A stretch of DNA of 37,136 nucleotides from Candidatus Woesearchaeota archaeon (GTDB taxonomy: Archaea; Nanobdellota; Nanobdellia; Pacearchaeales; GW2011-AR1), in the NCBI GenBank assembly GCA_964551115.1, contig CAZKBE010000003.1, positions 1 through 37,136 on the forward strand. The letters run 5' to 3'. Shown here in pieces: positions 1-37,136 of this stretch. Under the pieces are notes generated by a model. The model saw only the letters and a program-made list of their open reading frames with translations, searched no databases and was not told where the DNA came from. The translations under genes were made by a program, and so were the position numbers. Every line of letters starts with the position of its first letter. Within the stretch, counting starts at the first letter, position 1.

Positions 1-159
1 ATTCTAAAACAACACTACCCTGAAAAGTTTATGGAGTTTTATATGGATAAGTCAAATAGAGAATTAATACAAAAGGTAGCAAGAGGAGTTAGGTTTAAAG
101 ACGATATGATTTTTCTACTCAGCCCAGACTCAAGGGTACTAGACTTTAGATTTAATTAA
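1..159 (+). CDS. 3' end of an unidentified gene (5'-partial, start lies upstream of the window)
   Basis: Frame 1 is open from base 1 to TAA at 157-159. Hand translation: ILKQHYPEKFMEFYMDKSNRELIQKVARGVRFKDDMIFLLSPDSRVLDFRFN*. It is absent from the ORF track because it has no in-window start. No family recognised. Confidence 0.3.
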   Translation: MLKQHYPEKFMEFYMDKSNRELIQKVARGVRFKDDMIFLLSPDSRVLDFRFN

Positions 160-346
160 ATCTCATCCTAGAAATAGAATAATAAGAATCTTTCTCTCTA
201 CGGTGGATGTCCTCTACAACTAAGGCAGCATGAAGTCTTAAATCCCTTAATTCAGCTTGAGCAAGATTTCTAGGCCGAGAACTAATCCTTTCCACCGCAC
301 TCATTGTTCGCACCCTTAAATCTTCTGACAATTCATAAGTATCCAT
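152..346 (-). CDS. hypothetical small protein (64 aa)
   Basis: ATG-initiated ORF with a TATA-like element (minus strand CCTTAAAAA, 368-376) about 26 nt upstream. It is locally less AT-rich than its surroundings. No family recognised. Its 3' end overlaps the partial ORF 1-159 by 8 nt. Confidence 0.35.
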   Translation of the reverse strand: MDTYELSEDLRVRTMSAVERISSRPRNLAQAELRDLRLHAALVVEDIHRREKDSYYSISRMRFN

Positions 347-352
347 AAGGTA

Positions 353-391
353 TAAAATTAAACAAAGTTTTTAAGGCTTTGTTTAATTTTA
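353..391. promoter_or_regulatory. perfect 15-bp inverted repeat with a 9-nt spacer, enclosing a TATA-like element
   Basis: taaaattaaacaaag (353-367) and ctttgtttaatttta (377-391) are exact reverse complements. The spacer tttttaagg reads CCTTAAAAA on the minus strand, about 26 nt upstream of the ATG at 346. It lies 45 nt downstream of the stop of the 436-1305 gene, so it could be a terminator hairpin and/or an operator. Confidence 0.4.
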
Positions 392-435
392 AAATAGTAG
401 GCACTCAATTTCCATAAAATAAAAGATAGTCTATC

Positions 436-1305
436 TTAAATTTCCATCGCTATAAACTTTCCATCAAGTGCACTACCAACATTATAAACAGCCGACTTTC
501 CCAATTTAACCTTGCCAAAATTTTCATGCATGTGCCCACAAAAAACTAAATCCGGCTTATACCGTTTAATAATCAATCTTTCCTGATAGGAGCCATAGTG
601 ATTTCCTCTTGCAGGCCCTTTCCTAACTTTATCAAGTTTAGTATTATATGGGCAATTATGAGTTAAAAAAATAATTTTTTTACCAGTTTTCTGGCGAATA
701 TCTAAAGCTCTCTTAAAATTTAGATCATATAGTTTTTGTCTTATATTCCAATTTCTAGTTAATAATGCAATAGATTTCTTTGCTTCTTTTAAAGTTATAT
801 TTTCTTGTTTAACTAATTTCTCGACCATATTTTTCTTAATCCTTTGAGGTGATGTGGATGATACTCCCCCAACCAAAATAAAAGTATCAAACTCCTTCAA
901 ACTCAGATCAATAAATGAAAATTTAGAATTCTCTAACTTCTCAAAAACACTAACTCGATCTATATTTTCTTCATCTAAATCGCCCAGGATGTCTCTTCCA
1001 AATGGTGTTGGATCCCAATTTCCTCTTATAGAAAACATAGGAATTTTTAACTTCTTAAGATTTTTAATTAGCAAAACTCCCCTTCTAAATGAAATCTCTT
1101 CTAAACCTTTTAAAATTAAAAGATCTTTTAAACTAATTGATTCATCCTTCTTACCGTAAATTTTTTTAAAAAAGAATTTCGAAAGAGTCTTATCTCCACA
1201 AAAATCCCCTGGACTTAGAATTAAGTCCGGATTTATCTTTTTTATTTTATTCTCTAAGGATTTAGATAAATCGCCATGGAAATCGCCAATGACTAAAATT
1301 CTCAT
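436..1305 (-). CDS. calcineurin-like metallophosphoesterase
   Basis: Motifs seen: MRILVIGDFHGD, SPGDFCGD, GNWD, LTHNCP, CGHMHE. The start is set at the internal ATG 1305 (MRILVIGDFHG) because the minus-strand TATA (GTTTTAAAC, 1326-1334) sits about 25 nt upstream of it. That TATA lies inside the longer 1359 version of the ORF. Confidence 0.8.
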   Translation of the reverse strand: MRILVIGDFHGDLSKSLENKIKKINPDLILSPGDFCGDKTLSKFFFKKIYGKKDESISLKDLLILKGLEEISFRRGVLLIKNLKKLKIPMFSIRGNWDPTPFGRDILGDLDEENIDRVSVFEKLENSKFSFIDLSLKEFDTFILVGGVSSTSPQRIKKNMVEKLVKQENITLKEAKKSIALLTRNWNIRQKLYDLNFKRALDIRQKTGKKIIFLTHNCPYNTKLDKVRKGPARGNHYGSYQERLIIKRYKPDLVFCGHMHENFGKVKLGKSAVYNVGSALDGKFIAMEI

Positions 1306-1358
1306 ATTGTTTAGACAGAAAAATAGTTTAAAACACTTTCCAAAATTTCCACCAAACA

Positions 1359-1367
1359 TTTATAAAA
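1359..1367 (+). promoter_or_regulatory. TATA box (TTTATAAAA) for ppsA, leaderless spacing
   Basis: TTTATAAAA lies 29 nt upstream of ATG 1388 and is preceded by an A-rich BRE-like segment, ccaaaca. Confidence 0.45.
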
Positions 1368-1387
1368 CCCGTTCTCCTTAATACCTT

Positions 1388-3640
1388 ATGAAAGAGGGTT
1401 ATATTAGGTGGTTAGCAGAGTTATCTAAAAAAGACGTTCCAATTGCAGGAGGCAAGGGAGCTAACCTTGGTGAGATGTACAATGCTGGTTTTCCTGTTCC
1501 ACCAGCTTTTATTGTAACAACTGAAGGATTTCATTATTTTGTTGAAAAGACATCTATTAAAGACCAGATAAATCAAATGCTTTCTAAGATTGATATTAAT
1601 GATACTGGAGCCCTAACAAAAAAAGCAACAGAAATAAGAGAGTTAATTGTAGCTACAAAAATGCCTGAAGATCTAGAAAAAGAAATTCTAGAAGCCTATG
1701 ATACATTTAATATAGATCTAGATGGCATGAAAAACTCTTCATATGCCTTAGCTATAATGAAAACTGCAAGAGAACCTATATTTGTTTCAGTTCGTTCTTC
1801 AGCAACAGCTGAAGATTTAGGAGATGCGAGTTTTGCTGGACAACAAGAAAGTTTCATTAATGTAAAAGGAACTAAAGAAGTAATAGAAAAAGTAAAAAGG
1901 GTTTTTGCATCTATATTCACTGCAAGATCAATATATTACCGAGTAAAAAAAGGATTTGATGCATTTGTAGGTATTTCGGCAGTAGTACAAAAAATGATTA
2001 ATTCAGATAAATCCGGAGTAATGTTTTCTGTAAATCCTGTGACACATGAAAATATCATGATTGAAGCAGTCTTCGGTCAAGGAGAAGGAATTGTTTCAGG
2101 AGTAATCAAGCCAGACGATTATATACTCTCAAGAGATTTAGAAATATTAACAGAAAAAATACAAGATAAAAAGATTGCAATAGTTAGAGATTCTTCAGGA
2201 ATAACTAAAACAATTCAACTAAGCCCTGAAAGATCTATTCAAAAAGTTCTTCAAACGCATGAAATAAAACAATTGGCTGAATATGCCCTAAAATTAGAAG
2301 AACACTATGGAAAACCGCAAGATATAGAATTTGCAGTAGAAGATGGAAAAATATACATACTACAAACAAGAGCAATAACCACATTAGGCAATAAACAAGA
2401 AGTTCAAGAATTAGAAGGACAAGTATTAGTCCAAGGAATGCCTGCAAGTCCGGGAATTGGCTCAGGGATAGTTAGAATTGTCCACACAATGGAAGATTTG
2501 AGCAAAATAAAAGATGGAGATGTGTTAGTAACAGAAATGACTAATCCAGATATGGTAGTCTCTATGCAAAAAGCTTGTGCAATCGTTACAGACCAAGGAG
2601 GAGTAACTGCCCATGCAGCAATTGTATCAAGAGAAATGGGAATACCGGCAGTAGTAGGAACAGAAAATGCAACATCCAAATTAGAAGATGGAATGATAGT
2701 TACAGTAGATGGGTTCTCTGGAAAAGTTTTCTTAGGGAAAGCTGAAAATAAGAAAGTAGAAGTTCTTCCAATTATCCAGACAAAAACAAAGATAAAGGTA
2801 CTGGTAGATTTACCCGAATTTGCAGAAAGAGCTGCAAAAACAAATGCTTATGGAGTAGGTCTCGTAAGATTAGAAGGGATAATTGCATCAACTCAGAAAC
2901 ATCCCGTAAAATTTCAACAAGAAGATAAAATAAATGAATATCAAGAAATCATACGATTTAATTTAGAAAAGATTGCAGAACAGTTTATAGGAAAAGAATT
3001 ATGGGTTAGAACTTCCGATATAAGAACAGATGAATATTCCAATCTAGCTGGTGCACCAAAAGAAATAGAAAAGAACCCTATGCTTGGAATGCATGGAATA
3101 AGATTTTCTCTAAAAAATCTAGATATATTTAAATCAGAACTCTTAGCAATAAAACAATTAGCTGAAAAGGGCCATAAATTTGGTGTAATGTTCCCTCAAA
3201 TAATCTCTGTTGAAGAAGTTAAACAAGCAAAACAACTAATGCAAGATCTTGGTTTAATTGATGCTAAAGTAAAGGTAGGAGTAATGATTGAAACACCGGC
3301 AGCTGCAATTTTAATAAAAGATATCTGTGAAGTAGGAATAGATTTTATCTCTTTTGGAACAAATGATTTAACTCAATATACACTTGCAATTGATAGAGGT
3401 AATGAACAGGTTCAATATCTATATAATGAACTTGATTGGGCAGTAAAGAAACAAATCTCTCGAGTAATAAGAGAATGCAAACAACATAATGTAGAAACAT
3501 CTATTTGCGGTCAAGCTGGAAGTAACAAAGAAATGGTTAAATTTTTAGTAGAGCAAGGTATAGATTCTATTTCAGTAAATGCAGATATTGCAAGAGAAAT
3601 TTCTGAATTGGTTAAAGAATTAGAAAATAAAACCGCTTAA
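1388..3640 (+). CDS. ppsA: phosphoenolpyruvate synthase (pyruvate, water dikinase)
   Basis: 750 aa. N-terminal ATP-grasp region with GGKGANLGEM. Swivel domain with TNPDMV and the catalytic-His motif GGVTAHAAIVSREMGIPAV. C-terminal PEP-utilising barrel with GTNDLTQY. The length fits PpsA rather than PPDK. Confidence 0.9.
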   Translation: MKEGYIRWLAELSKKDVPIAGGKGANLGEMYNAGFPVPPAFIVTTEGFHYFVEKTSIKDQINQMLSKIDINDTGALTKKATEIRELIVATKMPEDLEKEILEAYDTFNIDLDGMKNSSYALAIMKTAREPIFVSVRSSATAEDLGDASFAGQQESFINVKGTKEVIEKVKRVFASIFTARSIYYRVKKGFDAFVGISAVVQKMINSDKSGVMFSVNPVTHENIMIEAVFGQGEGIVSGVIKPDDYILSRDLEILTEKIQDKKIAIVRDSSGITKTIQLSPERSIQKVLQTHEIKQLAEYALKLEEHYGKPQDIEFAVEDGKIYILQTRAITTLGNKQEVQELEGQVLVQGMPASPGIGSGIVRIVHTMEDLSKIKDGDVLVTEMTNPDMVVSMQKACAIVTDQGGVTAHAAIVSREMGIPAVVGTENATSKLEDGMIVTVDGFSGKVFLGKAENKKVEVLPIIQTKTKIKVLVDLPEFAERAAKTNAYGVGLVRLEGIIASTQKHPVKFQQEDKINEYQEIIRFNLEKIAEQFIGKELWVRTSDIRTDEYSNLAGAPKEIEKNPMLGMHGIRFSLKNLDIFKSELLAIKQLAEKGHKFGVMFPQIISVEEVKQAKQLMQDLGLIDAKVKVGVMIETPAAAILIKDICEVGIDFISFGTNDLTQYTLAIDRGNEQVQYLYNELDWAVKKQISRVIRECKQHNVETSICGQAGSNKEMVKFLVEQGIDSISVNADIAREISELVKELENKTA

Positions 3641-3685
3641 ACTTGCTTCTAAAAGATTTAAAAAGGAAATAAAAAACTTAAAAGA

Positions 3686-3973
3686 ATGACAAATATGATA
3701 AATTTTAGAAGCCTACTTGAAAGACAAGGATATGAAGTAACCGAGAAAAGTTTAGCAGAAACCACCGTAGATAGAACCATCCTAGTAATTGCCAAAAAAG
3801 AAAATGAAACATTTAGATACTTATTGAAACAATATCAATCTAAAGAATATACTGAAACAGCCATACTAATATATGACCTCTTATCTTCTGAAAAAACAAA
3901 CAAAAAAATACTCTACAGACATGGGAACGAAATCGCATATGATTTTGTTTCCTGGCAAACACGAAGAGAATAG
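3686..3973 (+). CDS. hypothetical protein (95 aa)
   Basis: ATG ORF with TTTAAAAA (3657-3664) 29 nt upstream. No family recognised. Confidence 0.5.
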   Translation: MTNMINFRSLLERQGYEVTEKSLAETTVDRTILVIAKKENETFRYLLKQYQSKEYTETAILIYDLLSSEKTNKKILYRHGNEIAYDFVSWQTRRE

Positions 3974-4015
3974 AGCTCTACAAATCTTTAAAAAGCAACC
4001 CTATTGAAATCATCT

Positions 4016-4432
4016 ATGGAATATGTTGAAAAAATATTAATCGTAGATGATGAAAAACCAATAAGAGAAGTATTAAAACTAATGGCAAATCTAAAAGGCT
4101 TAGAAGCAGATCTTGCAGAGGATGGCCTAGATGCTCTCTTAAAAATGGATCAATTAAGAAAAATACAACAATCTTACCCTCTGGTCTGTACGGATCTTTT
4201 TATGCCGAACCTGGATGGATCTGGCTTAATAAAAAAAATAGAAGAAAAAGTCGATTCAGGCGAGATACTCCCTCCAGAGATTATAATTCTAACTGGATAT
4301 AATCCTAAAATAACTACCCAAACAAACGAATCAGCACTAAATATAAGATATCATTTAAAACCCTGCGATCTAAGATTCATGGATAAGCTAAATAAGATTT
4401 ATAGAACCCTTATTTATCCTGAAAAACAATAA
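4016..4432 (+). CDS. stand-alone response-regulator receiver (CheY-like) domain protein
   Basis: ILIVDDE acidic pocket, phospho-acceptor context CTDLFMPNLDG, ILTGY, and conserved Lys in HLKP. The ORF-track start at 4004 is TTG. The ATG at 4016 lies 29 nt downstream of TTTAAAAA (3987-3994), so I use 4016. Confidence 0.8.
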   Translation: MEYVEKILIVDDEKPIREVLKLMANLKGLEADLAEDGLDALLKMDQLRKIQQSYPLVCTDLFMPNLDGSGLIKKIEEKVDSGEILPPEIIILTGYNPKITTQTNESALNIRYHLKPCDLRFMDKLNKIYRTLIYPEKQ

Positions 4433-4437
4433 AACAA

Positions 4438-5532
4438 TTATACAAATACCCAAATCTGTCTATTGACAAATTGATCATTTCTTTTTTCAACAATAGGAAA
4501 ATTAACATCTTTTAATGAATATCCTTTCAAACCACTCGGTCCGCAAATATCTTCCTTTTTTATTTCAACACCTTCAAAACATGGAAAAGTTATCGCAATT
4601 TTCGCATTTGGTCTTTTAACTTCCTTAAATTTTCTAAGCAAAGGAATAACTTTTGTCAAAAAATTATCTAAATATCTTTCTGCTTGCTTCTTAGATAGCT
4701 TTCTTCTAAGTATATCACCTAAAGAAGACTCCGCAACAATAGCACAATACTGCCTATTTGGTGCATTTATAGAATCTCCGCGAATAAATTCAACCTTAGA
4801 CTTAAAAGAATAATTATTTTTAAGCCAAGTCATATTCTCTTTTGCACCAGAAATAGCTTCTCCATCTAAATCAATTCCAATGCAATTAATGTTCATTAAA
4901 ACAGCCTCTTGGATAATACCTCCAACACCGCAAAAAGGATCTAAAATTAAATCGCCTTCTTTTGCACCAGAAAGATTTATTAAAATTCTAGCAATCCGAG
5001 GAGAAATTGCAAGACTTTCTCTTCTAACTGGCTTTTTCATATCTCTTTTTTCAACATCTTTTGAGAAAAACTTTTGCTCAACTAAACCTAAGAATATTTT
5101 AGAACCCTTAGAAAAAGCAAAAATTTCAACATCAACAGTAGGAATAAAAATATTTTCTCCGGATTGAAATCTAAGTTTCTTCCCAAAATTTCTTATTTGT
5201 GCTTTCTTTTTATCTTTTTTGAACTTACTAGAAAAAATAGAACTATCTAAATTTCCCACAAGGGAATAAGTAAATTTATCTAGTTCTACAAATTCGTGCT
5301 TATCTAAATAAGTAGAAAAATCAAGTTTATTAGAAAACTCCTGTAGTTTACCTAAACCGATTAACCCTCCAAAATTTTGAATATTAAACTTAAACTCTTT
5401 TTCTAAATCAAGTATTACTAAATTATCATTAAAAGAAACTTCTTTAAAAGAAACATCTCTTGCTTCCAAGTAAACAAATAGCTCCGCACGGGATAATTCT
5501 GGATTTCTACCTAAAACAAAAAAGTATTTCAT
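4438..5532 (-). CDS. Trm11/Trm-G10-like SAM-dependent RNA (guanine-N2) methyltransferase homolog with a degenerate motif IV
   Basis: SPRIARILINLSGAKEGDLILDPFCGVGGIIQEA matches the archaeal Trm11-family motif I region, after a THUMP-like N-terminal half. The expected IVTDPPYG is AIVAESSLG here. Confidence 0.65.
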   Translation of the reverse strand: MKYFFVLGRNPELSRAELFVYLEARDVSFKEVSFNDNLVILDLEKEFKFNIQNFGGLIGLGKLQEFSNKLDFSTYLDKHEFVELDKFTYSLVGNLDSSIFSSKFKKDKKKAQIRNFGKKLRFQSGENIFIPTVDVEIFAFSKGSKIFLGLVEQKFFSKDVEKRDMKKPVRRESLAISPRIARILINLSGAKEGDLILDPFCGVGGIIQEAVLMNINCIGIDLDGEAISGAKENMTWLKNNYSFKSKVEFIRGDSINAPNRQYCAIVAESSLGDILRRKLSKKQAERYLDNFLTKVIPLLRKFKEVKRPNAKIAITFPCFEGVEIKKEDICGPSGLKGYSLKDVNFPIVEKRNDQFVNRQIWVFV

Positions 5533-5553
5533 AGTTAGCTTAAAGTAGATGAT

Positions 5554-5561
5554 TTTATAAA
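5554..5561. promoter_or_regulatory. shared palindromic TATA (TTTATAAA) for divergent genes 4438-5532 and 5583-6686
   Basis: The palindrome centre at 5557.5 equals the midpoint of the two ATGs (5532 and 5583). Each ATG is about 25 nt from the centre. Confidence 0.5.
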
Positions 5562-5582
5562 TCTATATTATTTAGAAATTTT

Positions 5583-6686
5583 ATGCATTACCACCTAATT
5601 TTAACCGATGAATGTGACTCCCAGTGTAGGTATTGCTATGAAAAAAGTTTTAAAGAATTCGACAATGGATTAGACAAAAAATTCAAATTCTGTTTTTCTT
5701 CTGAAAATAAGGAAATTGACCTAAAAAAACTAAAAGACTTCGTACTAAGTGATCCAAAGGCTGTTTTGATATTTTATGGGGGAGAACCGCTTCTAAAAAT
5801 TGACCTTATAAAAAAAATAATAGATAGTATAGATGTACCCTATAGAATGCAAACAAACGGTAAGTTGCTAGACAAATTACCCATGAAATATCTAAAAAAA
5901 ATAGACAAAATCCTTGTATCTCTTGATGGAACAAAAGAGAGAACAGACTTTAATAGGGGTATAGGAACTTTTGACAAGGTAATGCAGAATATTGAAAGTA
6001 TAAAAAAACAAGGATATTCTGGGGAAATAATAGCTAGAATGACAATCGATCAAGACTTTCCAGATTTAGAAGAACAAGTAGTTTTTTTAAATAAAAAAGG
6101 ATTTAATTCAATACATTGGCAAATTGATTGTGGATTTTATAAGTTTGACTTTGATAAAAAGAAAATTAGTAAATTCTTCAAAGAATACAACAATCAAACA
6201 AAAAATCTGATGGGATACTGGATCTCAAAAATTGAAAAGGGAAAAGTTTTAAAATTTTATCCATTTCTAGGAATTGTAGAGAGTTTACTAAAAAATCAGC
6301 CAACAAAACTTCGCTGCGGAGCTGGGCATTCGGGTTACGCTATCACTTTAGATGGAAAAGTAGTTGCCTGCCCAATAATGAACTATATTGAAGATTTTAA
6401 TGCAGGTACACTAGATTCAAGTCCAAAACAACTAAAAAAATTTGATTGTTCAGAAGAATGTTCTAAATGTGATTATTACACCATTTGCGGAGGAAGATGT
6501 CTATACTGGCGAAAGGCAAACCTTTGGCCAGCAGAAGGCAATGAAATGATTTGTGATTCAATTAAATTTCTAATAGATGAATTAAAAGAGCAATTACCTA
6601 GAATTGAAAAAGCAATAAAGACAAAGAAGGTTTCCTTAGATGATTTTAATTATGAAAAGTATTTTGGACCAGAGATAATACCTTAA
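5583..6686 (+). CDS. radical SAM enzyme with C-terminal SPASM domain (peptide/protein-modifying maturase type)
   Basis: CDSQCRYCY (CX3CX2C) lies at the N-terminus. The C-terminal part has CGAGHSGYAITLDGKVVACP followed by CSKCDYYTICGGRCLY (CX2CX5CX3C). It resembles the archaeal AF0577-type family from memory; this is unverified. Confidence 0.85.
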   Translation: MHYHLILTDECDSQCRYCYEKSFKEFDNGLDKKFKFCFSSENKEIDLKKLKDFVLSDPKAVLIFYGGEPLLKIDLIKKIIDSIDVPYRMQTNGKLLDKLPMKYLKKIDKILVSLDGTKERTDFNRGIGTFDKVMQNIESIKKQGYSGEIIARMTIDQDFPDLEEQVVFLNKKGFNSIHWQIDCGFYKFDFDKKKISKFFKEYNNQTKNLMGYWISKIEKGKVLKFYPFLGIVESLLKNQPTKLRCGAGHSGYAITLDGKVVACPIMNYIEDFNAGTLDSSPKQLKKFDCSEECSKCDYYTICGGRCLYWRKANLWPAEGNEMICDSIKFLIDELKEQLPRIEKAIKTKKVSLDDFNYEKYFGPEIIP

Positions 6687-7264
6687 ACATTCAAGTTATA
6701 TTCAAAAACCTTATCATAGGGGATAGTTAATTCGCAAGTTTCTTTAATCGACAACTCTTCCATGATCTTTCTAAATAATCTAATAGAATTACCATGCGCA
6801 GAGATAGCAACATTCACTTTCTCTTTTTTTATAAAATTCTTTAAGTCTTTAACAAAGATTTTAACCCGTTTTTCAACATCTGAAAAACATTCTCCTTTCG
6901 GAGGCCGAATATTCCAACTTCGATGCCATTGATTAAACTTCTCTTCACCATATTCTTCTATAACTCTCTTATGGGATAAACCTTCAAACAACCCATAACT
7001 TCTTTCAATCATATGATTTGCTTCAATTAACTCTTTGCACTCTGGGTGAAACTTTAAGACTTCTTTTAAGGTATCCTTGCTTCTAGATAGCTTTGTTTGA
7101 AATGCTACATCTAACTGTTTGTTTTTTAATTTTTCTCCAATAAATTTAGCCTGTTTAACGCCTAAAGGAGTTAATTTAGAATCCTTCCAGCCAGTAAACA
7201 CCTTATCACGATTATAAAAAGTCTGACCATGTCTAAAAATATAAATCTTAAAACTCTCTTTCAT
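6683..7264 (-). CDS. histidine phosphatase superfamily protein (2,3-BPG-dependent phosphoglycerate mutase-like)
   Basis: Motifs seen: IFRHGQTFYNRDKVFTGWKDSKLTPLG (RHG motif), ERSYGLFEGL, WHRSWNIRPPKGE, SAHGNSIR. At 193 aa it is short for a canonical GpmA. Confidence 0.75.
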   Translation of the reverse strand: MKESFKIYIFRHGQTFYNRDKVFTGWKDSKLTPLGVKQAKFIGEKLKNKQLDVAFQTKLSRSKDTLKEVLKFHPECKELIEANHMIERSYGLFEGLSHKRVIEEYGEEKFNQWHRSWNIRPPKGECFSDVEKRVKIFVKDLKNFIKKEKVNVAISAHGNSIRLFRKIMEELSIKETCELTIPYDKVFEYNLNV

Positions 7265-7284
7265 AACAATATCTAAGAAAACAA

Positions 7285-7304
7285 CTATAAAAAGCTTTTT
7301 ATAG
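7285..7304. promoter_or_regulatory. perfect 20-bp palindrome ctataaaaagctttttatag, a bidirectional BRE/TATA
   Basis: The palindrome centre at 7294.5 equals the midpoint of divergent ATGs 7264 (-) and 7325 (+). Each strand reads TTTTTATAG about 28-29 nt upstream of its ATG. Confidence 0.55.
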
Positions 7305-7324
7305 CAGTATTACTTAAAGATATT

Positions 7325-7630
7325 ATGTGGTGGATAATAGCAATAGTACTTGTATTGATCATTCTAGCGTTTCTAAAATTTGAACACTATAATAAGACCT
7401 GGCACATGATGATCTTATTAGCAATTCTAGCTGTTCTTTACTTCTCTATGAGTACAATGATTCAAACAGGTAAAATGGACTTTAGTTCTCCAAGCACCAC
7501 AATAAATTCTTTGGCAATTTATATGGGCTGGCTAGGAGAGACAGGCTTAAAATTAGTTACACTTGGAAAAGATACGATAGTAACCGCCGGAAATGTTATC
7601 AAAAACAACCAAACGGAAGTAAAAAGATAA
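7325..7630 (+). CDS. small membrane protein (101 aa, 2-3 hydrophobic segments)
   Basis: Hydrophobic segments MWWIIAIVLVLIILAFL and MMILLAILAVLYF, plus the promoter above. No family recognised. Confidence 0.55.
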   Translation: MWWIIAIVLVLIILAFLKFEHYNKTWHMMILLAILAVLYFSMSTMIQTGKMDFSSPSTTINSLAIYMGWLGETGLKLVTLGKDTIVTAGNVIKNNQTEVKR

Positions 7631-7637
7631 AATAGTA

Positions 7638-8177
7638 TTATTCTTCGCCAACCTTTTTCATTAGAATAGAAAGAGTAGCAAGCTCACAAGATTCAAACAC
7701 AACCGAATCTTTTTTTACCTTTTTACATAATGAAACATAACTTGCAATAGTTTCACCATCCACCTGGCTAGAACTATAAATATTATAATAGTTACAATTT
7801 AAACCAGGACAAGTAATTTCCCCTGCGGAAAAGTTAGAATTAATTTTATAAACTTTTATAGATGCAACTGGCCAAAAAGAACCATAGAGCCTATTAAAAT
7901 CCTCTGAAGAAAGAACATAAAGCTTATCCTCATCGATACAACCACTGCTACTATCAGAACAGCTTAATTCAGGAAGTTCAGACCAAGAAAGTAAAGCACT
8001 AATAACTTGTTTTCGTTCTAATTCCTGGGCTGAATATCTCATATCACCCAAGCTTAATTGAAGAAAAAATAAACCAACTAATGTAAAAAAAACAAAGACA
8101 GCAACAAGCATAAAGGCCATTTGTTGGATCTCAAACTGTGCCCGTTTATAATTCAAACTATTAAAGATTAGGACCAT
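7638..8177 (-). CDS. pilin-like protein with class III signal peptide (179 aa)
   Basis: The N-terminus NYKRAQFEIQQMAFMLVAVFVFFTLVGLFFL has [KR]-A-Q followed by a hydrophobic helix. Its start overlaps the stop of the upstream gene (8168-8177). Confidence 0.6.
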   Translation of the reverse strand: MVLIFNSLNYKRAQFEIQQMAFMLVAVFVFFTLVGLFFLQLSLGDMRYSAQELERKQVISALLSWSELPELSCSDSSSGCIDEDKLYVLSSEDFNRLYGSFWPVASIKVYKINSNFSAGEITCPGLNCNYYNIYSSSQVDGETIASYVSLCKKVKKDSVVFESCELATLSILMKKVGEE

Positions 8178-9142
8178 AATCTACATGACCCCCTATCTTC
8201 TTTATCTTTTATATCTAATGAACCTTGATACATATCAGCCAAGTCAAATCCAGTGAGATCCAGACTTGCATCAAAACTTTCTCCCTTTAAAGCCTCAAGT
8301 TCTAAACCTAAATCAACATTACAATTTCTAGCACCCATAAAATCAATCTTTTTAGAATACATTTCAGCAAGAATATGTTGTCTGTATAATAACCTCTGAA
8401 CATTACATAAATAAGATTCTTCCTCAGAAAAGATTGCAGGATAAAGAAGGTTTCCAGCATAATCTAACGAATAAGTGTCTTTTTCAACAATGCCAGTTTC
8501 ATACTCACTCTGACAAGAAAAAGAATTACAACTAGGTAAGACATTAATATCACAACCGCTACCTCCTCCGCCAAAACAAACTTTAATAGAATCCTCCGTA
8601 CAATTTAAATCTCCAAATTTAGCTTTCTTACCAAGTACGCCTAACATACTTAAAATATCCGATTCATCATCAAGACCCGTAAAGCAATATTCTTGAGAAT
8701 CAATAATTATGGCATCTGCGATCTTAAAAGCAAAAGAGATAGGCACAGAAAAGATATAAAAGTTTTTAGCGGGCTTATCCGAAATAAAAAGATACTTATT
8801 ATTAACAGAAATAGGATTACCAAAGACTTCAAATTGGTCACTTGACCTTTCCTGAGTCATAGCTGATATTTCGCTATAGCCAAAACTTCCAGTAAAACAT
8901 TCATTAGAAATTAAAGTATCTTTTTTAAAATTCACCGTAGATAGCCTACCGGAGGCAAATCCTGCTTGCATAGAATCGGTTACAACAGCTAATGCCTTGG
9001 CAATTTCAGTGTTTTGTCTAGTAGAAGTACCCATACCATATTTAACTGCGCCAAAAATCGCAAGTAATAAAATTGCAGTCCCTGCAATTATTGCAAAAAG
9101 CCAAACAAAATTAAATTCCCCTTTTTTTTCTTTAAAGACCAT
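8168..9142 (-). CDS. pilin-like secreted protein with class III signal peptide (324 aa), Cys-rich C-terminal half
   Basis: N-terminus MVFKEKKGEFNFVWLFAIIAGTAILLLAIFG. A Cys cluster follows: CTEDSIKVCFGGGGSGCDINVLPSCNSFSC. Confidence 0.6.
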   Translation of the reverse strand: MVFKEKKGEFNFVWLFAIIAGTAILLLAIFGAVKYGMGTSTRQNTEIAKALAVVTDSMQAGFASGRLSTVNFKKDTLISNECFTGSFGYSEISAMTQERSSDQFEVFGNPISVNNKYLFISDKPAKNFYIFSVPISFAFKIADAIIIDSQEYCFTGLDDESDILSMLGVLGKKAKFGDLNCTEDSIKVCFGGGGSGCDINVLPSCNSFSCQSEYETGIVEKDTYSLDYAGNLLYPAIFSEEESYLCNVQRLLYRQHILAEMYSKKIDFMGARNCNVDLGLELEALKGESFDASLDLTGFDLADMYQGSLDIKDKEDRGSCRLWS

Positions 9143-9196
9143 ATAAATTATAAGTTTAAGGTATTTTTAAATGTTGTATTATTTGGAAAAATAAAA

Positions 9197-9697
9197 TTAT
9201 TCTATTAGGACCGAAGCATCATAGATCTTTTTGTTTAAAGTTAATTCCTCTTCTACATATATACAATAAGGATTATGGGTTTTAATAATCTCTGGAAGAT
9301 TAATCCTTTTTATTTGTTTAAAAGGCATGTTACAAGAATTTTCTCCTGGAAGTAAAAAGGTATTTGCCTCTTCATAAGAATAAACGCTTATTAGATCATA
9401 TTCTTGTGCATAACTACCTCTCTGGGCTTGAGAAAGATTCGCAAAACAAATCATTTCAATTGAACCTGGAAGAGATAGTTTTACTTTTTTATTTAAGGTA
9501 GACTGAGATACAAAGGTATTACTAACCTGCTCCTGAAGAGATTCATAAGACTTGCCAATTTGACTACACTCACTGTAATTCAAAAAGAAATTAATAGCGT
9601 AAATTGCGGAGAATATGAAAACAGCTATAAGTATAATTGAAAAAATTACTCCAAAAGACAAATTTATATCTCCTTTTTTATTAGTTAATTTTCTCAT
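9197..9697 (-). CDS. pilin-like protein with class III signal peptide (166 aa)
   Basis: N-terminus MRKLTNKKGDINLSFGVIFSIILIAVFIFSAIYA. AAGGAG (minus strand, 9703-9708) lies 5 nt upstream of the ATG. Confidence 0.6.
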   Translation of the reverse strand: MRKLTNKKGDINLSFGVIFSIILIAVFIFSAIYAINFFLNYSECSQIGKSYESLQEQVSNTFVSQSTLNKKVKLSLPGSIEMICFANLSQAQRGSYAQEYDLISVYSYEEANTFLLPGENSCNMPFKQIKRINLPEIIKTHNPYCIYVEEELTLNKKIYDASVLIE

Positions 9698-9930
9698 CTC
9701 TTCTCCTTAAAGTTTAATAGAATAAGAGTTTAAAAGCGTTTTGTCAATAAAGATTAACCCCTAAGGATTAAAGAAGAACTAAGGGGGTAGAAAAATTAAA
9801 GAATTGAGGCCTAACAAACGTAGAATATACCAATAAAAAATTTCTAAGATATAATTATTAAGAGTTTTCAATTTATAGATAAATTAATCTTAAACTCATA
9901 GATAATAACAAATGGTTTAATAAAAATAAA

Positions 9931-12150
9931 TTAAGGTACAGTGCGGAGAATAAAAGAAATATCTAAAATCGCGAACCGATTAAACAAAGAAACAATTAAC
10001 TGTAAAGTTAACTTCAACCTCCCATCAACATCGGTACTAAATAAATATTTTCCGATACGAACAGACTTTCCTTCTGCTAAGTTTTCGTCTATATAATATG
10101 CAGAACCTTCATCATGTAAAACCTCCTCATCCGCCACATTATATCCCTTTCTATTCAATTCACTCCTCAAGCTTTGTTTATTTAGGTCATCCAGACTATC
10201 CCACCAACTAGCCACAGCTTTTTGATAATCATCTCCCGCAGAATAATAAACTCCATGAACCACTTCATGATTCCATGTATCAACTCCAGTGCCTGCTAAT
10301 GAACCATCCCAAATAATTAACGGAACATTTGAAGCTTGCGGAGTAGTTTGATAATTCGGATGACTTCCAGTAAGATATCCTTGATTAACCAAATCACTTA
10401 CAAACGCCTGTTCATAAGCCGTTAAAGAAGACTTTTTATTTAATGCTGTAACAATACTTTTAGAAGCGAAAGAAGTTCCAGCTATCCTCCCGATAGCATC
10501 ATCCCTAGACTCCTCAGTAAACTCTCCGCTTTCAATTGCAAAATCAACCAACAAATTTTGTATCTCCTCCCCCTTGAAGTCTGAAACAACTATATCTGCA
10601 ATCTTTATCTGGCTATCCCCTTCAGAAAGAGTATTTAAAGACAATGACAAAGGAATAGCAGATCCAACCTCTCCACTGCCAGAAACCTCCGCCAGTCCAG
10701 ATTCTGAAGTCACCACTTCAGGAGTAATAGCGACTGCAACGTCATCATTTACCACCACACTTTGAAAATCTTCCTCAGGCGCAACAAATGTTGTAACAAG
10801 CTCATCAACAAGATAATCCCCCTCTAATTCACTAACCAACTTATCAAAATAATTTTGTTCCCAATCATACGTATCTATAACCTCATTTATTTGGGTATCT
10901 GTTAGGCTAGGATATAACTCCCTAATAAGTTCTGTATTTATTTGAAGAGTTGGACTAGCTTCTGAACGATTATCCAAATCTATAAGTATCTCTTCAAGTT
11001 TTGAAGTTTCCAAGGACAACCTATCGGGACCAACAAAAAGTCCATTTTTATTAGCCATAAATTTCATCTCGTCTGAATCCTGCAAAATCCAACTCAATTC
11101 CCCCTCATCATGAACATCTGCAAAAAAAGAATAAAGAGGGTTAACATCCTCAAAAAATACAGCACCATTTGAAATATCCGCAGCGAACATAGGAATAGAA
11201 CTTCCATCATCTAGACCAAAGAACACTTTTGGAAGGTTTTTATCAGTGGTATATTCATTATACAAGTCAAGCTGATCAAAAAGATCTAACTTCCCAGACA
11301 ATGTAACCACATTTTCAGTTTTATCCGAAACAAGATTATCTTGTAAAACAAAAACAGTGTCATCTGTATCCATACTTCTTCTACCAGTCATCAGAGTATT
11401 TTTAGCCGGATTCATAGTCATCTGCCCAACATTTAAAGTTCCAAATCTTTTCCCAGAGTAATCTATAGATACAGGTGTTGTTGCAGTAATCTTTAAAGCC
11501 CCATCATCTCCAACTCGATCTAATTTAAAATTCGTATCAGTATATGTATTCCCTAAATGATCTTTAACAACAGAATTATCTCCTTTTATCTCAAAATTTT
11601 TCAAAGAAGTGAAATCTGCTGGAGCAACATTACTTAAATCTGCCCTTGCAGGACTCGCATCTTCTCCAGTTAAAACAATCTTTCCTTCACCTGGAAAGGT
11701 TATATCTCCATTGGAATAGATAGCACCATTACTAAATTTCAACCCATCTGTTGTCAAGGTCACATTTATTTTATTCTGCTCACAGTAGTCTTGAACTTTA
11801 GAAGCATTAAACGACAAATCCCCCTTACCCTCTGGAAGTTTAGCAAGAATCAAGTCCCCTGGCAAAACTTCAAGTCCCAATTTAGAGCCAGTCAGCGAAG
11901 AATCCTTAGAATTCTCAAGCATCATTATCCCCTCTTTACTTAGCTCTATCCCAAAAGGCTTAAGACGATCCTCTTGTTTCTTAAAAGTATCTAATAAAGC
12001 AACAGAATCAGCAACCGGAGGATTTGCAACAGTAGCAGAACCATCTACCGCGACCTCAACAACAGGAACATTCGCACCTATTCCAATACCCATTCCGATT
12101 ACAAATAAACCTATTACCAAAAATCCTAAAAACAATCTTTGATTTATCAT
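9931..12150 (-). CDS. large secreted/anchored protein (739 aa) with C-terminal HEXXH motif; giant partner of cassette 3
   Basis: N-terminal hydrophobic signal/anchor MINQRLFLGFLVIGLFVIGMGIGIG. The start forms an ATGA overlap with the upstream adaptor gene. WNHEVVHGVYY lies near the C-terminus. The protein is acidic and poor in Cys, unlike the other giants. Confidence 0.7.
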   Translation of the reverse strand: MINQRLFLGFLVIGLFVIGMGIGIGANVPVVEVAVDGSATVANPPVADSVALLDTFKKQEDRLKPFGIELSKEGIMMLENSKDSSLTGSKLGLEVLPGDLILAKLPEGKGDLSFNASKVQDYCEQNKINVTLTTDGLKFSNGAIYSNGDITFPGEGKIVLTGEDASPARADLSNVAPADFTSLKNFEIKGDNSVVKDHLGNTYTDTNFKLDRVGDDGALKITATTPVSIDYSGKRFGTLNVGQMTMNPAKNTLMTGRRSMDTDDTVFVLQDNLVSDKTENVVTLSGKLDLFDQLDLYNEYTTDKNLPKVFFGLDDGSSIPMFAADISNGAVFFEDVNPLYSFFADVHDEGELSWILQDSDEMKFMANKNGLFVGPDRLSLETSKLEEILIDLDNRSEASPTLQINTELIRELYPSLTDTQINEVIDTYDWEQNYFDKLVSELEGDYLVDELVTTFVAPEEDFQSVVVNDDVAVAITPEVVTSESGLAEVSGSGEVGSAIPLSLSLNTLSEGDSQIKIADIVVSDFKGEEIQNLLVDFAIESGEFTEESRDDAIGRIAGTSFASKSIVTALNKKSSLTAYEQAFVSDLVNQGYLTGSHPNYQTTPQASNVPLIIWDGSLAGTGVDTWNHEVVHGVYYSAGDDYQKAVASWWDSLDDLNKQSLRSELNRKGYNVADEEVLHDEGSAYYIDENLAEGKSVRIGKYLFSTDVDGRLKLTLQLIVSLFNRFAILDISFILRTVP

Positions 12151-12923
12151 ACGTTATACCTCACTCCAAACACAAAGAAATAATCAAGATTTTTATGCTT
12201 TTCGATATTTAAATATTTAAATCTATAAATATAATTAGTTTTATCGCCCTCAGAGCTTAAAGGATTAATTTCAAATGAAAAACCATATTCCTTACCAAGC
12301 TCTTGCGTCTGAGTAAATGGAATCCACAAAGGTTCTTCTGCTTGCACCTCCAAAAAGTCCTTCAAAGCATTATATTTTGAAAGGTAATCAAAATTAACAT
12401 TTTTACTAAACCTCTTAAATTGAATACTTTCATCTTCACGGGAAACAGTTACAATTTGATTAAGCACAATTTCAACTATAGTTCCTTTAATATTCGATTT
12501 AACATCCAAATTATCTCCAAAAGAAAGTTCATAGTCTCTTGCCTCAAGATCATTTAGTAATAAACAAAAATTCAAATTATCTTCAATATATTTATTAAGT
12601 TCATCTTCTAAAACACTCATCTCTGGCAACTTCTTTCCATCATCAAAATAAATAGGCAATTCAAAGAATCCCCGTGTTAAAGTATCCTCACTAGAAACAT
12701 TATAATAACCCCCCTGTAGAGAATTAAAGTAAATTCCATCAAGAGTTACCTCTTCCAAACATTCTTCAACTAAAGAATTAACCTCTGGAAATTTCTTAGC
12801 TGCACTAGAAGAAGAATCAAAAACACCCGAAGAAATAGCAAAATATACTCCAATAGATCCAACAATAACTATCGCAAGAACTATAAATAAAGTCAACTGC
12901 GCCCTCTTATTATCCCTCTCCAT
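12147..12923 (-). CDS. class III signal peptide adaptor protein, cassette 3 (258 aa)
   Basis: N-terminus MERDNKRAQLTLFIVLAIVIVGSIG. The core ECLEEVTLDGIYFNSLQGGYY is shared with the 35449-37136 product. The ORF-track start at 12938 is TTG. ATG 12923 lies about 25 nt downstream of TTTATAAA (12945-12952). Confidence 0.7.
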   Translation of the reverse strand: MERDNKRAQLTLFIVLAIVIVGSIGVYFAISSGVFDSSSSAAKKFPEVNSLVEECLEEVTLDGIYFNSLQGGYYNVSSEDTLTRGFFELPIYFDDGKKLPEMSVLEDELNKYIEDNLNFCLLLNDLEARDYELSFGDNLDVKSNIKGTIVEIVLNQIVTVSREDESIQFKRFSKNVNFDYLSKYNALKDFLEVQAEEPLWIPFTQTQELGKEYGFSFEINPLSSEGDKTNYIYRFKYLNIEKHKNLDYFFVFGVRYNV

Positions 12924-13035
12924 GTAGTTTTCATGCAAGCAAGCTTTATAAATATTTATCTTCGCAAACCTTCTTATTCAATCTAAAAAAAATACCCAAA
13001 AATAAAAAAGATTCAAAACTAAGATTCTACAAAAA

Positions 13036-15204
13036 CTAATAATTCAAAAAGTTCTCTTTAGGCTGTATAACAACAGAACAATCTATTGGCTCATTTCTAA
13101 ATTCATCCCTACACTTAACATAGAAAATTTTATCATTCTCCCACGCAACAATGTGTGTAGAAGATTTAGCATAGGGCATTAAAATCCCTTCTTCAAATAA
13201 GAAATCACAACTATCTGCAGAGTAAACACAATCAGAATCTCTAACCGTAACAAGTTTTAGATAATCATCTTCATAATAGGCTCGAGTTACAATAGGGGAA
13301 GCAGTATCAATATCTAAAGTAAAGGTAGTGTTACTAATTGCAACATTTCCTCCCGCATCTACACATTTTACAAAATAAGTATGTGTTCCAGCAAATAAAT
13401 CTAATCTTTGTATATGTATTCCTGAAGTCTGATCTGTATCAAAGAAAGCAACATAGCTACTTTCAAGCCCACTAGATGAATAAAAGCAAACAGCCCGATT
13501 ATCATCACAACCAAACAAAGTTTCTGCCCTTAAGTCCACCCTCATTGGGGAAACACCACCATAAATTGTGCCATTTGGTAGAACAGTCTTTAATTTCAGA
13601 GGATTAGAACCCTTTAACCTAAAAACTACTGGCTGCGCCATTGAATTTCGCAGATTTTTAGGTTCATTTTGTCTATCTTCGCATTTTACATAATAATCTG
13701 TTCCTTCTCTTTTAACACCGGTTAACTCGGTATTACATGTATATAACATCATAGAATTCACCTGATAAACTTGTGTAGTACAAGACATATTATATGGAAG
13801 AGAGTCATAAGCTTGATTCTCAAAGCCCCATTTACACTGAGCAGGCTCATCAGTATAGAAACTTACTTGTGTAGAATTTCTATCTGCAGCAACACAACTT
13901 TCTGTTTCTATAGAAGTTGCTTTTATTTGAGGAGCAGTTGCATCCGGAGCCGAATCAACACAAAATCTTACAGCATAAGGTGCTTGATTTAAATTTCCCC
14001 AAGAATCCCTACATCTTAAATAAAGAGTCATTTCATTACCCATTTCAAGATTTATAGAAGAATTTTTTATATCTTTTGCTTTAGGTAAAGTCAAAAATTC
14101 AGAGTGATTATATTTGTAAATATTATCTCCACCCATAAAGGTAGCCATAGAATCAAAACTATCCTTGTATTCTACATCAATCTTGCACTGCGCAGGTTTA
14201 TCTGTAATAACACCAAATTCTATAGGGGTAAAAGCAGGTATACAGCTATCTACACTATCTGTTTTTTTGATTTTAAATCCTGGTCCAGGAGGCGAAAGCT
14301 TTACATCGGTATATGCATAACCGGCAGTTAATTTATCATCCCACGGTTTTATAACGGGAGGATTTACTTCACGAGTACCTTTGTAAACACACATTTCAAA
14401 AGCAGTTCCCTTATTTTCAATCTCGCATCCCTGTCCTAAAGATTTACATCTGTATTCAGAACATGGCACAGGACCTTTGTTACATAAATCACAATCTTCT
14501 CCACCACGAGGTGCCTGCCAAGACATACATTGAAATGAAACAGATTCTAATTTAACTGTTTCTTTTTCATATTGAGAGGTATAAAGATACCAGGCAATTG
14601 CAACACCAACTCCTGTTGCTACACCTTTTGATCCCCACCAGTTTCCAGGAGTTGCCTTACTACCTTTCCAAAACCCTCCGTCAATACCCTGTAATACTCC
14701 ATAAGTTAATTTTCCGGCCAAAATTCCTCCAGCTACTGAAACAGTAGCAGCATTAACATCGATATTATCCTTACCACCAATATTGGCAAGTTGACCAACA
14801 AGAGAAACAAATGCTGCAGCCCCAACTGCCCAAACAAATCCTTCAGCAAGATGCCCTACAAGTGGGCCAACATCTGTTTTAAAGAAAAGAGGATAATTTG
14901 AACTATTGGCAGATGTGCCAGTAGCAGATGTGCCAGTAGCAGATGTGCCAGTAGCAGATGTGCCAGTAGCAAGCGGTACAATATCTAGAACAGTACCAGG
15001 TACTGGCAAGGTTGCTGCAGCGGGACTCGATGGAAGAGGCTCTATAACAACCGCTTGTAATCTTTCAATCGCCTCTTCAGTCAAAGCTAAGCTGACCTCA
15101 TCATCTTGAGCACTACTTCCAATGCCCACCATAAACGCAAAACTAACCATTCCTAAAATCATTAAAAATACTTGCGAAACAGCTAAACCCCTTTTATTAA
15201 TCAT
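13036..15204 (-). CDS. membrane-embedded Cys-rich surface protein (722 aa); C-terminal module of split giant, cassette 2
   Basis: Order of elements: signal peptide, (TGTSA)4 linker, Gly/Ala-rich hydrophobic block (aa ~112-210), the motif FQCMSWQAPRGGEDCDLCNKGPVPCSEYRCKSLGQGC, then four repeats ending Y-x-[KR]-C-x-D. It is collinear with the C-terminal half of the 18427-22817 gene. Confidence 0.8.
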   Translation of the reverse strand: MINKRGLAVSQVFLMILGMVSFAFMVGIGSSAQDDEVSLALTEEAIERLQAVVIEPLPSSPAAATLPVPGTVLDIVPLATGTSATGTSATGTSATGTSANSSNYPLFFKTDVGPLVGHLAEGFVWAVGAAAFVSLVGQLANIGGKDNIDVNAATVSVAGGILAGKLTYGVLQGIDGGFWKGSKATPGNWWGSKGVATGVGVAIAWYLYTSQYEKETVKLESVSFQCMSWQAPRGGEDCDLCNKGPVPCSEYRCKSLGQGCEIENKGTAFEMCVYKGTREVNPPVIKPWDDKLTAGYAYTDVKLSPPGPGFKIKKTDSVDSCIPAFTPIEFGVITDKPAQCKIDVEYKDSFDSMATFMGGDNIYKYNHSEFLTLPKAKDIKNSSINLEMGNEMTLYLRCRDSWGNLNQAPYAVRFCVDSAPDATAPQIKATSIETESCVAADRNSTQVSFYTDEPAQCKWGFENQAYDSLPYNMSCTTQVYQVNSMMLYTCNTELTGVKREGTDYYVKCEDRQNEPKNLRNSMAQPVVFRLKGSNPLKLKTVLPNGTIYGGVSPMRVDLRAETLFGCDDNRAVCFYSSSGLESSYVAFFDTDQTSGIHIQRLDLFAGTHTYFVKCVDAGGNVAISNTTFTLDIDTASPIVTRAYYEDDYLKLVTVRDSDCVYSADSCDFLFEEGILMPYAKSSTHIVAWENDKIFYVKCRDEFRNEPIDCSVVIQPKENFLNY
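14909..14970 (-). repeat. 15-bp tandem repeat, about 4.1 copies, encoding (TGTSA)4
   Basis: gcagatgtgccagta is repeated exactly at 14909, 14924, 14939 and 14954. It is in frame within the 722-aa ORF. Confidence 0.9.
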
Positions 15205-15611
15205 TCTCTACTCCAAAATTTTAATTTATCCCAAAAGGATTTTTTACCATCTAATACAGGTTTAGAAATTTCCGCAATAACATTTCCACTAATAGCCACA
15301 CCTACACCACTCTCACCTAAAGATAAACCAAGAGAATTGCTTCCGCTAGAAACAATAGGAGCAGGTAATTCTTCTCCCGCAATCTTGCCCCATAAAACAT
15401 TCATAAGAGATTCAGATCTTTCATAAACAAAATTCTCCTGAATTTTTCCTTGACCCTCAATTTTCTCAATAACTATTTCTCCACCTTCAGAATCAATAAT
15501 AGTATCTCCAATTCTTAAATCAGAAACCCTTCTTAATTGGTATTCCGCAGCAAAAGCAGAAGAAACTAAAAACATACCTAGCAATAAACAAACAAATAAT
15601 TTTAGTTTCAT
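15201..15611 (-). CDS. small secreted protein (136 aa) between the two halves of the split giant
   Basis: Sec-type signal MKLKLFVCLLLGMFLVSSAFAAE. ATGA overlaps at both ends (15608-15611 and 15201-15204). Confidence 0.65.
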   Translation of the reverse strand: MKLKLFVCLLLGMFLVSSAFAAEYQLRRVSDLRIGDTIIDSEGGEIVIEKIEGQGKIQENFVYERSESLMNVLWGKIAGEELPAPIVSSGSNSLGLSLGESGVGVAISGNVIAEISKPVLDGKKSFWDKLKFWSRE

Positions 15612-17623
15612 ATCTTCACAAGGACATAACTGTCCTCCTTTAATTTAATTTCATTATTTATTACAAAATCACTAGAAGAATCAGAAGCAATAACATTTCC
15701 CGCACCAAGTGTGGATAAACCTTTTCTAACATTTCCAAGTAAACTAAATGTATCATTTTTATATTTCCACATATAACCATCATCCGTATATCTATCATTT
15801 ATATTTATATTCGCTCCACAATCGCCAATAGAAGTACAAATGGCATTTACTTTCATTGCCCAATCCTTTTTAGGAACTAAACTATATGATTTACTACTAG
15901 ATTTAGGTTTTTCTGCCCACTCAAGACACTCACTACTAACACTTACTTTCCCAGAAGAATTAATCATCTTATGGTCGTAAGATTTTTTAGCTAAAAGATC
16001 CATCTCCTCTGTTATAATAATCTTAACCTCGCAATTTGCAGAAGCCATAGCACAACTACCCTGATTTTCCCAAAACTTGCTTCCCGGAGGAATCATTGGA
16101 ACACAAAGTCCTCCTTCTTCTGATTCAGTCTTATTAAATTTAGAAACTTTATTTAAAATATCATAATCTATTTCCCACTGGCCTTTACCTGATCCAACTA
16201 AACTAGAAATAGCAGCACCTGCAACCATAGTACCTGAAGTAGGATTAGTATTTAGAGAATTAACTAAAGGAGCAGCAGTATTCATTAATTGCACAGTCTG
16301 ATCAGTTTGAGAAGGCGAACTAGATGGGTTACTAAATCCTATATTAGCATTAGGATTAGATAAACTACTTTGTTGTCCCCCTGTTTGAAAATTTAAACCA
16401 TCTACATTTTCTGTCCAAATACAATCTCTTTGATCAATATTTTCACAATCCCTTTTTCTGGTCTGAGCAGAACAATCCTGATATCGATTAACTCTACAAG
16501 CGGCTGTTGAAAACTCCCCTTCAGTAGTTGAAATTCCTGAATGAATACAAATCTGATTTCTAAAATCTCCACAAGGATCTGTAAGAACTTCCCCATCAAC
16601 ACAAATCTGCCTAAAATGTCTAGAACCAACTTCTTCAAAACCCTTGCCAGGTTCAATATCATAAACGCACCAACTTTCCCCATTTAATCTAGCCTTTCCA
16701 TCCATATCGGTACAACTTGTTTTTTTACAAATATAATCTCCAAATTTAGGAGCTCCAAAAAGACCTGACTTTTCAGCACATCGAGAACCAAGTAAATAAT
16801 CGCAATTTCCACAATCTCTGGAGTCTCCTGTTCTTGCACAAATTTCATCAGGTGATGTAACTCTTCCCTCATTCCAAGAAGCATCTTTATCAGAACTATA
16901 TACATTTTCGCGATTACCTTTATCGTCAAACCAATAAACTTTACCCTGATAACAATCAGTCTTAGCCTGTCTAGCGCTATCTGTGTTTAACTCTTCTGCA
17001 GAACAAAGCATATCTTTAAAGAATTTTTTACCTAACTCTTGTTCAAAAATAGAAGTGTTTACATTCAAAGCAATAATTCCATCTTCAGCACCACACTCAC
17101 CTCGCGTAGAAAATTTACAAGTATTTACTCCGCTAGCAGTATAGGTTACACAAGCTCCTTTATCCGCGCTATTAGCTAAAGCAATACATTGGCTTTCAGA
17201 AGTAACTGATGGACGATAATCCATCTCAATTCCAAAACTAGTTGATAATCTTTTACATCTAACAAGCGGAACAAAAGCCGCTTGATCGGAAATTATACAA
17301 CATCCAAGATTACATTGTGAAAGTTCAGATGCTTTTTTCTCACTCCAAGAACCCCCACTTTCAGTACAAACCTTCTGAGGAACACTTTCCATACAAATTC
17401 CTTCATCAGAATCATAACAAGTCCCAAGTTTACAAAAACTTGTAGACTCACACGAAGTCGAAGCAACCTTAAAGGCTGGATCACATTGATTTTCTTCAAG
17501 ATTCAAACAAACTCCTCCACTTATAGATTGCTCACAGCAAACAGAAGGAGTAGAAATAATCGCAGAAGACAAACCAATTAATAAAAATAGTCCAAAAGTT
17601 AAAAATAAAAAATTAAATCTCAT
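15608..17623 (-). CDS. secreted Cys-rich protein (671 aa from ATG 17623); N-terminal module of split giant, cassette 2
   Basis: Signal peptide MRFNFLFLTFGLFLLIGLSSA. About 39 Cys by my count. Blocks shared with the cassette-1 giant include CNLGCC, CGNCDYLLGSRC and GESWCVYDIEPGKGFEEVGSRHFRQIC. The ORF-track start at 17647 is TTG. ATG 17623 has GGAGGT 8 nt upstream and forms TAATG with the adaptor stop. Confidence 0.8.
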   Translation of the reverse strand: MRFNFLFLTFGLFLLIGLSSAIISTPSVCCEQSISGGVCLNLEENQCDPAFKVASTSCESTSFCKLGTCYDSDEGICMESVPQKVCTESGGSWSEKKASELSQCNLGCCIISDQAAFVPLVRCKRLSTSFGIEMDYRPSVTSESQCIALANSADKGACVTYTASGVNTCKFSTRGECGAEDGIIALNVNTSIFEQELGKKFFKDMLCSAEELNTDSARQAKTDCYQGKVYWFDDKGNRENVYSSDKDASWNEGRVTSPDEICARTGDSRDCGNCDYLLGSRCAEKSGLFGAPKFGDYICKKTSCTDMDGKARLNGESWCVYDIEPGKGFEEVGSRHFRQICVDGEVLTDPCGDFRNQICIHSGISTTEGEFSTAACRVNRYQDCSAQTRKRDCENIDQRDCIWTENVDGLNFQTGGQQSSLSNPNANIGFSNPSSSPSQTDQTVQLMNTAAPLVNSLNTNPTSGTMVAGAAISSLVGSGKGQWEIDYDILNKVSKFNKTESEEGGLCVPMIPPGSKFWENQGSCAMASANCEVKIIITEEMDLLAKKSYDHKMINSSGKVSVSSECLEWAEKPKSSSKSYSLVPKKDWAMKVNAICTSIGDCGANININDRYTDDGYMWKYKNDTFSLLGNVRKGLSTLGAGNVIASDSSSDFVINNEIKLKEDSYVLVKI

Positions 17624-18381
17624 TAGATATAACCTCCTGCCGGCCAAGGAAAGCTCTTGACAGAAAACTGATAGACAATATCTTCATTCTTTTCAGTTAA
17701 TGTATAAACCTTAATTTCTCCATCAATTCTTTGTTTATCTATAATAATATTAGGATAATAAAACATCTGAGTAGTCTGTTCACTATCTCCATAATATGTC
17801 TCAAATTGTATCAAGGAAGTTGCAACCATCAATAACTCATATAAATTAGTTTTATAAGTATATTTATACTTCTGTGTAAGAGTTGTTCCTAAACCGCTAG
17901 AAGCAGTTAAAGGTGCATCAAGTTTTATAACAACCCCCATAGGTTCAATAGAAATATCAAATTTAGCCGTACCTTTAGATACCTCATACCCTCTTCTAAC
18001 TAAATCACTTACAGCAGAGTCATAACACGCTTGAAACTCAGATTTCAAAATATTTGCCAAAGAATCCTCAAAAACATTTGTTAAAATAGGCGCTTGGTTC
18101 ACACAAGGAGTATAATAATCGTCAGTATAACACAAGAAGGTATAATTATTTCCCCCATACATGTGATTAAATTTAGGTCTTATAACTCCGGCAGTTAAAG
18201 CCAATTTTTTTATCTCAACATCTAATGATTTAGAAATACAACTTTCAAGAACAGGTACACCAGAATCTGAAGAAAAACCCCCAAGATTATAAAAATAAAA
18301 TAAAACACCAATAGCAACCACTAAAAGTATCGCTAGAACTATAAACAAAGTCAACTGCCCCCTTTTATCTTTCTTCACCAT
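17623..18381 (-). CDS. class III signal peptide adaptor protein, cassette 2 (252 aa)
   Basis: N-terminus MVKKDKRGQLTLFIVLAILLVVAIG. FLCYTDDYYTPCVNQAPIL is shared with the cassette-1 adaptor (FLCYSTEFYSPCIPQNPLL). Confidence 0.75.
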   Translation of the reverse strand: MVKKDKRGQLTLFIVLAILLVVAIGVLFYFYNLGGFSSDSGVPVLESCISKSLDVEIKKLALTAGVIRPKFNHMYGGNNYTFLCYTDDYYTPCVNQAPILTNVFEDSLANILKSEFQACYDSAVSDLVRRGYEVSKGTAKFDISIEPMGVVIKLDAPLTASSGLGTTLTQKYKYTYKTNLYELLMVATSLIQFETYYGDSEQTTQMFYYPNIIIDKQRIDGEIKVYTLTEKNEDIVYQFSVKSFPWPAGGYI

Positions 18382-18398
18382 GTTTTTAATACATTTTT

Positions 18399-18414
18399 AG
18401 TATTTATAAATACT
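18399..18414. promoter_or_regulatory. 16-bp palindromic TATA element agtatttataaatact upstream of cassette 2
   Basis: Perfect palindrome about 25-30 nt upstream of ATG 18381, in the 45-nt gap after the cassette-1 genes. Confidence 0.45.
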
Positions 18415-18426
18415 ATTATTCCCTCA

Positions 18427-19158
18427 TTAAAGTCTCTTTATTGGTTTAATTATTGTTGAACATGATAGAGGAGTATTAAATTTCTTATCTCGGCATTTGA
18501 TAAAGTAAATTTCTAAGGGTTTAGAGTCAAAGCTATGTTCTTTTGCAAGATACTTTGGAATTGTAGAATTAAATTCAAACCCGCAACCAATGGTTTGGTT
18601 TGTCTCATACATACACTCTGCTTCTTCGTCAGTAACAAGCCGTATAGTACCGTCTAGATTCATAGCTCTCAAAACTTGCGGAACAACATCATCAAAATAA
18701 ACAGTAAAATTAAATGTTTTATTTGCTGTATTTTTTGCTTCATCTTCACATAAAACTTCAATTTCATGTTCTCCTTGTGGAAGCGTTAACAATTGAGAAT
18801 GAACTTTTCCGCCAGTTTGAAGAAAATCATTATACATATCACTATAATTTTTCATCCTAAAACTACAAACTGCATCACCTAAACAACCTGAAGTTGAAAC
18901 AGATAAAGTAAAATTCTTTTCCTCAATAAAAGTATTAGAGTTTAGTAAAGAAATATCAAGACCATTAGAACAAACATTTATTTTATAATTTGTACTTATA
19001 AAATTAGCATTTCTAGGGTAATTTTCAGTCTCTTCTAAACCTACTTGATCCTTACATCTAAAATAAAGATTATTTTGTCCAATAGTTAAATTTCCTAAAG
19101 TAGCAAAACAACTCCATTCTCCAAAGTATGCCGAGTTCTCATCAGTTATACAAAACAT
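18427..19158 (-). CDS. C-terminal fragment (243 aa) of the cassette-1 giant protein, separated by a tandem duplication
   Basis: Its first 102 aa (MFCITDENS...CSFRM) are identical to the last in-frame residues of the 19167-22817 ORF. The remaining 141 aa align with the C-terminus of the 722-aa paralog (YFIKCRDKKFN versus FYVKCRDEFRN). It has no signal peptide of its own. Confidence 0.7.
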   Translation of the reverse strand: MFCITDENSAYFGEWSCFATLGNLTIGQNNLYFRCKDQVGLEETENYPRNANFISTNYKINVCSNGLDISLLNSNTFIEEKNFTLSVSTSGCLGDAVCSFRMKNYSDMYNDFLQTGGKVHSQLLTLPQGEHEIEVLCEDEAKNTANKTFNFTVYFDDVVPQVLRAMNLDGTIRLVTDEEAECMYETNQTIGCGFEFNSTIPKYLAKEHSFDSKPLEIYFIKCRDKKFNTPLSCSTIIKPIKRL

Positions 19159-19516
19159 TTGATGCCTTAATTCATCATATCCATCCTAAAACTACAAACT
19201 GCATCACCTAAACAACCTGAAGTTGAAACAGATAAAGTAAAATTCTTTTCCTCAATAAAAGTATTAGAGTTTAGTAAAGAAATATCAAGACCATTAGAAC
19301 AAACATTTATTTTATAATTTGTACTTATAAAATTAGCATTTCTAGGGTAATTTTCAGTCTCTTCTAAACCTACTTGATCCTTACATCTAAAATAAAGATT
19401 ATTTTGTCCAATAGTTAAATTTCCTAAAGTAGCAAAACAACTCCATTCTCCAAAGTATGCCGAGTTCTCATCAGTTATACAAAACATTTGATGCCTTAAT
19501 TCATCATATCCATCCT
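18853..19516. repeat. perfect 329-bp tandem direct duplication with 6-bp junction homology (catcct)
   Basis: 18853-19181 and 19182-19510 were compared base by base and are identical. catcct recurs at 18853, 19182 and 19511. Confidence 0.95.
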
Positions 19517-22500
19517 TACCCGAAGGAACATCATACTCATAATCAAATCTACACTCGGCCGGCTCATTTAAATATAAAATTAAATCAGAAGAATTTGATC
19601 CTTGTTTTAAATAAGAGTTAGTTTCTGGAGAAAATCTTCTTATTTCTGGCGGAGTCAAATCAGGTCCATCTTTTGTTTTTATTTGAACCACAAATTCAGC
19701 TTCATTTATCTGTCCAGCAAAATTCATACATCTGATATAATATTCATTTTCTTCTCCTTGAACGAGTCCTAGAGTTGAAGCCGAGCCGGCTGAAAAAGCA
19801 TTTAACTCCGCTTGATGATGTGTCCCTTCAGCTTTTCCAGTATCAGGATTAATAGAAGAAAACATTTCATATTTCATCTGAGAATAATCAGAAGTGTGTT
19901 CTGAATCTATTCTACAACTTGCAGGTTTATCTGTAATAATTCCAAAAGTCAAAGAAGTCCAAGCCGCAACTCCTTGACCAAGAGAACCTTCAATTCTAAA
20001 TCCATTATCCCTTACGGAAGAATATTCATTTCCTGGGCTAATAACTTCTTGCCAAGGCTTAATTTGTGCAGACCATATTTCATTTACAGAAGCACAATAA
20101 CCCGGTTCTCCATTCTCAATAAAATATTGACATCTTTGACCAAGAGACTTACATCTATATTCTGAACAAGGTCTAACATCGTTATTACATAAATCACAAT
20201 CTCCGATCTTTGGAGGCTGCCATGCTTCACAATTAAATTGCATAATGAAGTATTCTTGTTCATCATAGGAATTAAAGAATGCTTCATAAATTATATAGAT
20301 GATTGCAACGATTAATCCAACAGCCCCGAGTGAGGCCATAGAAAAAAAACTAGAACTGAATAGTGTTCCAAAGCTCGCACCTAAGGAAGTAGTTCCAAGA
20401 GTACTAGCTGCAACATTTACACCAACGGCATAACCAATAGCTCCCCCAACAGCTCCCATTAATTGCACAAAAGCCTGGGATTCTCCAGGACTCCAATCTT
20501 GATTTTTTGCAATTAAACCTCCTATTTGTCCGCCAAGGTAAGAACCAGCAATCGAAAAACCAACAGTAATGCCTGCAGATTTTAAACCTTGCAAGACATT
20601 AGATCCCATTGAAGTAGTTGGAGTTGGAGTTGGAGTTGAAGGACCATAAATAGGAGTAGTCGCCGGACCCGTTCCACCAAAATTATGTTGTATCCCTATT
20701 ACCTGTACACCGCCCACTCCCAAACTATTTACACCAGAAGAAAGAGAACCTACACTACTTGCTGCACTAAACCATCCCATACTCGCACCAAGGGTTAAAC
20801 CACCTAAAGTTAACGGACCAGCAAGGCCCATAAAATCATTGTATGATTCACCACCGGAATAGACATTCGCACCTCCAGCCATATCTTTTAAATCAACAAC
20901 ACCGCCTGAAACTTCCCCCATTGTTCCGGCAGTATCTGCATCACTAGCCATTAAATTCCCTGAAGAAGACTTGATCTGATCAAGTTTAGCCAAAACAGGT
21001 GTTACGCTTTTAATAGAATTTATATATGTAGAAGAAAGGACATAAGCAGAAGAATTATAGTCTTCATGAGTTTTTCCTTTACTATCAATCTTAACTCTTT
21101 CAACAGAAAAACCCGGGTAATCTTCATTTACAAAACCCTGAAGATTAGTTGAAACACCACAGCTTCCAAGGGATCTACAACGTTCATTCATCGCAGCAAG
21201 CAAAGCAGGTAAATCCTTTCCTTCTATTGCAGAATGAACGCCATTAATATTACATTCCCAATTAAGACGATTATCTTCCCAAGAATCACAACCACCTAAA
21301 AGAGTACACTCTCGATTTATCTGACTAACACAAGTAAAACTCCCTAAACTACAAACAGCATTTGTTTCTTCATTACTTCCCCCATAATTCGCAGAAGACT
21401 TCTGTTGTTTACCAGAACCGACGATAGAACCAGTTGTTGTCCAAAATTGAAATCCGGGGGTAAATTTTGGAACACAGTGAGCTAAGACCTTATTCTGATC
21501 TTTTCCTAAATCACCAATTGATCCCTGTTCGGCATTTGTTTTTTCAGGATCAAAACCTGCTAAGAATTCATTATCGCTTCTTTTCAAATTATCTTCCCCA
21601 TATAGATCATTAAACATAATACACTGAGGATTTTCATCACAGTTTTTCTTAACTTCTGAATAAGATTCTGCATCATTTGCATTAATACAGCTCCGCCAAT
21701 CATTAACTAAACATTTTGCTTCAGTAAAACCAAAAGAAGTATCAGTACTCTGTGCACAGATTTCTTGACCAAAATCAGCACAACCTTCAAGAGAAACTTG
21801 CCCTTCAAAACAATTTGCTAAAAAATGTCTAGAACCAACAGGCGCAACACCTGCTAAAGGATTAAAATCATAAACACACCAGCTTTCTCCATGCTTTCTT
21901 TCCCCACAATGTAAACTCTTACAAGTATAATCTCCATAAGTAGGTTTTGTTGTAACTCCTTGTTCATGTTCAACACAAATGCTTCCTTGTAAATATTCAC
22001 AATTCCCGCAACTAGCGTCTTCATTAGCACAAGAATCTTTTGGATCAATTGGTCTTTCCCAATAACTCTGATCGTTAATTTTAGAAGAATCATAAACATT
22101 GGCAACATTTCCACAACTATCTAAAAAATAAACTTGGTCTTTACCATCCACACAAGTTGTTTCTCTAGACTTCTGACAAACAGTATTAAGTTCAGTAGAA
22201 GTACACAAATAATTTTCTTTAAAATCTCCGCCCTGACAATTTTTCCTAGTTGTAAAAACACATTTTTTCTCCCCAGAGTAATCTCCTGAATCGCTTAAAC
22301 ATGCTCCTTGTTCTTCAAGACCTGTATATTTCTCGCAACTTTCGCCAGGAGAGATTGAAATAAAATTCTTCTCAAAATTAAATTGATTTGAAAGCAAAGT
22401 ACATTCACGAGAATTTGTCAATGAAACCTGATCACCCATAACACAACAACCAAGCTGACATTGAGGGATATTACAAGAAGCATCACTTGACCAATTTCCC

Positions 22501-22817
22501 CCATTAGAAATACACTTATCCTTGGGAGCTCGCATAGAACAAGAACCAGTATCAACGCCATAACAACAACCAAGTTGACATTGATCAACCACATTACATC
22601 CGGTTCCAATTAAAGAATCTTTACATAGATCAGACTGAAATAGAGGGATATCCTGGCAAATTGCTCCTTCTTTAGTCTCTAAACAACAACCCTTTGGACC
22701 TTCATCCTGAGCAGAAACTAAAGGAGTGGAATCCGGAGAAATTAAATAAGCAAAAGAAAAAGTTGCAAATAACATAATACTTAATTCAAATAACCCAATT
22801 AACTTCTTAGTTCTCAT
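19167..22817 (-). CDS. giant secreted Cys-rich membrane-embedded surface protein, cassette 1 (N-terminal 1216 aa, truncated by a frameshift at the duplication)
   Basis: Signal peptide MRTKKLIGLFELSIMLFATFSFAYL. Triple CQLGCC-type Cys knots. PSTPTPTPTT linker, then a Gly-rich hydrophobic block. FNCEAWQPPKIGDCDLCNNDVRPCSEYRCKSLGQRC follows. GGGGTG lies 5 nt upstream of ATG 22817; the ORF-track start at 22844 is TTG. The ORF ends ...CSFRM-DMMN* at the duplication junction. Confidence 0.8.
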   Translation of the reverse strand: MRTKKLIGLFELSIMLFATFSFAYLISPDSTPLVSAQDEGPKGCCLETKEGAICQDIPLFQSDLCKDSLIGTGCNVVDQCQLGCCYGVDTGSCSMRAPKDKCISNGGNWSSDASCNIPQCQLGCCVMGDQVSLTNSRECTLLSNQFNFEKNFISISPGESCEKYTGLEEQGACLSDSGDYSGEKKCVFTTRKNCQGGDFKENYLCTSTELNTVCQKSRETTCVDGKDQVYFLDSCGNVANVYDSSKINDQSYWERPIDPKDSCANEDASCGNCEYLQGSICVEHEQGVTTKPTYGDYTCKSLHCGERKHGESWCVYDFNPLAGVAPVGSRHFLANCFEGQVSLEGCADFGQEICAQSTDTSFGFTEAKCLVNDWRSCINANDAESYSEVKKNCDENPQCIMFNDLYGEDNLKRSDNEFLAGFDPEKTNAEQGSIGDLGKDQNKVLAHCVPKFTPGFQFWTTTGSIVGSGKQQKSSANYGGSNEETNAVCSLGSFTCVSQINRECTLLGGCDSWEDNRLNWECNINGVHSAIEGKDLPALLAAMNERCRSLGSCGVSTNLQGFVNEDYPGFSVERVKIDSKGKTHEDYNSSAYVLSSTYINSIKSVTPVLAKLDQIKSSSGNLMASDADTAGTMGEVSGGVVDLKDMAGGANVYSGGESYNDFMGLAGPLTLGGLTLGASMGWFSAASSVGSLSSGVNSLGVGGVQVIGIQHNFGGTGPATTPIYGPSTPTPTPTTSMGSNVLQGLKSAGITVGFSIAGSYLGGQIGGLIAKNQDWSPGESQAFVQLMGAVGGAIGYAVGVNVAASTLGTTSLGASFGTLFSSSFFSMASLGAVGLIVAIIYIIYEAFFNSYDEQEYFIMQFNCEAWQPPKIGDCDLCNNDVRPCSEYRCKSLGQRCQYFIENGEPGYCASVNEIWSAQIKPWQEVISPGNEYSSVRDNGFRIEGSLGQGVAAWTSLTFGIITDKPASCRIDSEHTSDYSQMKYEMFSSINPDTGKAEGTHHQAELNAFSAGSASTLGLVQGEENEYYIRCMNFAGQINEAEFVVQIKTKDGPDLTPPEIRRFSPETNSYLKQGSNSSDLILYLNEPAECRFDYEYDVPSGKDGYDELRHQMFCITDENSAYFGEWSCFATLGNLTIGQNNLYFRCKDQVGLEETENYPRNANFISTNYKINVCSNGLDISLLNSNTFIEEKNFTLSVSTSGCLGDAVCSFRMDMMN

Positions 22818-22819
22818 AA

Positions 22820-23593
22820 TTACACCCCTGCCGGCAAAACGCAAGTTCGTATTGCAAATTTAATTTCATTATCAAAACCCCTCAAACCAACACTATAAAC
22901 CTTTGTTTGGTCTCCTCCCCGATTACGTGTAATCACAAGATCCCTATTTATCGCCTGCCAAGTCATATGATTAAACTCACAAAAGACAGACTCGTAATTA
23001 ACAATAGTTTCAGCAGTTCTAAGTAATTTAGGTAAACTACTAGGATAATTACCCGATCGTGTTGAAATTAATATAGATTCATCTCCGCGATCCATTCTTA
23101 TAGAAGTCTTAGCATCATAAGAAATATCTAATTCATTAAAGGTTAAAGACAGTGTAAAACTAGAATATTCAAAAGAATAACCCTTATTTTCATAATCTTC
23201 CTTAAGGGTTAAAATACATCTGGATAATTCACGAGAAACATAATTTTCCATATTTTTTCTTACAGACTCGATTAATAAAGGATTTTGAGGAATACAAGGA
23301 GAATAAAATTCAGTAGAATAACATAAAAAAGGCATGGATTGTAAATTATACTTATATAATAGTGAACTGCCTCCAAGGGATGAAAAAGACTTAAAAAATT
23401 CCTCTTCAGAATCGGCTATCGCTTTTTCAATACAAGTAGAAATATATTCTGCAGGAGAAGAAGTCTTTTGTCTAAAGGGATTTAATTCATTTTTAGACAT
23501 AGTAAAAAAGAATATAATAGCTACAACAAGTATTATGCCCAAAATCACAAATAAAGTTAATTGGGCTTTCCTTGAAAAGATCACAACATCCAT
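22820..23593 (-). CDS. class III signal peptide adaptor protein, cassette 1 (257 aa)
   Basis: N-terminus MDVVIFSRKAQLTLFVILGIILVVAIIFF. Core shared with the cassette-2 adaptor. The stop lies 2 nt before the giant gene's ATG. Confidence 0.75.
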   Translation of the reverse strand: MDVVIFSRKAQLTLFVILGIILVVAIIFFFTMSKNELNPFRQKTSSPAEYISTCIEKAIADSEEEFFKSFSSLGGSSLLYKYNLQSMPFLCYSTEFYSPCIPQNPLLIESVRKNMENYVSRELSRCILTLKEDYENKGYSFEYSSFTLSLTFNELDISYDAKTSIRMDRGDESILISTRSGNYPSSLPKLLRTAETIVNYESVFCEFNHMTWQAINRDLVITRNRGGDQTKVYSVGLRGFDNEIKFAIRTCVLPAGV

Positions 23594-23763
23594 AAAGTTA
23601 ACCCCTCTTTTTTAATTCTCTTTAATTTACCCTCAAGAAGAAGTTCCATTAAATACTTTTCTGCAGTATTCCAGCTTAAGTCAAATTCCCGTGCCACTTC
23701 TGAGCTAGTAACTACTACTGTTTTCTTAACAAATTCCAAGAGCTCTTTATTTTCAACCTTCAT
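23581..23763 (-). CDS. small winged-helix DNA-binding protein (60 aa), putative regulator at the head of the surface-protein operon
   Basis: ELLEFVKKTVVVTSSEVAREFDLSWNTAEKYLMELLLEGKLKRIKK has the helix-turn-helix plus wing pattern of MarR/TrmB/ArsR-type wHTH proteins. It overlaps the next gene's start by 13 nt. Confidence 0.55.
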   Translation of the reverse strand: MKVENKELLEFVKKTVVVTSSEVAREFDLSWNTAEKYLMELLLEGKLKRIKKEGLTLWML

Positions 23764-23939
23764 AACAATCTACCTATAAATAGACATAGGTAATCTATTA
23801 TGATATCTCATAGTTTATAAATGTTTCTTAATTAGAATATCTAGCCTATCAAGGTTAATTAATAAAAACATATTAATAAGACTAATACCTCCAAAGGTAT
23901 AATATTTGGAGATAGTGTCAAGGAGCACTAAGACAATTA

Positions 23940-24010
23940 AGCAGACACCAGGAATTGCACCTGGGATCAGAGGGTTGCAGCCTCTTGCCTTGCTACTTGG
24001 CTATGCCTGC
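23940..24010 (-). tRNA. tRNA-Cys (GCA), 71 nt, non-canonical D- and T-loops
   Basis: Hand-folded minus strand: GCAGGCA TA GCC AAGTAGCAA GGC A AGAGG CTGCAAC CCTCT GATC CCAGG TGCAATT CCTGG TGTCTGC T. The acceptor stem is 7 bp with one GU. The anticodon and T stems are perfect 5-bp stems. U33, A37 and the Cys-identity discriminator U73 are present. TTTAAAAA lies about 30 nt upstream. Confidence 0.75.
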
Positions 24011-24419
24011 ATAAATCAAAGGAAGAAAAGAGAGTTTTTAAAGATAATTGTGAAGGTAAATAAAGATAAAAAGAAAAGTAATTTTTATGAAAAATTCTTT
24101 CAGGTTATCTTAGATTAGAAGAGTCACCCAAAGCTAAAACTGTTAAGAAAATAAGAGAAATGTAGGAAATTTAAACACTCTAAGGATTTGAGATGCCTCA
24201 AATGGAAATCAGCTATAACGTCGGTATTTAGTTACAGTCCGTTACCCTAAATATTATCATTATGTCTACGGACTATAATTATCTTTATATAGAAAAAAGA
24301 TTAAGAAATAAAGAAAATCCTCAAATGACCCGCCCCATAATAGACATTACTTGAGACGGGGTCAAATCATACTTACTCAAATAAAAACAGTTTAAAATTT
24401 TAAACCAATTAAGATACTA

Positions 24420-24494
<75 letters not shown>

Positions 24495-24538
24495 AAACAA
24501 GAATATTATAGAAATTTCATATATAAAGCTTACTAAAT

Positions 24539-25039
24539 CTAAGATTCACAAGAATAATCTAAACCGGCCATAATTAAAGCATGCCTACAATCAGTAAAAA
24601 ACTCGCTAATTAAATGCAGCGAATCATCAGGAGCATCATCACTAACACCCACCTTATTAGGAAATCTAGCTGCGTAATATAACCGATACTTTATAGGAGT
24701 ACCATAAAGATCCAAATTAGGAGCCAAATGAGAATCATCAGATACATTGGTTACAGGAATATGCAATTCATGTGCAACCAACTCTTTTGCACGGTGAATC
24801 CAAGGAAGTTGAGTACGTATATAATGAGGAATATCGGTAGGTTGTAAATAGGAATATAAAGATTTTCGTTCTGTATGTTCCAAACCATTGATAACATTAA
24901 ATAAGGGGACTTCACGAGAATCGGAGATTATTTGTTTATCACGATCCGAAAGCTCTCTCCAAAAGTGAAAATTAGAAAATTTAGGCTGGCAAGAAGTATC
25001 ATGCACCTCCTCTCGAGAGTATAGTCTTAAGTATCCCAT
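24539..25039 (-). CDS. hypothetical protein (166 aa)
   Basis: ATG ORF with TTTATATG about 22 nt upstream. No signal peptide and no family recognised. Confidence 0.55.
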   Translation of the reverse strand: MGYLRLYSREEVHDTSCQPKFSNFHFWRELSDRDKQIISDSREVPLFNVINGLEHTERKSLYSYLQPTDIPHYIRTQLPWIHRAKELVAHELHIPVTNVSDDSHLAPNLDLYGTPIKYRLYYAARFPNKVGVSDDAPDDSLHLISEFFTDCRHALIMAGLDYSCES

Positions 25040-25150
25040 TTTATCCCACTAAAACATATAAAGATTTTATGAATTAGACTATTTAAGTCTTTACACTATT
25101 CCATAGTTAAAAATCAATAACTCTATAAATAATAAAAATAACTAAATTAT

Positions 25151-26053
25151 ATGGCAGAAAAAATAAATATTACCTTTCTAGGCACCGGAAGTGCTATACC
25201 TACTCAAAGAAGAAATCACCCTTCAGTCTTTCTAGAGTATAAAGAAAACGGGATATTATTTGACTGCGGCGAAGGAACACAAAGACAGTTTAGAAAAGCA
25301 AAATTAAATCCGTGTAAAGTTACAAAAATATTTATATCTCATTGGCATGGAGATCATGTTTTAGGATTACCAGGACTATTACAGACGTTAATGCTTAATG
25401 GATATAATAAAACACTTGAAATCTATGGCCCTGAAGGAACATATAGGATGATGGATGCTTATCAACAACTTTTTATAAAGAAAGGAAATTCATTCTCAAT
25501 CCATGTAAATGAACTTAAAGAACAAAAAGTTCAAGAAAAAGATTTCTTTATTGAATCTAAAAAAATGCAACATGATTGCCCTTGCCTAGCTTATTCATTT
25601 AACATCCCCGAAAAAACAAGGCTAGATAAAAAGAAACTAGAAAAACTGAAAATTCCAAGTTCACCATTAATTTCAGAATTACTAAAAGGCAAAACAGTAG
25701 AAATAGGTGGCAAGAAAGTTGACGGTAAAAAACTAATATTTACCGAAGAGAAGAAAAAAATATGTTATGTTACCGATACAACAATAAACAAAAATATAGA
25801 AGAATTTGTAAAAGATGCAGATATGATCATTTCTGAGTCAACATATTCTGAAAAAGAAGAAGAACTTGCAGAAAAACATAAACATCTAACATCCAAACAA
25901 ATAGCGGAAATTGCTAAAAAAGCAAAAGCAAAACAATTAGTATTATTCCATCTTTCTCAAAGATATGAAAATCCAAAACAAATCTTAGATGAATCTAAAA
26001 AGATTTTCAAAGAAACAAAAGTAGCAGAGGATTTAGATAAGTTCACAATATAG
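25151..26053 (+). CDS. rnz: ribonuclease Z (tRNA 3' endonuclease)
   Basis: ITFLGTGSAIPT...RNHPSVFL...LFDCGEGTQRQ...ISHWHGDHVLGLPGLL (metallo-beta-lactamase HxHxDH). The 300-aa length is typical of short-form RNase Z. TATAAATAA lies 27 nt upstream. Confidence 0.9.
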   Translation: MAEKINITFLGTGSAIPTQRRNHPSVFLEYKENGILFDCGEGTQRQFRKAKLNPCKVTKIFISHWHGDHVLGLPGLLQTLMLNGYNKTLEIYGPEGTYRMMDAYQQLFIKKGNSFSIHVNELKEQKVQEKDFFIESKKMQHDCPCLAYSFNIPEKTRLDKKKLEKLKIPSSPLISELLKGKTVEIGGKKVDGKKLIFTEEKKKICYVTDTTINKNIEEFVKDADMIISESTYSEKEEELAEKHKHLTSKQIAEIAKKAKAKQLVLFHLSQRYENPKQILDESKKIFKETKVAEDLDKFTI

Positions 26054-26055
26054 TT

Positions 26056-27300
26056 CTAAAGGTTTAATTTAACTGAATAAATTTGTTTATCTACAATCTT
26101 AACTACCACTAATTTGCCTTTTTTAAGGATTAATTCATAACCTTGTTTAGGGATTTTCCCAAATTTAGAAATAATAAAAGAACTAATAGTCTCTGACTCA
26201 AGCCCATCAATCTTAAGAGATGTCTTTTTCATTATCTCCCTAAGGGTAACCTCCCCATTTAATAAGAATTCTTTCTTTCCGATTTTTCTAATAAGGTGGC
26301 CCTCATTTTCATCCTCATCGTAAATCTCGCCAACAATCTCTTCTAAAAGATCTTCTAAAGTAATCAAACCAACAACTTCCTTCTTTTCATTTATGACTAT
26401 TGCCATCTGAACCTTTTTATGTTGCATTTCTTTAAACAGATCATCAATTGGCTTAGATTCTAGAACAAATAAAGGTTTTGAAGAGATAGCACCAACTTCT
26501 AAATTAACCATATTTTTCTCTAAACTATTCAGAACATCACGTAAATGAAAGATACCAACTAGATTATTATTCGTTCCCTCATAAACAGGGACTCTAGAAT
26601 AACCCTCTTCTAAAAGACTTTTTAGAACGAGTTTAATTTTCAGTTTAGAATCAATAGAGTAAACTTTGGATATTGGAGTCATGATATTTTTAACAATCTT
26701 ATCATCAAACTGAAAAATTCTATGTATTAAATGTTTTTCGTAATTATCTATTCCCCCTTCATCACTTCCAACACTAACCATTGTACGAATTTCTTCTTCA
26801 GTAATACGATCATTTGGTTTGTGGTTTCTAGAAGCTAAGCGAGTAATAAAATCAAAAAAGAAGATTATAGGAGTAAATAAAATGCTTAAAAAATAAACCG
26901 GTTTGATCAAAAACCCTATACATTTCTCATAATGGGTATGTGCCCAAGTTTTAGGCATAATTTCCCCAAAAATAAGCACAATCAAGGTACTTACACCGGT
27001 TGTTACACCTGCGATAGTAGCTTTACTCCAAATTAAACCATGAGCAAGCAAATATTCAGAACTAGATAATGTGACAATAGAAGCTATAGCAATATTAACA
27101 ATATTATTCCCAATTAATAAGGTAGATAATAACTTCCTAGGATTATCCTTTAATTTTTGGACTAGAAGATAATCTTTCTTCTTTTTCCTGATATACTCCT
27201 TATACTTAAACTTTCCAAGAGACATAAATGCAGTTTCAGCTCCTGAGAAGAAAGCAGATAAGGTCAATAAAATCGCAATGATTATTATTTCTGTTAACAT
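26056..27300 (-). CDS. CNNM/CorC-HlyC family transporter (DUF21 membrane domain + CBS pair + CorC_HlyC domain)
   Basis: Four N-terminal TM helices, GEIMPK, a CBS pair (VKNIMTP...VPVY; VGIFHLRDV...), and the C-terminal LEEIVGEIYDE followed by the transporter-associated domain. Confidence 0.85.
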   Translation of the reverse strand: MLTEIIIIAILLTLSAFFSGAETAFMSLGKFKYKEYIRKKKKDYLLVQKLKDNPRKLLSTLLIGNNIVNIAIASIVTLSSSEYLLAHGLIWSKATIAGVTTGVSTLIVLIFGEIMPKTWAHTHYEKCIGFLIKPVYFLSILFTPIIFFFDFITRLASRNHKPNDRITEEEIRTMVSVGSDEGGIDNYEKHLIHRIFQFDDKIVKNIMTPISKVYSIDSKLKIKLVLKSLLEEGYSRVPVYEGTNNNLVGIFHLRDVLNSLEKNMVNLEVGAISSKPLFVLESKPIDDLFKEMQHKKVQMAIVINEKKEVVGLITLEDLLEEIVGEIYDEDENEGHLIRKIGKKEFLLNGEVTLREIMKKTSLKIDGLESETISSFIISKFGKIPKQGYELILKKGKLVVVKIVDKQIYSVKLNL

Positions 27301-27485
27301 GTTCTTAGATTATATCTAGTTAAAATGATTTAAAAAGATATCTAATCCGTCGTGAGAAAACATATAAGGATTTGATTAAAGAAAGAATATTAAAAAGAAA
27401 ATTCCTACTCCAAGTAAATATGTCTAGAACATTAATTAAAGCCAGCAAAAGCTAAGCTTAATCTTCTAGAAGCCGTGTCGTAGCG

Positions 27486-27492
27486 AAAAAAA
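27486..27492 (-). terminator. oligo-T (T7) tract downstream of the LSm gene
   Basis: The minus strand reads TAAgcgtttgtcgagTTTTTTTcgc. Archaeal termination commonly occurs at oligo-T tracts. It is a single tract, so support is weak. Confidence 0.3.
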
Positions 27493-27504
27493 CTCGACAA
27501 ACGC

Positions 27505-27741
27505 TTACTGTGGTGAAGGAGAAATAAAAATAATGGTATCCCCTCTTAAGAAAGTAAGCCCGTATTTTCGAGTTTGTTGTCCATTCTCGATCTCTTTAGC
27601 ATTATCCAAAACCACATTGATGTGGATGTCAAATGCCTTAAGAGTTCCAACCATTTGCTTACCGCTCTTAAGCTGTACCAAAATCTCCTTGCCTTTAGAA
27701 CTATTCAACAAGTCCAAAGGTCTATCAATTCCGTTAGCCAT
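27505..27741 (-). CDS. Sm-like (LSm) archaeal RNA-binding protein
   Basis: PLDLLNSSKGKEILVQLKSGKQMVGTLKAFDIHINVVLDNAKE (Sm1) and LTFLRGDTIIFISP (Sm2). Confidence 0.9.
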   Translation of the reverse strand: MANGIDRPLDLLNSSKGKEILVQLKSGKQMVGTLKAFDIHINVVLDNAKEIENGQQTRKYGLTFLRGDTIIFISPSPQ

Positions 27742-27802
27742 AATCTTTAACTTAAAGACTTAGTTTTTAAAGTTATCTAATTCTCTACAAAAAAGATTAA
27801 TT

Positions 27803-27818
27803 CGAAAGGTATTTAAAG
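27803..27818 (+). promoter_or_regulatory. BRE/TATA (cgaaaggtATTTAAAg) for rps8e
   Basis: The TATA starts 28 nt upstream of ATG 27839. It has the same cGAAAG-N-TTTAAA architecture as the tfb promoter. Confidence 0.45.
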
Positions 27819-27838
27819 CAACCCTTACAAAAAAAATT

Positions 27839-28198
27839 ATGAAAACAGGAAGAAAATTATCTGGTGGAAGATATAAGAAAGCAAAGAAGAGAAAGAAATA
27901 TGAAATAAAGGGCCAGACCAGAATTGTAAAACTTGGCGAGAAAAAAACAAAATTAATGAGAATGCTAGGCGGAAAAAGAAAAACAGTTTCTCTTTCTCAA
28001 AATAAGATTAATGTTGTAAAGAATGGAAAGGCTAAAGTAGCGGATATTAAGAATGTTATTGAAACACCTTCGAATAGATTCTTAGCTAGACAAAATATAT
28101 TAGTTAAAGGAGCAATTATAGAAACAAGTTTAGGAAAAGCAAAAATAACAAATAAGCCTAGTCAAGAAGGCAATGTACAAGGTATTTTAATAGAATAA
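27839..28198 (+). CDS. rps8e: 30S ribosomal protein S8e
   Basis: GRKLSGGRYKKAKKRKKYE...LGGKRK...ETPSNRFLARQNILVKGAIIETSLGKAKITNKPSQEGNVQGILIE matches the archaeal S8e pattern. Confidence 0.85.
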   Translation: MKTGRKLSGGRYKKAKKRKKYEIKGQTRIVKLGEKKTKLMRMLGGKRKTVSLSQNKINVVKNGKAKVADIKNVIETPSNRFLARQNILVKGAIIETSLGKAKITNKPSQEGNVQGILIE

Positions 28199-28238
28199 TT
28201 TTTCTGCAAATATTTACCGTCGGTGATAAATTTTAGAA

Positions 28239-28272
28239 CCGAAAGCTTTAAAAAGCCGAAAGCTTTAAAAAG
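28239..28272 (+). promoter_or_regulatory. two exact tandem copies of a 17-bp BRE/TATA unit (ccgaaagctttaaaaag) upstream of tfb
   Basis: Copy 1 is 28239-28255 and copy 2 is 28256-28272. TTTAAAAA starts 32 nt (copy 1) and 15 nt (copy 2) upstream of ATG 28279. Confidence 0.55.
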
Positions 28273-28278
28273 CTTACG

Positions 28279-29241
28279 ATGTCCTCTCCAAAAACTTGTC
28301 CTGAATGCGGAAGCTCAAATCTTATTTTTGATGAAGTTAAAAGTGAAATAATTTGTGGGGACTGTGGTCTAATTGTAGAAGAAAAAATGGTCGATACGAC
28401 CCATGAATTGAGAGCATTTGATAAAGGTGAAAAAAGAGGGAGAGGCGGTGCACCAATTTCTATGCAGAAATTTGATAAAGGATTAACAACAAATGTTGGA
28501 GAAATCTCAGACATATATAAATTAGACTCCGGTGCACAAACAAGAAAGTATTTGAGGATTAGACAATGGCAAGAAAGAGTATCAACGTCAATAGAAAGAA
28601 ACTTAAGACAAGCGATGGCCGAATTAAGAAAAGTATCTTCATATTTAGACTTGCCCCCAGTCGTTAGAGAAGAAGCAGCAAGAGTTTATAATTTTGTTTT
28701 ACAAAGAGGATTAGTAAGAGGAAGAAGTATGGAATCAGTAATAGCTTCATGTATTTACGCTGCTTGTCGTTCATATAATATCCCAAGAACACTTGATGAA
28801 ATTTCAATTGCATCCGAAGTTGAAAGAAAAGAAATAGGAAGAACTTACAGATTTATAATTCGTAAAATTGGAATAAGACCTCAACCAAGTTCGCCTAGAG
28901 ACTATATTTCAAGATTTGGATCTACATTACATTTATCTCCAAAGGTACAACATGGAGCACACGTAATACTTCAAAAAGAAGAAATCTCAGAACTTATGTC
29001 TGGAAGAGGTCCTGCAGGAATATCTGCAGCGGCATTATATGTTTCTGCATTACTTAACGATGAAAAAAAGACACAAAGAGAAGTTGCAGATGTTGCAGGA
29101 ATAACAGAGGTTACAATAAGAAATAGATACAAAGAATTATTAGATAAGCTTAATCTAGAAGAAAAAATAAAGATGAAAGAAGCTGAAAAAGACAGAATAA
29201 AAAAAGAGCTTAAAGAATCTAAAAAATTAAAGAAGGAATAA
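28279..29241 (+). CDS. tfb: transcription initiation factor IIB (TFB)
   Basis: Zn ribbon CPECGSSNLIFDEVKSEIICGDCG, a B-reader/linker, and two cyclin folds (..ASCIYAACR.., ..AAALYVSA..ITEVTIRNRYKEL). It also has an unusual ~35-aa Lys/Glu-rich C-terminal tail. Confidence 0.95.
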   Translation: MSSPKTCPECGSSNLIFDEVKSEIICGDCGLIVEEKMVDTTHELRAFDKGEKRGRGGAPISMQKFDKGLTTNVGEISDIYKLDSGAQTRKYLRIRQWQERVSTSIERNLRQAMAELRKVSSYLDLPPVVREEAARVYNFVLQRGLVRGRSMESVIASCIYAACRSYNIPRTLDEISIASEVERKEIGRTYRFIIRKIGIRPQPSSPRDYISRFGSTLHLSPKVQHGAHVILQKEEISELMSGRGPAGISAAALYVSALLNDEKKTQREVADVAGITEVTIRNRYKELLDKLNLEEKIKMKEAEKDRIKKELKESKKLKKE

Positions 29242-29243
29242 CT

Positions 29244-29993
29244 ATGACTTTCCTTATTATAACCAAGGAAAAGGATACTCCTTTACCGAAATGTCTTCAA
29301 CAAATAACTAACAAAACTGTTATTTGGAAAAATAAACTGTCTAAAGAACGCTTTAAAAAAGAGGACATAATAATTACTCTTGGAGGCGATGGAACATTTT
29401 TATCCGCATCTCATTTTCTAACAAATCAACTAATACTGGGCGTGAATACTAACCCTCAAAAAAGTGAAGGACATCTAACTACTGCTAATTTAACAAATTT
29501 AGAAAATAAACTAAAACAAATATCTAATAAAAAAATAAGAATAAAAGAATATACACGAGAAAATGTAAAAATATTCAAAAAGGATATGTGTATAACAACT
29601 GAAAACGCACTTAACGAAACATATTTTGGAAATCTAAATCCTCATCACCCCTCAAATTACGAGATCATTTATAAAAATAAAAGGGAATCTCAAAGAAGTT
29701 CAGGCGTACTAATATCTACAGGGACAGGTTCTACCGCATGGTATAAGGCAATGAATGGATGGAGATATGATAAAACAAAAAAACAACTAAGGTTTAGAAT
29801 AAGGGAACTGTTTACAGGAAGAATTTTTAAAGCAAAAATAAAGAAAGGCAAAATAAATCCCCAAGAAAAGCTAATAATTATATCTAGAATAAATCATGGC
29901 ATTCTGGCAATTGACTCAATAAGAACCTATAAAATTCATCAAGGAGATAGAATAGAAACTTCGATAGGTGAACCATTAAGAGTCATACAATAA
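29244..29993 (+). CDS. nadK: NAD kinase
   Basis: ITLGGDGTFL (GGDG), NETYF, and ISTGTGSTAWYKAMNG (NADK STPTGSTAY-type motif). It starts 2 nt after the tfb stop. Confidence 0.8.
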   Translation: MTFLIITKEKDTPLPKCLQQITNKTVIWKNKLSKERFKKEDIIITLGGDGTFLSASHFLTNQLILGVNTNPQKSEGHLTTANLTNLENKLKQISNKKIRIKEYTRENVKIFKKDMCITTENALNETYFGNLNPHHPSNYEIIYKNKRESQRSSGVLISTGTGSTAWYKAMNGWRYDKTKKQLRFRIRELFTGRIFKAKIKKGKINPQEKLIIISRINHGILAIDSIRTYKIHQGDRIETSIGEPLRVIQ

Positions 29994-30040
29994 TTTATCT
30001 TCCTAAAGCTTTTTAAGTCTATAAAGTATAACCATTTTGT

Positions 30041-30123
30041 GGGGAGATGCCGGAGTGGTCAAACGGGCCAGACTCAAAATCTGGTAGCGCAAGCTTACGG
30101 GGGTTCGAATCCTCCTTTCCCCA
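30041..30123 (+). tRNA. tRNA-Leu (CAA), 83 nt, type II with long variable arm
   Basis: Hand fold: GGGGAGA TG CCG GAGTGGTCAAA CGG G CCAGA CTCAAAA TCTGG TAGCGCAAGCTTAC GGGGG TTCGAAT CCTCC TTTCCCC A. The discriminator is A73. TTTTTAAG lies about 29 nt upstream. Confidence 0.9.
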
Positions 30124-30157
30124 TAAGATTCTAAATTAAAACAGAGTTAAATTATTT

Positions 30158-33100
30158 TTAAATAGTTGAAGAAGGATCAAAGCTATATGTAGAAGTAGAA
30201 ATTGCTTCTGTAGGAAGACCACTAATTATTGGCTCTGGATTAGTTTGTCCTTTTTTTACAATAGTTATAACCAGTTTTCCATTTGTTAAAGTATCAATTT
30301 TCTTAACCTCATAAACATTTCCAGCTTTATTCAATAAATGACCCACCTTTAACTCCCCAAGAGTAGAAGGAATTTTAAATTCTGGAGGAGTTATACTAGT
30401 AGAAACAGAAGGTAATGAAACAGATAAAGCAGCTGGTGGAGATTTATCTAAAGCTTTCAAGTAAACAATTTTTTCATAAAGTTTATATTTCCAATAAACG
30501 GCTTGGGCTTGGTAAAGATTAGAATAACCTCTTGTATTTAATTCCGTAATGTTTCCTAGAATGAAAGGAGTTTGATCAATAAGATTCTCTTTACTAAGTG
30601 TTACAATCATTTTCTTTATCTCAATAATTTTATCCTGACTAGCAGGTTCAGACATAGTCCCATCCTGTTTATTTAAGAGTTCTAAATTTTTCTCTGCCTG
30701 GGCGATAGTTCCCGCAACATCTAAGATCTGTCCAGCACTTTGTTTAACAGATTCTTCATCAAGCCAGCAAGTAATAGCCTTATCTCCACAATAACCTGCA
30801 GGTTTCCAATTAGCTTGTTTCGCTGTTCCCTCACCCGGATTAACACTTGAACAAATTCTAACAATACCTTGTAAATCAATTCTCGGATCAATCACATTAG
30901 TAACTGCTGCTTGAGGGTTTATTGAAGTAAAACCAACAACAGAAGCACTTCCCTGTTGACATTCTTTCTCAGTAGTTATCTCCGTTTGAGCAGCTTGCTT
31001 TGCTCTATATGCCTCTGTGAGCTTATTCACTCCAAAATCTGTAGTAACTTGTTTGAAACCACATTCTTCGTTTCCATTGATAGAAACACAAAGTTCCTTA
31101 TAGCCTGCAGGAGCTGTAAAGTCTTTAGAGACCTGTTTCTGATCTCCTTTCGCAATAAACCCTGTTTCAACATTAATGTAAGGTATTCCAGCATAATAAC
31201 TTGAAGTTGGGGGATTCTTTAGATAAATAGAATAACTAACTCCTTGGTCATTTCCAGCAAAAATATGTGCAAAAACCTTATACTGAGATGTTGGAGGAAC
31301 TGTTGCACCAGTATGTGGAACCTCTTGGAACTCACCATAAAATTGATGCGGAGATTCAGGAGCAAGTAAGGAATCTAACGCTTCAGCCGTTGTAGGGAAA
31401 CTGGTTCCAACAAAAGCGTTACAAACTTCAGTACCCATTTCCTGAACATTTCCTAATTTAAATGCAGTAAACGAATTCTTGCCATAGGTATTCTTAAAAT
31501 AATCTAAACTAGACTCCATATTACTCCAAGATTTCTGGAAAGTCATATATTCTCCTCCGCCAGCTTTTTGTTTACCTGTCAAAGCAGAGAAAATATTAGG
31601 CAAGAAGTTACTCATTAAGGGTTGGAACTGATTCCAAAATAAATTACAAGTATAGATAGCAGTCATATAATCGCACATACCAACATAAGCTCCGGTCTTG
31701 GCATTCTCATTCAAACAATCTCTTTGAGCCTTCAAAATGGAAGTATAAGCTTCAAGTCCTGCATGAACCCCTGTTAAACAAATAGGAACATAAACATCCC
31801 CTCCAAATAATTTGAAATTAGGTAAACATAAAACTAAACTCCCAATAATACCTGATTGTATAACGCTTGAAACCTTATTAGTCCCACCAAGATCACATCT
31901 TGAAACAGGACACATAACCGGATCGCAAACATTAAACATAAATTCACATTCACCCGGACTCATGAAGTCTTGACATTGCTCAATTGGTCCATCTTCTCCA
32001 ACCGGACTTCCCCTATCTGCAGTAACTTCTTCTCTTCCAGAAATACGAATGGTAATCTTGCCTTTAGAAGAATATTGTCTTCCAGCCTGTCTTAAAGCCT
32101 CTTGAGCATCAGTAATCAATTTATCCATGTCTTGAACACTTAAGATACAACCAGCAATATTCCGTATTTCACTAGTCTTTTGATTAATGTTTACAGAAGT
32201 ACAAGCATCGTCCGGAGTTTGCCTCAAATCTCTTCCTACATTACAAATCGAAAAAGTTTGAGGAATGGCAGAAGAAGTATAACCTTGAGCCTGATCAGAA
32301 AATAATCCTCCCTGAGAATTAGATATCTTAACATACCACCCAATTACCTTATCAAATGGAACAGAAGCTGCAAGCCCTTTTGAACTTCCACTATCATAAT
32401 AACTAACTGTTGGTTTAATATTTGCATTTCTACATTGTCCAGGAGAAATAAAAACAGAATTGACTAAAACACCATAATCCTCGCCAGAAGTTACTTGAAC
32501 CCATTTATCCCCTGTCAAATTAAAAACCTGACTAACTCTCCTCTTTCCACCATCTTCGCTAGTTAAACTAATTAAATATTTCTTGTCCTTAAGATACATC
32601 ATTTGAACAGGAGTTTCAGAAGTTAAACCATTAAGATTAGGAATAATATCTTTTACAAATTTACCATTCCAAACATACTCTTCAGTATTTGCGGTTCGAA
32701 CAATAATTCCCCCTTCTTGAGGATTATCGGTTAAAACTTTTGTGTCTCTGACTCGGTAAACAAGAGGTAATAACTTTGCGTCTCGATCGCCTTTAACTTT
32801 AATCTTTAATTGAGGAGAAATTTCAGAATTATCCCTTAATTTCTCATAAAGCATATAAGCTCGAATCTCATCCCAAGAACTTAAATTTCCAGCACCTAAA
32901 TTTACAAAACCAGCACCCGTACTAATATTTTCAATAAGTTTTGCAGAGAATTTATCTTTAACAAATTTAGTAATATTCTTTTCAGAACCAATCTCCTTAT
33001 TTATTGATTCAATGGCAGCAGTATATGCTGCAGTATCCTTATTAATTTTAGAACTCTGAGTATTATAACAAGCATCAAGTGTTTGGGGAGTTCCAAAGGT

Positions 33101-35452
33101 AGTAGTCTCTCTGTGAGTCTCACAATAATCTCTCCAAACAGTCATAACCTCTTGCCTAGCCATCGATTGACCAGAAGAACCAGTGACAAGATTTTTTAAA
33201 TTTAAAGCTAGATTTGTAGCTAAACATGCACCTTTTAATCCTTTAATTACCTCAGCAAGTTTAGCATTTCTCTTCTCAAGCTCTACAATGGTTTTATTTA
33301 ACTTTTCAGCCTTCTCGGAAGACTTATTAGGATTTAGTTTTATTAATCTTTGTTCTATACCAATTTTATATGTAAAATTAGCTTCAGTAGTAGTCTTACC
33401 TGCCTCAGATAAAAGTTCAATTTTAGCAACAGTTTGAACATTAATATCTGAAACTTCAAGTAGGTATTCGCTTCCATTAATCTTTCTCTTTAAAGTTTCA
33501 TCGAGTCTTAAGGTAACCTTTCCAGAACCCTCACCAGCCCGCTTAAATTCATTTCCATCTTTAATCAAAACATCAAATTCAGCCCGGTTAGGATAAATTT
33601 TATCTACAATAAAAGAGATATCCTTTATCGTAAAATTCTGTCCTTCTTCAAGAGACCCCTTATAAGCCCCACCAATATTTAATCCAACTTTTTTTGTTCC
33701 AGATTCAACAGCCTTAAAAGATTTTAATTGTACTGCATACATATCTTTATTTATTTCAAAAACAGTTCTAGCATTTGTAGTATCATAATTCCTTTCAGAA
33801 TCTAAACGAGACTCAATTAAAGACTTATAAGAAGAATCAGAATAAGTTATTAAAAATTCTTGCATTAGTGCAATTTTATCTCCATCATAACCTAAAGCAG
33901 AAAGCAGATCAATTTGTTCAAGCATTGCAACTTCTCCAAGCCTATTTAGATCTCCTCGAACCTCCTTATAATTTTCAACTAACTCCTTCACAGCGTTATC
34001 TGCACTTTCCAAGTCCTTAGAAATAGATTCTGCGCTATCTGGAACATCCGATACAACCTCCCCGTCTAGACCAGTAAAACCATTAAATATAATCTTACCC
34101 TCAGAAGATTCTTTCTCGCTACCTTGTTTAAGTACAATTAAATTATCTCCTGCCCTAAAACCTGAAAAAGTATTCAAACTAGATTCTATCTTTTCAATCA
34201 TACCAATATCCTCCTTATTTTTTTCCTGAATATCTGATATTTGTTTAGAAAGCAAAGTATAAACTTCGGATTTAATTTCTTTTGAAGAACCTAGTAAAAC
34301 AATAATTCCATCATCTTTAATCTTTTCAGAATAACCTAAATACCATTTGTATTTTTTATCTTGAGTGATATTTCCCTCAAAAACCAACTCTCCAACAATA
34401 GCTTCTTTCTTAGAAGTTCCAACAGAAATATTGGCTGTAAAAGACCCAAGTAAACTTAAATCTATATCTCCTGCCCCAGAACAACGTAACTTAAGAGTTC
34501 CAGAGCTTCCCCCAAATATTCTCAAATCTGCAACAGTACATCTACCATTTAAAATCTTAGAACCTTTTCGAACCCAAACATCTTCTCCTTCAACGTTTAA
34601 TAAAGCACTATCGTCTGGATAAGTTAGTTCAGAAAGTTTTAATTTAAAATTAGATTTACAGTAAAAACCTGGAAAATATATCAAGGAACTAGTCTCTCCT
34701 TCTTTTAAAACGACTTCACGAACTAATTTTCCCTCACCCGTATAAACCCCTATCCTAGAACTTTTACTATCAGAATCAAGTAATTTCAAATACCCTTTTC
34801 CATTCCAAAACGAAGCAGTGTTCAAATTAGATTCCTCGCCCAATAAGTCTTCTCCTTGTAAAAATAAAACTGCACCTCCCACGCCATATGCTTTCTCGGA
34901 ATCATAATTTACTCTAGCAGTCAAGTTTCCTGCAACAAATTTAGGCATTGTTGCTTCATTTGGATTCTTTTTCAAAGTAATTACAACATAACCTACATTA
35001 TTATATAATGGATCTCCTTCAAGAGTATTATAACTCCTTAATCCTGCTCTAGAGGGATAAAAACTAACTCCGAGCACCCCTTCGGGCATCTTACCACTAA
35101 AACTAATAGACTTAATTGCAGAAACTTTAATCAAAGGATTTATTCTTAATGAAGAAAGTTGACACATAACCTGAACATTTCTCTCAGCAAGTAAGTCGCT
35201 TCTAACAACCATCGGCTCACAACCAGCCGGAGGAATCATCAAAACAAAATCAGTTCCTTGTTCGCACATAGATTGATCAAAAGAACTACCCATACCATCC
35301 CAAAAACTAGAATCCCCAGAACCATAAATGCTATTAGTAGATGGATTAGTATACTGAACATTATTAGTAGAACTAGTAAAATAACTAGTAGCCGAACTAC
35401 CCAAACCGATTAATAAAAAGAATACAAAAAGTAAATAAATTTTATTAGTCAT
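30158..35452 (-). CDS. giant secreted protein (1764 aa); giant partner of cassette 4
   Basis: Signal peptide MTNKIYLLFVFFLLIGLGSSATS. ATGA overlap with the upstream adaptor-family gene. A Cys cluster plus hydrophobic segments lies at aa ~1160-1290 (CQDFMSPGECEFMFNVCDPVMCPVSRCDLGG...IIGSLVLCLP). No family recognised, and no obvious similarity to the other giants. Confidence 0.85.
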   Translation of the reverse strand: MTNKIYLLFVFFLLIGLGSSATSYFTSSTNNVQYTNPSTNSIYGSGDSSFWDGMGSSFDQSMCEQGTDFVLMIPPAGCEPMVVRSDLLAERNVQVMCQLSSLRINPLIKVSAIKSISFSGKMPEGVLGVSFYPSRAGLRSYNTLEGDPLYNNVGYVVITLKKNPNEATMPKFVAGNLTARVNYDSEKAYGVGGAVLFLQGEDLLGEESNLNTASFWNGKGYLKLLDSDSKSSRIGVYTGEGKLVREVVLKEGETSSLIYFPGFYCKSNFKLKLSELTYPDDSALLNVEGEDVWVRKGSKILNGRCTVADLRIFGGSSGTLKLRCSGAGDIDLSLLGSFTANISVGTSKKEAIVGELVFEGNITQDKKYKWYLGYSEKIKDDGIIVLLGSSKEIKSEVYTLLSKQISDIQEKNKEDIGMIEKIESSLNTFSGFRAGDNLIVLKQGSEKESSEGKIIFNGFTGLDGEVVSDVPDSAESISKDLESADNAVKELVENYKEVRGDLNRLGEVAMLEQIDLLSALGYDGDKIALMQEFLITYSDSSYKSLIESRLDSERNYDTTNARTVFEINKDMYAVQLKSFKAVESGTKKVGLNIGGAYKGSLEEGQNFTIKDISFIVDKIYPNRAEFDVLIKDGNEFKRAGEGSGKVTLRLDETLKRKINGSEYLLEVSDINVQTVAKIELLSEAGKTTTEANFTYKIGIEQRLIKLNPNKSSEKAEKLNKTIVELEKRNAKLAEVIKGLKGACLATNLALNLKNLVTGSSGQSMARQEVMTVWRDYCETHRETTTFGTPQTLDACYNTQSSKINKDTAAYTAAIESINKEIGSEKNITKFVKDKFSAKLIENISTGAGFVNLGAGNLSSWDEIRAYMLYEKLRDNSEISPQLKIKVKGDRDAKLLPLVYRVRDTKVLTDNPQEGGIIVRTANTEEYVWNGKFVKDIIPNLNGLTSETPVQMMYLKDKKYLISLTSEDGGKRRVSQVFNLTGDKWVQVTSGEDYGVLVNSVFISPGQCRNANIKPTVSYYDSGSSKGLAASVPFDKVIGWYVKISNSQGGLFSDQAQGYTSSAIPQTFSICNVGRDLRQTPDDACTSVNINQKTSEIRNIAGCILSVQDMDKLITDAQEALRQAGRQYSSKGKITIRISGREEVTADRGSPVGEDGPIEQCQDFMSPGECEFMFNVCDPVMCPVSRCDLGGTNKVSSVIQSGIIGSLVLCLPNFKLFGGDVYVPICLTGVHAGLEAYTSILKAQRDCLNENAKTGAYVGMCDYMTAIYTCNLFWNQFQPLMSNFLPNIFSALTGKQKAGGGEYMTFQKSWSNMESSLDYFKNTYGKNSFTAFKLGNVQEMGTEVCNAFVGTSFPTTAEALDSLLAPESPHQFYGEFQEVPHTGATVPPTSQYKVFAHIFAGNDQGVSYSIYLKNPPTSSYYAGIPYINVETGFIAKGDQKQVSKDFTAPAGYKELCVSINGNEECGFKQVTTDFGVNKLTEAYRAKQAAQTEITTEKECQQGSASVVGFTSINPQAAVTNVIDPRIDLQGIVRICSSVNPGEGTAKQANWKPAGYCGDKAITCWLDEESVKQSAGQILDVAGTIAQAEKNLELLNKQDGTMSEPASQDKIIEIKKMIVTLSKENLIDQTPFILGNITELNTRGYSNLYQAQAVYWKYKLYEKIVYLKALDKSPPAALSVSLPSVSTSITPPEFKIPSTLGELKVGHLLNKAGNVYEVKKIDTLTNGKLVITIVKKGQTNPEPIISGLPTEAISTSTYSFDPSSTI

Positions 35453-37136
35453 TCTAAGCTCACCCCTAAAGGAGAATCCTCAAATTTAATATAATTTTCA
35501 TTTATGTCCTCAAGTTTTGTTGGAACCGAAAATAAAGGAACATTAATTAAAATCTTTTTACTATTTCTTAAAGAATTGTCATCGAAAAATTCCAAAGAGT
35601 TTCCGCCACCAATTAAAACCTGGTCTAAAGATTGAGCAGGAATCACATTACTAAAACATTTAGTTTCGGTAGAACCGGTTAAAGCGCCTAAACCACTAGA
35701 AGGCATTTCGAAGCATTCCTCTTCGGTTCGTGCGGGAAGCGTAATAGTAGAGTTTGTAAAGACCTGCACAGTAACATCATAAACTCCTTCTGCCAGATCA
35801 ACTTTTCTGTTCTCAGGATACATTATGCTACTAGACATATCATCTGAACTAAATCTAACAAGAGCATTACCAGCAATAGCACCAAGATCCACATTGATCG
35901 AATAAATCTTTCTAGCAAGAATTTCTGCCTTTTGAACTTGATTAGAAGAAACAATAAAGCTTCCAGGAGCATAACCTTCAGATCTCGCTTCAACAATTCC
36001 ATTAACACACATGGGAACATTTGTCTTAAGATGACCATTAGTAGTTTCACCTAAAAAACATCTCTCCCCAAGACAACTAAAACTTAACGCCGAAGCAACG
36101 CCTTTGTCATCAAAATCTTTAACAGAAATCTCCATTTCTTGATTTCTATTCTTACACACCACCTCTTCCTGACCAAAATATTCTCCAATAGGGGTATCTT
36201 TTTTAATCTGATTTCTCTCTACAAAAACAACCAAAGGAAATTGAAACATTTCTCTTTCATCACCAATCTGAACAAGAACCGGTAAGATAACATCATAAAT
36301 TAAATTATACTCTACAAAACAAAATCCAAGCATGTTCATACCAGGTTGCAAACCCACAGGTTCTGCAAAGTCTTTCCCATAAATCTCAATTTTTGTAGGC
36401 CAAGAACTAGAATAGAGAAAATTAACTGGCTCATTTACATTTATTCCAATATCCTTAACAAAATAACTGTCTGCACTAGAAGAATAACTTCCCTTTAACT
36501 TCACAAATGCAAAATTATCTGCCATAGCCAAAGAAATATTCTGCCTTATTTGAGGGAAATTAAAAAATAAAGGAGTACAACCAACTTCAAAGCCTCTTGT
36601 GGGTGCATTTAAAGCAAGAGTATCTAAAGCATAACTTTCCAAAAATTTCTCTTCTTTTTGATAGTCGTATATCTCCTTAGCTAAACTATAAAGACGACCA
36701 AGTTTAGATCTAACAGTTAAACGATGTTGTCCAAATCTATAAAAATCCTCATCTAAACTAAATCTCAATTCATTTTTAACTTCTACGTTAATCTGAGAGT
36801 TCTCTATTTCAACGGTTACACTTCCTGCATCAACATCAACCAAATAGCCACGAGATTCAAAATCGCCAAAGTCACAATTCTGGAGATCTTCTTGAATATA
36901 TAATTGCAAATCGGTTTCCATGCTTCTTATTGTAGGAACTTGTTCACGAACAATATTATTCCCAGAAACATAAAACCAATGAGGTATTGCTACCCCTAAA
37001 AGGTCTAATTGGGAAGAAGAAGGCATATAAGGAGATCCGGCTTCAAATTCGGGAGTTTCTATATATCCTCCCTGGGACTCTAAAATACTAACTCCTTCAA
37101 GAGTTATAGATTCAATACAAGAAAGATAATAAGAAT
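35449..37136 (-). CDS. enlarged adaptor-family protein, cassette 4 (5'-partial; more than 560 aa)
   Basis: The reading frame stays open from the track's ATG (37026) to the window edge. Hand translation of 37027-37136: SYYLSCIESITLEGVSILESQGGYIETPEFEAGSPY. That segment and the following ...SMETDLQLYIQEDLQNC...SRGYLVDVDAGSVTVEIEN align with the 12147-12923 adaptor (ECLEEVTLDGIYFNSLQGGYY, LEDELNKYIEDNLNFC, ARDYELSFGDNLDVKSNI). The true N-terminus lies beyond the window. Confidence 0.75.
   Translation of the reverse strand, partial: SYYLSCIESITLEGVSILESQGGYIETPEFEAGSPYMPSSSQLDLLGVAIPHWFYVSGNNIVREQVPTIRSMETDLQLYIQEDLQNCDFGDFESRGYLVDVDAGSVTVEIENSQINVEVKNELRFSLDEDFYRFGQHRLTVRSKLGRLYSLAKEIYDYQKEEKFLESYALDTLALNAPTRGFEVGCTPLFFNFPQIRQNISLAMADNFAFVKLKGSYSSSADSYFVKDIGINVNEPVNFLYSSSWPTKIEIYGKDFAEPVGLQPGMNMLGFCFVEYNLIYDVILPVLVQIGDEREMFQFPLVVFVERNQIKKDTPIGEYFGQEEVVCKNRNQEMEISVKDFDDKGVASALSFSCLGERCFLGETTNGHLKTNVPMCVNGIVEARSEGYAPGSFIVSSNQVQKAEILARKIYSINVDLGAIAGNALVRFSSDDMSSSIMYPENRKVDLAEGVYDVTVQVFTNSTITLPARTEEECFEMPSSGLGALTGSTETKCFSNVIPAQSLDQVLIGGGNSLEFFDDNSLRNSKKILINVPLFSVPTKLEDINENYIKFEDSPLGVSLE

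Follow-up and report, generated by a model that had tools for sequence, protein, structure and literature searches.

A lineage-wide operon of Pacearchaeota and Woesearchaeota couples prepilin-like adaptors to giant secreted proteins and could encode a surface-display system

The window analyzed here, a 37,136-nt stretch of DNA from a tiny symbiotic archaeon of the Pacearchaeota, gives most of its length to an uncharacterized conserved operon. Our best reading, to which we attach about as much belief as doubt, is a surface-display operon that occurs lineage-wide in Pacearchaeota and Woesearchaeota (DPANN) and is apparently assembled from type-IV-filament-like parts, in which small adaptors would hold exchangeable giant proteins, adhesins or effectors, for contact between cells. 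A first-pass annotation had described repeated two-gene cassettes, each made of a class-III-signal adaptor and a giant protein. These cassettes are real, and their ORFs and N-termini were recovered on the minus strand, on which all genes given with coordinates below lie. The adaptor-giant pairs were confirmed. The partner in cassette 2 comprises three genes, and instead of simple two-gene repeats we describe the unit as a conserved operon with eight or nine genes, to which accessory cassettes are added.

Results

Layout and spread of the operon

Both blocks together (7638-23763 and 30158-37136) take up 62% of the window, which reproduces the earlier figure. The gene order [wHTH]-A1-G1-A2-G2a-G2c-P1-P2-P3 is kept in at least 30 Pacearchaeota/Woesearchaeota species, and a search with the adaptor profile matched 3118 cluster representatives (E ≤ 1e-10). 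Within the lineage the operon is almost universal and keeps its synteny, being bordered across species by His_Phos_1, UPF0020 and Response_reg on one flank and by PCNA and DAC on the opposite one; both blocks also have tRNA genes at their flanks. The small winged-helix gene (23581-23763, 60 aa) that had been named as opening the block matches the FaeA-like Pfam family PF04703 above its cutoff (24.8 versus 20.7 bits), and its 3' end, with the stop codon, extends 13 nt into A1. Homologues of this gene lie directly upstream of A1 in the related locus L005 (55% identity) and in 14 survey loci. Adaptors, giants and P proteins gave no match in Pfam, NCBIfam, PHROG or PDB.

Four paralogous adaptors with a near-invariant cleavage motif

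The window holds four paralogous adaptor genes, A1 to A4, with N-termini of the type [KR][GA]/QLTLF (the slash marks the putative cleavage site) followed by a hydrophobic helix. A1 (22820-23593, 257 aa, SRKA/QLTLF) is 51-53% identical to its orthologues in L001 and L002; A2 (17623-18381, 252 aa) starts with DKRG/QLTLF and A3 (12147-12923, 258 aa) with NKRA/QLTLF. A4 (35449-37136) is a long paralogue whose 5' end (~47 codons) lies beyond the window end; it is recognized by the adaptor HMM with 5e-13, and its orthologues of 609-616 aa start with MV..KKGQVTIFI. Judged by BLASTP (A1 to A2 5e-24, A2 to A3 4e-7, A3 to A4 2e-4), the adaptors are true paralogues.

In a set of 106 adaptor sequences (102 from other species and A1-A3 of the window), [KR][GA]/Q is present in 102 and F at +5 in 96, and the motif is therefore not a product of chance. 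The class III signal postulated for these proteins thus appears as a class-III-like cleavage motif that is near-invariant across species. The AF2 model of A2 (pLDDT 83.6) found no structural match in the PDB, and no pilin fold was returned by Foldseek; a disordered linker parts the N-terminal helix from a compact globular domain, with neither a continuous pilin alpha-1 helix nor a coiled coil. Pfam pilin families were not matched even at E ≤ 1. The adaptor family is evidently modular, since it precedes unrelated cargo, including the G1/G2 type, G3, G4 and diverse Cys-poor proteins (L061, L067 and L073).

Cognate coupling of adaptors and giants

Each adaptor gene overlaps the gene of its giant secreted protein or stands 2 nt away from it. 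Checked in the letters, the junctions read GGGGTG-TAA-tt-ATG for A1/G1 (22828-22815) and GGAGGT...TAATG for A2/G2a (17637-17621); ATGA joins A3 to G3 (12150-12147) and A4 to G4 (35452-35449), the G4 start being preceded by GGGGTG. The stop/start junctions and Shine-Dalgarno motifs noted in the first-pass annotation are hence exact, and the TATA elements it had ascribed to cassettes 2 and 3 were likewise found as TATA-like boxes (tttataaata, 18410-18401; atttataaag, ~12953-12944) 20-30 nt upstream of the A2 and A3 ATG, respectively. T-tracts follow downstream of G2c.

Of the 103 adaptor-partner pairs taken from other species, 84 have overlapping genes or a spacing of at most 5 nt. The adaptor clade matches the partner type in 94 of 98 cases: a single clade accounts for all 57 adaptors preceding G2a-type partners and for only 4 of the 41 preceding full-length partners. 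The pairing is thus cognate, and the adjacency of adaptor and giant is conserved in relatives and paralogue-specific.

Giants of cassettes 1 and 2

In its 5' part (19167-22817, 1216 aa, 5% Cys), G1 has a pilin-like N-terminus (KK-x5-E...FSFAY...VSA); a Cys-rich domain, helices rich in Gly and the first of the Ig-like domains are also encoded there. The two perfect 329-nt copies of a tandem duplication (18853-19510; 18853-19181 equals 19182-19510), with AGGATG microhomology at their junction, shift the reading frame and thereby truncate G1. Removal of one copy yields a G1 of 1353 aa that aligns colinearly with its 1334-aa and 1360-aa orthologues. As assembled in the window, the single giant gene assigned to cassette 1 is split. 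Its 3' part is a 243-aa ORF (18427-19158) encoding the C-terminal Ig-like domains, as evident from BLASTP matches to the G1 end, the G2c C-terminus and the C-termini of orthologues; it also gave a weak Big_13 match. The C-terminal half of G1 consists of tandem Ig-like domains and is the only part recognized by Foldseek, with BFVD matches of this type to tail-fibre-like Ig domains and, in one case, to an SbsA Ig-like domain protein. Beyond the N-terminus, G1 carries 3-4 more hydrophobic Gly-rich helices, and the Gly/Ala-rich amphipathic helices stand between two large ectodomains; a glycine-zipper structural match reached a probability of 1.00.

Three overlapping genes, G2a, G2b and G2c, form the partner of A2 and together correspond to G1. 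G2a (15608-17623, 671 aa, 5.8% Cys) starts with a signal peptide of the Sec type, and its Cys-rich domain shows homology to the N-terminal half of G1. G2b (15201-15611, 136 aa), which has its own signal peptide, represents a segment that is the C-terminus of G2a in L001 and L002; the G2a/G2b fission also occurs in L005, L008 and L009. G2c (13036-15204, 722 aa), a homologue of G1's C-terminal half, combines a class-III-like N-terminus (NKRG/LAVSQ...FAF) with a Thr/Ser linker, Gly-rich helices, the Cys motif CDLCN..PCSEYRC and Ig-like domains. In the G1/G2 type, the Cys pattern is invariant (5-9% Cys), and identity across orders amounts to 27-30%.

A Sec-type signal had been assigned to all giants, which does not apply to G1 and G2c: their N-termini are pilin-like with E/Q at +5, and KK-x5-[EQ] is found in 97 of 100 sequences at a fixed spacing from FAF[SA][YF]. 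This motif resembles Glu5 of bacterial pilins. G/A/S at -1 is missing from about half of the N-termini in the G1 family, the KKL of the window among them, and many of these feature a VSA-type signal peptidase I site instead.

Accessory cassette 3 and the small pilin-like proteins

A3-G3 is an accessory cassette that is missing from L002 and L003. G3 (9931-12150, 739 aa, 1 Cys) has a Sec-type signal peptide and HEVVH at residue 628, and no relatives were found among GTDB representative genomes. The block closes with three pilin-like proteins, P1 (9197-9697, 166 aa, NKKG/D...), P2 (8168-9142, 324 aa, KKG/EFNFVWLFAI, lacking E/Q at +5) and P3 (7638-8177, 179 aa, KRA/QFEIQQMAFM). Their orthologues retain [KR][GA]/[QED], in agreement with their previous listing as class-III-signal proteins, and the Q at +5 of P3 is kept in 11 of 12 orthologues.

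G4 belongs to a published family

G4 (30158-35452, 1764 aa), which has a Sec-type signal peptide, is 36% identical to P0338 across 91% of its length and shows homology all along to family members that bear an SLT-domain annotation. Its relatives carry C-terminal peptidoglycan hydrolase modules (SLT, Amidase_2, Amidase_3 and M15), and A4-G4 adjoin TFB and S8e across species. In the literature, the G4 family figures as the "large murein-like lytic transglycosylase" proteins, which were described as specific to Pacearchaeota and Woesearchaeota (PMC8204110; Vigneron et al., 2022, PMC9723730). The published proteins share with G4 this lineage restriction and the synteny beside TFB/S8e, whereas a hydrolase domain is not recognizable in the G4 of the window. 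No mention of the class-III-signal partner A4 or of its kinship to A1-A3 was found in the literature searched on this family. The system had been proposed as undescribed, which is correct in part only, the G4 family having been published.

Discussion

A proposed filament-derived display system

Starting from the observed motifs, the conserved gene coupling, the paralogue-specific pairing and the domain content, we infer signal cleavage, assembly of a filament or complex, adaptor-giant binding and the nature of the target cells as follows. The ~255-aa adaptors would be made with a class III (prepilin-like) signal, inserted and probably cut at [KR][GA]/Q, which would place the N-terminal helix in the membrane or in a short pilus-like stem. 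Adaptor and cognate giant would be translated together from the same mRNA, and the globular domain of the adaptor could then hold its giant at the cell surface. G2a, G3 and G4 carry only a cleavable signal peptide and themselves lack a strong membrane anchor, so that a tether would be required to keep them on the cell. A1-G1, A2-G2a-G2c and P1-P3 might form the core of one multi-subunit complex exposing a disulfide-rich domain and Ig-like domains, whereas A3-G3 and A4-G4 would be accessory cassettes plugging other cargo onto the same type of tether. The likely purpose would be to contact, and perhaps also to attack, the cells of hosts or prey, which are probably bacterial.

The invariant Cys pattern, the tandem Ig-like half and the hydrolases of G4 relatives point outward from the cell. 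A surface or cell-cell-contact role, as suggested in the first-pass annotation, is indirectly supported by the Ig-like domains of G1, by these hydrolases and by the reported strong host attachment of Pacearchaeota, which are enriched in the host-attached size fraction (He et al., preprint). Three of the four refutation tests set out there were run and none went against the idea, including the family check, in which no partner matched a characterized family. As noted before, genes for a pilus ATPase, a platform protein or an A24 peptidase are missing from the window; nor does any TFF ATPase, platform protein or A24 peptidase lie within 8-10 kb of 86 related loci. One paper reported type IV pilus components to be missing from DPANN genomes; a 2026 preprint found TFF systems in some DPANN. 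It is difficult to see how G1, with its 3-4 extra Gly-rich hydrophobic helices, could be extracted into a filament.

Alternative explanations

The operon could instead be structural and build an S-layer-like envelope lattice, with the giants as wall canopy and the adaptors and P proteins as membrane stalks. Near-universality and synteny in the lineage, the pattern of a giant beta-sandwich-rich protein beside a small membrane-anchored partner and the SbsA match would all suit such a lattice, which we nevertheless consider unlikely: S-layer proteins do not usually show such a high content of invariant Cys or so low an identity across orders, the presence of seven pilin-like subunits together with two conserved paralogous sets points to a machine of low copy number, and the adaptors are also paired with variable, unrelated cargo including hydrolase carriers. 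Moreover, they are anchored N-terminally without a coiled coil, and SlaA/SlaB are absent from the Foldseek top matches.

Similarly improbable is a role of the adaptors as assembly or export helpers, i.e., membrane-anchored chaperones or foldases with an uncleaved signal anchor rather than tethers. The tight 1:1 translational coupling is typical of chaperone and client, and the flexible linker, the missing pilin fold and TFF machinery that is unlinked to the operon and reportedly lacking in DPANN would fit as well. However, ~95% of members across orders retain G/A at -1, Q at +1 as well as F at +5, a conservation that would not be seen in an ordinary signal anchor, and three further proteins of the operon share the cleavage-site motif. 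As both Cys-rich and Cys-free cargo is served, the adaptors are not specific to disulfide folding.

We regard it as very unlikely that G1/G2c act as pore or fusogen, with glycine-zipper helices entering the partner membrane to open a conduit on a base of adaptors and P proteins. The placement of the Gly/Ala-rich helices, the glycine-zipper match, the dependence of DPANN on host contact and the pore-forming toxins reported in Woesearchaeota speak for it, but class I, II or III fusogens, HAP2/fusexins and known pore formers do not occur in the PDB/BFVD match lists, and 3-4 hydrophobic segments fit an ordinary polytopic anchor in the own membrane equally well. Finally, a mobile element or provirus coding for envelope or receptor-binding proteins, as the flanking tRNA genes, the tail-fibre-like matches and the variable cassette 3 might suggest, is largely refuted by the chromosomal synteny with housekeeping genes kept across species, next to a PHROG search free of matches and a window free of integrase, capsid or replication genes.

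Relation to known systems

The display reading can be placed beside several known systems. In the two-component S-layer SlaA/SlaB of Sulfolobales, the SlaB-type anchor is a C-terminal transmembrane segment with a coiled coil. A giant of many beta-sandwich domains is likewise encoded beside a small membrane-anchored partner, whereas the anchor described here is N-terminal and pilin-like, the N-terminal domain of the giant is rich in Cys, the cassettes are multiple and paralogous with variable cargo, and no structural match to SlaA or SlaB appeared. PilB and PilC of Streptococcus sanguinis are modular pilins with bulky functional modules; the fusion of a pilin-type N-terminus to a large adhesive module recalls the architecture of G1 and G2c, although there is no homology, the organism belongs to another domain of life, and G1 is about ten times larger with extra Gly-rich hydrophobic helices.

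The bindosome includes class-III-signal proteins that are not filament subunits. As proposed for the operon, a class III signal and hydrophobic helix display large functional non-filament proteins, and its trio of small pilin-like proteins is comparable to P1-P3. In contrast, the cargo here is not made of substrate-binding proteins, most of it (G2a, G3 and G4) is Sec-signalled and would be held via a separate adaptor, and neither ABC transporter nor BasEF-like genes are found nearby.

Minor-(pseudo)pilin tip complexes are known from bacterial T4aP (FimU-PilVWX-PilY1, with a large non-pilin adhesin) and T2SS (GspHIJK), with GspK-type tip subunits lacking Glu5. They differ from the operon, whose proteins resemble neither pilins nor the PilY1 propeller in sequence or fold, in which each adaptor is coupled 1:1 with its own giant, the giants themselves can bear a pilin-like N-terminus, and ATPase, platform and peptidase are unlinked and may be absent from these genomes. 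Nevertheless, both group several pilin-like proteins of graded size in one operon, some without Glu5 (here the adaptors with F at +5, and P2) and others with E/Q at +5 (G1/G2c and P3), together with very large surface proteins, and a role in adhesion is proposed for both.

A paralogous adaptor family

All open reading frames, N-termini and junctions quoted in the first-pass annotation were found in the window, and the four proteins with class III signals that it had named adaptors (A1–A4) proved to be real paralogues, with BLASTP E-values of 5e-24 for A1 and A2, 4e-7 for A2 and A3 and 2e-4 for A3 and A4. A4 is incomplete, being cut by the window end, and matched the adaptor HMM at 5e-13; its orthologues measure 609–616 aa, begin with MVEIRRKKGQVTIFII or MVISKKGQVTIFIV, overlap the start of the G4 orthologue by 4–8 nt and adjoin the genes for TFB and S8e, as A4-G4 does in the window.

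The adaptor profile retrieved 7214 cluster representatives at E ≤ 1e-3, 3118 at E ≤ 1e-10 and 501 at E ≤ 1e-30, and almost all of the best 150 matches listed were 245–285 aa long. With each GTDB species represented by one genome, a scan gave at least 275 adaptor loci; the 80 listed were almost all labelled Pacearchaeota, Woesearchaeota, Nanoarchaeota or just "archaeon". The layout of a class III signal, i.e., a short basic N-region, a [KR]-[GA] site and about 20 hydrophobic residues, was present both in the adaptors and in orthologues of P1–P3, the three small pilin-like proteins closing the operon. The site [KR][GA]|Q occurred in 102 of 106 adaptor sequences, with Q at +1 in 101 and F at +5 in 96 of the 106, and the P1–P3 orthologues retain [KR][GA]|[QED], with Q at +5 in 11 of 12 P3 sequences.

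Neither Pilin_N nor Class_IIIsignal was matched in Pfam at E ≤ 1. The AF2 model of A2 (pLDDT 83.6) consists of an N-terminal helix (6–33), a disordered linker (33–41) and an alpha/beta globular part, and lacks the continuous alpha-1 helix packed on a beta-sheet of the pilin fold; Foldseek returned no credible match in the PDB for the adaptor model (best E = 0.017, TM-score 0.13). That the first-pass annotation recognised no characterised family for adaptors or partners agrees with our searches: no A, G or P protein had a significant match in Pfam, NCBIfam or PHROGs, and PDB searches by sequence and profile returned nothing for G1, G3, G4, the adaptor profile or the G1 profile. In the literature, neither the adaptor family nor the operon was found described. 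So far, the adaptor family and its pairing rule appear to be undescribed, as do the operon with its eight or nine genes and the pilin-like character of the G1 and G2c N-termini.

Conserved pairing of adaptors and giant partners

Among 125 adaptor ORFs in 78 of these listed loci, almost every one is directly followed on the 3' side by a homologue of G1 or G2a, the partners of A1 and A2, with 5–9% Cys. The adjacency of adaptor and giant is conserved in relatives, and 84 of the 103 scorable pairs overlap or are separated by at most 5 nt. The order [wHTH]-A1-G1-A2-G2a-G2c-P1-P2-P3, opened by a small winged-helix gene, is complete in more than 30 loci, and beyond it two loci (L002 and L003) carry His_Phos_1, UPF0020 and Response_reg genes, as in the window. 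In a neighbor-joining tree of the adaptors, one clade held all 57 of those preceding G2a-type partners and only 4 of 41 preceding full-length partners; the divergence of A1 and A2 is thus ancient and follows the partner.

Cassette 3 (A3-G3) is absent from L002 and L003, and no relatives of G3 were present among the GTDB representative genomes, the scan of which also gave no close relatives of G4. Extra adaptors at the cassette-3 position elsewhere precede different Cys-poor proteins, which are mutually unrelated. In a distant relative (L004), a ParE/MazE toxin-antitoxin pair (8467–8978) lies between two adaptor-giant cassettes with similar adaptor N-termini.

The Shine-Dalgarno sequences of G1, G2a and G4 (GGGGTG or GGAGGT; 22823–22828, 17632–17637 and ~35459–35464) lie inside the last adaptor codons, and those in A1 and A2 fall in conserved C-terminal P-A-G(-G) codons. 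As a general rule this embedding was rejected, since an SD-like motif occurred there in 14 of 103 pairs of other species against a background of 5%, which makes it a local feature.

Gene structure and models of G1 and G2

The original description of a cassette as an adaptor plus one giant gene does not apply to A2, which is followed by three overlapping genes (G2a, G2b and G2c), nor to G1 as assembled, which is split by a perfect tandem duplication of 2 x 329 nt (18853–19181 identical to 19182–19510) with AGGATG microhomology at the junction. The length of 329 nt is not divisible by 3, and the G1 frame therefore ends in DMMN*. With one copy deleted, G1 is restored to 1353 aa and aligns colinearly with orthologues of 1334 and 1360 aa, intact like all the others examined; the duplication may have arisen very recently as an inactivating or switch-like mutation, or may be an artefact of the assembly.

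In G1, the N-terminal half has its counterpart in G2a (4e-54) and the C-terminal half in G2c (3e-45). The G2b segment makes up the last ~85 residues of G2a in L001 and L002 and forms, by gene fission, a separate gene for 129–136 aa in the window (15201–15611), L005 (21525–21914), L008 (10709–11095) and L009 (6993–7379). In the two cases in which the N-terminus was read, the window and L005, this gene has newly gained a signal peptide.

The model of G1 (residues 18–1216, pLDDT 79.7) has two confident regions, a beta-rich, Cys-rich N-terminal domain (~23–600) and a C-terminal run of beta-sandwiches (~820–1160), with three Gly-rich or hydrophobic helices modelled in between, and nearly all G1 cysteines are invariant across 84 homologues. 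Foldseek searches of the PDB and BFVD matched only generic tandem Ig-like domains and one glycine-zipper hairpin, leaving the Cys-rich domain unmatched in both. Hydrophobicity scans of the G1 family gave an ambiguous count of 3–4 segments, often four moderately hydrophobic ones in the middle region; four would put both large domains outside the cell. N-glycosylation sequons, used as an indicator of topology, are weakly enriched in the C-terminal half of both G1 and G2c.

Pilin-like N-termini of G1 and G2c

The Sec-type signals first assigned to the giants stand for G2a, G3 and G4, which like G2b have ordinary Sec-like signal peptides without a strong membrane anchor, but not for G1 and G2c, the N-termini of which are pilin-like with E or Q. 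The N-terminus of G2c (NKRG|LAVSQ) has the layout of a class III signal. In 100 G1/G2c N-termini, E (59) or Q (38) stands exactly 9 residues ahead of a conserved F-A-F-[SA]-[YF] and five or six residues past a K/R pair, a pattern that resembles the cleavage site of bacterial pilins, G|FTLIE with Glu5. The class III feature is partial: 48% of these N-termini have G, A or S at the presumptive –1 position. G1 of the window has Leu at this position (KKL|IGLFE) and many members of its family carry a VSA-type site further downstream, so that G1 may be processed by signal peptidase I or stay uncleaved.

G3, G4 and the link to murein hydrolases

G3 (9931–12150) contains a single HEVVH motif near its C-terminus (residues 628–632), which could mark a zincin-like metallopeptidase; no profile supported this assignment, and no homologues were found.

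For G4, 145 homologues were found in the same lineage, the best 120 listed spanning E = 0 to 1e-227, and several of them are annotated as proteins with a murein lytic transglycosylase (SLT) domain. G4 is in fact homologous to the ~1700-aa scaffold of the large murein lytic transglycosylase proteins of Pacearchaeota and Woesearchaeota (fam00969), whereas neither SLT nor another peptidoglycan hydrolase domain was detected in G4 of the window by Pfam or NCBIfam. Such domains are restricted to C-terminal extensions of the longer relatives, which carry SLT, Amidase_3, Polysacc_deac_2, Amidase_2, Peptidase_M15_4 or Peptidase_M10. Of the component families, the G4 family is the only one met in the literature found, and there solely as a hypothetical family that is lineage-specific and has an SLT domain; its large murein transglycosylase proteins have been used to argue for a predatory lifestyle (PMC9723730); we found no mention of an upstream partner with a class III signal, like A4, in the papers on the family (PMC8204110, PMC9723730).

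The related gene in L085 shares 35% identity with G4 over 1802 alignment columns (BLASTP). In the same locus, the A4-G4 pair is followed, 3 kb further downstream, by another giant gene (20165–26951, more than 4444 aa), on a Pacearchaeota scaffold of ~0.9 Mb (879,300 bp in the ENA record and up to 964,825 bp for the protein cluster).

Neighbouring genes and assembly machinery

The window has a G+C content of ~32% and encodes TFB, an LSM protein, ribosomal protein S8e and RNase Z. Its proteins have their nearest relatives in Candidatus Pacearchaeota MAGs, and more distant relatives are labelled Woesearchaeota or Nanoarchaeota. Genes for tRNA-Cys (23940–24010, minus strand) and tRNA-Arg (24419–24495, minus strand) lie just upstream of the operon, the giants G1, G2a and G2c of which are rich in Cys, and tRNA-Leu (30040–30124, plus strand) abuts the 3' end of G4; around these tRNA genes, no integrase or repeat hinting at mobility was seen. 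A 166-aa ORF without a Pfam match (24539–25039, minus strand) lies between the tRNA genes and RNase Z. Convergent to P3, a 101-aa membrane protein with two helices is encoded (7325–7630, plus strand), which may be an unrecognised component of the system; homologues hold the same position after P3 in L002, L003, L007, L009, L010 and L015.

In agreement with the first-pass annotation, domain searches detected no assembly ATPase, platform protein or A24 prepilin peptidase (PibD, EppA or FlaK) in the window, and the annotated genes flanking seven related loci include none either. A regular-expression scan of 1.2 Mb from 86 related loci gave no ORF with a T2SSE-type Walker A motif, only SRP-type and AAA_18-type NTPases. 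The literature disagrees on this point: He et al. reported type IV pilus components to be missing from DPANN genomes, along with an enrichment of Pacearchaeota in the host-attached size fraction, whereas a 2026 preprint describes the type IV filament (TFF) systems 1 and 4A and Aap-like systems in some DPANN and Nanoarchaeota.

A proposed surface complex of pilin-like parts

The data best fit a conserved surface complex made of pilin-like parts, in which the adaptors, with their almost invariant cleavage motif of class III type, are co-translated with, and probably tether, giant secreted proteins lacking an anchor. G1 and G2c bear a pilin-like helix themselves, and together with A1, A2 and P1–P3 they make up a set of seven such helices. 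By analogy with the tip complexes of T2SS and T4P, we infer that the subunits without Glu5 (the adaptors and P2) would take a tip or assembly-starting position, and that those with E or Q at +5 would follow. The complex may also be simply membrane-anchored and form no filament, considering the extra helices of G1 and the unlinked or absent machinery.

A more far-reaching reading, which we consider rather improbable, takes the operon for a new archaeal contact organelle with a short TFF-like stem, adaptor pilins without Glu5 priming its tip, and interchangeable giant cargo. Each adaptor pilin at the tip would carry one giant; G1 and G2 would constitute a disulfide-rich host-binding module, possibly inserting into membranes via the glycine-zipper helices, and G4-type cargo would deliver peptidoglycan hydrolases.

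Among the alternatives, the giants could build a structural envelope, i.e., an S-layer; the variable accessory cargo and the hydrolase-bearing relatives of G4 favour a function in contact or attack over a purely structural wall. The adaptors could also serve as chaperones for the giants, and the system could represent a pore or fusogen. An origin from a mobile element or provirus is effectively excluded by the conserved synteny, as the sole one of these options.

Pacearchaeota and Woesearchaeota rank with the most abundant uncultured archaea; their genomes are minimal and they presumably live attached to other cells, yet to our knowledge no attachment machinery is known for either. The operon is lineage-wide, occupies much of a very small genome and consists of uncharacterised families throughout, and two links, the pilin-type signals and, through the G4 cassette, the published giant murein hydrolases, make its products candidates for a host-contact apparatus. 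If the contact-organelle reading were true, it would give the molecular basis on which these archaea attach to, and breach, bacterial hosts, and a modular system for displaying effectors at a pilus tip without a characterised counterpart.

Comparison with known systems

The bindosome (Bas) carries as cargo a substrate-binding protein (SBP) encoded beside an ABC transporter, whereas neither the giants nor the neighbouring genes contain an SBP or ABC Pfam domain. Tip adhesins of the PilY1/PilC type have a C-terminal beta-propeller; the giants have no PilY1-type Pfam match, and the G1 model matches Ig-like sandwiches only. The S-layer proteins SlaA and SlaB were not matched in sequence or structure (PDB profile search, Foldseek), and the anchoring partner in that system has a C-terminal transmembrane segment and a coiled coil, in contrast to the N-terminal helix of the adaptors, which lack a coiled coil. 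Unlike HAP2/fusexin and viral fusogens, G1 gave no class I, II or III fold among the PDB and BFVD matches of its model in Foldseek. We file the system under the display systems related to type IV filaments, outside every defined family.

What the first reader, a model, noticed from the sequence alone, without database searches (positions are those of the whole stretch)
30158..37136. Fourth, divergent cassette: an enlarged adaptor-family protein (>560 aa, runs off the window) ATGA-coupled to a 1764-aa orphan giant
The ORF-track entry 35449-37026 is not the full gene. The frame stays open to base 37136. The extra residues (SYYLSCIESITLEGVSILESQGGYIE) match the conserved post-signal core of the 12147-12923 adaptor (ECLEEVTLDGIYFNSLQGGYY). 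Two more blocks are also collinear: LQLYIQEDLQNC with LNKYIEDNLNFC, and SRGYLVDVDAGSVTVEIEN with ARDYELSFGDNLDVKSNI. So the same adaptor family recurs 6.5 kb away from the first island, again overlapping (ATGA, 35449-35452) a signal-peptide giant. That giant has no visible similarity to the other giants. A conserved adaptor paired with variable cargo is what a modular presentation or secretion system would predict.
Basis: partly seen in the sequence, partly recalled or inferred. Interest (0 to 1): 0.65.

Follow-up and report, generated by a model that had tools for sequence, protein, structure and literature searches.

The report
Pilin-like protein paired with giant protein
This is a strictly conserved two-gene unit of tiny uncultured archaea (Pacearchaeota/Woesearchaeota): a 608-residue pilin-like protein translationally coupled to a 1764-residue secreted giant, which most likely forms a cell-surface attachment device.

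Summary
The reading frame upstream of the giant stays open to the window end.

Its first ~230 residues are homologous to the three ~255-aa "adaptors" of the window. With the signal and membrane helix removed, hhalign still gives probability 98.8%, E 5e-17. About 380 further residues form beta-sandwich domains.

The ATGA overlap with the giant is real.

"Orphan giant" is wrong. The 1764-aa protein belongs to a large family of 1700-2900-aa proteins in Pacearchaeota and Woesearchaeota. Some members carry C-terminal peptidoglycan hydrolase modules; the window copy has none.

In 79 of 79 informative genomic loci a giant homologue lies directly downstream of a 608-family gene. So this is a fixed cognate pair, not a shuffled adaptor and cargo. 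The short adaptors are likewise usually followed by large signal-peptide proteins (65 of 79).

Neither protein matches Pfam, NCBIfam or solved structures.

Most likely the pilin-like protein docks the anchorless giant at the cell surface or on a type IV filament. That step is inferred, not shown.

The parts
35449..37136 (-). 3' 1688 nt of the gene for a 608-aa class-III-signal (pilin-like) protein, P0001. The start codon and 47 codons lie beyond the window end. The missing N-terminus reads MMVNSKKGQVTLFIVLAIIVVVGIVGFFIYQ.
   Evidence: Open frame to the window end. Full-length protein and overlapping contig L001, 100% identical over 3750 nt.
36586..37134 (-). Globular domain shared with the ~255-aa adaptor family (P0001 residues 48-230).
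   Evidence: BLASTP E 2e-5. hhalign without the signal gives probability 98.8%, E 5e-17. HMM hits in both directions.
35452..36585 (-). C-terminal extension of about 380 aa that the short adaptors lack. It contains the rest of an alpha/beta region and about three beta-sandwich domains with invariant cysteines.
   Evidence: AlphaFold2 model with mean pLDDT 82.9 and its secondary-structure map. Only generic beta-sandwich matches in Foldseek. Invariant Cys columns.
35449..35452 (-). ATGA stop/start overlap between the two genes. A GGGGTGA Shine-Dalgarno-like motif lies at 35460-35466.
   Evidence: Sequence read directly. A 4-nt overlap recurs in 31 of 79 related loci.
30158..35452 (-). Gene for a 1764-aa secreted giant, P0121, a member of a family specific to Pacearchaeota and Woesearchaeota. 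It has no membrane anchor and no recognisable enzyme domain.
35384..35452 (-). Sec-type signal peptide of the giant (residues 1-23).
   Evidence: This is the only hydrophobic segment in the protein. Sequence.
34463..35275 (-). Conserved N-terminal domain of the giant (residues ~60-330), with many invariant positions including C63, C78, C97, C265 and C305.
   Evidence: Alignment A3 of 35 homologues. Not modelled.
30743..32455 (-). Most conserved, cysteine-rich core of the giant (residues ~1000-1570; motif ECQDFMSPxxCxxMFNVCDPVxCPxSRCDxGG).
   Evidence: Invariant columns in A3. The AlphaFold2 model of residues 565-1764 has pLDDT 67.5. No Foldseek match in PDB at E below 1e-3.
30161..30742 (-). 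Variable C-terminal tail of the giant (residues 1571-1764): helices followed by a small beta domain. Relatives carry SLT, amidase, peptidase or deacetylase modules at this end; the window copy has none.
30040..30124 (+). tRNA-Leu(CAA) bounding the cassette downstream. A tRNA-Val(GAC) bounds it upstream, outside the window.

Best explanation
The two genes encode a cognate surface-display pair.

The 608-aa protein is made with a class III (prepilin-type) signal. After cleavage at KKG|Q, its conserved hydrophobic N-terminal helix holds it in the membrane or in the core of a type IV pilus-like filament. A flexible linker follows, then the adaptor-family domain, then a stalk of beta-sandwich domains.

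The 1764-aa giant is exported by Sec and has no anchor of its own. It is translated from the same mRNA by stop/start coupling and is captured by the pilin-like partner. It is thereby held on the cell surface or at a filament tip, where it contacts other cells.

In relatives the same core carries peptidoglycan-degrading modules at its far end. This points to contact with bacterial cell walls.

Shown: the class III signal, homology to the short adaptors, gene coupling, strict pairing across genomes, and the extracellular character of both proteins.

Inferred: physical binding of the two proteins, processing by a prepilin peptidase, incorporation into a filament, and a role in host or cell attachment.
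For: - Class III-type N-terminus: consensus KKGQVTIFII..., with Q9 at 90% or more and F13 invariant across 48 homologues.
- Homology of residues ~48-230 to the ~255-aa class-III family, independent of the signal.
- ATGA overlap with an SD-like motif.
- A giant homologue lies immediately downstream on the same strand in 79 of 79 loci with room. 31 have 4-nt overlaps and about 50 have junctions within -8 to +1 nt.
- 536 species-representative genomes encode the 608 family.
- The giant has a Sec signal, no other hydrophobic segment and 30 cysteines, many invariant. The 608 family has about ten invariant cysteines. Both features fit extracellular proteins.
- The AlphaFold2 model shows an N-terminal helix, a low-confidence linker, an alpha/beta domain and then beta-sandwich domains.
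- Relatives of the giant carry C-terminal SLT, amidase, M15 peptidase or deacetylase modules.
- Short adaptors are followed by large proteins with hydrophobic N-termini in 65 of 79 metagenomic cases.
- The window also holds three short pilin-like genes at 7638-9697 on the same strand as the other cassettes.
- Literature: large adhesin-like proteins are common in archaeal type IV filament loci (bioRxiv 10.64898/2026.04.22.720090). Large extracellular SLT-domain proteins of Pace- and Woesearchaeota were proposed to attach to bacterial walls (PMC8204110).
Against: - No type IV filament ATPase, platform protein or prepilin peptidase lies in the window or within 10 kb in L003 and L004.
- There is no Pfam or NCBIfam pilin hit above threshold. 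The only hint is PRK10574 at E 0.0038, far below its cutoff.
- Foldseek finds no pilin or PilY1-like structure.
- The window giant has no hydrolase or known adhesin domain.
- The predicted linker between the N-terminal helix and the globular domain differs from classical pilins, where the helix packs on the head domain.
- No interaction was modelled or measured.
Confidence: 0.5

Rival explanations
1. The pair is a two-component cell envelope, analogous to the S-layer. The giant forms the outer canopy and the 608-aa protein is its membrane-anchored stalk, as with SlaA/SlaB of Sulfolobales.
For: - The pair is strictly conserved and stands alone.
- It sits in a housekeeping neighbourhood next to TFB and ribosomal protein S8e in the window and in L003/L004.
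- It is very widespread: 536 species representatives.
- The giant has no anchor, while the partner has one membrane helix plus beta-sandwich stalk domains.
Against: - The anchor is an N-terminal class III signal shared with a family that pairs with several other giants.
- There is no structural match to solved S-layer proteins.
- Variable C-terminal wall-hydrolase modules suggest an effector rather than a lattice subunit.
- Sequence conservation is high for an S-layer protein: 31-58% identity to the window protein across the alignment.
Confidence: 0.2
2. The pilin-like protein is part of a type II secretion-like pseudopilus. It escorts or pushes the giant through the envelope and then releases it.
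For: Class III signal together with tight coupling to a very large Sec substrate. The same adaptor family is found with several cargo families.
Against: No secretion ATPase or platform gene is linked. A 380-aa stalk of beta-sandwich domains is more typical of display than of a piston. No archaeal precedent was found in the papers searched.
Confidence: 0.12
3. The two proteins are only co-transcribed surface proteins. They have no direct physical or functional dependence on each other.
For: No interaction data exist. Neither protein has an assignable domain.
Against: 79 of 79 loci show adjacency across pairs that share only 37-62% identity with the window protein. Overlap coupling is frequent. 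The parallel rule for the short paralogues is hard to explain without a functional link.
Confidence: 0.1

Closest known systems
The ~255-aa class-III-signal 'adaptor' family of the same window (12147-12938, 17623-18381, 22820-23593), which comprises 4112 clusters at 50% identity
   Same: Same N-terminal K/R-G/A-Q-[LV]-T-[LI]-F signal and helix. The following ~180-residue domain is homologous. The gene position is the same: directly upstream of, and often overlapping, a large signal-peptide protein gene.
   Different: It is 608 aa rather than ~255 aa, with an extra ~380-aa region of beta-sandwich domains. It has a different, dedicated partner family. It usually stands alone rather than in a multi-cassette island.
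[quoted passage not shown] 2021, PMC8204110)
   Same: Same lineages, same size range (up to ~3000 aa) and secreted. The window giant shares its whole core with SLT-bearing proteins; for example P0166 aligns at 36% identity over 91% of the query.
   Different: The window protein lacks the SLT domain and any other hydrolase domain. I infer that the two families are the same; this was not checked by accession. The passages of that paper retrieved here do not mention the obligatory pilin-like partner gene.
Bacterial type IV pilus tip complexes: minor pilins with PilY1/PilC (own knowledge), and the adhesin-like proteins of archaeal type IV filament loci (bioRxiv 10.64898/2026.04.22.720090)
   Same: A Sec-secreted, anchorless large protein is encoded next to prepilin-type proteins and is thought to be displayed by them.
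   Different: There is no sequence or fold similarity to PilY1. No assembly ATPase or platform gene is nearby. The pilin-like partner is itself very large.
Modular pilins, i.e. pilins with grafted functional modules such as Streptococcus sanguinis PilB/PilC (own knowledge)
   Same: A class III signal and N-terminal helix are followed by extra globular modules.
   Different: Different folds. Here the functional giant is a separate polypeptide.
SlaA/SlaB two-component S-layer of Sulfolobales (PMC10903991)
   Same: A two-gene unit of a large canopy protein and a smaller membrane-anchored stalk protein.
   Different: SlaB is anchored by a C-terminal helix rather than a class III signal. No structural match was found.

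Membership tests
~255-aa class-III-signal adaptor family (window 12147-12938 and paralogues) | N-terminal K/R-G/A-Q-[LV]-T-[LI]-F motif followed by a ~20-residue hydrophobic helix | tested here: met
   P0001 starts MMVNSKKGQVTLFIVLAIIVVVGIVGFF. The motif is conserved in 48 homologues.
~255-aa class-III-signal adaptor family (window 12147-12938 and paralogues) | Homologous globular domain after the helix | tested here: met
   hhalign without signal/TM gives probability 98.8%, E 5e-17. The A5 HMM hits the signal-less window ORF at 1.5e-11. The A1 HMM hits the three adaptors at 1e-14 to 1e-24.
~255-aa class-III-signal adaptor family (window 12147-12938 and paralogues) | Single-domain size of about 250-270 aa | tested here: not met
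   The protein is 608 aa, and all 120 listed homologues are 595-674 aa. It is therefore a distinct enlarged subfamily.
~255-aa class-III-signal adaptor family (window 12147-12938 and paralogues) | Gene lies directly upstream of a large signal-peptide protein gene | tested here: met
   ATGA overlap. 79 of 79 loci for the 608 family. 65 of 79 for the short family.
Archaeal type IV pilin-like proteins (class III signal peptide proteins) | Short basic leader ending in G/A, then a hydrophobic helix | tested here: met
   Sequence. The AlphaFold2 model has a helix at residues 5-33.
Archaeal type IV pilin-like proteins (class III signal peptide proteins) | Match to a curated pilin or class III signal model (Pfam, NCBIfam) | tested here: not met
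   No Pfam family. The only NCBIfam hit is PRK10574 at E 0.0038, 17 bits against a cutoff of 138.
Archaeal type IV pilin-like proteins (class III signal peptide proteins) | Cleavage by a prepilin (class III signal) peptidase | not testable with these tools
   This needs biochemistry or N-terminal proteomics.
Archaeal type IV pilin-like proteins (class III signal peptide proteins) | Linked assembly ATPase and platform genes, and incorporation into a filament | tested here: inconclusive
   None were found in the window or within 10 kb in L003 and L004. The rest of the genome could not be examined.
Large SLT-domain extracellular proteins of Pace-/Woesearchaeota (fam00969, PMC8204110) | Homologous giant secreted core | tested here: met
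   More than 145 homologues. SLT-bearing P0166 and P0177 align over most of the query.
Large SLT-domain extracellular proteins of Pace-/Woesearchaeota (fam00969, PMC8204110) | Murein lytic transglycosylase (PF01464) domain | tested here: not met
   The window protein has no Pfam family at E up to 1. In relatives the domain lies C-terminal of the core.
PilY1/PilC-type pilus tip adhesins | PilY1 C-terminal beta-propeller or any sequence or fold match | tested here: not met
   No Pfam hit, no PDB sequence hit and no Foldseek hit for residues 565-1764. Residues 1-564 were not modelled.
SlaA/SlaB-type two-component S-layer | Structural similarity to solved S-layer subunits | tested here: not met
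   No such match in the Foldseek PDB searches. The giant model has only moderate confidence.

The most novel reading that the evidence does not exclude
Pacearchaeota and Woesearchaeota use a dedicated, so far undescribed family of prepilin-type docking proteins (about 4000 sequence clusters). Each subfamily is matched to its own giant Sec-secreted partner. Together they build the organelles by which these uncultured, host-dependent archaea seize other cells. The 608-aa/1764-aa pair would be the universal core version, with bacterial wall-degrading heads added in some lineages.
Probability: 0.3. Interest if true: 0.75.

Novelty: new variant of a known kind. Interest (0 to 1): 0.55.

Why it matters
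Pacearchaeota and Woesearchaeota are abundant and uncultured, and are thought to live attached to other cells. How they attach is unknown.

The giant family was noted before only for its occasional wall-degrading domain. This work shows that it is always encoded with, and usually overlap-coupled to, a prepilin-type partner. That partner is related to a much larger family of adaptors that sit in front of other giants.

The result is a concrete, testable model: a pilin-like dock plus an anchorless giant. It also gives two sequence markers for finding the attachment apparatus in metagenomes, metaproteomes and tomograms.

Tried and rejected
- An exact look-up of the giant found no contig on record. 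The extension came from the partner protein instead.
- Three contig look-ups failed for technical reasons and were repeated.
- Pfam and NCBIfam scans of both proteins and of the other cassette proteins gave nothing above threshold.
- Profile searches of PDB sequences gave only noise: coiled-coil matches for the giant and HisF at E 0.002 for the partner.
- Foldseek of the 608-aa model against PDB and BFVD found only generic tandem beta-sandwich proteins with TM-scores of 0.17 or lower. These included the B. anthracis TIE adhesin, phage baseplate and tail proteins, and carboxypeptidase-regulatory-like domains. I rejected them as evidence of specific relationship.
- Foldseek of giant residues 565-1764 gave no hit at E below 1e-3.
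- A link between this giant and the other giants of the window was rejected: BLASTP found nothing and HMM E-values were above 1.
- A mobile-element or viral origin was rejected. The pair sits in conserved synteny with TFB and S8e in distant relatives.
It was rerun with a narrower alignment.
Full report
**Setting.** The window has about 32% G+C. It encodes archaeal markers: transcription factor B at 28279-29241 and ribosomal protein S8e at 27839-28198 (same neighbours with Pfam labels). All close homologues of the two genes come from MAGs labelled Pacearchaeota, Woesearchaeota or Nanoarchaeota. The organism is therefore a DPANN archaeon of that group.

**Checking the observation.**
- The minus-strand frame that ends with the TGA at 35449-35451 has no stop up to base 37134. 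This gives 561 codons beginning SYYLSCIESITLEGVSILESQGGYIE. The ORF list shows only the part after an internal ATG, 35449-37026.
- The stop overlaps the start of the next gene as ATGA at 35452-35449. A GGGGTGA Shine-Dalgarno-like motif lies 8 nt upstream.
- The downstream gene (30158-35452) encodes 1764 aa. Its N-terminus is Sec-type (MTNKIYLLFVFFLLIGLGSSA), there is no other hydrophobic segment, and it has 30 cysteines.

**Recovering the N-terminus.**
- A protein search returned a 608-aa protein, P0001, 100% identical to the partial product.
- It is encoded on a 6678-nt public contig, L001, that matches the window at 100% over 3750 nt and extends it by 2928 nt.
- The protein begins MMVNSKKGQVTLFIVLAIIVVVGIVGFFIYQ. 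This is a short basic leader ending in G, then Q and a ~22-residue hydrophobic helix. That is the class III (prepilin-type) pattern seen in the window's short adaptors: KRAQLTLF, KRGQLTLF, RKAQLTLF.
- Upstream lie a TATA-like TTTATAAATA, a tRNA-Val gene and a divergent uvrA. Downstream of the giant lies tRNA-Leu. The unit is thus a two-gene operon.

**Is the similarity to the adaptors real?**
- BLASTP against the 12147-12938 product gives 23% identity over 159 residues, E 2e-5.
- Against the 22820-23593 product E is 3e-4. Against 17623-18381 the result is not significant.
- A profile of the three window adaptors, searched against 1.84 billion representatives, found 4112 clusters at E up to 1e-3. 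The top 150 are all about 250-330 aa.
- hhalign of a 56-sequence profile of that family (A5) against a 48-sequence profile of the 608 family (A1) gives probability 99.8%, E 1.3e-29.
- After cutting away signal and membrane helix from both, probability is 98.8% and E 5e-17 over 162 columns.
- Plain HMM searches agree in both directions. These include E 1.5e-11 for the window ORF that lacks the signal.
- P0001 residues 1-230 are therefore an adaptor-family module. Residues 231-608 are an addition.

**Structure of the 608-aa protein.**
- AlphaFold2 with the 48-sequence alignment gave mean pLDDT 82.9.
- The model has a helix at 5-33, a low-confidence linker at 34-43, an alpha/beta region to about residue 360, and then beta-sandwich domains to the C-terminus.
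- Foldseek against PDB and BFVD found only generic multi-beta-sandwich proteins at TM-scores of 0.17 or lower.
- About ten cysteines are invariant in the family, as expected for an extracellular protein.

**The giant is not an orphan.**
- The protein search found at least 145 homologues of 1644-2970 aa at 31-58% identity, mostly over more than 90% of the query.
- About one in seven of the 120 listed carries a Pfam domain for a cell-wall hydrolase or a related module.
- In four examples these domains are SLT, Amidase_2 or Amidase_3, Peptidase_M15_4, polysaccharide deacetylase and DUF1615. All lie C-terminal of the shared core, from residue 1645 onwards.
- The window protein has the core only.
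[quoted passage not shown] I infer that the families are the same but could not check accessions.
- Conservation is concentrated in residues ~60-330, ~690-800 and ~1000-1570. The last region includes a cysteine-rich motif, ECQDFMSPxxCxxMFNVCDPVxCPxSRCDxGG.
- AlphaFold2 of residues 565-1764 reached only pLDDT 67.5. It shows beta-sandwiches, long helical hairpins, a poorly defined helical cysteine-rich region and a small C-terminal beta domain.
- Foldseek found nothing at E below 1e-3, and PDB sequence profiles found nothing.
- Neither BLASTP nor the family HMM links it to the other giants of the window.

**The pair is fixed.**
- A scan of one genome per species found 536 genomes with a 608-family gene.
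- In the 80 loci kept, plus two found by protein look-up, a giant-family ORF lies immediately downstream on the same strand in 79 of 79 loci with enough sequence. The other three are cut by contig ends.
- 31 junctions are 4-nt overlaps, and about 50 lie within -8 to +1 nt.
- In two distant relatives the pair sits next to TFB, and in one also next to S8e, as in the window.
- No type IV filament ATPase or platform gene appears within 10 kb of those loci or anywhere in the window.

**The wider rule.**
- In metagenomic loci found with the short-adaptor profile, 79 adaptor genes have at least 600 nt downstream.
- Of these, 47 are followed within 150 nt by a complete ORF of 500 aa or more. Two size classes dominate: ~530-660 aa and ~1200-1370 aa.
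- A further 18 are followed by an ORF cut by the contig end. Nearly all of these downstream ORFs have a hydrophobic N-terminus.
But each subfamily keeps its own partner.

**Mechanism.** The best reading (confidence about 0.5) is a display pair.
- The prepilin-type protein is processed.
- It is held by its conserved N-terminal helix in the membrane or in a type IV filament.
- It binds the co-translated, anchorless giant and exposes it.
- The hydrolase heads in relatives point to contact with bacterial walls.
- Binding, processing, filament incorporation and attachment are all inferred.

Rival readings:
- A two-component envelope or S-layer analogue (0.2). It is favoured by ubiquity and the housekeeping context. 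It is disfavoured by the class III signal shared with multi-cargo paralogues, the variable enzymatic heads and the lack of structural matches.
- A pseudopilus-type secretion escort (0.12).
- Mere co-transcription (0.1), which fits poorly with 79 of 79 adjacency.

**Comparison and novelty.**
- In function the pair resembles minor-pilin/PilY1 tip complexes and the adhesin-like proteins of archaeal type IV filament loci (bioRxiv 10.64898/2026.04.22.720090).
- It fails every sequence or fold test for membership in those families.
- I rate it a new variant of a known kind. The giant family was seen before. In the papers I searched and the passages I read I found no mention of its obligatory prepilin-type partner, nor of that partner's kinship with a family of about 4000 clusters.

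Noticed in passing
window 18853-19152 and 19182-19481: There is a perfect 300-nt direct repeat with 329-nt spacing, which is not a multiple of 3. It makes the last ~110 residues of the 1225-aa giant (19167-22844) 95% identical to the start of the 243-aa ORF (18427-19158). The two ORFs look like one gene of about 1355 aa split by a tandem duplication or an assembly error. Intact relatives of this size (1200-1370 aa) follow short adaptors in metagenomes.
   Followed up: partly
window 7638-9697 (-): Three short genes (179, 324 and 166 aa) have pilin-type N-termini: YKRAQFEIQQMAFML..., KEKKGEFNFVWLFAI... and NKKGDINLSFGVIF.... They lie directly downstream of the first cassette island on the same strand and have no Pfam or NCBIfam match. 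They may be the filament subunits of the system.
   Followed up: partly
window 15608-23593 (-); loci L085, L092, L105, L110, L116, L117, L119, L136, L144, L147, L155: One arrangement recurs in many metagenomic contigs: adaptor, then a ~1250-aa giant, then adaptor, then a ~550-aa protein. It matches the window's 22820-23593/19167-22844 and 17623-18381/15608-17647 cassettes. That island is therefore a conserved double cassette and not a local oddity.
   Followed up: partly
window 27839-30124; loci L003 and L004: Synteny is conserved in relatives only about 40% identical: the pilin-like gene and giant sit next to TFB (and S8e in L004). In L004 a Peptidase_M64 gene follows the giant. In the window, an NAD kinase gene and tRNA-Leu lie between the pair and TFB.
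   Followed up: partly
L003 1-2870 (upstream of the pair in a Pacearchaeota contig): Three same-strand genes precede the pair. They encode a fragment rich in N-glycosylation sites and Ig-like segments, a 161-aa membrane protein, and a ~410-aa protein with a weak WxLIP_HBD hit and a C-terminal membrane helix. They may be further surface components. They are absent upstream of the window copy, where tRNA-Val and uvrA lie.
   Followed up: no
L005 and L006 (contigs CAZJUG010000004.1 and CAZJUG010000012.1): The same MAG carries the pair on two contigs with identical coordinates and scores. This is probably redundant assembly rather than a true second copy.
   Followed up: no
window 13036-15204 and 19167-22844 (-): The 722-aa protein and the C-terminal half of the 1225-aa giant share 28% identity over ~530 residues, including the motif CDLCNxxxxPCSEYRCKSLGQxC. 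The 679-aa protein shares its cysteine-rich N-terminal ~375 residues with the 1225-aa giant at 35% identity. The giants of the first island are thus mosaics of shared modules.
   Followed up: partly
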